Source of the DNA: Nemertoderma westbladi
Taxonomy: Eukaryota > Animalia > Xenacoelomorpha
Reading direction: 5' to 3'
DNA length: 64,000 nt
NCBI GenBank assembly: GCA_032718475.1
Contig: JAUCBJ010005613.1
Location: 13,614 to 77,613, forward strand
Shown here piece by piece: positions 1 through 64,000 of this stretch (its first letter is position 1; every line of letters starts with the position of its first letter). The position numbers and the translations under genes were made by a program. The notes below the pieces were generated by a model that saw nothing but the letters and a program-made list of their open reading frames with translations, was not told the DNA's origin and did no database searches.

Positions 1-780
1 TACTGTTACATCACTGATACATACTGTTACATCACTGATACATACTGTTTCATCACTGATACATACTGTTTCATCACTGATACATACTGTTACAGCACTG
101 ATACATACTGCTACATCACTGATACATACTGTTACATCACTGATACATACTGTTACATCACTGATACATACTGTTACATCACTGATACATACTGTTACAT
201 CACTGATACATACTGTTACATCACTGATACATACTGTTTCATCACTGATACATACTGTTACATCACTGATACATACTGTTACATCACTGATACATACTGT
301 TTCATCACTGATACATATTGTTACATCACTGATATATACTGTTACATCACTGATACATACTGTTACATCACTGATACATACTGTTACATCACTGATACAT
401 ACTGTTTCATCACTGATACATACTGTTTCATCACTGATACATACTGTTACATCACTGATACATACTGTTACATCACTGATACATACTGTTTCATCACTGA
501 TACATACTGTTTCATCACTGATACATATTGTTACATCACTGATACATACTGTTACTCACTGATACATGCTGTTACATTACTGATATATACTGATACATCA
601 TGTTACATCACTGATACATACTGTTACATCACTGATACATACTGTTACATCACTGATACATACTGTTATATCACTGATATATACGGTTACATCACTCACT
701 GATACATACTCTTACATCACTGATACATAACTGATACATATTGTTCATCATTGATACATACTGTTACATAACTGATACAT
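1..780. repeat. 21-bp tandem array (TACTGTTACATCACTGATACA)n, runs off the window start
   Basis: Directly visible 21-nt periodicity, degenerating toward ~780. Confidence 0.95.
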
Positions 781-2507
781 AGTACACACGGATGGGTCCC
801 GGATGATATTACGGAAAAATATCGCTGGAATTAATTATGTATGGATTTTAATGAATGTTTGTGGCGGGTAATCCCGTAATCCCGTAATCCCACAACAATT
901 GAGCAATGACAATATATTCACTCATTCACAATGCTATTCCACACATTTGCACATCTGCATTATCATTCACTGCAGCTCCCCGGTCCATAGCGAAAAGGAT
1001 TGCTCTCTAAAACAGCAGACACTAAATGATTACTGGCTGACTGGGTTAATTTATAGCTGGAATTGCCTGACAGGTAAGATAAGTAAGTCCATCCATTTGG
1101 GAATGTGACTAAAGCATAATCCTGAGGGGTTAAAAACTGCTAGTTCTAGTGGAGATGACTTGAGTGGTTCTATGTACTGTATATGGGATGGGGAGCAGCC
1201 ACACTGGTGTGTGTCGGGGGACGCCCTTAGTGTTCCCAGAGGACCGCTGCACCTGCCATCAACTCTTATACAATTATAGGACGCAGTTTCGCGATTATAG
1301 CATCAAACGATCGCTTTTATCGGGAATTTGCCATAAACTAAACAGGAAATACACTCTGGATGGAGTAAACACCTATAGCCTCCAGCTGCAACCTTATTTT
1401 ATTATTTATTAGAATTATCCTTATTTCCCTAGTGTTTATCTGTCAATGCCAAGTGGTATATTATGTTGCACAACATATCAAAATTTATTTAAAAATTGAG
1501 ACCCCCCCCACCCCCCCCCCCGGGGGGGGGGGGGGGGGGGGGGTTGATGCAAATTCCACCTCGACGAATTAATTTTTCGTCTCAATGGTAAATTATCAAT
1601 TCATGGAAAGGAGCAGGTTAGATTGGTGCGTTATTTTTAACCAAACAATAAACTGCAGATAACGGGTTACAGTTTAATTTTTGGTAGTAATTACTGTATG
1701 ACTTTGTTACAAATATAATATTACACAAACACTACATTACCCGGTAAATTATTAATAACCTACTTTACAGTAATCATTTATGGGGGATGGTTCGTAATTT
1801 ATTTAATTAGCATTGGAGTCATTTCAGCCAAAAAGTCTTAGAAACAAATGGTAAACCTGATTGGTTATGCTGCTGCCTCTCAACGTGGTACTGTAGTCAT
1901 CAAGTCATATAAAGTTAAATGATATTGTAGGGTTGTGGTCGGGTTGCCTAATGCCTTGACATGCAAAGTCCTCGTACGTTCATTATTCCCACTACTCTAC
2001 TTCCACAGTAGAGTACAATCGTTGGATGTCTCCGGGCCATGTTTCCTTCCTTCGCGGCATCTAATTTACCAGATAATAACGGTTCCTCTGATCTCCGTGT
2101 TCTGATTACATCCCGGGTAGGTAAGGCTTCCCTCGGTTGTTCCTACTACTCCGAGATCATGCAGTTCGTCGCGTGTACGCTGGGGCAATCAGCCGACCAA
2201 TGTTTGATGCCAGTTCGCATGCTCATTCCACTTTTATTAATTAGAATGGAGTTTAGTGGCCGTAAACGTAACACTAAACTGGTATAAAATATCCGAAATC
2301 AGCACTCACTACGCCGACGGCACAATTACGGTTTGTTTAATGAGTAAATATTAAATTCAGTTGCAGAGAAAACATACAGCCAATCTCCAAATTGCAAGGC
2401 CCTTGCTCCATTGATAAGTCGTAAGCATATGACATACTCATACTATTATAGTCGACAAATTGTCAACAAATTATAGACTTGGGGTCTCGTCAGTTCTGAA
2501 GACTCCC

Positions 2508-3020
2508 GTTTGAGATGTCTAGTTAGATAATTATTTATTCCATTGAATTCAGAATCCTCATAAACCTCTAAAATGCGTGAAATAAGTTTTCACAATCAAT
2601 TAACCTATTGTATGGATTTTCAAAATTTCGTGCTGGCACCAAATTTTGCACACAACACTAAAAAACGGAAGTTTGCTAAGCCTGGTGTAACTTGTATATA
2701 TGCCATCGAAACCAGCACCCCAGAAACCCCTATTGCACAAAAAACAGATTCAAACTATCAATTTACTAAATTGACATTTTTCAAAATTTGGTGCTGGCAC
2801 CAAAATTTGGCATCCGCCGAAAAAAACTAAGTTTGAAATTTGTAGCTCATTTTATATGAATTACATCTAATTGCTAACACCAAAATAATAGAGATGTTAC
2901 AAATAATTTTTCATGAAATGTAATTTTCAAAAAACGTCTCAAAAAAGTGCCCATAGTAGTGTTAAAAAATGGTGGTATAACTCGAAAGCTCCCCCCCCCC
3001 CCCCCATTGGTTAATGGGGC
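2508..3020 (+). mobile_element. Partial copy of a non-autonomous DNA transposon (same family as 44719-45820 and 50455-51484)
   Basis: GTTTGAGATGTCTAGTTAGATAATTATTTATTCCATTG...GTGCTGGCACCAAATTTTGCAC...AAAAAATGGTGGTATAACTCGAAA matches ~50940-51430. Confidence 0.75.
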
Positions 3021-3211
3021 CGTACAGTAAAAGGAACAAATAAACTTTATAATTATAAATGTAAAGCTAGGGGATCTAGTTTGATTATAAATAGATAAAA
3101 TATATTTGTGTTGGATTATTCATTATATAAAAAAATTTTCACGAGTAATTATCATAAATCCGTAATAAATGGTGTTCGATTAAATGTGATACGAATCTTA
3201 GATTTCTTAAC

Positions 3212-4573
3212 TAGTAAATTAACATCTACTACTACTAGGATCGGCATGCTGCATTGCAGCTGCATTTTTAAGAATGCTGTGCCGGCTTGTCGACAAAATT
3301 GCGCCGCCACAACTCCCTATCAACAATGACATTTGCTAGATCAGCCGCACCATCAAAGCCAGTGAGTGTCCTTTAAGATGCGTCTCAAGAAAGTCATGGG
3401 CTGTCCATCCATGCTTATTCACTCCATGAGGCTGCCAAAGTAAAAGATTATGCACTGGCTGGTCCTCACGGCGAAAGCAATGTCCTGCAAAGCGGAGTCG
3501 ACTTTGTTCTAGTGTCAAGCTTGGGGGAAACAATGAGATACCTCCAATGTTATATAGTGTCTGGTTGGGGATGTGTGCATTGTACTTGACACAATGAACC
3601 CGGCGTAGCATTCTTGTGAATGTGCCATCCAGAGATTTGGTATCCTCAGCAGTTAGAGCCGGGACTCCCATAGAGGAGTACTGGAACTACTGCTGCTCTA
3701 AATAATCGGACCTTAAGTTTCCGATTAATTCTCGGTGACTTCAAAATCCTGGAAAGCCTATTCAAGGATGCCCATGCCTTTCCCTTACGTATTCGGAGGT
3801 CCTCACCTGACTTCCGGATCCATGATCCCAGGTAACAGAAGTCGTCCACATGCTCAAGCATACCATCTTTTGAGCTTATGCTCATCCGGTCAGAGACTTG
3901 CTGAGGACTTTCAAAGTTAACTGTCAAAATTTTGGTCTTTCTGGAGTTAGTAAAAAACCAACACTAGAAGGAGCATGTTCTAATGAGCTGAGGAGCCGTT
4001 GGGTTCCCTCTAGTGATTCTGAGAGTACTCCTAAGTCATCAGCAAAGTCTAGATCAGTTAGGTACTTGGCAGGATTTCCTCGACTTCTGGAGCCAGTAGG
4101 TGGAGTTATCATCACCCCATCATCATTATGATGATCTAAGGACAGGCGTAGAACATAGTCAACAACAATTATGAACAAGAATGGCGCAGAGTGCAGGCAA
4201 GACGCCCATAACACTTCAAATGGTTCTGTCACCGTCAACAGTAGACACAAATGTTGTCGAACCATCGTATACTGATCTGATTGCTGCAATAATTTTATCC
4301 GGAATCCTATATAATGAAAGTATGCTGAACGTGCGTGAGCGAGAGACTGAATCAAAGGCCTTGAAGAAGTCAAAGATAACAGCCAGACCTGTCTTTCTTT
4401 TTTGATAATTCTTCAATTATCCTTCTAAGTGCCAAAATGGGCTCCATGGTCCCACGACCTTTACGGAACCCATTCTGATTTCCACGGAGCAGTCTCTCAA
4501 TGGGATCCCTGATGCGATTTAATATAATTATATTGTATAGCTTTGCAGCAATCGAGATCAATGAAATCAGATC
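3212..4573 (-). mobile_element. 5'-truncated, frameshifted RTE-clade LINE (RT plus C-terminus)
   Basis: Minus-strand fragments [58 protein letters not shown]; (GTA)n tail at 3226-3237; 13-bp direct repeat TAGATTTCTTAAC at 3199-3211 and 4574-4586 (likely TSD). Confidence 0.9.
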
Positions 4574-7051
4574 TAGATTTCTTAACAACTTATATTAATA
4601 ACCAGTGGAGAGTGGGATCTGTAATTTTGACCTACAACTCAGACAAAATTTGGAAAGACTATGAGTCTCAATGACTTAAGCACAGGAGCACGGGCATAAT
4701 TAATTTCCTGAACTCGATTTATGCTAATTTTGTAAGTTTAAATTTTAGTAGATCTATTTTCATTGCGTACAAAGAGAAAAACGCATGTAAATATTTATCT
4801 AATACACTCTGTCCATAGAAGTATAGGGTGGCCAATTTTGAATGGAAATAAGCCCTACTATTTCGTGATATCTTCTAAAGGAACCAACCTAACTTAGATG
4901 TTGGTTTTGATTTTGGATTGTATTTCAGGATCTAGACTTTTTAATCTCCATAGGTAATCTCAGGTACAATTCTAACCATAAACAGGCAAAGTCGTATCTA
5001 TTCTGCTAGCATACCCTACTATATTTAACTTGGGTCAGGTCAGGTTTTCCGAGTCATTGATACAGAAAGCTGCCAGCACCTGCCACGGATAGTAGATCGT
5101 GATAACAGACGAAATCATGCAAAAAAGAAGCGAAAACAATGTAGGGAGAATAGGATGTAGAATGGGAATGGGATGTATAATGGGATGTAGGGAATGTAGG
5201 TAGAACATAAGAAAACAGTTAGATCGTTTAAAATCCAGGTTAATATCAATATTAAACATAACTAGGTGTTATAATTAATTTAAAATGTTGTTGAATTTAT
5301 GTCGCCAAATTAAAATTACTCTGTTCCCATTACAATAATAATGAGAAGCCCAGAATGAAAATAAAAAATATAGGCCTTTCATGTTCTGTGAATTCCCCTG
5401 TTGCGTTGTTGTGATTGGTCCTGGTACCAGAAATTCCTCCATGGTCGTTACTAGCATTCGACCTATGACTATTCGACCTTTAAACATCAATTATGTTTAC
5501 GTACTGTTATGCTTGGCCTCTCTTAGTTTCAATACCTTTCCTTTACTCTTTTGTTGCATTTCCTAGCGCAGCCCCGTGAGAATATCTTGCGCTCGAGCCG
5601 AGACTTACCAGTCAGCTCACTCTGTGACTAATATAGCCCATGCTCTGCTGCTATAAACTACTGGCTTTTATCTTAGTTGCTTTTAGTTTTTTTTACATAG
5701 TTTGGTTTTTATTTTGCTACTATACCTGAAAGATTTTTTGATTTAAAATAATAATAAATAGTTTTAACTATTATTGATTTGTCACGATTTTACTCCATTG
5801 ATTGTTAACCCAGTGGATTGTATTGAAACTGATAAAGCTATAACAAGAGGAGCAGTAAGGATACCCACACAATCGTGCATCCTGGGATTATTGTGGGAGA
5901 AGCAACTACTGTAGCAACCTTTCAAGCATTAAAACCACTACCAAAACATAATACCTTGAATTACGTTTCGCTCTCTCGTATAATTTATTCAGACTGACCA
6001 ACGTTATCAACCCACTAAACATACGCATATGTAATATGCGTAACATTATTACCCTATATTATACATTATAACATATCATCCCAGTATGCATATGTTTTAC
6101 ATAATCTTTCTTTATCTTTTATGTCGATTTTAAGATATATGAGGCCTGCTGCTGCTGATGATGGCTGGTACTATGATAGGCTTCTATTTATCTAGGTAGG
6201 CCTATGCATATTTTATGTATGGAAGTACTTATGGCTGTCGCAGCCGTGAACCGTGCCCGTGTTTTGGTTGTATAAATCCGGAGTGGCCTCCGGCTCGTTA
6301 CATTTAAATTATTGGAAGTGTATTAAATATTATTACTGCTGTGTTAAAGATATAGTTTATTATATTAAAAAATGTATATTTAATTTTAACTACAACATAA
6401 CAATAATTTCATTCATATTTTACTTTACTTAGTAATGTTGTAACGTTATTTTGTATATTTAAAATATGAGGATAATATAAAGACTTTACTGTATTCTGAG
6501 ATTAGACGATGCATAACTCACATGTTACGAGACTCTGATATATGAAACTTTCTATAGTGTAACGATTTAGAAGTTGTCAATTAAATTACAATTTTTAGCG
6601 TCTCTCAATTCCATGATGCCCCGCTAGATGGCTACATGCACAAATTATATAAAAAACTTGTGAAGAATCTCCATGGCAATGTTAAGAAACAATGACTTAT
6701 TGATGCAAAGGTCATGGTATATTATAAAGTGTATAACGTAATACACTAATAACATAAAATCCTATATCATAGATTATGCTGTATTAATTAATATACAGGC
6801 TACCATTTCCGCAATACTGTATTACATTATAGATCAATTAAATATAAACCCTCCCCCAATATAATATAATTATATATAATATACAAATCCACTACCAGTA
6901 TAATCTATATATATAAACCCACTTCCAATATACACCAAGAGTTGGGGTTTTCCACAATACAATATAATGTAGTGGCGAATTGTCCGAATGAGTTTCTATT
7001 TCTTTTGTTCCAAATGAATTGATTGGCTGTTAGCCAAAGTGTGAATAGTGT

Positions 7052-7090
7052 TCATGTACTGACGGCAACACATTTGTTAGAGCGACACCA
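7052..7090 (-). CDS. Reprolysin exon 11 (terminal): [12 protein letters not shown]
   Basis: Acceptor ATATTCCTTTAG, phase 0; completes the GK-xC-xxx-KCV end of the ADAM Cys-rich domain; TGA at 7054-7052. Confidence 0.8.
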   Translation of the reverse strand, partial: WCRSNKCVAVST

Positions 7091-10000
7091 CTAAAGGAAT
7101 ATAACATATAATAAATATAATACAGCGCCTGAACTAATAGAGGATGGCGGTGTAAGTTCAAATCAATTTCGCATTGTTGTGACTCTACGCATTATACTTG
7201 AGACATTATTATTGCTTACGCTAACCCAGCGGTAAAATGGGAATCTGGCTTCAGCTGGGGGAGTAAAGAAACAGTTGGGTAGTGACGTAGTCCCTGCCTT
7301 ATAGGCTTTCCAGGATTTGGAAGTCACCGAGAATTAATCGGAAACTTAAGGTCCGATTATTTAGAGCAGCAGTAGTTCCAGTACTCCTCTACGGGAGTCC
7401 ATGCTGGGCTCTAACTGCTGAGGACACCAAATCTCTGGATGGCACATTCACAAGAATGCTACGCCGGGTTCATTGTGTCAAGTACAATGCACGCATCTCC
7501 AACCAGACACTATATAACATTGGAGGTGTCTCATTGGTTCCCCCAAGCTTGACACTAGAACAAAATCGCCTCCGCTTTGCAGGACATTGCTTTCGCCGTT
7601 AGGACCAGCCAGTGCATAATCTTGTACTTTGGCAGCCTCATGGAGTGAATAAGCATGGTGGACAGCCCATGACTTTCTTGAGACGCATCTTAAAGGACAC
7701 TGGCCTTAAAGATGCGGATGATCTAGCAAATGTCATGGGTGATAGGGAGTTGTGGCAGTGCAATTTTGTTGACAAGCCGGCACAGCATTCTTAAAAATGC
7801 AGCTGCAATGCAGCATGCCGATCGTAGTAGTAGTAGTAGTATAGGTAACAGCTTATAGGTATTAACGTACACATAAATAAAACTTAGTACACTATTATAG
7901 TAATAGTAGAGTACACATATATAAATTGAAATAACCAAGTATCCCTCTGTTTGTACAGGACCTAAACAACTGAGAGAATGGAACGATTGTCTCGACAATA
8001 TCGTGTTAGATGTATGGGTAACTATAACTTATATGGGTGTCTATAACATAACTTATATGGGTAACTATAACTTATATGGGTGTCTATAACATAATTTATA
8101 TGGGTATCTAAAACTTATCTGGGTATCTATAACTTATATGGGTATCTAAAACTTATATGGGTATCTAAAACTTATATGGGTATCTATAACTTATATGGGT
8201 ATCAATAACATAACTTATATGGGTAACTATAACTTATATGGGTGTCTATAACATAATTTATATGGGTATCTAAAACTTATCTGGGTATCTATAACTTATA
8301 TGGGTATCTATAACTTATATGGGTATCTAAAACTTATATGGGTATCTATAACTTATATGGGTATCAATAACTTATATGGGTATCTATAACTTATATGGGT
8401 ATCTATAACTTATATGGGTATCTATAACATAACTTATATGGGTATCTATAACATAACTTATATGGGTATCTATAACATAACTTATATGGGTATCTATAAC
8501 TTATATGGGTATCTAAAACTTATATGGGTATCTATAACTTATATGGGTATCAATAACTTATATGGGTATCTATAACTTATATGGGTATCTATAACTTATA
8601 TGGGTATCTATAACTATAACTTATATGGGTATCTATAACTTATATGGGTATCTATAACTATAACTTATATGGGTATCTATAACTATAACTTATATTGGTA
8701 TCTATAACTTATATGGGTATCTATAACTTATATGGGTATCTATAACATAACTTATATGGGTAACTATAACTTATATGGGTGTCTATAACATAATTTATAT
8801 GGGTATCTAAAACTTATCTGGGTATCTATAACTTATATGGGTATTTATAACTTATATGGGTATCTAAAACTTATATGGGTATCTATAACTTATATGGGTA
8901 TCAATAACTTATATGGGTATCTATAACATAACTTATATGGGTATCTATAACATAACTTATATGGGTATCTATAACATAACTTATATGGGTATCTATAACA
9001 TAACTTATATGGGTATCTATAACATAACTTATATGGGTATCTATAACTTATATGGGTATCTAAAACTTATATGGGTATCTATAACTTATATGGGTATCAA
9101 TAACTTATATGGGTATCTATAACTTATATGGGTATCTATAACTTATATGGGTATCTATAACTATAACTTATATGGGTATCTATAACTTATATGGGTATCT
9201 ATAACTATAACTTATATGGGTATCTATAACTATAACTTATATTGGTATCTATAACTTATATGGGTATCTATAACTTATATGGGTATCTATAACTATAACT
9301 TATATGGGTATCTATAACTATAACTTATATGGGTATCTATAACTTATATGGGTATCTATAACTATAACTTATATGGGTATCTATAACATAACTTATATGG
9401 GTATCTATAACATAACTTATATGGGTACCTATAACATAACTTATATGGGTATCTATAACAGAACTTATATGGGTATCTATAACTTATATGGGTATCTATA
9501 ACTATAACTTATATGGGTATCTATAACTTATATGGGTATCTATAACTATAACTTATATGGGTATCTATAACATAACTTATATGGGTATCTATAACATAAC
9601 TTATATGGGTACCTATAACATAACTTATATGGGTATCTATAACAGAACTTATATGGGTATCTATAACTTATATGGGTATCTATAACTATAACTTATATTG
9701 GTATCTATAACTTATATGGGTATCTATAACTATAACTTATATGGGTATCTATAACTTATATGGGTGTCTATAACTTATATGGGTATCTATAACTATAACT
9801 TATATGGGTATCTATAACTTATATGGGTATCTATAACTTATATGGGTATCTATAACTATAACTTATATTGGTATCTATAACTTATATGGGTATCTATAAC
9901 TATAACTTATATGGGTATCTATAACTATAACTTATATGGGTATCTATAACTTATATGGGTATCTATAACTATAACTTATATGGGTATCTATAACTATAAC

Positions 10001-13000
10001 TTATATTGGTATCTATAACTTATATGGGTATCTATAACTTATATGGGTATCTATAACTATAACTTATATGGGTATCTATAACTTATATGGGTATCTATAA
10101 CTATAACTTATATGGGTATCTATAACTATAACTTATATGGGTATCTATAACTTATATGGGTATCTATAACTATAACTTATATGGGTATCTATAACTTATA
10201 TGGGTATCTATAACTATAACTTATATGGGTATCTATAACTATAACTTATATGGGTATCTATAACTTATATGGGTATCTATAACTATAACTTATATGGGTA
10301 TCTATAACTTATATGGGTATCTATAACATAACTTATATGGGTATCTATAACTTATATGGGTATCTATAAATATAACTTATATGGGTATCTATAACTATAA
10401 CTTATATGGGTATTTATAACTTATATGGGTATCTATAACTATAACTTATATGGGTATCTATAACTATAACTTATATGGGTATCTATAACTTATATGGGTA
10501 TCTATAACTATAACTTATATGGGTATCTATAACTTATATGGGTATCTATAACATAACTTATATGGGTATCTATAACTTATATGGGTATCTATAAATATAA
10601 CTTATATGGGTATCTATAACTATAACTTATATGGGTATCTATAACTTATATGGGTATCTATAACTTATATGGGTATCTATAAATATAACTTATATGGGTA
10701 TCTATAACTATAACTTATATGGGTATTTATAACTTATATGGGTATTTATAACTTATATGGGTATCTATAACTTATATGGGTATCTATAACATATATGGGT
10801 ATCTATAACATAACTTATATGGGTATCTATAACATAACTTATATGGGTATCTATAACATAACTTATATGGGTATCTATAACATAACTTATATGGGTATCT
10901 ATAACATAACTTATATGGGTATCTATAACATAACTTATATGGGTATCTATAACATAACTTATATGGGTATCTATAACATAACTTATATGGGTATCTATAA
11001 CATAACTTATATGGGAATCTATAACATAACTTATATGGGTATCTATAACATAACTTATATGGGTATCTATAACATAACTTATATGGGTATCTAACTTCAG
11101 GGTATCTATAACATAAATTATATGGGTATCTATAACATAACTTATATGGGTATCTATAACTTATATGGGTATCTATAACATAACATATATGGGTATCTAT
11201 AACTTATATGGGTATTTATAACATAACTTATATGGGTATCTATAACATAACTTATATGGGTATCTATAACATAACTTATATGGGTATCTATAACTTATAT
11301 GGGTATCTATAACTTATATGGGTATCTATAATTTATATGGTTATCTGTAATTTATATGGGTATCTATAACTTATATGGGTATCTATAACTTATATGGGTA
11401 TCTATAACTTATATGGTTATCTGTAATTTATATGGGTATCTATAACTTATATGGGTATCTATAACTTATATGGGTATCTATAACATAACATATATGGGTA
11501 TCTATAACTTATATGGGTATTTATAACATAACTTATATGGGTATCTATAACATAACTTATATGGGTATCTATAACATAACTTATATGGGTATCTATAACT
11601 TATATGGGTATCTATAACTTATATGGGTATCTATAATTTATATGGTTATCTGTAATTTATATGGGTATCTATAACTTATATGGGTATCTATAACATAACT
11701 TATATGGGTATCTATAACATAACTTATATGGGTATCTATAACTTATATGGGTATCTATAACATAACATATATGGGTATCTATAACTTATATGGGTATTTA
11801 TAACATAACTTATATGGGTATCTATAACATAACTTATATGGGTATCTATAACATAACTTATATGGGTATCTATAACTTATATGGGTATCTATAACTTATA
11901 TGGGTATCTATAATTTATATGGTTATCTGTAATTTATATGGGTATCTATAACTTATATGGGTATCTATAACTTATATGGGTATCTATAACTTATATGGTT
12001 ATCTGTAATTTATATGGGTATCTATAACTTATATGGGTATCTATAACTTATATGGGTATCTATAACATAACTTATATGGGTATCTATAACATAACTTATA
12101 TGGGTATCTATAATTTATATGGTTATCTGTAATTTATATGGGTATCTATAACTTATATGGGTATCTATAACTTATATGGGTATCTATAACTTATATGGTT
12201 ATCTGTAATTTATATGGGTATCTATAACTTATATGGGTATCTATAACTTATATGGGTATCTATAACATAACTTATATGGGTATCTATAACATAACTTATA
12301 TGGGTATCTATAATTTATATGGTTATCTGTAATTTATATGGGTATCTATAACTTATATGGGTATCTATAACTTATATGGGTATCTATAACTTATATGGTT
12401 ATCTGTAATTTATATGGGTATCTATAACTTATATGGGTATCTATAACTTATATGGGTATCTATAACATAACATATATGGGTATCTATAACTTATATGGGT
12501 ATTTATAACATAACTTATATGGGTATCTATAACATAACTTATATGGGTATCTATAACATAACTTATATGGGTATCTATAACTTATATGGGTATCTATAAC
12601 TTATATGGGTATCTATAACATAACATATATGGGTATCTATAACTTATATGGGTATCTATAACTTATATGGGTATCTATAACATAACATATATGGGTATCT
12701 ATAACATAACATATATGGGTATCTATAACTTATATGGGTATTTATAACATAACTTATATGGGTATCTATAACATAACTTATATGGGTATCTATAACATAA
12801 CTTATATGGGTATCTATAACTTATATGGGTATCTATAACTTATATGGGTATCTATAACTTATATGGTTATCTGTAATTTATATGGGTATCTATAACTTAT
12901 ATGGGTATCTATAACTTATATGGGTATCTATAACATAACTTATATGGGTATCTATAACATAACTTATATGGGTATCTATAATTTATATGGTTATCTGTAA

Positions 13001-16000
13001 TTTATATGGGTATCTATAACTTATATGGGTATCTATAACTTATATGGGTATCTATAACTTATATGGTTATCTGTAATTTATATGGGTATCTATAACTTAT
13101 ATGGGTATCTATAACTTATATGGGTATCTATAACATAACATATATGGGTATCTATAACTTATATGGGTATTTATAACATAACTTATATGGGTATCTATAA
13201 CATAACTTATATGGGTATCTATAACATAACTTATATGGGTATCTATAACTTATATGGGTATCTATAACTTATATGGGTATCTATAATTTATATGGTTATC
13301 TGTAATTTATATGGGTATCTATAACTTATATGGGTATCTATAACTTATATGGGTATCTATAACATAACATATATGGGTATCTATAACTTATATGGGTATT
13401 TATAACATAACTTATATGGGTATCTATAACATAACTTATATGGGTATCTATAACATAACTTATATGGGTATCTATAACTTATATGGGTATCTATAACTTA
13501 TATGGGTATCTATAATTTATATGGTTATCTGTAATTTATATGGGTATCTATAACTTATATGGGTATCTATAACTTATATGGTTATCTGTAATTTATATGG
13601 GTATCTATAACTTATATGGGTATCTATAACTTATATGGTTATCTGTAATTTATATGGGTATCTATAACTTATATGGGTATCTATAACTTATATGGGTATC
13701 TATAACATATATGGGTATCTATAACATAACTTATATGGGTATCTATAACATAACTTATATGGGTATCTATAACATAACTTATATGGGTATCTATAACATA
13801 ACTTATATGGGTATCTATAACATAACTTATATGGGAATCTATAACATAACTTATATGGGTATCTATAACATAACTTATATGGGTATCTATAACATAACTT
13901 ATATGGGTATCTAACTTCAGGGTATCTATAACATAAATTATATGGGTATCTATAACATAACTTATATGGGTATCTATAACTTATATGGGCATCTATAACA
14001 TAACATATATGGGTATCTATAACTTATATGGGTATTTATAACATAACTTATATGGGTATCTATAACATAACTTATATGGGTATCTATAACATAACTTATA
14101 TGGGTATCTATAACTTATATGGGTATCTATAACTTATATGGGTATCTATAATTTATATGGTTATCTGTAATTTATATGGGTATCTATAACTTATATGGGT
14201 ATCTATAACTTATATGGGTATCTATAACTTATATGGTTATCTGTAATTTATATGGGTATCTATAACTTATATGGGTATCTATAACTTATATGGGTATCTA
14301 TAACATAACATATATGGGTATCTATAACTTATATGGGTATTTATAACATAACTTATATGGGTATCTATAACATAACTTATATGGGTATCTATAACATAAC
14401 TTATATGGGTATCTATAACTTATATGGGTATCTATAACTTATATGGGTATCTATAATTTATATGGTTATCTGTAATTTATATGGGTATCTATAACTTATA
14501 TGGGTATCTATAACTTATATGGGTATCTATAACATAACATATATGGGTATCTATAACTTATATGGGTATTTATAACATAACTTATATGGGTATCTATAAC
14601 ATAACTTATATGGGTATCTATAACATAACTTATATGGGTATCTATAACTTATATGGGTATCTATAACTTATATGGGTATCTATAATTTATATGGTTATCT
14701 GTAATTTATATGGGTATCTATAACTTATATGGGTATCTATAACTTATATGGGTATCTATAACTTATATGGTTATCTGTAATTTATATGGGTATCTATAAC
14801 TTATATGGGTATCTATAACTTATATGGTTATCTGTAATTTATATGGGTATCTATAACTTATATGGGTATCTATAACTTATATGGGTATCTATAACATAAC
14901 ATATATTGGTATCTATAACTTATATGGGTATTTATAACATAACTTATATGGGTATCTATAACATAACTTATATGGGTATCTATAACATAACTTATATGGG
15001 TATCTATAACTTATATGGGTATCTATAACTTATATGGGTATCTATAATTTATATGGTTATCTGTAATTTATATGGGTATCTATAACTTATATGGGTATCT
15101 ATAACTTATATGGGTATCTATAACATAACATATATGGGTATCTATAACTTATATGGGTATTTATAACATAACTTATATGGGTATCTATAACATAACTTAT
15201 ATGGGTATCTATAACATAACTTATATGGGTATCTATAACTTATATGGGTATCTATAACTTATATGGGTATCTATAATTTATATGGTTATCTGTAATTTAT
15301 ATGGGTATCTATAACTTATATGGGTATCTATAACTTATATGGTTATCTGTAATTTATATGGGTATCTATAACTTATATGGGTATCTATAACTTATATGGT
15401 TATCTGTAATTTATATGGGTATCTATAACTTATATGGGTATCTATAACTTATATGGGTATCTATAACTTATATGGGTATCTATAACTTATATGGTTATCT
15501 GTAATTTATATGGGTATCTATAACTTATATGGGTATCTATAACTTATATGGGTATCTATAATTAATATGGGTATCTATAACTTATATGGGTATCTATAAC
15601 TTATATGGGTATCTATAATTTATATGGTTATCAGTAATTTATATGGGTATCTATAACTTATATGGGTATCTATAACTTATATGGGTATCTATAACTTATA
15701 TGGGTATCTATAATTTATATGGGTATCTATAACTATAACTTATATGGGTATCTATAACTTATATGGGTATCTATAACTTATATGGGTATCTATAACTTAT
15801 ATGGGTATCTATAATTTATATGGGTATCTATAACTTATATGGGTATCTATAACATAACTTATATGGTTATCTATAACTTATATGGGTATCTATAACTTAT
15901 ATGGGTATCTATAATTTATATGGGTATCTATAACTTATATGGGTATCTATAATTTATATGGGTATCTATAACTTATATGGGTATCTATAACTTATATGGG

Positions 16001-19000
16001 TATCTATAACTTATATGGGTATCTATAACTTATATGGGTATCTATAACTTATATGGGTATCTATAACTTATATGGGTATCTATAACTTATATGGGTATCT
16101 ATAACTTATATGGGTATCTATAATTTATATGGGTATCTATAATTTATATGGGTATCTATAACTTATATGGGTATCTATAACTTATATGGGTATCTATAAC
16201 TTATATGGGTATCTATAACTTATATGGGTATCTATAACTTATATGGGTATCTATAACTTGATTTGGAAAATATGAATTGTGAAATAATTGAATCACAACA
16301 AAAACATATCTTTAGGATCCAAGATTAGACATAGACAGACAAGATCTACAAGGGTCAGCTGTGTGATAGGAAAAAGGTTATTTAGACATTTAAGGTACAG
16401 TAATCAATTCTTTATCACATGCCATATAGGTTACAAAAACCTGCCACTAGTTCTACAAAAGGGGTCAAAATTGCACATACTACCCACATGGACATATGTG
16501 CAGCATAATTATGGAGGTTTGCGATGGAGGATGGATGTTATTTATCTTACCTTCTACCTCTTAGCAGTAACAGGATAGGATGCTTACCTTTCCAGTGGCA
16601 CATTTCATGTAGTTCCCGCTGGTGAGTGGATATTTGGCCGCGTGGACTTTTATCATTGAGAAGTTACACTTTCCGAATGCACTATTAAAGCCGTACTTGT
16701 AGAGGGGTCTATATGCATTGCCATTCTTGTATTCGATTAATTTATATCCCTCACAATATAACAAGCCACAATTGAGTTCACCATTTGACCTGGATATAGA
16801 ATGTTAGTCATAGAAACAATAACTTTTATTATTGCAATGCTTTGTTTACAATACACTACTTACTTAGTAAACTTAGTAAACAATAAATAGTATGTTTATA
16901 AAATCAATTATTACTCATATATTAGTCATTAACATTAAGATTAAGTTTATTAATGCAATTTAGATAGGCAGAGGGGTGGGGTTAGCTTTGGATCACACTA
17001 TAAACTCAGGTAAGGGCTAATATTAGTTAAAATTTTGCAGTGTGCAGTGTTTTTTATAGGATATACTATACATAGACTGATGTTATGTTGTGATACTGCT
17101 GTACTGTGTACTGCTGAATTGCTGACAGCTTGTATGGTCAATTAGATTATTATGGGCAAATGCAATACGTGTGGGGCAATAGAAACGCGTTTACAACGTG
17201 GTGGATTATGTAAAAATTGTGCAACATCCACAAATAGAACTGGAACAGAAAGCAGTTCCGCGAATAATAACGGAACCCAACAAAGCTGTCACCCGGGTGC
17301 CGATATCGATACAGCACAATTGTTAATGGACAATGAGACGGATCGTTCCATACCAGCAGGATTTAACTGGACACAACAAGGTGCGTCTGTGGGCGGTAAC
17401 GGGATCAGTTGCGGTCAGGCAAACCCCTGGGGATGGGGGCCAGTACAGTCACTATTATTACAACCACATCAATACCAACCAATGATGACCCAACAACCCA
17501 GTCTGTCTGGCCAACAACCGATTCAACTCCAAGGCCAACCACAACCAGATTGGGTACAGGCACTCCTGGACGGTCAAAATCGCGTGGAGAATAAGTTAGA
17601 TAACATAAATCAACGCCTAGACCAACACGACACAAAGATTAATAAACTGGAGAAAGAAAACATGGATCTGCGAACAGAATTACACCGCGTTCGCAATGTA
17701 GTAGGGGATCACCAACGTTTCTTCCAGAGGATAGACTCTCGAGAAAGGAGCTGCAACGCAATCATTCGGGGGCTAGAAGAAGATGATGTCAGCGATAACG
17801 AAAAGATAAAGAAGATTCTTCATGTCGCAGTCGTTAATGAAGAACCAACCGAGATGTTTCGATTAGGAAAAGAAGACGACGCTAAACGAGTGGGCCCGCG
17901 TGGTGTACTACTAAAGATGAACTCACGAGCGAAAAGAAAATTCAGGAATTACCTGAACTATCAAAAGTTTTTATCAAAAAGGACGCACCTCCACATATTC
18001 GTCGGGAGAGGAAACGGTTGTTTGATGCCTGCGAAGCAGAGAAAGCAAAACCCCAGAATGTCGGTGTGAAAATCTATATAGATTTTAAGAAATGGAAGTT
18101 ATATAGAGGTGAGGAAGTTATTGATGAATTCCATCACAACAGTTCGGGTTTTTGATAGGAGACCAGATCAACAGTATTAGCACTAATTTTACACTACGTA
18201 TTTTATCGTGGAACATAAATGGTATTAATTATAAATTAAATAATAATATTGTTAAACAATTTTTAAGTTTATAATTTTTATCAACGAGGTTAAAACTATT
18301 GTCAAATCGGTACCGGGGTGGGATATAATTCCTTCAGCGAACGCTTTGCATGAAGCTCACCGAGGGGGAGTTTTAGTATTATTAAAACCATGGATATCGA
18401 GATATATTATCCGTAGAGATGAAATAATTGACCAGGTGTGGATTAGTTTAAAATTCGCTCCTGATATTCTAATCGGAGGTTGCTATATTCCGCCGAGCGA
18501 TTCTAAATACTTTAACGAGTCCTGTTTTGGTGAGATACAGTGGCGGGCAATTGAAGATTCAGCTAAAGTAATTGTAATTGGTGATTTAAATTCCAGAATA
18601 GGAAACATCCCGGACACAAAGGTTAACAGTAATGGTGGAATGCTAAAACAACTAATTTCAGATTGCGATATGACAATTCTAAACCACTGGGATAGTGGGG
18701 ACAAGCAATTTGGAGGGGGTTTATCCTTCAGGAGAGGGAATAGGTGGGTGAGTGAGCTCGACTATGGTATCATTTCAAACTCAATTATTTCATATGTGAC
18801 AGAGTTCGAAACGATCCAGCGTTTGGATTTCCCTTCGAACCATGCGCCGATCTCGCTGACATTGTGTATTCCTTACCGAGAGCCATTGGATAATCTTGAG
18901 AAAGTAGCCAATGAATTGGGACAACCGAATATACAATACAGATACCATCCAACCTATAGAAGAAGAATCCAATCTAGTAAAATAGATAAAAATCAAGTAC

Positions 19001-22000
19001 AGGATCTATTACAATCGAATATTCTAAACATTGACATTAACAACAACAGTATCGATTCAGCTTGTTCTAAAATAACGGATAAGCTATACAGCACCACCGA
19101 AACATCTATGGTGAGGAACGGAAACAATACCTTGCAGGGGAGTGACAATGTTCATGGGAGATGGAGCAGGTTAGCACAGAGGGGAGACTATCAATCTCTA
19201 TGGGCCGCTATAGACTGGAAAGGAATGTTGAAACCTGACACAATATCATCCGAGACAGATGTTGATGCACAGCCAGATGCAAACGAAATGAAGAATCACT
19301 TTGAGACACTTTTATATAATAATAATTTAATTGACGGTGGTAGAATACATCCAATAAACAATAATATAAATAGCATTACAGTCCCAATACTAGATGATCC
19401 CATAACATTAAGGGAAGTATCAGAAGCGATCAATAAAGATCATGCGCTAAAGTTGGACAAGGCCGGGGGGCCAGATGGAATTCCACCTTTAGTTTATAAG
19501 ATGATGCCATTATCGTGGTTAATCACTCTAGTATGGTTCTTTAACTGGATCTTCAATAGTGGTGTATACCCGGTCGCATGGGCTATATCGAGATTAGTTA
19601 TACTATTTAAACGGGGCGACCCACGCAAATGTGGTAATTACCGCGGCATAAGCGTGGCTGATACCTTTCAGAAGATATATGACTCGATATTGGCCGCACG
19701 ATTATTCCGATGGTTTAAACCAGAAAGTGAGCAAGCAGGGGGACAACCAGGAAGAGGATGTCTCGAGCAAATATTATCGCTAAGATTGTTAATAGACTCT
19801 ACAAAGAAGAGCAAAGGAAAGCTATATCTGTTCTTTGTGGATCTAGAGAAGGCCTATGACACTATAAATCGACAGAAATTGATAGATATGTTAATCGAAT
19901 GTGGATGCGGCAAGGCAATGTGCAGAGCGATAATTGCTATGTATAGATCTACTGTTTACGTATATAATAACTCTACCAAAATTATCAGCAACATAGGTTT
20001 GAAACAAGGACAACCAAGTTCGATATTTCTGTTTTTGTTTTACTTTGATAGATTTGTAAAGTGGCTGAAAAGATGCAAACCAGTCTCAAACCTTCTGCGA
20101 AATTTACATTGTCTGTTATTGATGGACGATTGTGGAATAATGGCCACGTCTAGGAAAGAACTAATACAGAAGGTAGTGATATTGATAGAATTTTGCAATG
20201 AATATGGGTTGAAAATAAATTTAGCCAAGACGAAATTTCTCGTTGTTAACGGGAATTCGGATGATAAACAACCTTTAACCGTTGCCAATCGTACATTTAA
20301 ATACACATCTGCATACACATATCTGGGAACTGTGTTTACAGATGAAGGAACTCTAAAGAATGACATTCAAGAGCATCTCAAATCTAAACAAATTCATGTA
20401 TTGAAGTTTGCAATGTTTTTAAAAAAATAATGAGTCAGCTCCATTTTGGGTTAAGAAAATGGTGTTTGAAGCGGCTGCAGCCGCTGCAGTTTTCTACGGT
20501 TGTGAGGCATGGATCGGTAAATTTACACAAGCCGAGAGCGTTTATAATTACATGGTAAAACGGCTGTTGTGTGTGAGAACTTCAACATGTAACGACACAG
20601 TATATATTGAATCCGGGATTCCAACCGCGGCAGCCTATATTCGATGCAGACAATTACATTTCATTAAATCAATATTAAAACGCCCACATCGTACAGATCC
20701 AGTTCACATATGTATGGATATCGCAAAGGATATCGGCGCGAGTGGTTCAAAATACATAACGGAACTCCTGAAAAATTCTAACAATATAAAACGAGATAAT
20801 ACAGAGATGTTACGTAAAAGGATTATGGATAGTAGCAGCAGTAAACGGGTTACATACAAGCAACTGAACACGACATTACAAACACATGATATTTATACCA
20901 CTCGATCGTCGAAAATCCCGGAGCATATGCGAATCGCATGGTCGCGTTTTCGCTTGTCGTCTCATAACTTACGAATAGAAAGAGATCGTTGGACACGACT
21001 ACCTAGAGAACAAAGGGTCTGTAGTTGCGATGGGCTGTCGGTGCAGGACGAAGAGCATATACTAAGTAGCTGCGAGCATACAAAGGAAATTATAGGCTTC
21101 TACAATGTTTCATCTATGTTAGACTTTAACGGCCTACCGAGTTACGAAGCCGCAGAGCTGGCTTATAAGATCAGCAAAGTGTTCCCGTAATAGTTATATA
21201 TAGTCTATAACCAACGACTGACAGTATTTAATGTACGACAGTGGTTTATTGACTTGCAGTACTTAATTAACCGTAATTACATAACATTGTATGTATATTA
21301 ACTATTTAATTATCTGACCATATTTAATACTTCAGAATTTGACTTTATAGTGGCAATTTATTAGTAACCAAATACCTTATATTTGTTTGACATAATGGTT
21401 AACCGTAATTACATAATATTGTATATTGAATGTTGATTATTTGACCATATATTAATACAACCTAATTTGGCTTTATATTGACTATTTATTAGTGACCGAA
21501 TGACCGATATTTTGTTTATATTAACCTTATATTTATTTGACATACTGTTTATAACAATTAGGACTTACCCAGTGTTTATTTGACCATATATAATTTACTT
21601 ACTTATTGATCAATTGTATTTATGTAGACCTATTAATAATATAATAATGTAGTGCTGACGGTAATGTTGATCTGGTCTATAATAATAATAATAATAATAC
21701 AGTAGGTGATGCAATTATTATGTTGGCCAAGTATATTTTTTTAGCATAGGTAATATCCCATTTACTTTACAGCTTAACAGTGTTAATTGACAATGAAATA
21801 TTATATTCTTTCGGAATATTTTAATATTAATATTTGAACTCAGTTTTACCGTTTAAAAATTGTCTGACAAAAAAGCATATTAATTGAAGAAGAAGCTTCA
21901 CTAACCAATAATTACAAGTTATATTTATTTATTTGTCAAGCACGTTAAGTAAAAAACCCTACCGGTAGGTGTGTTAGTACCAAAGTATGTAAGAAACTAA

Positions 22001-25000
22001 AAAGCAACAAGACCTAGACGTTGCAAGCAATCAGTGATCAGCTGACGGGAGCTAGCTGATCGGTAGGTTTCGTCCCGCAGTTGAAGGCATTCTCAGGAGG
22101 CCAAGCCAGGAAATGTAGAGATAAATTGGAAATCGGTCAGCTTTCTGCCGTTAGTTGATCACTGATTTCATAAAACGTCTAGGTCTTGTTGCTTTTTAGT
22201 TTTTTTTTTTACATACTTTGGTACTAACATACCTACTGGTAAGGTTTTTCATTTAACGTGCTTGACAATAAATTAATATAATTTGTAACAAGCATATTAG
22301 TTAGTTAGTATTGCAATATCCCTCCCTGCCTTGTTTAATTTATTATTTTCAGAAGATAAATAATATTTCAATTTCTTCATAAGCGAACGGGAATCATCTT
22401 CTTGTAATATGTAATATATACATAGGTGATTAATTAATTTTTATAATAAGAAAAGTCAAAAGAAAATCTTATTTCTATATTTTTCTTTTACCAAATATGT
22501 CAATTAATTTCTTAATATTAGAACTCTATTGGCGTATTCGTGTTTTATTTAAACTATTCTTTTATTAACTATTCTTTCCCGAGGTTGATCGTAGGTATGT
22601 TTTGAATCGTTGCGGGCACTGAATGATCTCTCAGGTAAATAATGACGTTGTTGGAATACAACCAGCTAGTCAACCTGAGCAACCTGAGCGAGGACTCTCT
22701 ATTCTTCGCCAGCCGCACCTGCAGTCGAATCTGATCGTACCTGCAGCTAGTTTATGGTCGTAAAAACCACGATTGCTTATATCATTGTGTTCTACTTCGT
22801 ACCTGAGACTCCTGTGGAGGATATTATATATGCTGTAAATAATGCTCTAACATTCACTCTTCCAGACCTTCCTATAATAATAGGAGGATAATTCAACTGT
22901 CGTATTGACCAGGGCCCCAGAGGACTAGATCTAACCGACAGTTTAAACTCTCGCGGTTTTATACTAGAAAACGAGACAGCGGTTAGTACCTATATATCAC
23001 CACAATGCGAAAGTTCAATCGGCCTCCTATTTATCAAGCTACCAACTCCACTGACATCAGCTACAACTTCTGTAAATGTCTCTCTAAACCTAGAAAACAT
23101 CAAAGATTGCTCTCTATATGGAACTAAAGCCCACTACGTCAGACGCGAAAAGTGGAAATGTACCTCGCCGATTGAATATAACACTATACCTCTAAGATTC
23201 ACAACCACTTCCCATCCTCAATGATAAACTCGCTCATTTTAAATGGTGAGATTGACTCTGCTACCGATGATCTAACTGGAGCGATTTCCTCATTAGCGGA
23301 ACTGACTAGTCACTTGAGTGCGCCCCACAAAAAGCCCTGGTTTGACAATGCATATAGAGAAGACAAAACGCAGTTACTCGACTTAATGGAACAGCGCTCG
23401 TCTTCCACCGCACACTCCGAGCCCTTTGGGAACGCCCGCAAACAATTCAAGACGCCCATAGAGACCAAAAGGGAACAATTTGAGGAGTCCCAACTGATCG
23501 ATAAACTAAAACAGACAGAAATCACACCATGGTCCCTCCTTAACAAAGATTATAAACGTAATGTATCTTCTCCAATCTCTGTCGAATGCTTAGAAAATCA
23601 TTTTCAGGCGTTACTTGGCCAGGCTGATAATCTCGACGGAATAACAGAAAAACAGGAACCCTGCTTAAGTGAGATCCAAAATAATGAATGGGGTACAACG
23701 CTCCCATAACTGAGAATGAGGTTGAAGACGCCGTCAACTCGTCTTCTAATAAAAAGGCCTCTGGTCCAGACGGAATTTATTACGAGCACATAAAAGCTGC
23801 CCTCCCAGTAATTCTTACCACCATTGTAGCTCTTTACAATGCTTGTTTAAATCTCGGTACTATTCCTCTCGGCTAGTCGATTAGAATTATCATAACTATC
23901 TATAGAGGTAAAGGAGAAATATCAAGCCCCGACAATTACAGAGGTATCGCACTGATCAGTGTGTTTCTCAAGACCCTTACCTCCATCATTAATAGAAGAG
24001 TCCGATCATGACCTACTAAATATACGACCATGAAAGCTGCATTCTACCTACTAAATTTAGTAGGCACACGTATTTAAAATAATTTTTCATATATTTGAAG
24101 GATTTTATAATAAAAGTCTTCTAGAACATTTTTTTATGATTCATTTCAATAGTAAGTATTATAATTTTGAAACAACTTATTTTAATAGCTATTTTTATAT
24201 ATTATTGGTAAATGCCAGTTCCACTTCGTTAGTGCTTATACCTACGCCATCTCCTGGCATATTGTGTCTTAATTCAGTGACTTGGCCACCAATTATTATT
24301 CTTCAAATCTTAATGAGATTTCATGAAATTTGAAATATATATTGTTTTGCCTCCCTCATCCGTACTGGGTGCGTCATAATATTTATTTTCGCTTTCATTC
24401 CTTAACTACAAGCGTTTGAAAAGTAATTAAATAGCCTCGAGACGATGCTAAAACTTGCCACTTCCGAATGCTAATATTCCACTCAATTGCATTAAGATTC
24501 AGAAGGGGGTGGGGTTGCACTGAATTAAGACATAAAAATATCTTGTATTTTTGATATTATTTCTTGTTGTTTATGCTAGCTAGTGTTTTTTCCAAGTATC
24601 TATTGTAAATGAAATTAGCTACTGTAAATTGAGATTTTTGGTCAACAAATCGAGCATTGATTAAAGAAAATATCGACGTTGATGAAATTTTATCAAGTAA
24701 ACCAGAAAATGATTACGAATCAATTTGCATTGTTGCTGAAAGTCGAAATGAGATTGTTTTGGGTTTTCTTACCCACAAAATTATCAACAGAAAAGGTAGG
24801 AAAGGGTGCCAAAACTGTGCGTAAGTTTTACAAAATGAAACTGTTACCAACTCACTTTACCACAGTTTGCTTGACATTGGAAGAGAAGGAAGACTCACAA
24901 GACAGTTATGCGCATTTGTTGAAGAATCGTTTAAAATTTTAATAACCATTGAGGATTTGCTTGTGAAAACCATTGAGTTCCGCAGCAACTTCGACTCTAA

Positions 25001-28000
25001 CCAAACTATGTGATAATTATCCCTACGTAAATTATCTGCCCTTCCCATACCGAACTAATTACAATAATTATTTTTCGCTCTCTCGTAATCATATTTGCCA
25101 ACAATCGATCCAAACCCTACTCCCAGACAGTGAGAGAATCTTCTGTAAAAGAATTCAAACTGCGTCAGCGTCATGTAAATAATAGCTAAATTATAGAACT
25201 GTAGTTTACCGGTACTCATCATTATTGAAAACATTATAAACAATAAACATTCCATAAGATTAACCAATTATCAACTATTTATTTGCTTTTGTCCTTCTTC
25301 ATTAATTTGCTAGTAAAAACACAATGTTTAAAAAAACACTGGCTTCCAAAAAAAATTTAAAATAATATAATGACGTAATGAATATAACGACCAAAAATCT
25401 CAATTTAGCTAATTTAATTTACAATAGATACCGGTACTTAATTGTTAAACAATCTACTGTAGAACACTAACAAAAAAAATAATGTAATAAAAACTGTGTC
25501 CTAATAGCAGATAGTAATTAAATAAACTAAATAAAACACTTTTCAAACGCTTGTAGTTAAGGATTGAAAGCGAAAATAAATATTCTGACGCGTCAAGATT
25601 TGTAGAATAATAATTGGTGGCCAAGTCACTGAATTAAGACATAATTTTCCAGGAGATGGTGTAGGTATAAGCACCAACGAAGTGGAACTGTCATTTACCA
25701 AGAATATATAAAAATAGCTATTAAAATAAGTTGTTTCAAAATTATAATACTTACTATTGAAATGAATCATAAAAAAATGTTCTAGAAGACTTTTATTATA
25801 AAATCCTTCAAATATATGAAAAATGAATTTAAGGACGTGTGCCTACTAAATTTAGTAGGTAGAATGAAGCTTTCATGGTCGTATATATAGTAGCTCATGG
25901 TCCGATATAATAGGGTCAAACTTTTCCCACGGAACAATACGGTTTCCAGGAAGGTCGGTCAACGATTCAAGCGATTCGTAAACTGCTCGCAGCCTTATCC
26001 ACAGTACTCTATGGAGGACCCGACGATCAGCGGTGCCTTTATGCATAGTTTACCGACTTCAGGAAGGCCTTCGACCTTGTGAACCGGTCTATCTTATTAT
26101 TTCGAATCTACAAAGAATTTGGCATTAAAGGAAAACTTTTCAAACTAACAAAAAGTCTTCTAAGAAATTCCGTTAAAATATTTGATGGGGTAACTGATAA
26201 TTCAACTTCACGGAATTCTCCAGGGGGACTTCTCCACATGTTTCTCCCCAACCTGCATCATCCTGTTTATTGCAGATCTCGGAAACTTTCTAAGAAATAT
26301 TTCTTCAACCCTCAAATTCATTTTCTTTGTGGACGATTTGGTGCTATATTCATCAAACAGTGTCGATCTACAAAGGGCTCTCGATGTTATAAATATTTGG
26401 TGCCTAAACAATGGTATGAACTCAACATGAAGAAGACCAAAATTATCAAGTTCCGAAAAGGCGGCCAGTTGGCTATGTGTGATCAATTCACATATGAGGG
26501 AGAAAGTGTAAAGATTTGTAATAGTTACGAGAATCTTGGAATCTTCCTTCAGACTTATCTTTGCTTCTCTAAGCAAATTGATGAAAGGAAAAAAAACATG
26601 CATCGGTGTCATAGGGTGTTTAAACAACTTGCAACTTGTTTCTACATCATCTGAGTTAAATATTTTCATTATGAAGATCAAAACTACTATGCTCATACAG
26701 AAATTCAAATTTTTTATTTACATTGCACAATCTCAAAGAAATTGATAAAATTAAATCCGCTTTCTTAAAACGATTACTGGGACTCCACATATCTTCCTCG
26801 GCTACTCTCTGGCACATAAACTGGTTGGCTGCCGTACTTTTGTTGACGAACTTGCTGCTGAATCTCCGGAAATATTCAATAGGGAAACCCTGGCTAACTA
26901 CCGCGCTTTTCGTGAAATGCGCGAAACTAACTTCACAATCCAAGGTTACTCCGATGGACCTGCTTTCACATCGACTTCATGGCAAGAACCTATGCAGAAA
27001 ACTCGCCATTTAGCTACAAGGTCTAGGACCCAGGGGTTCCAATGGAAATTGTGCAAGACTCTAGGAACTTTCCACGAGCCGACTTCCGAATGCGTCTGCA
27101 AATTCTCCAACACCTCAGCAAGCGACAGCTACCATTGCCTCAAATGTAACTCGGGCCCCCACTCTCAGCGCTCTCCATTTTAACATATGGGAAACTTTAT
27201 ACCTTTACTTTATACTGAAACTTTTAACTTTTACTCATACAGAGTGTAAATCAAATCAAATAAAATAATAATTATACTGATTTGGATTTTGGGGCAGTAA
27301 ACATTACAAAATGCTTAAATTCGAACCATTTGAAATCACTATTTATAAATTTCACTAACATATTTAGAAAAAAAAACCCTGCAGGACATTAAGCCCAAAA
27401 TAGTACTATAAGTTTGAAATTTAGAATACCAAATTCCTCTAATTTTTATCTATAAGTTTGAAATTTAGAATTCCAACCTCCTCTAATTTTTATCTATAAG
27501 TTTGAAATTTAGAATAACAACCTCCTCTAATTTTTATCTATATGTTTGAAATTAGAATACCAAATTCCTCTAATTTTTATCTATAAGTTTGAATAACCTC
27601 CAACCTCCTCTAATTTTTATCTATAAGTTTGAAATTTAGAATACCAACCTCCTCTAATTTTTATCTATAAGTTTGAAATTTAGAATAACAACCTCCTCTA
27701 ATTTTTATCTGTAAGTTTGAAATTTAGAATACCAAATTCCTCTAATTTTTATCTATAAGTTTGAAATTTAGAATACCAACCTCCTCTAATTTTTATCTAT
27801 AAGTTTGAAATTTAGAATACCAAATTCCTCTAATTTTTATCTATAAGTTTGAAATTTAGAATACCAATCTCCTCTAATTTTTATCTATAAGTTTGAAATT
27901 TAGAATAACAACCTCCTCTAATTTTTATCTGTAAGTTTGAAATTTAGAATACCAAATTCCTCTAATTTTTATCTATAAGTTTGAAATTTAGAATACCAAC

Positions 28001-31000
28001 TTACTTGTCACATCTTTTATATGATGAGGATGTCGCTAGACCACAATTGCCATAAGATTTCCCCACCTGGTTATAATAATAACATCTGAGATCATTGGGT
28101 TGTCTCCCACCTGGAAGTTGAAATAATCTAATTAGTGGTATTATGGGTGAACTGTATACGATTTTAATTTAATTATATTATTATTTATAAATTTAATTCG
28201 GCACAGCTAAGTAAATAGGAAATGACGTCAGGTGGGATCGAACTGGTGACCTCCAGGATGGAAGTCTGGGTCCTTAACTTAAATATTATTTAATAAATAC
28301 TACTGGAAATGCTACTGCTATGTCTATAGACTATGTCCACATAGAGGCCATACTTCCAATCTGGAGGTCTCCATTTCGATCTCACCTGGATTTCATTGCC
28401 TAATTTGCTAAGCTGTGTCCAACGAAATCTATAATGATAATCTAATTAAATTCAAATCGTGTGCAGCAAAAAATATTATAAATTATTATTTTTGTTTGCT
28501 TATGAATCTTTTAGGGTTAGTTTATGTACAATTTTCCAATATTAGGGATATTTCAATAAAAATTACATTAAATTAAACAATATAATACTAAGTCGAAAAT
28601 ATATTTAGCAGCTAGTTGCTTTGTAGCTGCACATTAAGATGCTATTATGATGGCTTAACAAGAAAATATGTTGCCACCATCATGCATTCTACAAATTGCT
28701 GTAGTCCACGTTGCTGTAGTGCACGTTGCTGTAGTGCACGTTGCTGTAGTGCACGTTGCTGTAGTGCACGTTGCTGTAGTGCACGTTGCTGTAGTGCACG
28801 TTGCTGTAGTGCACGTTGCTGTAGTGCACGTTGCTGTAGTGCACGTTGCTGTAGTGCACGTTGCTGTAGTGCACGTTGCTGTAGTGCACGTTGCTGTAGT
28901 GCACGTTGCTGTAGTGCACGTTGCTGTAGTGCACGTTGCATTAAGAACTTGTCGACAAAATTGCACCACCACAACTCCCAATCCCGCATGACTTTCGCGA
29001 GATTCGCATCTTCAAACCCAGTCAGTGTCCTTTAAGAGGCTTCTTATGTAAATCAAGGCCAGTCAGTGTCCTTTAAGAGGCTTCTTATGTAAATCAAGGC
29101 CAGTCAGTGTCCTTTAAGAGGCTTCTTATGTAAGTCAAGGCCAGTCAGTGTCCTTTAAGAGGCTTCTTATGTAAGTCAAGGCGAGTCAGTGTCCTTTAAG
29201 AGGCTTCTTATGTAAGTCACGGCCAGTCAGTGTCCCTTAAGAGGCTTCTTATGTAAGTCAAGGCCAGTCAGTGTCCTTTAAGAGGCTTCTTATGTAAGTC
29301 AATGCCAGTCAGTGTATTTAAGAGGCTTCTTATGTAAGTCAAGGCCAGTCAGTGTCCTTTAAGAGGCTTCTTATGTAAGTCAAGGCGAGTCAGTGTCCTT
29401 TAAGAGGCTTCTTATGTAAGTCACGGCCAGTCAGTGTCCTTTAAGAGGCTTCTTATGTAAGTCAAGGCCAATCAGTGTCCTCTAAGAGGCTTCTTATGTA
29501 AGTCAAGGCCAGTCAGTGTCCTTTAAGAGGCTTCTTATGTAAGTCAAGGCCAGTCAGTGTCCTTTAAGAGGCTTCTTATGTAAGTCAAGGCCAATCAGTG
29601 TCCTCTAAGAGGCTTCTTATGTAAGTCAAGGCCAGTCAGTATCCTTTAAGAGGTTCATTATGTAAGTCAAGGCCAGTCAGTGTCATTTAAGAGGCTTCTT
29701 ATGTAAGTCAAGGCCAGTCAGTGTCCTTTAAGAGGCTTCTTATGTAAGTCAAGGCCAGTCAGTATCCTTTAAGAGGGTTCTTATGTAAATCAAAGCCAGT
29801 CAGTGTCCTTTAAGAGGCTTCTTATGTAGTCAAGGCCAGTCAGTGTCCTTTAAGAGGCTTCTTACGTAAGTCAAGGTCAGTCAGTGTCCTTTAAGAGGGT
29901 TCTTATGTAAGTCAAGGCCAGTCAGTGTCCTTTAAGAGGCTTCTTATGTAGTCAAGGCCAGTCAGTGTCCTTTACGAGGCTTCTTACGTAAGTCAAGGTC
30001 AGTCAGTGTCCTTTAAGAGGCTTCTTACGTAAGTCAAGGGCTGTCCACCTTGCCTATTTTCTCAATAAGGCTGCGATAGCATAAGATTATGTACAGGATA
30101 TTCCTCACGGCAAAATCAATGTCCTACGAAGCGGTGTAGGCTGCTCTGCTCAAGTCTCAAGCTGGGGGGCCAATGGAACACCGCAATGTAATTTAATAAT
30201 GTATTGTAATAATGTCATGTAATAATAACTTCAAGTTCATCAGCAAAGTCTAGTTTGGCTGCATTTCCACGGCTTCTAGAGCCAAGGGGGTGTTACCATT
30301 ACAATAATATCAATAATGGTGGTCTAAGGACATAGTCAACCACAATTATGAATAAGAATGATGCAAGTCGTGTTGTCACCCTGCTGGAGGACTCACCATA
30401 AAACTTTGAAAAATAAAATAAAACATTGCAGAGACCAACTTATTCGGTTTCATTTATTACGACAATTACTGACAAAGAGAGTGCGAGACTCTGTTTGTCC
30501 GGTAAACATAACGCCAACATCATCGCCAACAATGTAATGAGTTCCTATTGTCTGTCTGTCTACCAGTACAGTTGAAGTAACAGAGTTCATATTGTCTGTT
30601 TGTCTACCAGTACAGTTGAAGTAACAGAGTTCCTATTGTCTGTCTGTCTACCAGTACAGTTGAAGTAACAGAGTTCCTATTGTCTGTCTGTTTACCAGTA
30701 CAGTTGAAGTAACATACATGAAATACAAATTAAAATTTAGCGATTCTATCACCAAGTCGGTATTTATGAAATATGTTGAATAATAAGTAACCAAACAGCC
30801 AATAAATCAAAGAAGAGGGGAAAGTTCCGCCCATAAGACCAAAATTATCATCAACCTTTTTTTTAAACTGGGCGATAAATCTTCTGCACCACCCCCGCCA
30901 CAGTAATGCCAAAAGGCGTACAGAGGATTGATGACAGGCAGGTATTGATTGACAGAGAAGTTATGTTTTAAAATAAATATATTTTAGGCGTGGAGGCGAC

Positions 31001-34000
31001 CCATTTTGTGAGAAATATTAAAACTTACCTTATCCCGTTTTAATATTGATACTGAAATAGTATTATATTAATTAACCATCTCAAAGCCTCAACGTAATTA
31101 TTAAAGAATCACCATTAAAATAATACTGAAGCCAATAATTTTGCGAAATAATCAATAAGCAAGCTTTTTGTAAATAATTGCCAGGTTCTCGACGGAACGT
31201 TCTAACTAAATTCCACAGTTTCTTAAACGAACGGATGAAGTGGTAGGCATTCACCAGCGGTAGCATAGTGTATAGATTTATAAGAAAAATTTATAAAGTA
31301 TTGAGGGTCTTTAGCTGGTTATATTATTGGCTATTACTATTACTTTATATATTTTTTCTATCATCTATCCACAGTTTCTCTCATACAGTTTCTATGCGCC
31401 CCCATCCCATACCCTACTGGCTCGAAACGTAATCTGCTGTCGTTACAGCACTCTGGCTAATCCCCTTCTAGCGGGAGTTTTAGCCATCCAACTTTTGAAT
31501 CAAAACGTATCTAACTGGCCAATCAGTTGTCTTCTTGGCTACCCAATCAAGACGCTTGCTTCCTGAGAAGGTATTTAAGGGGCTGCCCGCCAATTTTTAC
31601 TCACTTCCAATCGACAACCTGGTGCCTTTTGCAAACCCCTGCTTCAAAGTTTACTGATTTAATTGTTTCCTCCTATTTCCTTACCAAAATTAAAATAAAC
31701 TCGGTTATCGCACTCATCTCAAAATCAACTTTTTCAACTTTTGAGATTTCACATTTTAGTTGAGGTAGCTTCCCAGCCAGGCAATAAAGCACGCCCTACA
31801 TCTAAGGGGAGATGGCAATATCGTGGAGAGAAGTGTCATTTTAATAAGTTATAATGTATAAAATAATAATATGTATATAATAATGTGTGTATATACCAAG
31901 TTTGGTTTAATTTCATCGAGGATTGGCTTGAGTTATTAACGTTTAAATATTGGACGTGACGGAATGACAGAACATCAGAACGAAAGACACACCGATTGAG
32001 ATGTTATAATTATCTAAAGACGGCATACTGCCGCCTTAATGAACATGGTCCTTAATGATTTATAATGTTAAAGGATGCAATGTGCCGCCTTTTTTAAGTG
32101 TTGGTACGTTACGGTTAATTACATATTGGTATTTATTACATTTGGCAGATTATGAAGGAAAACTCTCTCAATCTTTGACCACTACTTGTCCGCTGATAGG
32201 ACCCCGCAACCCCGGGATAAAATCCTCCACGGTCAGCATTAAAATTATTTATTATTCTTTTAATACTGTTATTTAGTACAAATAGTTATTTTGTATAAAA
32301 AAAACTCACCAAAGTATAGGTTGGCACAGTGACGATTCTTCGAGTGACATTTTCCAGCAAAACAATAGCCTTTGGACTCATCGCAGGAGGTGCCATCCGC
32401 TTCCGGTGTTGGTGTTGGGATCTGCATAAAAAAGGAGGCAATTGTCGCGGTAGCCGGGTAGATCTGGAGACACGAGATGTGCGGCCGGTTACCGTGCGGG
32501 TTGAGTTAGGTTTGTTTTCACTGGTTGTGTAAGGGACGGATGATACAACTCAGGGGCCTTGGGAAAACTAGGTGTTTGTTTCTCCTTCCATGTATAAAAG
32601 AAATATCATAGCTAATAAACAGTGACCAGTAATTGCACAAATCTGAGTCTGATATCTGTACTGAGATACTAACTTACACTAAATGATACCGGTCTTTTTT
32701 TCCCGTATTTTTGTTCTAGTCTTACCCTTTTCGCGGCGACAAAATTGTTATATATTTTATTATAGAATATAGGCTTAGCTATGTGCAGTTTATTACCGGT
32801 ATCATTTAGTGTATAGCGGTTAGGCTTAGGGTTCATGTCATTATATTTGTTTTTGTTTGTGTTTTTTGTTTGTTTTGTTTGTATTCTGTGATGGCCCTAG
32901 GGGTCGAGAAGTAATTTGGGCTAAATATCCTGATTCTATATATTTTTGTAGTTTATGGGGTGTAACACTCTTGTTTGTTTACTTTTAACTTAATATATAC
33001 ACCACACGATATCTGACTTTGAGGAATTCGAGTTCATTGATTCTGACATACACCATGTCCTGGAATATAGTGTCCTAATTCAGTGACATGGACCCCCCCC
33101 CAAATTTTCCAATTTTTAAATATTATTATTATTATTATTATTATCGTACAGTACATACCTACACCATGCCCTAGAATATAGTATCGTTATCGTTATATCT
33201 CCACCCCCCAAATTGTTCTACAAATCTTGATAAGTTTGCATGAAATATGAAATTTGAAACAGAGATAGTTTCACCTCCCTCCTCCTTAGTGGGTGAGCGA
33301 GAATTTTTATTTATTTGCTTTCATTCTTTAGTTATAGCGTTTAAAAAAAGTGTCTCTGTCGATATTGCACCAGTTACACCCCAGTTATTCTTCAGACGTT
33401 TAGTGATTTGTTGGTACTAGTGGAAAGCTGACCGTGCAAGGATTCGAAATATGTAAAAATATTTGAATTTTGTTGGGAAATAGCTGAGATATGGGCATTC
33501 GAATTTTGCATGCATTTGCTTCCACTGCAGGCCATTTATTCTATTTAATAAATACACAATGTTCTAGAACATTTTGATTATGTAGGAATATCCATATATT
33601 AGTATTATCATGTAGGCATTGCATTGTTGCCAAGCTACTTATGAGATAAACAAAATGTTCTAGAATATTGTGTATTTATTAAATATAATGCAGTAGGCCT
33701 ATCTGGCTGTCAGGCAAATTTCCACCTATTGCTTACGTGGTAACCAATGACGGCGTTAAGTAATGTCCACTAAGGGGATATTACTTAACGGATTACAACA
33801 AATACAATACTAAATGTACAGGCCAATACAATGCTGTACTTTCTTCTAAAGTTGTAAAGTGTTAAATAACAACTCTCGTTTAATACTAACGGCGTTGAGT
33901 AATGTTACAATTTTGGAATAATAACTATTTACATCATTGTGTGCAAAGTAGCACTTTGCAGCGTTACGACCCGAGTTTATTTATGTACCGAGCGAGCGCA

Positions 34001-37000
34001 GCGAGGGAGGTTTACATAAATAAACAAGGGTCTTTAACGCTGAAAAGTGACCTTTGCAAGCAATGATGTATGTAATTTTGTTACATTATGTCAACTTATC
34101 AGCGTTCGGTATGTGAAGAAAGGATTTTATGGATGCTCATTTAAACATTTTAATCAGGTACTATTTCGAATATAAGTGAAATTTATTAACAGGTACACAG
34201 TATTAATTATACATTTATATCTAATTAAAGTTTATTGTTGTTATCTCCTGCATGGATGTGATAAATCTTTGATCCATCGTCGACTGAGTCACCGTCTGTG
34301 TCCGTTCAGTTTTACTGAACACTGTCGCCATATTTTCTTTGCTCATTTTCTCTAAAATGTCTTCTATAGGACGTATGGAATACAGTCTTACACGTTAAAC
34401 AATTATTTACATACAGTAGCTAGTCCCGTCACTTCAAACTGGACGCACGCATTATGCAAACACGTGCTGCTTTATTGAATAAAGAAGCACGCATTAATGT
34501 AAATGGAAATAATACATTCTGGAATACGGTAATTGAAGTTGTTTCCATGTTATTGATTACTTTGCAGCGTTCCGTCCTATAGGCCGCAACGCTGCAAAGT
34601 AGTACCTTGCAGCGTTACGAGTAATTCACCAGAACGCTGTTAAGTGGACATAATATAACAAAATAATATATGTATTTTATAATAATATAAAAGATTAGAA
34701 AAAAGATTAAAAATTATTATCATTTTCAACTGAATTTAGATTTTATAAGGTTCTCCCAGCCCACAGCATGTAACAATAAGTTATATTAATTACTTAATGC
34801 AGCAATTCCTTCATCATATAATACAGATAAATACTGATATACACTTTCAGGCATTACACGTTACAGCGTTATGATATAATCAGTCAATATCAAGGCCTAG
34901 GTTACCGGTACATATCTATATAACCCAACTCTAAATTGTTAACCGGTCCCCTCCACCAAGTCACAGGGCATGGCCTCTTATAAATACTAGTATAATATCA
35001 CACATCTCCTCCCGAGATATTTGACTCTATAAAGTATATAAATCGAGTTATAATAAACATCTGTAAATAATCAAATATCTAAACAATCATTGAGGGAAGG
35101 AGAGAAAAAAAAATGAAAAACTAAAATTTTCCATTCCGTCTTCCATTGCTTAATATCATTTTCGTAGAAATCCAACTAATTTCATTTTCATGGTTGTACA
35201 TTAAGCCTGTTTGGTTGTCTCCTGGTACGCTGACTTCTTCTCAACGGTAATGGAGTACCGGTAGTTTCATCTGGTGGTGCAGTGTGAGTTTCTGATTTAA
35301 CAACCTGCTTATTATCTTCTTTGGACAAGCACGGTCTAAGGAAATGGCGGTTTCGCCATATCACACCACCAGATGGTAGTTTTATGGTATAATCACGGTG
35401 TTCCCCCACAAATATAACCTGTCCAGATTTGTCCCATTTCTTTGTAGATGGGTTTTGAATCATAACAGTAGACCCTGATTTGATCGGATTTAATTGTCTG
35501 GTAGAACGATTATAATAGTTTTCTGATTTATAAAACTCAGCTGTTCGTTTATCATCCACATCGGATGCTAATTTCTGCCATGCAGGAGCAAACGATCGTG
35601 GGTGAGCTGGAACTTTGGATCTCAAATTACATCCAAAAACATATTGCGCAGGTGAGCGACCCTCAACACGAGGTGTGTTTCTCAACTCTAATAAACCATT
35701 TAAAAATCCTTCAGATTTAATATTTCCATTATGTTTCATGACAAGGTGTTTGAGAACTTTCACAGTAGCCTCAGCATGGCCATTAGATTTAGGATAGTAG
35801 GGAGATGACGGAACCCATTGAACTCCCCACCTTGAGAGGAAGTCCTGAAACTCTTCAGACCTGAATTGAGGTCCTCCATCTGAGCGCAATACTACTGGAA
35901 CCCCAGTTTGTACAAAAAAATGTTGTAATGCAGCAGAAACTTGTTCTGAGTTAGGATCTTGGGCCCATTTGGCCAGGAAGGGAAATCCTGATAATCGATC
36001 TGCATATGCTAGATATTTATTTCCTGCAAAACTGAATAGATCTGCGGATACAACTTCGAAGACTCGCGTTGGTAATGGATCTGCTGCTAAGGGTTCTGTA
36101 GGGTTACTGGGTCGGTGTAACAAACATTCTTCACAATCTTCTACAGCCTGTGTTAAATCATTTGACATTCCAGGCCAAAATAATATGTCTCTAGCTCTCC
36201 TCTTCATTCTATCGATCCCTTGATGAGATTCGTGAAGAAGTTTGATCACGCTTTTGATTGAAGCGTGCGGAATAACTAGACGACAACCTCGTAAAACTAA
36301 ATTATCTTCGACGGAAAGTTCAGTCCAAAATCTCTTAAAACGTTGGACATAGGGAGTATTTTGTTTATTACATGTAAATCCCTGAATAATCGCAGTAATT
36401 AAGTCTTGATAATTAGGATCATCCTTTGCAATAAGTTTGATGTTTTCCAATACTGGATCTTTGGCAGAACAATGTCTGTCCAATGAACTGTCATGTAAAC
36501 CTTGAGTGATAGTTCCAATGTTTGCTTCCATGACTGAAGCGTGTTGAAGGGCTTCTAGACGATGTTCCTCCTCGTCATCTTCAGGATCTTCAATCGGATA
36601 TCTCGAAAGAGCATCAGGAATTTTATGTTCCTTTCCTTGTTTCCAAACAACATTAAATTGATACCCATTTAATTTCTCCAGATATGATTGAAGTTTAACA
36701 TTTTCGATTTGATCTAATGTATAATCATTAAAAATCCTCACAAGTGGTCGATGATCAGTAATTACAGTAAATTCTTGGAGTCCCTTTAGGTAAACTTTAC
36801 ATTTCCGTATCGCCCATAGAATCGCCAATGCTTCTAATTCTACCATTGCGTAACGTGTTTCCACGTCTTTCAAGAACCGTGAACCACACTGTATTAAACG
36901 CCACTTATGATTCTGACGTTGTAGTAGAGCAAAACCAAACCCTTTGGTCTTTGAAGCATCGGTGTGTAATGTGGTCTCAGCAGAAATATCGAATTGAGCC

Positions 37001-40000
37001 AACACTGGTGGCGAGATCAACGCTTCTTTCACAGCTTTAAATGCTGCTGCTTGATCTGCATTCCAGACAATGTACTATAGACAGCATATTATGTAAAATT
37101 TTGGGACACTAAATCTGTGGTAGTGCTAGATCTAGACGCTGAGAAAGGGCGAATACTGGGGAAAACTGATTGAATGCATGGGAATACAGGCAAGAACAGC
37201 GAAAAACACACACATTTACATTACCCCCCCCCCCCCACCCCCCCCCCCCCCCCTCTTACTAAAATACAATAAGTGCTGTGCGTACTGTAACCAAGGCGTA
37301 CTAATATACAAGGCCATGCCATCGAGTTAACTGGGGGCGGTGACTGGGGGCAAGATTTTTTTTACAACAATTTGATATGGGGAGAGTTCTATAAATTTCC
37401 ATTTGCTGCAATTTGGTCAATGGACGTAATTGAAGCATCCTCATTATGTAAGATACAAAATTTTATGGTAGCTAGTGTTTTAGGTAGGTTTAGCTAGGAA
37501 TTTCGACCCTGGTTCCGACATCCTACTTCCCTCTATAAATATTTTGTAGTAGCTAGTTCTGTTACTATTTGTATAGAAAATGTTCCAGAAGATGTTAGCT
37601 ATTCATTTTAAAAAAAAATTATGTTCTAGAACAAATATTTTTTGTTCTAGAACATTTTTTAGAAAAAAATCTGGATTCTATTTAAAACTCATGGAATCTT
37701 TCTAAAACTTAAATTAAAACTTGAATCTTTATAAGATAATAATTAATTAATTCCTTTAAAGTATAAATACAGGTTTCAGTCCCTAAGGACTTTTTAAAAC
37801 CGAATTGATTATCAGTGGTCCCTAACAAAATTATCAATACGATAAAGAATTAAAAATTCATATAATTTACTGAGAACATTAGCAGTGGTAAGAGGTCTGT
37901 AATTGGATTTGTCCGTCACGTCGCCGGACTTATCCTTAACTAAAGGTAAAATATTGAATGAAAACAATGCAATAGGAATAAAATCATGAACATTACAACT
38001 AGTAAAAAGAGAGACAGGTACCGGTACACTAGAAGTCTGTCAGAAGAAATTAAAGTATGCTTCGCCGTTAAACCATCTGGGCCAGAAGTTTAAATTTCAA
38101 ATTCACCAAAGCCAGATGAAGTTTATTTATGGAGAACTTCATATCCCTGGTATTTGAAATGTCAGAGAATACAGAACGAATGTCATCAGAAGGAGAGCGA
38201 GGAACAGAGTTAAATACTATAACTAATACATTTATTATACTATCAACTTAACCCTGTAATAAAATTGTTATAAAAATTAGTTTTTCAAAATAGCCAAAAT
38301 ATATGATATAATAATTTTAATAATAACATATTTGACTTAATATTCGTTTACTGAGACTTACACTGGAATCTCCAGAACAAGTGGCTTTCGAACACAGGTC
38401 TTCTCCGACATGGTCATTCTGTATCGTGTATATGGTAGATTCCCCAAGGTATTGGCAGGTCTGGGCATTGCAACACTTATCTGCAGTTTCGCGGCAGTTC
38501 AGCACAGGTCCGCAGTCACACTGCTCTCCTTCATCAACAATGCCATTCCCACATTTCGGAGCCTACAAAAACAAAAACAAAAACAAAAACAAAAACAAAA
38601 ACAAATACAACTATTTAATTATACAATAATTGTATTATTTTAAATAAATACTAATATAAATTAATATAATTATAATAAATATAACAAACAATAATGATTA
38701 ATTACATATTCGACTAATATTAAAATAATATAAACGGAACACAACAATCGGTAGGTATAGATAGTTTCATATTAATAAGGTATCAATGTTTTGTTCTACA
38801 CTGTCAGTATAGCATTATCTTGTAAATTTACATAACATAAAACCAAAGAAACTGGTAACCATCACTGAACCATTACTGAGAAATATACAATGGTGTAATA
38901 TGTACCACAGTAGGAATAGTTGGTATATCAGTAACGTGGCTATCGGGATATTCAGCCATGAACGAGATAATTTTGATAAAATGGTAGGACAGTTTATGGG
39001 ACTGCAAATAACTAACTAACTACACCATGTCCTGGAATATAGTGTCTTTATTCTGGTACATGGCTCCCACCCTCAAATTTATAAATTTGATTACAAATTT
39101 GATAGCTGATTGGTTGATATGGGTTGTCAACATGTGTTCCTTGTACCTGAGGATCACTTTCATTTGCTTTCCAGAGGGAAATTTGAACATTGGTTTACAT
39201 ATTGTGAGCCTGTACCTCAATAAGCGGAAATTGAAAAATCATGTGCATTAATATTGTTAAAAAAGGCAATTCCCTTCAATTTTTCCGTTGCCAAAAAATT
39301 GAGTAGTTAGATAAACATGTCTAAGATGATTTTCCAATGCTCCAATAGATTGTTAATAGATTTTAACCAAGTGAGTAGTGTTTTAAAGATTGTTGTCCCA
39401 CAACAACATTGCCCATTTAAGTAAGCTATAATTACACTGTTATTAGTATTTATTTCTCAGTTAGTTGGGTACCTACACTAATATTTGTTATATATTTATT
39501 ATTATTACGTATTCTGATTTTTATGTTTGCATATTAATTGTTCGGTACCTTAAACGGAACCTTTAGGTTCGATAATTTTTGGCAGCAGTAGTACCACAGT
39601 ACACTTCTATGGGAGTCCATGATGGGCTCTAACAGCAGAGGATACCAAATCTCTGGATGGCACTTTCACAAGAATGCTGCGCTGGGTTCACTCTGTCAGG
39701 TACAATGAACACATCTTCAACTAAACTCTATACAGCATTGGAGGTTTTCCATTAATCTTCCCTAGCTTGACACTTGAACGGAACCGCCTCCGCTTTGCAG
39801 GACATTGCTATCGCCGTGATGATCAGCCAGTGCATAACCTTGTACTTTGGCGCTCTCATGGAGTGAATAAGCATGGTGGACAGCCCATGACTTTCTTGAG
39901 ACGCATCTTAAAGGACACTGGCCTTGAAGATGCGTATGATCTAGCAAATGTTATGGGTGCTAGGGAGTTGTGGCGGCGCAATTTTATCGACCAACCAGCA

Positions 40001-43000
40001 CAGCATTCTTAATATATATGTAATATATATATATATATATACTGCAGCTGCAATGCAGCATGCCGATCGTAGTAGTAGTACATGTAGTTCACTATGCCAA
40101 GTACAATGCACAGATCTCCAACCAGGCATTATATAACATTGGAGGTGTCTCATTGGTTCCCCCAACACTAGAACAAAATCGCCTCCGCTTTGCAGGACAT
40201 TGCTTTCGCCGTGAGCACCAGCCAGTGCATAATCTTGTGCTTATGGCGGCCTCATGGAGTGAATAAGCATGGTGGACAGCCCATGACTTTCTTGAGTGAG
40301 ACGCATCTTAAAGGACACTGGCCTTGAAGATGCGGATGATCTAGCAAATGTCATGGGTGATAGGGAGTTGTGGCAGAGCAATTTTGTCGACAACACAGAA
40401 CAGCATTCTTAATATACATGTAAAATATATATATGTAATATATATATAATGCAGCTGCAATGCAGCATGCCGATCGTAGTAGTAGTAGTTCACTATGCCA
40501 AGTACAATGCACACATCTCCAACCAGACGCTATATAACATTGGAGGCGTCTCTCATTGGTTCCCCCACCCTTGACACTAGAACAAAGCCGACTCCGCTTT
40601 GCAGGACATTGCTTTCGCCGTGAGGACCAGCCAGTGCATAATCTTGTACTTTGGAGGCCTCATGGAGTGAATAAGCATGGTGGACAGCCCATGAATTTCA
40701 TGAGACGCATCCTGAAGGACACTGGCTTTGAAGATGCGGATGATCTAGCAAATGTCATGGGTGATATGGAGTTGTGGTACAGTATTAAACCGAAACAAGC
40801 ACGATGAACTGGAGCTCTCACAATTCGCCCCCTAGCGGCAGACAGAGGGACTGTAAAAGTCTGTCTGTGTGTATAATTTTAATTAAGCAATGCTCGTAAA
40901 GTTACCACTGCCAAATTTCCGATGAATCAGATGGTTGGTTCTATAATTACAGCTACTTTTACATTTTGCCAATTCGCCCCCTAGCGACAGACATAGGAAC
41001 TATAGTCTGCCTGTGTGTAGAATTTTTAAACTTTTGATAGACTACATGTGTTGTGTACCAAGGATTTTGTCGACAAGCCGGCAAAGCATTCTTAAAAATG
41101 CAGTTGCAATGCAGCATGCCGATCCTAGTAGTATTAGTTCGCTACCAGAACAAAGAGAAGGTGAACTCAATTGTCATACCAGATAGTAATGATAGTGGGG
41201 AAGATGAATCTGATAATATTTTACCCAATATTATTGCTACCATTAAGGCTCATTGTTGTTCCTGAACAACATTCATTAAAAATATTCAAATAATAAAAAA
41301 AATAAATTTTTTGGCAGTAATGTGTTATTTTAGACTGTTTACAGTTTATCTAACCTAAATTTTTTTTTAAACCAGTAAAAATAATTCGAGCAGCAAATGG
41401 TTAAACTGATTTGTTGGTACTATTAGAGAGCTGCCCATGCAAGGTTTACAAATATGTAAAAACATTTGAATTTGGTTGCGAAATAGCTGAGATATGTTCA
41501 AATATGCGTTCTAATATTGCATGATTTTGCACCTGCGCTAGGCTACTTTATTCTATTTAATAAATTCATAATATTCTGGAACATACTCAAGCACTGTTGA
41601 TTGTGATCGGGCTCTGGGTAGTTTACCGCTCACGCAAAGGTGAGTGTGAACGGGCTCTGGGTAGTATACCGCTCACGCAGAGGTGAGTGTGAACGGGCGC
41701 TGGGTAGTTTACCGCTCACGTACAGGTGAGTGTGAACGGGCTCTGGGTAGTATACCGCTCACGCAGAGGTGAGTGTGAACGGGCGCTGGGTAGTTTACCG
41801 CTCACGTACAGGTGAGTGTGAACGGGCTCTGGGTAGTTTACCGCTCACGTACAGGTGAGTGTGAACGGGCTCTGGGTAGTATACCGCTCACGCAGAGGTG
41901 AGTGTGAACGGGCTCTGGGTAGTTTACCGCTCACTCAAAGGTTGGTGTGAACGGGCTCTGGGTAGTTTACCGCTCACGCACAGGTGAGTGTGAACGGGCT
42001 CTGGGTAGTTTACCGCTCACGCACAGGTGAGTGTGAACGGGCTCTGGGTAGTTTACCGCTCACGCACAGGTGAGTGTGAACGGGCTCTGGGTAGTTTACC
42101 GCTCACGCACAGGTGAGTGTGAACGGGCTCTGGGTAGTTTACCGCTCACGCACAGGTGAGTGTGAACGAGCTCTGGGTAGTTTACCGCTCACGTACAGGT
42201 GAGTGTGAACGGGCTCTGGGTAGTTTACCGCTCACTCAAAGGTTAGTGTGAACGGGCTCTGGGTAGTTTACCGCTCACGTACAGGTGAGTGTGAACGGGT
42301 CTTTATAAAGGGAAATAAATTCCCTTAGATCCGGATTTGCACCTATAAATATCAGTGATCAGATCATTGAATGTCCACAATTGGCATATCGCTGTTTGTG
42401 GTCGGCATCTGATGCATTGAAGTCGCATTCTTCTATTAGGTCTAATAACTGTAACAATTAAATGTGTTGATAATGTATTGGAAACATATTTAATTATTTT
42501 TCTGAATAAAAATATATATGTATTTTATGTATTTTTTCTTTTATATTTATTCGACGCAAGTATCAGCTGATTACTCTCAAAAGTAAAACTGTAACCTGTT
42601 CTATTGTGTTTAGTTTGTTGTTTTGGTTAAAATAACGTGCCACTGTAACGCTCCTTACCCTAAATTGAGAATTTATCATTGAGGCGGGGTATTAATTCGC
42701 CAAGACTGGATTTGCGTCCACTCTCACCCCTGTCTCCCTGTGCTTCTCCCAACAATATAAAATTTATACTTACTTCGGGCTTGGTTTCACTAAGACAAGA
42801 AGTTGTGTGAGACATATACTCTTCATATTTGCTGATACTGCAGCTGGAAAATCTTTCTGCCCATCTGAAATTATTAAATGAATAAAACTAATCCTGATTG
42901 CGCAATTTATTTACTATGAAAGAAATGGGAAATTAAGGATGCGTGGGTGAATAAGCAATGTTATAATTGATAATTAATAATAATTAATTTATTTCCAAAA

Positions 43001-46000
43001 TCGAATAAACCCAACTATAACAGAACTTATTTACTCACACATGTGAACCGGGTGTGTCATTCATTACACAATAGCGTTTGCCTTGGAATGGATCCGGTTG
43101 GGCGTCGCATTCGCAGTCATCAGTATCATGGTCGAAAGCCAAGGTGTGACCGAGCTCATGGGACATGGTAGCAGCGACGACCTTGGGTAACTGCCAGGCG
43201 GGAGTTAGAACAACTCCTCCACCCTGATCATCACAAAGTACTGGATTAGATGTCCCTCCATTGGTATCGTAATCACTGAAATTATTAATCAAATCAAATG
43301 CAATTATCCTGTCGTACAATTTAAATAATAAATAGTCGTAAATAATATTTTTTCCCTCGGGAAATCCGCTGAATCATGGTTACGTGGTTACCATGGTTAC
43401 GTGTAAGCAGTGATTTTTAACGATAAATAATGATATAATTGTTCGTAATGATCTCAAGTGTTATTTTGTTTTGTTACATTACGGTCGTTTGTTACATTAT
43501 TTATGACTTACTGAATTACTTAATTTACAATGTCTAATTCCGTACAATGCGATTAACTACAACAGTTGCTATTTGTTTAATTATCATGTTTTCGAAGTCC
43601 AGTAAGACTGTGTAAAATTTCTCAAGTAAAACTTTAACAGCAAACCGTTGATACAGACAGGACGCTGTTAAGTAGCCGTAATGTAAAAAAAAAACGATAA
43701 TGTGTGACTGGAAAAGCATGCCGGCGTCTGTGAGCATGTCCCAAATTAATATGGGTTTAGTCATTTAGTTTATGAAAAATGAAATTACCTAATTAAAACT
43801 GCAGCATCAATTTCCCAGTCACCATCAGCTTTCTTCTTATCAACATAATCAACAAAATTATCCAGGATTTCCTTTTTGAATGCGGCGACATCGGTCTTCG
43901 TGTAGGGATATGCAATATAGTCTCTATCGTGCCATAATTCCACACGAACTGCTACAAAAACGACATTGATATCTTCATAGTTCTGTGGAAATAATCGTTA
44001 TTCATAATTCTATAGTATGTTATGAAAGTTAATTAATAATTAATATAAGAATAAAAGTTGAATGAAGAATACGTATGCAATAACCAGTAAGGTTTAAGGA
44101 ACGAAGTGGAACGAATAAACACTAATTGTTTATAACGAAATCAAAATATAAACAGCCATATGATCTTGACGGTCATGACTTTTCTATTCCCAATAATAAT
44201 TAATTAATAAACAATAATAATTTAGCAAGCTCATCATTTTTTAATAATTCGCAGCGCAAATATATTATTTAAGGAATATTAATTCACTTACCCGGTTTAA
44301 AGCTGCTATACTCGCTTCCACAGTGTGAGATACTGATTTTGTAACATCTTGAGTAAAATATCGAGAATCTTTCGGGGTCCATACGTGAAACTAATAATAA
44401 TAATTAAACAATTAGTTGAAAGTTAATTAATAAAGAAGTAAGATTTTCTTCTCCAGGGATTACACACAAAGTCCGACGACTTATTTCCAGTTCGGTCCCC
44501 CAGAACTGTACTTCCCAGAGGAAACTCTAGTACTCATTTAGCTACCACTATAGGAACCCATGCAAGCATGCAACCTATTTCATAATTTGATTGGTTGGTT
44601 TGCGTGAGCGAATTTGATTGATTGGTTGGAGTGGTGATCACGTTGGTTGGTGTGTTCCCCTTTCCCCTTTTAGCTACTTGCAAGACTGTATGAGATACGC
44701 CCTGGCTAGACCCTTTAACCCTATTAAACTCGGAGGGGGGGGGGGGGGGGGGGGGGGGGGTTGTTACACCGGTTTTTCGGCGTTCGCAATAAGATGAAAT
44801 TCATATAAAATAAGAGAGAAATTTCAAACTTGATTTTTTCGGCGTGTGCCAAATTTTGGTGCCGGCACCGAATTTTGAAATACGTCAATTTTGTAAATTC
44901 ATTGTTAAAACCTGTTTTTTTGCGCAACAAAGGTTTTTTGAGTTTTTGGTATCGATGGAATATATACGAGTTGCACAAGGCGTATTAAACTTGTATTTTT
45001 CGTTGCTTTGTTCAAAATTTGGTGCCAGCTCGAAATTTTGAAAATCCGTTCAACAGTTCAATTGATTGTGGCAGCTTATTTCTCGCATTTAAGAGGTTTA
45101 TGGAATTATTATCTAACTAGACGTCTCAAACTTATATTTTTTGGAAGCAGATGCAAAATTTTTGTGTTAAAACCAAAATTTGAAATCCATCAAATACTGT
45201 ATATCAATTGATTGTGTCACCTTGTCTCTTACTTTATATGGGTTTGTGAGGGTTGCAAATTCAATGGAATAAGTAAAAATTGCATAAGAGTTCTTAAACT
45301 TGTATTTTTCGGCGGTGGTTTAAAAATTATTGCGTCAGCACCAAATTCATGAAAATAACAACTTGATCAATAGATAGCATCATCCTTTTTCTTGCTTTAT
45401 ACGCGTTTATGAAACCGATGGAATCATTAAAAACAGCGCTAGACATCTCAAACTTGTACATTTTGGTGATATGTACGAAATTTGGTGCTATAGCACCAAT
45501 ATTTGTCATATTACGCCGCGAAGTACGAGTAGCAATAATCTGAAAAATTAGAAATATATTTGATTATAATCAGAACCCCAGAAAACCTGAAAATTTGACT
45601 TTTTTGCATCGTATAAGTCAATTAAACTTTTTTTCTTTAAACTGAAAACTGCTGGTTACATGTTTTAGAGGAAAAAAACTTCCATTTATAACTAACAGAT
45701 CATTTTAAAAATTTCTTCCAATGAATTCAATGCCCCAGAAAGCCTGTATTAAAAAAAGACTAGCGGAAAATTCTAACGAAAAATTTTTTTCAATCCGATT
45801 CAGACTAATGAAATCTGGGGTTAATATGACATTGTACAACTTTAAACCCCGGTATTAATAAAATAATTCGTGTCGTGGGTGGAACGGGTCGATGCTGGGA
45901 TCGAACCCACAACTTCCGGACCAACCACCACACCAAGATGGAACTTAATGAGGGGCTTTAATAAGTAATAGACTACATAACCATTATTGCATGCTCTTCG

Positions 46001-48183
46001 TTTGCTTTAAAAAAATGTAAAAAATCAACATTTTTTCTCCTCAGCGCAGGGCGAAAAATTAACAATTGTATTAAAAAGTTAAAAATTATAACTCCATAGA
46101 TAGAACAATCGTCAATAAATTTGAAATTCAAGGTGATGGGTAGAGGAGATATTGTCTCAGTGGATATCGCAATGGCTATAGTTTGTTATAATGTGTTGTA
46201 TGTAGCTTACACTAACATGGTGAACTTTATGCTACACATGCAGTAATCACGGATTCAGGATCGTTTGCTGTGGATACTTACACAAGAGTGGTCACAAACT
46301 ACGGCTAGTCGAACATATTTCCTTGGTAATTCCCTCTTCACGACTCCAGAAGATGATCTATAAGATTAATTGTAATTAGTTTACAATTTTATCTATCGAC
46401 ATAAGAAACTTAAATCTTAGCCTATTAATTAATATTATATTATTGCGTCACAAAATACTTGTAATGCGGCAATTAACTTGATTGATAACGACTATTGAAA
46501 GCGACAAAAATCAATAAATTGCACATAAAACCCTGTAAGTACAATGTAAGTACAATGTAAGTACAATGTAAGTACAATGTAAGTACAATGTAAGTACAAT
46601 GTAAGTACAATGTAAGTACAATGTAAGTACAATGTAAGTACAATGTAGTAGTAGTAGTACAATGTAAGTACAATGTAAGTACAATGTAAGTACAATGTAA
46701 GTACAATGTAAGTACAATGTAAGTACAATGTAAGTACAATGTAAGTACAATGTAAGTACAATGTAAGTACAATGTAGTAGTAGTAGTACAATGTAAGTAC
46801 AATGTAAGTACAATGTAAGTACAATGTAAGTACAATGTAAGTACAATGTAAGTACAATGTAAGTACAATGTAGTAGTAGTAGTACAATGTAAGTACAATG
46901 TAAGTACAATGTAAGTACAATGTAAGTACAATGTAAGTACAATGTAAGTACAATGTAACCTAGTAGTCGACCTAGTAGTAGTACAATGTAAAAAATGATT
47001 GTAATTGAATTCGCGTGGTTTTTGGCTCCACCAAAATCTTTATTAAATCAGTGACTTTTGTACAATTACGTTCAATGGTGTAAAGTGAACTAAGAGTAAT
47101 CAATATCTACAATAAGTGTCGGGAAAACATTAAATAATATAAAAAAGACAACGACACTAAATGCAATAATTGCATTTATTATTGCATTTTATGCTCAAAG
47201 ACTTTTAAATGATAATCAAACGCTCGTAGCTAAAGAATTAAGGCGAAATTATAAATTCTGGCTCACCCAGCAGGATGAGGGAGGTAAAATTATCTTTCTT
47301 TCAAATTTCATGTAATATCATTAAGAATTGTAGAAAAATTGGGGGGTCTAGCTACCTTTAACGACACTCATATTCCAGGACATGGTGTACAAACTTAACA
47401 TCATAAGTATGCACCTGCGGCTGTCTCTTCAACGCAAAATAAATACAGTTCGCAATCAGCCATGTTAATCAGCCGGCATTCATTATCAAAATACAGTAGC
47501 ATTTTAGCAATGGTTTTCATAGCGAGGAGCCTTCGGGTTGCTTCTGGTGTTTTGTGTTTTAGGGTCATTGTTAATTTCTCCTCTTTTTCATTAGATCTTT
47601 GTCTTGTAAGCAATAAGTTTGAGGATAAGACTGACGTTATGTTGCTTAAAGTAATGCCCGAGTAGGCTCTAGGCTTATATGAATGTATGTATGTATATTC
47701 GATTTTATTGTTGAATGTAATGGGTGAATTTCCTCATCCAAAACCCCTTGGTTTTGGATGGCATTTCATTGTTAGAAGCTATTCATTAGTCTGTCTGTGT
47801 GAAAATCTGTCTGATTCATGTCATCAATTACTCAATTATATGTTGTTACACAAGTACAAATCGATGTCTCTCAAACTTTTCATAATGGGTTTCTGAAGCA
47901 AATAGTTATAATAGAATTAACAAGATATAATTACATTTGGTTGTATGTAGTCTCTCTCTTCTTACTGTAAATTTAAATAACTGTAAAAGTAAAATAAAAA
48001 TGATGTAACATACGAACTTTGTTTTATAACTTACCCGAGATCTGGCACCTGATCAACATTGATCTCTTTCCCTAGCGGTTTAGCATTTATATTTTCTATA
48101 TCATCAATTACCTCCCCGGCTTTATCCAAAGGAGATCCCGATACTAGGAGTGAAATACAAAACAGAGAAAAAACTCCCAACAT
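7052..48183 (-). CDS. Secreted ADAM/reprolysin (M12B) metalloprotease-disintegrin-Cys-rich protein, 11 exons, 501 aa; complement join(48035-48183,46282-46357,44292-44390,43789-43982,43039-43275,42774-42864,38362-38562,32310-32421,28005-28110,16588-16789,7052-7090)
   Basis: All ten introns are GT-AG with matching phases (2,0,0,2,2,0,0,1,2,0); the 1506-nt frame is open; domains are in canonical order: signal, [78 protein letters not shown]. Confidence 0.9.
7120..7298 (+). mobile_element. Degenerate tRNA-derived SINE-like head
   Basis: B-box-like GTTCAAATC near 7154; ACCCAGCGGTAAAATGGGAATCTGGC resembles conserved central domains of metazoan SINEs (recalled, not searched). Confidence 0.4.
7301..7841 (+). 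mobile_element. RTE-clade LINE 3' fragment
   Basis: Close reverse-complement match to 3226-3762; encodes [16 protein letters not shown]; ends GCATGCCGATC(GTA)n. Confidence 0.9.
8012..16259. repeat. 8.2-kb satellite of 19-bp (TATGGGTATCTATAACTTA) and 24-bp (plus ATAAC/CTATA) units with higher-order structure, in intron 10
   Basis: Directly visible; diagnostic variant blocks recur. Confidence 0.97.
16588..16789 (-). CDS. Reprolysin exon 10 (Cys-rich domain): [14 protein letters not shown]...MKCATGK
   Basis: Acceptor TATATCCAG, donor GTAAGC, phase 2 to 0; CGxLxC and KCxxGK motifs. Confidence 0.9.
17152..18155 (+). pseudogene. LINE ORF1 (CxxC...CxxC finger, Q-rich linker, coiled coil, RRM-like), one frameshift near 17940
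   Basis: CNTC...CKNC; [23 protein letters not shown] coiled coil; [12 protein letters not shown] and PRGVLL motifs; alternate frame continues [18 protein letters not shown]...VIDEF to TGA at 18153-18155. Confidence 0.8.
18190..21190 (+). pseudogene. LINE ORF2 (AP endonuclease + reverse transcriptase + Cys/His knuckle), frameshifts near 18270 and 20425
   Basis: [21 protein letters not shown] (APE); [37 protein letters not shown] (RT); [12 protein letters not shown]...CSC...DEEHILSSC. Confidence 0.9.
21912..22288. mobile_element. Foldback MITE (~377 bp) with ~150-bp imperfect terminal inverted repeats
   Basis: TTGTCAAGCACGTTAA...GTTAGTACCAAAGTATGTAA...AAAAAGCAACAAGACCTAGACGTT is mirrored at 22175-22288. 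Confidence 0.85.
22640..24006 (+). mobile_element. Degenerate LINE ORF2, 5' part (endonuclease to start of RT)
   Basis: IIIGG*FNCRID (APE), [30 protein letters not shown]; many stops and frameshifts. Confidence 0.8.
24007..25899. mobile_element. Non-autonomous DNA transposon with ~400-bp TIRs, CATG termini and 7-bp TSD (P-superfamily-like)
   Basis: Starts CATGACCTACTAAATATACGACCATGAAAGC, ends GCTTTCATGGTCGTATATATAGTAGCTCATG; GTCCGAT at 24000-24006 and 25900-25906; no transposase ORF. Confidence 0.85.
25900..27272 (+). mobile_element. Degenerate LINE ORF2, 3' part (continues 22640-24006)
   Basis: [44 protein letters not shown], Cys-rich end, AAATC/AAT tail at ~27248-27272. Confidence 0.8.
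27406..28000. repeat. 44-bp tandem array (CTATAAGTTTGAAATTTAGAATACCAACCTCCTCTAATTTTTAT), ~13 copies
   Basis: Direct periodicity; abuts the exon 9 donor site. Confidence 0.93.
28005..28110 (-). CDS. Reprolysin exon 9 (Cys-rich domain): [34 protein letters not shown]
   Basis: Acceptor CAACTTCCAG, donor GTAAGT, phase 1 to 2; CY..N..G..YGNCG motif. Confidence 0.9.
28152..28466. repeat. Inverted repeat (~115-bp arms) containing tRNA B-box-like motifs
   Basis: CACAGCTAAGTAAATAGGAAATGACGTCAGGTGGGATCGAACTGGTGACCTCCAGGATGGAAGT mirrored by ACTTCCAATCTGGAGGTCTCCATTTCGATCTCACCTGGATTTCATTGCCTAATTTGCTAAGCTGTG. Confidence 0.75.
28696..28940. repeat. 15-bp tandem array (TTGCTGTAGTGCACG)n, ~16 copies
   Basis: Direct periodicity, nearly perfect. 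Confidence 0.95.
29020..30040. repeat. 41-bp tandem array (AGTCAGTGTCCTTTAAGAGGCTTCTTATGTAAGTCAAGGCC), ~25 copies
   Basis: Unit starts at 29020, 29061, 29102 and so on. Confidence 0.95.
30539..30714. repeat. 44-bp tandem repeat, 4 copies (GAGTTCCTATTGTCTGTCTGTCTACCAGTACAGTTGAAGTAACA)
   Basis: Direct periodicity. Confidence 0.9.
32310..32421 (-). CDS. Reprolysin exon 8: [37 protein letters not shown]
   Basis: Acceptor TTTTTTATGCAG, donor GTGAGT, phase 0 to 1; DGxxC....YC..G.C......C start of the Cys-rich domain. Confidence 0.9.
33050..33350 (+). repeat. Diverged fragments of the TIR family seen at 24240-24420
   Basis: TACACCATGTCCTGGAATATAGTGTCCTAATTCAGTGAC and CCTCCCTCCTCC...GCTTTCATTC match the left arm of 24007-25899; similar pieces at ~39020 and ~47360. 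Confidence 0.55.
33400..33575 (+). repeat. Dispersed repeat, second copy at ~41405-41585
   Basis: TGATTTGTTGGTACTA...GCAAGG...AAATATGTAAAAA...GAAATAGCTGAGATATG is shared. Confidence 0.65.
33925..34665. repeat. Hairpin-rich non-autonomous element (unclassified)
   Basis: ~60-bp-arm hairpin 33930-34070 around CGAGCGAGCGCAGCGAGGG; second hairpin TACTTTGCAGCGTT...AACGCTGCAAAGTA at 34558-34602; 34076-34110 is inverted relative to 34625-34663. Confidence 0.6.
34769..37080 (-). mobile_element. 5'-deleted Ty3/Gypsy LTR retrotransposon (RNase H, integrase, PPT, 3' LTR) in intron 7
   Basis: Open pol fragment; PPT GGGAGGAGA at 35013-35005 followed by a TG...CA LTR of ~236 bp (35004-34769); gag, protease, RT and 5' LTR absent. 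Confidence 0.85.
35188..37032 (-). CDS. Gypsy pol C-terminal half: RNase H + HHCC/DDE integrase
   Basis: [31 protein letters not shown]; HESHQG...CEEC; [22 protein letters not shown]; stop-free but has no true start. Confidence 0.92.
   Translation of the reverse strand: MKEALISPPVLAQFDISAETTLHTDASKTKGFGFALLQRQNHKWRLIQCGSRFLKDVETRYAMVELEALAILWAIRKCKVYLKGLQEFTVITDHRPLVRIFNDYTLDQIENVKLQSYLEKLNGYQFNVVWKQGKEHKIPDALSRYPIEDPEDDEEEHRLEALQHASVMEANIGTITQGLHDSSLDRHCSAKDPVLENIKLIAKDDPNYQDLITAIIQGFTCNKQNTPYVQRFKRFWTELSVEDNLVLRGCRLVIPHASIKSVIKLLHESHQGIDRMKRRARDILFWPGMSNDLTQAVEDCEECLLHRPSNPTEPLAADPLPTRVFEVVSADLFSFAGNKYLAYADRLSGFPFLAKWAQDPNSEQVSAALQHFFVQTGVPVVLRSDGGPQFRSEEFQDFLSRWGVQWVPSSPYYPKSNGHAEATVKVLKHLVMKHNGNIKSEGFLNGLLELRNTPRVEGRSPAQYVFGCNLRSKVPAHPRSFAPAWQKLASDVDDKRTAEFYKSENYYNRSTRQLNPIKSGSTVMIQNPSTKKWDKSGQVIFVGEHRDYTIKLPSGGVIWRNRHFLRPCLSKEDNKQVVKSETHTAPPDETTGTPLPLRRSQRTRRQPNRLNVQP
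38362..38562 (-). CDS. Reprolysin exon 7 (shortened disintegrin): [39 protein letters not shown]...[13 protein letters not shown]
   Basis: Acceptor (TTTTTG)nTAG, donor GTAAGT, phase 0 to 0; CGNG...GEQCDCG signature. Confidence 0.93.
39581..41137 (+). mobile_element. Three head-to-tail RTE 3' fragments (~39581-40080, 40087-40488, 40488-41137); the third is interrupted at ~40779-41063
   Basis: Each encodes RLRFAGHC.R...PVHNLVL and ends in GCATGCCGATC plus (GTA)n-like tail. Confidence 0.88.
41600..42300. repeat. 43-bp tandem array (GTGTGAACGGGCTCTGGGTAGTTTACCGCTCACGCACAGGTGA), ~16 copies
   Basis: Unit starts at 41988 and 42031, for example. Confidence 0.95.
42774..42864 (-). CDS. Reprolysin exon 6: [30 protein letters not shown]
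   Basis: Acceptor AATTTCAG, donor GTAAGT, phase 2 to 0; FSxCS...CL end of the M12B domain. Confidence 0.92.
43039..43275 (-). CDS. Reprolysin exon 5 (catalytic site): ...[22 protein letters not shown]...YCVM
   Basis: Acceptor AATTTCAG, donor GTGAGT, phase 2 to 2; HExxHxxxxxHD zinc motif and Met-turn. Confidence 0.95.
43789..43982 (-). CDS. Reprolysin exon 4: [23 protein letters not shown]...EIDAAVLI
   Basis: Acceptor TTTCCACAG, donor GTAATT, phase 0 to 2; matches the Y..xNx...V.xExW...D.I and D.A.L motifs. Confidence 0.9.
44292..44390 (-). CDS. Reprolysin exon 3: [33 protein letters not shown]
   Basis: Acceptor TTATTATTAG, donor GTAAGT, 99 nt, phase 0 to 0. Confidence 0.8.
44719..45820 (-). 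mobile_element. piggyBac-like MITE in intron 2
   Basis: TTAA|CCCTATTAAA left end, GGGG|TTAA candidate right end; inverted homolog of 50455-51484. Confidence 0.65.
46282..46357 (-). CDS. Reprolysin exon 2: [25 protein letters not shown]
   Basis: Acceptor TCTTATAG, donor GTAAGT, phase 2 to 0; dibasic site then the KYVxLxVVxD first strand of M12B. Confidence 0.9.
46535..46990. repeat. 11-bp tandem array (GTAAGTACAAT)n with (GTA)4 interruptions, in intron 1
   Basis: Direct periodicity. Confidence 0.95.
48035..48183 (-). CDS. Reprolysin exon 1: signal peptide [16 protein letters not shown] plus acidic propeptide
   Basis: ACAAG-ATG at 48183; hydrophobic core and VSG cleavage motif; donor GTAAGT in phase 2 matching exon 2. 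Confidence 0.8.
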
Positions 48184-48274
48184 CTTGTGAGTTTATTTTA
48201 TAAACCACGGAAATAATTAAATTTAAAAATAGCAGTAATATAAAAATAATGGTATCTAGGATGCCATAATAGCC

Positions 48275-48282
48275 TTTATATA
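48275..48282 (-). promoter_or_regulatory. Candidate TATA box of the reprolysin gene
   Basis: TATATAAAG about 95 nt upstream of the ATG, with an Inr-like CCATT ~30 nt downstream; the region is AT-rich so support is weak. Confidence 0.4.
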
Positions 48283-48828
48283 AAGAAAATACAGAAAGGC
48301 AGGAACTCCCAGAATAGCATGTAATTAGAAATTGAAAAATAATTGAATATAGAACACCAATACTCAGTGAATATAAAACTCCAAAGCGCCTATATTGGCG
48401 GGCTCTATTTCAATTATCTTTTCAATTATTAATTGTTGTAAATTATAGATTTTAACTTTGATGTCCTCTATTGCAACATCGATAGTTGTTGCGCTATAAC
48501 TTTAAGTTTGAAAGAAGTTATTGATTATTTTTATATAAGAATTTATAGATATAACGAACTGTGTACGTAGGCCTAAGGCCTATCGGTTACAATCCCTGCT
48601 AGTGGTGTGTCAGAGGCAATTTGAGAGTAGGCGTAAGTTGTAACGTGGGATACGACTAAACCCTAATTATTTAGGTCACAATAACCGAAAAATTCGGCAC
48701 CGCGGAATATTATTGTGGTCCTGTTTCGTTTGTTCTCTCAAACAGTTGTTAATGGAATAGATTCCAAGTGAGAACTGCTAACGACTTACTTACTACTACT
48801 ACTACTAGGTCGAACGAGCTCGGAGAAA

Positions 48829-49072
48829 ACTTATATGTATGTCGGATACGACTTATATTTATGTCGGACACGACTTATATGTATGTCGGACAAGACTTAT
48901 ATGTATGTCGGACACGACTTATATGTATTTCGGACACGACTTATATGTATTTCGGACACGACTTATATGTATGTCGGACACGACTTATATGTATGTCCGA
49001 CACGACTTATATGTATGTCGGACACGAATTATATGTATGTCGGACACGACTTATATGTATGTCGAACACGAT
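48829..49072. repeat. 22-bp tandem array (GACTTATATGTATGTCGGACAC), ~11 copies, next to an (ACT)n tract
   Basis: Direct periodicity. Confidence 0.92.
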
Positions 49073-49945
49073 TGATTTACGGTTTCCACAAAGTAATTGC
49101 TAATCTGTTTGTAACGTTAATGGCGATTTTGCCTCTGCGGTTCCCAAAAGTTTCTTATTATATAATTGTTAGATGGAATGTATGAGTTATAGACTGGATG
49201 TTCGTTTTCATTTAGCTTTGCCATCTAATAGGCACCACAGATTTAAGGAGTGGACATATTCCCTAACATTTATACAACATTGACATTGTTATTCTTTTCA
49301 TTGTTTTCTGGGCTCGGATTTCAATCGAATGGCCAAATAATCCAGCACATTTAAATTGTCCGATTTTATTTTCGGTGCCAGAAAATTAGTGGAGCCACCT
49401 CCCTAACAGACTTAAGCTAACTTGCTGCAATTATTCTCGAGTTGTGTTTTACAGAGTAGCCTGGTGAGACAACATACAGCATTAAATATGTGTAATACCG
49501 TTTCAGGTTTCAGAGTGAAAATATTGCTGAATTTACAATCTCATAAGATTTCTGAATCCCTTTCGTGTCCCTATGGTATTAGGATCGCCACTCTAACAGG
49601 AAATTTTCGTAAAAACACAATAAATCTTGTACTTACTTGCCTTCCAAACTACCATTAGTTGTGTACATCGATATTAAACTTAATTATCATCGCCTGTGTA
49701 ATAACCCGAGTTTGTTGTTCAGTTGGTCAATATGATATTTAATATGTTCACGTGTGGTTGATGTAGAGAGAGATGAGAACATTTATTTGAATATGTTCTC
49801 TATATGCAATGCATCAGGTCTCTGTGTTTCTTCTTCACATCGGTAACATTTACTGGTCTTATATGGAATGATGTCGGTTCAACCAGTTTAGCACTATTGT
49901 CGTCTACTGCAATCACGGAATCAGCAATAAATTAAAAAAACAACG

Positions 49946-50172
49946 TCAAACATAGTATCAAACATAGTATCAAACATAGTATCAAACATAGTATCAAACA
50001 TAGTATCAAACATAGTATCAAACATAGTATCAAACATAGTATCAAACATAGTATCAAACATAGTATCAAACATAGTATCAAACATAGTATCAAACATAGT
50101 ATCAAACATAGTATCAAACATAGTATCAAACATAGTATCAAACATAGTATCAAACATAGTATCAAACATAGT
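49946..50172. repeat. 12-bp tandem array (TCAAACATAGTA)n, ~19 copies
   Basis: Perfect periodicity. Confidence 0.95.
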
Positions 50173-50454
50173 TTCTAGAAGAGTCTGCCAAATGTCGTTG
50201 GATTCTCCTTCATCAAAAATTGGATCTTAATTCGGCATGACGTCACATATTACGGAAGTATTTTGTTTACACTTCCATTAACAATAGCCGTTACTGTTAG
50301 CCGATAATGCCTACTTTCTAATTTATATAGTTTACCAAATTCATGGGTTAACTCTCTAATTACAAATACATTGGCAATGTAGAAAACATTGTGATTTTAC
50401 CTTTTTATTCTGTAAAGAATTGAGGCAAAAACATAGGCAAAAAATGAAAAATAT

Positions 50455-51484
50455 AAGTAACCAGCACTTTTAAGTTTGAATACAACAATTTTAATTGACT
50501 TATACAAAGCTATAAATTCAGATTTTCAGGTTTTCTTGGGAGCTGATTTTAGTGGATTACATTTCTCATTTTCCAGATCATTGCTACTCTTATTTTTCGG
50601 CGTAATATGGCAAATTTCGTATCTATTACCAAAAACTACAAGTTCGAGATTCCAGTGAGTGCTGTTTTTATTGATTCCATTGGATTCAGGACCAATAATA
50701 ATTGTAATAAACCCGTATAACGCAAGAAACAAGACGATACTAACTATCGATCTATTTTCATAAAAAAATACAAGTTTGAGAACTCACGTAGTAATTACTT
50801 ATTCAATTGAATTCAGAACCTTTACAAACCCGTATAACGCAAGAAACAAGGTGACACAATCAATTAATATATATTTGATGGGTTGCAAAATTTGGTGCTA
50901 GCACCAAATTTTGCACCAACTAACTTCCGAAATATACAAGTTTGAGATGTCTTAGTTAGATAATTATTTATTCCATTGTATTCAGAATCCCTATAAACCT
51001 CTAAAACGCGAGAAATAAGTTGTCACAATCAATTGAACTATTGAATGAATATTCAAAATTTCGTGCTGACACCAAATTATAATAATAATAATAATAAACA
51101 TTTTATATGCCTGGTGCAACTTGTATATATTCCATCGAAACCAGAAACCCCCAAAAACCCCTATTTCGCAAGAAACAGGTCCAAACAATCAATTTACAAA
51201 ATTGATATAATTCAAAATTTGGTGATGGCACCAAAAATTGGCACCCACCGAAAAATACAGGTTTTAAATTTCTAGCTTATTTTATTTTAATTCCATCTAA
51301 TTGCGAACACGAAAAAGCCAGTCTAAATAAAAAATAGAGATGTTACAAATCATATATCACGAAATGTGAATTTTAAAAAGGTCTCAAAAAAGTGCCAAAA
51401 GTAGGGTTAAAAAATGGTGCAATAACTCGAAAACTTCCCAATATTTATATATGGAAATATTTACCCCCCCCGGGTTTAATAGGT
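50455..51484 (+). mobile_element. piggyBac-like MITE, inverted relative to 44719-45820
   Basis: Ends CCCCCCCGGGTTTAATAGGT|TTAA, the reverse complement of the 44715-44745 end; internal homology extends to ~45660. Confidence 0.7.
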
Positions 51485-52737
51485 TTAAAGTTAAAATGAC
51501 ACTAATTAATAAATTATTATAAACTAATCTATTACAATGATATGTGTTGAGATTCACTCTGTAAAGTAAATAGTTCTTGGTTGTTATTTGAATATAAATT
51601 AAAGGCTAAATAAACATCTCTAGTAGAGAATGATTTCCTACTTAAAGGAGACTGCGAAACACTTACCACATAATATTATAATTTAAGTCCATAATGTATT
51701 TCAAAACAATAACAACCCAATTAGGAGTAACCATCGATTTCGTGCTGATGTGGTAGAAAACATTATGGTTTATCCATAGTTATGCATTGTTGTGCAGTTT
51801 GTTTATTTTAATTCATTTCGAATTATTAATATGGTTATGCATATCCATATTCAACATCATATGCAAAATAATTAGTTTCAACAATAGATTTTCAGATGGA
51901 CGGCCAGTTTGAGTTGAATTATTGAAAAGCCCGAATGGAGTTCTTTTGTTTGTGACAAATATCATCAATTGCGCCTTTATAATTTATGATGGGAGAAATG
52001 AATGCTATGAGAGTGCGAGATAATACTTTATAGTATAACAGCGGCGGTGATTACGTTATTCCTGTCATGAAAGTATTCAGTAAATCTTTTAGGTGATTTT
52101 GGAAATTAATTTTATTAGATCAATACTACTAGTGATGCACAGACATACACATGGAACTAGTTCCTAGGTCACTAGAACTAGGTCAGCAGGAACTAGTATT
52201 GTCTATGTTTATTTATATATGACTAGCCAAAAAACGTGATAAATAAAAAACTATTGTATGGCCTGAAAGTAAATAATATAAATCTTTTGGATTACAAAAT
52301 AATTTACTAGCTACTAAATTCGAACGAAGCTAGCTAGTAAATGTTACAAACCAAAAATTAACAAATAATAATTTATTACATGTGAAAAATACGTAGTACT
52401 TTTTCACTATTCTCGAGGCATTTTTTACCGAGCGCTAGCCCCAGGCCGAACCCCATGCGATGTCGGCACTTAATAAATAAATTGGAATTGAGCAGTGAAT
52501 GCAAATGAAATAAGTATGAAGGTAGGCCGCGGCACATCTTATGTGGAGATATAATATTAGGATTTTAAGTGCTGTGGTACTTAGTTATTATTTTTTTAAA
52601 TTAATTTTATAAGTGCCGGCATCGCCGTGGGTTTGTAACTGGTGTATTCTCAAATCCCATACCGTCTCAGCACTGAGTTCCTTATCAACCGCTAGACTCT
52701 CATATGGTTCTTACGTCAGGTTGAATTGAATAGGGTT

Positions 52738-53735
52738 GGTGTGAGAAAAAATTTGTTGGGCTAGAAACAATTGAATAAGGTGCCCTGAATCGAGGGCGGG
52801 ATGTGCTTATGGTAGAAACACGTGGAAACGGTCGAAATGGCGGGTTTAAATAAGCTCGGGAAGACAATTTTAAAATTGGCTGTGATTATGGCTGCTACAG
52901 ATTCGACGTCACTACAAAGTGCTCTGATAAATTTTTATCTTGGTTTTTATGGAGAGAGATGTTCGATCCATTCAAATACACATTGAATTTCAATCATTCA
53001 CATGTGGCGTATATCAATTGAAAGCGGAAAGTCTTGCACGTATTTTGACACTACAATTAATAAAATCCATGATGAGGAACATTGATAAAATTCTGTTTCC
53101 AGCAGTATTTCCAGCTCCAAGCTATACTGAGTACGGTAATGCCTACAGATTAGATTTATAATAACACTAAACTTGTAATACCGGTCATGCGGTACTATAA
53201 TAATTGGTACTTAAATATTAAAAATGTGTACCGGTCACCCGTGCTGTAAACCCACTTTGTGAGGTGCGCTGAAATATTCAGATATTGCAATAGGCTAATT
53301 AGGGCTGAGTACTAGCATACCGGTTAGTCAACCTGCAGAGTTTGTAATTGTGAACAGTATTTTATCAATCTTTATCATAATTAATTAAATTATTTGTAGT
53401 GTAAACAGACGTGCAAGACTCTCCACTTTCATTTGATATAGGCCACGTGTGAAAGAAATGATTGAGATTTAATGTGTGATCGAATGGATTGAAAATCACT
53501 ATCCATAGAAACCAAAATAATTAATTATCTAAGAACTTTGTAATGACGTCAAATATGTAACAGCCAATCACAGCCTATTATCAAAATTGCTTTCCCGCGC
53601 TTACTTAAACCCGTTATTTCGACGGTTTCCACGTGTTTTTACTATAAACAAACCCCGCCACTCGATTCAGGGCTCCCTTTATTGTTACCCCTTATTAGAC
53701 GGATACAAGAATTGGTTGTCCTTATTTCTCACACG
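52738..53735. mobile_element. Old foldback element with ~200-bp inverted arms (52738-52930 / 53525-53735)
   Basis: GCCCTGAATCGAG...ACACGTGGAAAC.GTCGAAAT...GACGTCA.TACAAAGT is mirrored at 53531-53673. Confidence 0.7.
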
Positions 53736-54134
53736 TGTTTGTTTATGTGTTGGTTTGTTTGTACATACAACTTCTTGCACTTAATGTTGATGGAATTGGG
53801 TGAAACTATGATAATATTTTCACTATCGGACCTAGTTGTGTATGCAAGGTTTTGGTTGCGAGGGACCTGTTGGTTGCCTAGCAATAAATTAATTATAGAC
53901 TGACCGATCATAATCGTAGAATTTACTCAATAAAAATTCTGTCGACACCCAATAGGGAGCATCTATTGGACATGCTTTCTGTAAAATTTCGCTACTGTGG
54001 TTAGCGCTACTGATGCGGCCGAATGTCATCCATACTTAATATACCTATTTTGGTGTTTTGTTATCAATTATGTACAGATGATCTAGTATGTGAGTAAGAA
54101 AATTCATGAAATTGTCCGATTTCCGAGTCTATTC

Positions 54135-54140
54135 TTTATT
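54135..54140 (-). terminator. Candidate AATAAA polyadenylation signal of the peptide gene
   Basis: AATAAA ~260 nt after the stop on the minus strand. Confidence 0.35.
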
Positions 54141-54400
54141 TACCAAAGTCAAAATGCCTGGAAAAGATAATTAATTAATGTTACCAATAATTCATCCTGT
54201 GTACAGAGCATCATCTCCTATAATTACAGTATTGCCAAATGTTAAATGTTACAAATACTAAATAAAAGCTTAACAGTGTTTACCTACATTAACGAAGATT
54301 TATGAATCTGACATGAACTATATAGTAAGTTAACACCATAAACAAACTTTAACAATGTACATGTGTTTACATTCGTGTTAATCATAATAATTTAATATGG

Positions 54401-56082
<1,682 letters not shown>

Positions 56083-56269
56083 TAAAAATTTGATATTTTT
56101 TCCAAAATGAATGTAAAATTTAGTTTAAATGATGTAATTTAGAATTTGAATAACACTGAATAATAATTAATATTGCTTGTTGTTGCAGAATGATGAACTG
56201 ATAAACATGGTTTGATGTCCCATAAAATGTGTCAGATATATTTGAATGTCGCAATTACATGTTTAGGTC

Positions 56270-56730
56270 GTAGACTTTAGATCCCGGGTGTCAGGCACCA
56301 GTTTTGCGCCACTTTAGCGTAATTAAAAGAGAGACTTTAGATTCCGGAAGACTTTAGATCCGAGCGGGAATTTAGATATCATGAATCCTGGTAATAGTTA
56401 CTGCTTACTAGTGCGCCGTTAACATATTGGGTAATTGGTGGGTCAGGTTTGTTTTTTTGGCTAGGGTTTGTTGGTCAGGCGCAAACCCAAATTAAAATTG
56501 TCATGTAGTCCTAATCCTATGTCATAATCTAAGATTGTGTAATTGCAATCGTTGTCGCCATCGTTTGGGCCTATGGCAATAATGACATCTTAGATTATGA
56601 CTTACGACTCAGGGTTAGGGTTACATGACATTCTTAATTAGGGTTTGTGCCGCCAATCCTGTATTCGGTGAAAGCTGTCTACTGGGATCATGAGTAACGT
56701 CGGGATCTAAAGTCCCCGGGATTTAAACTC
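56270..56730. repeat. Nested inverted-repeat element just upstream of the peptide gene
   Basis: GACTTTAGATCCCG (x3 variants) vs CGGGATCTAAAGTC; inner GGCGCAAACCC...GTCATAATCTAAGAT vs ATCTTAGATTATGAC...GGGTTTGTGCC. Confidence 0.65.
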
Positions 56731-57799
56731 CATCAACTCATGTAAACGAACTGAGGGGGATTTAAAGCTTGTGAAAATTGAATTTCAGGCTTTTCCGATT
56801 TCTTTTGACTTTCTCTGCTGATTTATTCTGATTTTTGGTGGTGAAGATGTTCGGAATTCACACCACTACAGTCTGGGTCAACAATAGGTTTTCTTGCGTC
56901 AGATGTCCCTAATACTTCCTTACGGTTTATTATATTTTTATGTTCATATTATGTAATTATTTTGTAGCTATTTTTAGTGTGTCCTGAAAATTGGAGGAAC
57001 AATAAGATCAATGGCAACAATTTACTTTAAAACATTGACTTTCTGTTCTCCTACTGTTGCAGGCAGCTAATTCTCAAATTTACAATGACTTCTGACTGGG
57101 TGTGTGATTCAGCACCAAATTCCATTCAATTTCAGATATGTTGTTAACCGACAATTTTGAATGATTGTTGCGTATTCGTAACGTGGGTGATTCGAAAAGA
57201 ACGTCAATTAATTTATTCTGATTAGGATTATTATCATTTAGTTGATTGATTCAGCAACTTTTATCAATGTAAGCTATTGTTAAGAAACTACAAATATTAC
57301 AAAGAGACTTTAGTTTCTACAATGTTTTCACACTTTTTCATATATCTGATAATCGCCTTGTTCTATATAATTGAGACACTACGATACCTGGAATAACCAG
57401 TAAAGGAATATTTAAACCGACAGATCCTTCAAATGGCAAAATTATATTTATAATCTCAGATAAATTCACCTGCAGTTTAGTCCCTTCCAAAGTAATCATA
57501 AAAATCAAAAGCTTCCAGAATTTCGATTGGTTGATTGTGAGAGTTGCAATTTTCCAACAAACTCAAACTTTACACCGCCGTTCGTTCAATTTATTCTTTG
57601 TTTATTAAATACCACATAATTAGCGGCCGGTGCTTTTCCCTAATTATTCCATCACTTTATTCTAGAAATTCTTATTGTTATAATGTTGTTACGTTATTAA
57701 ATTATGTTTTATTCCAATTAATTAATTTTGATATTACCTAATTCCACGATCTCTGTTGAAAACGAAGACGATTCCAATTTCGTCATTATCTATCATAAT

Positions 57800-58160
57800 T
57801 GCCGCTGCATTGCATTACAGCTACTTTGTGAATGCTTTTTAGCGATAAAATTGCGACGCCACAACACCCTATCACCCATAACTTTCGCAAGATTATCCGC
57901 ATCTTCAAGGACAGTTTTCTTTAAGAGGTTTCTTAAGAAAGTCCTTTGCTGTCAACCACGCTTTGCTATATTCTCCACGACGCTGCCAAAGCAAAAGATT
58001 GTGCAGGGACTGGTCCTCCTAACGAAAGCTAATTTGTGAAATGCAAAGCGGAGGCGGAGGGACTTGTTCAATATGTGTGCATTATATATTGAGAACAATA
58101 GTAACAACATTCTTATGTATGTCCCATCCATGAGTTTGAGTCCTCAGCAGTAAGAGGCCA
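57800..58160 (-). mobile_element. Highly diverged RTE 3' fragment
   Basis: GCTGCATTGCA...AAAATTGCGACGCCACAAC.CCCTATCACCCAT...GCAAAGCGGAG...TCCTCAGCAGT aligns with 3245-3655. Confidence 0.7.
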
Positions 58161-59657
58161 GCATTTAGGTTAGGAACACCCAGAAGAAGGCAGGTTTCCT
58201 TCCATATTATTGTGGCACTGGGTTTACGAAAGCACTAGCGTCTAAAGTATCAGAAGCGTCTACACTATTTCGAATGGCTCTGTATACACAGATATAGGGT
58301 GGCTTGTTAATGAATACAAATAATCTAGTATTTATATTTACATTTACAATAATTTTTTCGAAGCCGAATTTATTTCGACTAGTTTAGAGAAAGTGGCCGC
58401 CACTCTACAGACACAAGAAACCTCAGTAAATCTAAGTAGACAATGGAGATTTGCCATAGAAAATTATAGATTGTATAATTGTATGCAACATCGCGCGATG
58501 GATGTACTGTATGGCGCATTAAGATGGCGTTTCCTGTCTTTGGCTCATTGGATTAGTAAGGATCTCTCTTGTGGATTATTGGGGAGCCATTCGATGTTTT
58601 CTCCAGGATACAGATTGCCGGTGATAAAGGAGCAATAATTTTGGTTTACCAAATTAAATTTTTTTGTTTCATATTCTTAAATCTTTAGGAGTAAAACGAA
58701 TATGATTAACCCAAATCTGTTTATTCGAAATGCATAAAATACATTTTTCTCAAATAATAAAAAGCCATAAAATATCATTACGATACGAAGAAAACAATTC
58801 CATGACCTAATGCTTATATGGTAGTTCTACCTTTATAGTAGTGCAGCAATTGTAAATGTTAGTTTTATAACGGTATGGCTTATAAATTACTCATTCTGGG
58901 GATGTAACCGAATATATCACGATATTAGCTCGCGCACCAGTAGTACCTGCATACACACAAATCAAAAATATTATATATTTATTATACAATAAAACAATAA
59001 TTTATAGTCAGATTTCATACATAACTACTCATTTTAATATTCTGTTATTTACGACTTTGCCATTCAAGTCCTGGTTGGGAAAATATAGTTGTATTCTACA
59101 AAATTGCTTTTTTCACAATATTTGTATCCGGAGTTTCAATTGTTTCCAATGTTCCAATGATGTTCCAATGAAATTGGTTTCATTGTAGTCTTTACTTACA
59201 TTAGGCCCCCCTACACAAAAAACACATTGATGGATGGACATTGGGTTGATAATATATCATCTGACATATTTTCCTAAACTTTGATGATGTTCATGTACCG
59301 TATCACCACCAGTCAGTAACTATAATTGTTGAATTTCTCGTTGAAGACGAAACAAATTATTAAAGTTCCTTCCATAATTGAGATAATTTTATATATATAA
59401 ATTACCGTAAGTTATTACGCAAAACAACAAATATTTAACAATTATTAAATAATTAATGCGAACAATAAGCGATATTGCGTGAAATAATTGAACAGCAACA
59501 GCACAAACAATACAATTAAAAAGAAAAAAAAGTAGGTCATATATAAATGAAGCGAGAGTTAGTAGGATCCTGGAAGGCCAGTACCTTCCCCGAATCCCCG
59601 AATGGTCTATGACCACCACGCAAACACAACGAGTTCAACCCCAGCAGTGTCAACTGG

Positions 59658-62600
59658 GGGCGTCTGCGTACACTACCAATCACGGTGGAGTATCCACACA
59701 GGCGCATCCCAACTGAAGGCGTCTGCGGACACCACCCATAACGGTGGAGTATCCATACAGGCGCATCCCAACTGAAGGCATCTGTGTACACCACCCATCA
59801 CGGTGGAGTATCCATACAGGCGCATCCCAACTGAAGGCGTCTGCGTACACCACCCATCATGGTGGAGTATCCACACAGGCGCATCCCAACTGAAGGCGTC
59901 TGCGTACACTACCCATCACGGTGGAGTATCCACACAGGCGCATCCCAACTGAAGGCGTCTGTGTACACCACCCATCACGGTGGAGTATCCATACAGGCGC
60001 ATCCCAACTGAAGGCGTCTGCGTACACCACCCATCATGGTGGAGTATCCACACAGGCGCATCCCAACTGAAGGCGTCTGCGTACACTACCCATCACGGTG
60101 GAGTATCCACACAGGCGCATCCCAACTGAAGGCGTCTGTGTACACCACCCATCACGGTGGAGTATCCACACAGGCGCATCCCAACTGAAGGCGCCTGCGT
60201 ACACCACCCATCACGGTGGAGTATCCATACAGGCGCATCCCAACTGAAGGCGTCTGCGTACACCACCCATCATGGTGGAGTATCCACACAGGCGCATCCC
60301 AACTGAAGGCGTCTGTGTACACCACCCATCACGGTGGAGTATCCATACAGGCGCATCCCAACTGAAGGCGTCTGCGTACACCACCCATCATGGTGGAGTA
60401 TCCACACAGGCGCATCCCAACTGAAGGCACCTGTGTACACTACCCATCACAGTGGAGTATCCATACAGGCGCATCCCAACTGAAGGCGTCTGTGTACACC
60501 ACCCATCACAGTGGAGTATCCATACAGGCGCATCCCAACTGAAGGCGTCTGCGTACACCACCCATCATGGTGGAGTATCCACACAGGCGCATCCCAACTG
60601 AAGGCGCCTGTGTACACCACCCATTACGGTGGAGTATCCACACAGGCGCATCACAACTGAAGGCGTCTGCGTACACTACCCATCACGGTGGAGTATCCAC
60701 ACAGGCGCATCCCAACTGAAGGCATCTGTGTACACCACCCATCACGGTGGAGTATCCACTCAGGCGCATCCCAACTGAAGGCGTCTGTGTACACCACCCA
60801 TCACGGTGGAGTATCCACACAGGCGCATCCCAACTGAAGGCATCTGCGTACACCACCCATCACGGTGGAGTATCCACACAGGCGTATCCCGACTGAAGGC
60901 GTCTGCGTACACCACCCATAACGGTGGAGTATCCATACAGGCGCATCCCAACTGAAGGCGTCTGCGTACACCACCCATCACTTTGAAGTATCCACACAGG
61001 CGCATCCCAACTGAAGGCGTCTGCGTACACCACCCATCATGGTGGAGTATCCACACAGGCGCATCCCAACTGAAGGCGTCTGCGGACACCAGCCATAACG
61101 GTGGAGTATCCACGCAGGCGCATCCCGACTGAAGGCGTCTGCGTACACCACCCATCATGGTGGAATATCCACCCAGGCGCATCCCAACTGAAGGCGTCTG
61201 TGTACACCACCCATCATGGTGGAGTATCCACCCAGGCGCATCCCAACTGAAGGCGTCTGCGTACACCACCCATCATGGTGGAGTATCCACACAGGCGCAT
61301 CCCAACTGAAGGCGTCTGTGGACACCACCCATAACGGTGGAGTATCCACACAGGCGCATCCCAACTGAAGGCGTCTGTGTACACCACCCATCACGGTAGA
61401 GTATCCATACAGGCGCATCCCAACTGAAACCATCTGCGTACACCACCCATCACGGTGGAGTATCCACACAGGCGCATCCCAACTGAAGGCGTCTGCGTAC
61501 ACCACCCATCATGGTGGAGTATCCACACAGGCGCATCCCAACTGAAGGCGTCTGTGTACACCACCCATCACGGTGGAGTATCCACACAGGCGCATCCCAA
61601 CTGAAGGCGTCTGTGTACACCACCCATCACGGTGGAGTATCCATACAGGCGCATCCCAACTGAAGGCGTCTGCGTACACCACCCATCACGGTGGAGTATC
61701 CATACAGGCGCATCCCAACTGAAGGCGTCTGCGTACACCACCCATCACGGTGGAGTATCCACACAGGCGCATCCCAACTGAAGGCGTCTGTGTACACCAC
61801 CCATCACGGTGGAGTATCCATACAGGCGCATCCCAACTGAAGGCGTCTGCGTACACCACCCATCACGGTGGAGTATCCACACAGGCGCATCCCAACTGAA
61901 GGCGTCTGTGTACACCACCCATCACGGTGGAGTATCCATACAGGCGCATCCCAACTGAAGGCGTCTGCGTACACCACCCATCACGGTGGAGTATCCATAC
62001 AGGCGCATCCCAACTGAAGGCGTCTGCGTACACCACCCATCACGGTGGAGTATCCATACAGGCGCATCCCAACTGAAGGCGTCTGCGTACACCACCCATC
62101 ACGGTGGAGTATCCACACAGGCGCATCCCAACTGAAGGCGTCTGTGTACACCACCCATCACGGTGGAGTATCCATACAGGCGCATCCCAACTGAAGGCGT
62201 CTGCGTACACCACCCATCACGGTGGAGTATCCACACAGGCGCATCCCAACTGAAGGCGTCTGCGTACACCACCCATCACGGTGGAGTATCCACACAGGCG
62301 CATCCCAACTGAAGGCGTCTGCGTACACCACCCATCACGGTGGAGTATCCACACAGGCGCATCCCAACTGAAGGCGTCTGTGTACACCACCCATCACGGT
62401 GGAGTATCCACACAGGCGCATCCCAACTGAAGGCGTCTGCGTACACCACCCATCACGGTGGAGTATCCACACAGGCGCATCCCAACTGAAGGCGTCTGCG
62501 TACACCACCCATCACGGTGGAGTATCCACACAGGCGCATCCCAACTGAAGGCGTCTGCGTACACCACCCATCACGGTGGAGTATCCACACAGGCGCATCC

Positions 62601-62776
62601 CAACTGAAGGCGTCTGCGTACACCACCCATCACGGTGGAGTATCCACACAGGCGCATCCCAACTGAAGGCGTCTGTGTACACCACCCATCACGGTGGAGT
62701 ATCCACACAGGCGCATCCCAACTGAAGGCGTCTGCGTACACCACCCATCACGGTGGAGTATCCACACAGGCGCATA
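59658..62776. repeat. GC-rich 59-bp tandem array (ACACCACCCATCACGGTGGAGTATCCACACAGGCGCATCCCAACTGAAGGCGTCTGCGT), ~53 copies
   Basis: Period 59 (e.g. 62221 to 62280); more homogeneous toward the right end. Confidence 0.97.
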
Positions 62777-64000
62777 CACTTAATTTACAAGAATGAAGGT
62801 AATTTACACTTAATTAAATTCCAATCTATTATTATTTCCTTACATAAATTGACATTCCATAAATCATAAATGTGGGGCGAGCGAGCCACGAAGTTGCTGA
62901 AGCCTGTATCTTTCTGTTTACAATCCTTTCAAGCTGAAACCTGGGAGATTGTACTAGGCCATTAGCTGTGCCATTCAAAGGGGACTAACTAATCTTCAGT
63001 TCCCTAGTCTCCCGCTAGAAGGCGAAATGTCTGAAAGTGAAATCTTTGACCCGTTACGTTATTTATGACCCTTTAAAGCTTTTATGTGCTGGAACGTGTG
63101 TTTGTGGGATCGGTAATTGGTCTGCAGTGCTCCAATGTGCCGCTACAGGCAGGTACGAAATTTATAACCTTCTCCCATTTCCGTGATTTTAATTTGTTTA
63201 AGCTGAATCGTGGCATGTGTGTACTTTACCACAAGTTGAGTGTTTGTGAAGGTGATCGGCTCGCAGTTCTCCTCCTAAACTAACGGGAACGGCTGATGCT
63301 GTCATAGTATCTAAATCTAAATAAACGAGATATGTGTTATTAAACGCCACTCCAGGGCGATAATGGGTTGAGTAAGAATATATTATCTATGTCTGCAGTA
63401 TGTCCCCCTGGGGGAATTGTAATAAATAGCACTGGCACTGCAATAGCTGAAAAAGATTCAATTCATTATTTTAATATATTCTAATCTATATTCCTCGATA
63501 TCCAACGTCTACCGGTACAACCTGGAAGCTAAATGTGAATAAATCCGTATCGAAGCCGGGAATATCTACCAGTACAATGGTTTACTGCGAGGCAAGAAGT
63601 GTGGCGAATAGGCAATAGGGGAGGGAAGGGAGGTGGACGGCAATAAGGGGAGGGGGGAGAGGCAAGAAGGGGAGTTTAAAAGGCAATTAGGTGAGGGGAA
63701 AGGCAATAATGGGTGGTGAACAGGAAATTTTATCGAATAAAATTGCGATTAAATTAAAAATAACTATAACTACTGAGACACATTGTGATTAACACCTTAC
63801 TTAATCCAATCAGGGAACTGTTATTAATAAGCTATAATAAGTTATAATATCTATAAAAACTGACATTGATTTTTCGGACTTTTACAACGATCAATTTTAT
63901 TAAACTGGAACCACGCTACACAGCTACATCGCGACACGCACACGACTCTACTTGCTGTAGATGAATGCAAGACTCTTTGTAAAACGGTGAATGTAATTAC

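Follow-up and report, generated by a model that had tools for sequence, protein, structure and literature searches.

A fast-evolving, probably secreted M12B metalloprotease of Nemertoderma westbladi with a P-III-like domain order and, as predicted, a short Cys-free propeptide and a shortened disintegrin arm

The soluble forms of ADAM9, ADAM12 and ADAM28, as well as ADAMDEC-1, keep a full prodomain. According to section 4 of PMC4885070, these are anchor-free proteases derived from ADAMs; the ADAM9, ADAM12 and ADAM28 forms are splice forms of membrane genes, and ADAMDEC-1 has no Cys-rich domain and carries Asp as its third zinc ligand (PMC4885070). In the account given there, the M12B prodomain comprises about 200 residues and is held to aid folding and latency, and the sole exception named is ADAMTS13, a secreted M12B enzyme whose propeptide has 41 residues and is dispensable for secretion and function (PMC4885070, section 4). 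The P-III snake venom metalloproteinases (SVMPs) have a secreted M-D-C layout in which only a few residues follow the Cys-rich domain. They are described as keeping a full prodomain, which acts via a cysteine switch (PMC13252954), as usually having a full disintegrin arm, and as ADAM28-derived venom-gland products that form expanded families in snakes (PMC4885070; PMC7245079; PMC4963849). In the snake route reported in PMC7245079 and PMC4963849, ADAM28 gained a stop where its EGF part begins. In the SVMP of Naja atra called Kaouthiagin-like (K-like; PDB 3K7N), 17 residues are deleted at the junction of shoulder and arm and the molecule is I-shaped; section 8 of PMC4885070 states that the function of this short-arm form is open. 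Secreted invertebrate members of the reprolysin family have been described from the proboscis of Eulalia (PepM12B; PMC10885894) and the salivary gland of Charonia (PMC5519703), and the nearest BLAST matches reported for Eulalia PepM12B, with values of 23-33%, are ADAMTS13/20 and a single SVMP (PMC10885894). Both enzymes are described there by BLAST likeness, and a prodomain-less ADAM-type M-D-C layout is not a feature that these descriptions give (PMC10885894; PMC5519703). Given the soluble ADAMs and the secreted invertebrate M12B enzymes, a soluble reprolysin is in itself unsurprising.

Analysis of a 64,000-nucleotide window (the whole stretch of DNA studied, to which all coordinates refer) revealed a gene on the minus strand that runs from an ATG at 48183 to a stop ending at 7052. 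Sequence reading and splice-site scoring gave 11 exons with a summed coding length of 1506 nt (501 codons plus the stop). All ten introns, which range from 174 to 11215 nt, have GT..AG ends and matching phases. The initial annotation had proposed eleven in-frame exons across 41 kb (48183-7052) and a stop five residues past the last Cys; the exon limits were exact, and the stop was seen in exon 11 with contig support. It had also described a signal-pro-M12B-disintegrin-Cys-rich protein of P-III-like architecture. The domain order of this description stands, but its "pro" part is predicted to be a short Cys-free peptide and not a reprolysin prodomain, and its disintegrin domain to be partial; the likeness to P-III enzymes fails in the prodomain and in half of the disintegrin arm.

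The predicted protein shares the order of M12B domain, disintegrin shoulder and ADAM_CR domain with membrane ADAMs of the ADAM12/Meltrin type (P0012 from Acropora, P0007 [Bemisia Meltrin] and P0034 [Pan ADAM12]). It differs from them in having a short arm, an Ala in the zinc motif, and neither a 200-residue prodomain nor EGF, membrane and cytoplasmic parts. Domain content, as read from the sequence, excludes a canonical membrane ADAM, since the full prodomain, the full arm and the EGF, transmembrane and cytoplasmic parts are missing. The predicted product is not a P-III SVMP, as it has no cysteine-switch prodomain. It is likewise not an ADAMTS, a group marked by a thrombospondin type-1 repeat and by a D* domain where a disintegrin shoulder would lie, judging from a true disintegrin shoulder in exon 7 and from the absence of a thrombospondin match in any exon scanned with Pfam; in ADAMTS13, a true disintegrin fold is missing, and thrombospondin, spacer and CUB domains, all absent here, are present. 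Searches of the open-access literature yielded no description of a protein that combines a K-like arm deletion with the lack of both anchor and prodomain.

None of the six sequencing runs of the source organism is recorded as RNA, and run X4 is listed as "DNA?". X4 behaves as an RNA run, because its contigs are spliced and its depth in unique intron bins is 0; run X6 gave no contigs. An X4 contig of 905 nt (over 42330-46500) skips four introns exactly, with intron ends CT..AC, and joins exons 2 to 3, 3 to 4, 4 to 5 and 5 to 6. Another contig, of 378 nt (over 4550-7140), covers 6803-7092 and runs from the stop into the untranslated region without a joint; the 88 letters that overhang it correspond to the 3' end of exon 10, which gives the junction of exons 10 and 11. 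Since this one contig leads from exon 10 through exon 11 and the stop into the 3' UTR (6803-7051; this extent is the reach of the contig, and the true end may differ) with no onward splice, the soluble form is the assembled form. Onward splicing to EGF or transmembrane exons as the main form, the outcome named earlier as contrary to a soluble product, was not what X4 displayed. The earlier list of junctions was borne out in transcripts for five of ten (exons 2-3, 3-4, 4-5, 5-6 and 10-11, all joined in X4 contigs); the other five (exons 1-2, 6-7, 7-8, 8-9 and 9-10) are predicted from splice-site scoring and phase. A retrocopy was rejected as the origin of the spliced contigs, as X4 has no unique-intron depth and X1 and X2 have no such joints among the rows listed. 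These results indicate that the gene is real, transcribed and spliced.

The five predicted junctions bear on an alternative that we regard as very unlikely, namely that the model is incomplete through missed prodomain or arm exons, or that it represents a soluble splice form of an ordinary ADAM, as ADAM9, ADAM12 and ADAM28 have. Two in-phase candidate exons would fit this alternative, one of 30 nt in intron 1 and one of 219 nt in intron 7; their scores fall among those of true exons, but both are free of Cys and of ADAM likeness. The window ends 7 kb past the stop. When its six-frame translation, cut into 3464 pieces, was searched with profiles for EGF/TM, prodomain and mid-disintegrin regions, none matched (best E, 0.33), in an insensitive search whose positive control found one of three exons. 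Against missed exons at the 5' end, intron 1 is only 1677 nt long and one quarter of it is tandem repeat, and the 5' contig of X4 reaches 238 nt beyond exon 2, which fits exon 1 plus 89 nt of UTR. Against missed arm exons, the arm deletion is internal to exon 7, away from the exon edges. At the 3' end, the X4 contig has no onward joint and a depth comparable to that of the 5' contig (1475 and 1186), where contig depth is not taken as an expression level and contigs drop rare isoforms.

Exon 1 (48035-48183, minus strand; 149 nt, ending in phase 2) contains the ATG, a likely signal peptide of about 16 residues and the start of an acidic propeptide. Among the coding exons it alone reaches a hydropathy mean near 1.9 over 19 residues, located at residue 1; no coding exon after it has a 19-residue mean above 0.95, and TM-like hydropathy was not detected in exons 2 to 11. 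The signal peptide was judged by eye: the N terminus is hydrophobic, and small residues stand where cleavage would be plausible. The acidic stretch that follows extends up to a dibasic KR site (46333-46338, minus strand) within exon 2 (46282-46357, minus strand; 76 nt, phase 2 to 0), which encodes the end of the propeptide, the first M12B strand and two extra Cys. Exon 2 was assigned as the top-scoring splice candidate, by its joining to exon 3 in the X4 contig and by alignment. Intron 1 also contains a frame of 110 codons on the minus strand (47401-47733), which was rejected as exon 2: it has no good donor and no Pfam match, and X4 uses 46282-46357.

The protein was compared with 127 references, comprising the best 120 of 1648 matches to a coral ADAM and seven others, a biased set that holds no SVMP. 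Ahead of the first protease strand, 63 residues were counted, compared to 207-254 in all six measurable references. The propeptide of about 42 residues contains no Cys, whereas the same region of the references carries two to three Cys each. The profile Pep_M12B_propep gave no match in the exons scanned or in the window. Such a short, Cys-free "pro" region is predicted to provide no cysteine switch; the reprolysin prodomain of about 200 residues is likewise predicted to be absent, given the predicted junction of exons 1 and 2.

The M12B domain continues through exon 3 (44292-44390; 99 nt, phase 0 to 0), exon 4 (43789-43982; 194 nt, phase 0 to 2), exon 5 (43039-43275; 237 nt, phase 2 to 2) and exon 6 (42774-42864; 91 nt, phase 2 to 0), all on the minus strand; both junctions of exons 3, 4 and 5 and the junction of exons 5 and 6 are seen in X4, and exon 6 holds the end of the domain. 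Per-exon Pfam scanning of exons 1 to 10 (exon 11 is too short to scan) gave no match in exons 1, 2, 3 and 10. The Reprolysin profile matched exon 5 with an E value of 2e-9 (38.2 bits versus a cut-off of 20.8) and, weakly, exons 4 and 6, in agreement with the M12B assignment made initially. PDB matches of exon 5 were ADAM33, ADAM8 and SVMPs. The 11-residue zinc motif in exon 5 (43128-43160, minus strand) retains the three zinc-binding His and the catalytic Glu of HEXXHXXGXXH, and the Met of the Met-turn, also in exon 5, lies 22 residues after the third His (M12B range, 12-24 after the motif). Position 8 of the motif is Ala, unchanged in X1, X2 and X4, versus Gly in all 125 motif-bearing references (of 127). 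All six conserved Cys of the protease domain are retained. In the first M12B strand in exon 2, the Glu of calcium site I is replaced by Arg; VAP1 has Lys at this position, according to PMC4885070. Calcium sites I and III look lost in the predicted protein. The two extra Cys of exon 2 lie four residues apart just after the first protease strand (46282-46300, minus strand); the references shown have no counterpart to them, and they may pair in a local disulfide that is new. On these features, the predicted protein belongs to M12B and deviates at one position of the zinc motif (Gly to Ala), and proteolytic activity is predicted.

The exchange of Gly for Ala, the altered first strand and the loss of calcium sites could instead point to a secreted protease of weak or no activity whose Cys-rich domain would let it work as a binder or decoy; a dead enzyme could do without its latency domain at no harm. 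We consider this quite unlikely, since the three His, the Glu, the spacing of the Met-turn and the six conserved protease Cys survive four changes per site.

Exon 7 (38362-38562, minus strand; 201 nt, phase 0 to 0) encodes an intact disintegrin shoulder, with seven Cys and the pattern of calcium site II, followed by a shortened arm. Its Disintegrin match covers positions 1-33 of 75 of the Pfam profile (E, 8e-4; 20.6 bits versus a cut-off of 35.1). The arm, measured between the final Cys of the shoulder and the penultimate Cys of the arm, comprises 26 residues with two Cys, compared to 37-41 residues with seven Cys in all 113 measurable references (of 127). It ends in exon 8 (32310-32421, minus strand; 112 nt, phase 0 to 1), where one further conserved Cys is lost; overall, the arm is 13 residues shorter and six Cys fewer, and the calcium site III pattern is absent. 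One of seven apparently missing Cys columns, in exon 6, was left uncounted as a one-column alignment shift. Of 18 PDB matches, 3K7N is the only one that aligns across residues 2-59 of exon 7, and the K-like enzyme shares a deletion at the junction of shoulder and arm. The net loss here is 13 residues with six Cys, whereas the K-like enzyme retains two arm Cys and the pattern of calcium site III. An AlphaFold model of exon 7 alone (mean pLDDT, 56.7; below 50 at residues 45-67) was uninformative on the arm. The short arm is a prediction that depends on the predicted junction of exons 7 and 8.

The ADAM Cys-rich domain starts in exon 8 and continues through exon 9 (28005-28110, minus strand; 106 nt, phase 1 to 2), which was assigned by its ADAM_CR match and phases, and exon 10 (16588-16789, minus strand; 202 nt, phase 2 to 0), which includes the variable region. 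The coding part of exon 11 (7052-7090, minus strand; 39 nt) holds the last two Cys. ADAM_CR matched exon 8 (E, 2e-6) and exon 9 (E, 0.008), each below the cut-off when taken alone; the best PDB match of exon 8 is ADAM22, and exon 10 alone had no Pfam or PDB match. All 13 Cys of the Cys-rich domain (exons 8 to 11) align with the references, 27 conserved Cys columns are retained in the alignment with the ADAM references, and the mature part contains 30 Cys, an even number. Exons 9 to 11, including exon 10, are basic (16 Lys and Arg versus 5 Asp and Glu). The tail after the last Cys has five residues; the shortest tail among 102 measurable references (of 127) has 21, in a partial record, and the others run into EGF. 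We infer that the last exon corresponds to the exon that carries the stop of the snake ADAM28 copies.

Searches with exon 5 yielded no homologue among 22 candidates at an E value of 1e-5. Against 1.84 billion representatives, exon 5 gave four matches at an E value of 0.001, including one repeat artefact (P0001), and the best true match had 42% identity over 53 residues; a close relative was not found with this short query. The nearest named proteins were ADAM12/Meltrin types from coral, insect, mollusc and vertebrate; identity to them was 25-29% throughout, with a best match of 28.6% over 497 positions, compared to 40-48% between the coral and vertebrate ADAM12-types themselves. A tree was built from 31 rows, in which SVMP, ADAM10/17 and ADAMTS are absent and from which two of 32 chosen references were dropped for lacking the exact motif. 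The gene stands on a very long branch (4.25 changes per column versus a median of 0.17), and the tree leaves it unplaced; part of the branch length may be lineage-wide. Domain content and the even distances suggest that the gene likely descends from an ADAM12/Meltrin-type gene as a fast-evolving offshoot. From the same two observations, and not from the tree, we infer that it is independent of the snake enzymes, and the fact that ADAMs of vertebrates and of invertebrates are alike in their 25-29% identity to it argues against descent by the ADAM28 route of snakes.

Comparison with the DNA run X2 over 42676-44486 revealed two differences across 621 nt of exon, as against 16 across 1190 nt of intron (Fisher P = 0.044; one comparison, with all 18 of the 18 differences listed, from two contigs). 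Both exonic differences, one synonymous and one nonsynonymous, lie in exon 3 and occur in X2 and X4, and all listed indels are intronic. Neither an exon indel nor a stop was seen in X1, X2 and X4 over exons 2 to 6 and exon 11 among the rows shown, and the coding part of exon 11 had no difference in X2 or X4. The proposed selection on the reading frame thus finds modest support: the 501-codon frame is intact and exon differences are depleted in X2. These data weigh against a decaying duplicate whose domains erode without function. Extreme divergence and the loss of several features would suit such decay, but the frame remains open over 501 codons, the splice sites are strong, the transcripts are spliced, Cys were lost in an even number, and the exons show depleted SNPs without indels or stops in the rows just mentioned. 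We consider this alternative extremely improbable.

Recent duplicates were not detected, as the DNA contigs of X1 and X2 had no extra exon-bin depth over exons 2 to 6 at at least 85% likeness. This differs from the expanded snake family and bears on the proposal that the protein is a venom or a prey-directed gland toxin convergent on snake P-III metalloproteinases, which is in our view unlikely. The proposal draws on the P-III domain order with a stop right after the Cys-rich domain, the very long branch, the arm deletion resembling the K-like enzyme, a likely secreted-peptide gene 6 kb upstream, and the reports of secreted M12B enzymes in the proboscis or salivary glands of invertebrates (PMC10885894; PMC5519703). 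The rattlesnake gene mdc-1, a secreted ADAM28 copy, is reported not to be expressed in the venom gland (PMC7245079). Because this secreted copy is not venom expressed, the architecture does not imply venom.

The best explanation, to which we give a probability of about 0.6, is that the gene product is a secreted M12B protease which evolves fast, is activated by a convertase, arrived independently at a P-III-like layout and probably cleaves extracellular proteins. After removal of the signal peptide, a convertase would cleave at the KR site and release a free, soluble zinc endopeptidase of 443 residues. The acidic, Cys-free propeptide of 42 residues could not serve as a cysteine switch, and latency would be weak or imposed externally by granule storage, pH or an inhibitor; weak latency of this kind may be likened to ADAMTS13 with its short, dispensable propeptide. 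The shortened arm would lose calcium site III and re-pair its cysteines. The molecule may be shorter or more extended than a C-shaped ADAM, as in the K-like enzyme, with the Cys-rich exosite repositioned, and the basic Cys-rich end may act as an exosite that binds substrate or matrix. Most likely, the enzyme would be made by secretory cells and would digest proteins of the matrix or of food. If this explanation holds, a natural ADAM-type enzyme seemingly without prodomain and full arm makes two questions, latency and folding without a prodomain and the function of a short arm, testable in one protein. The first step by which snake venom proteases evolved, a stop just after the Cys-rich domain, would also appear repeatable in a distant animal, with venom itself not implied.

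A more far-reaching scenario, which we likewise hold to be unlikely, would make the protein a snake-P-III-like gland weapon that an invertebrate lineage derived independently from a Meltrin-type ADAM by three losses, which echo separate vertebrate cases, namely SVMPs (anchor), the K-like enzyme (shoulder/arm) and ADAMTS13 (prodomain). It would fold and be stored without a chaperone prodomain and be released together with the peptide of the neighboring gene. That neighbor is a likely two-exon gene for a secreted-peptide precursor on the minus strand (54401-56082), with exons at 56082-55857 and from 54504, matching phases (1 to 1) and about 109 residues. The putative precursor has a hydrophobic start followed by an 18-residue stretch that lies between RK and KR sites and contains two Cys eight residues apart, and it has an NVP triplet; its intron holds a hexamer array, and it gave no Pfam match above noise.

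The introns of the protease gene are rich in repeats, and the satellite, LINE and Gypsy elements noted initially were placed in introns 10, 9 and 7. Intron 10 contains a 19-bp satellite of about 395 copies (8013-16259; 8.2 kb). A fairly intact LINE-type element lies antisense to the gene in intron 9 (17146-21190, plus strand); an ORF1-like first frame of 307 codons is followed by endonuclease and reverse transcriptase (18256-20430) over two frames, an endonuclease-reverse transcriptase frame of 724 codons and then a frame of 255 codons. The Gypsy-type pol fragment in intron 7 (35188-37074, minus strand) encodes RNase H, an H2C2 finger and integrase, and its open reading frame had no reverse transcriptase match. 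A LINE-like fragment occurs in several degenerate minus-strand copies (3240-4500, 7150-7850 and 39500-41100), each ending beside short TAG/TAC repeats. Unrelated tandem arrays were found at 1-780, 27406-28000, 29018-30039, 41586-42299 and 59651-62775 (periods 21, 44, 41, 43 and 59), and the 44-mer array begins 5 nt past the donor of exon 9. Upstream of the gene (48184-48282, minus strand), a TATA-like box is located 92-99 nt from the ATG. Directly before the ATG stands an AG that follows a T-rich tract and could be an acceptor for an upstream noncoding exon or a spliced leader.
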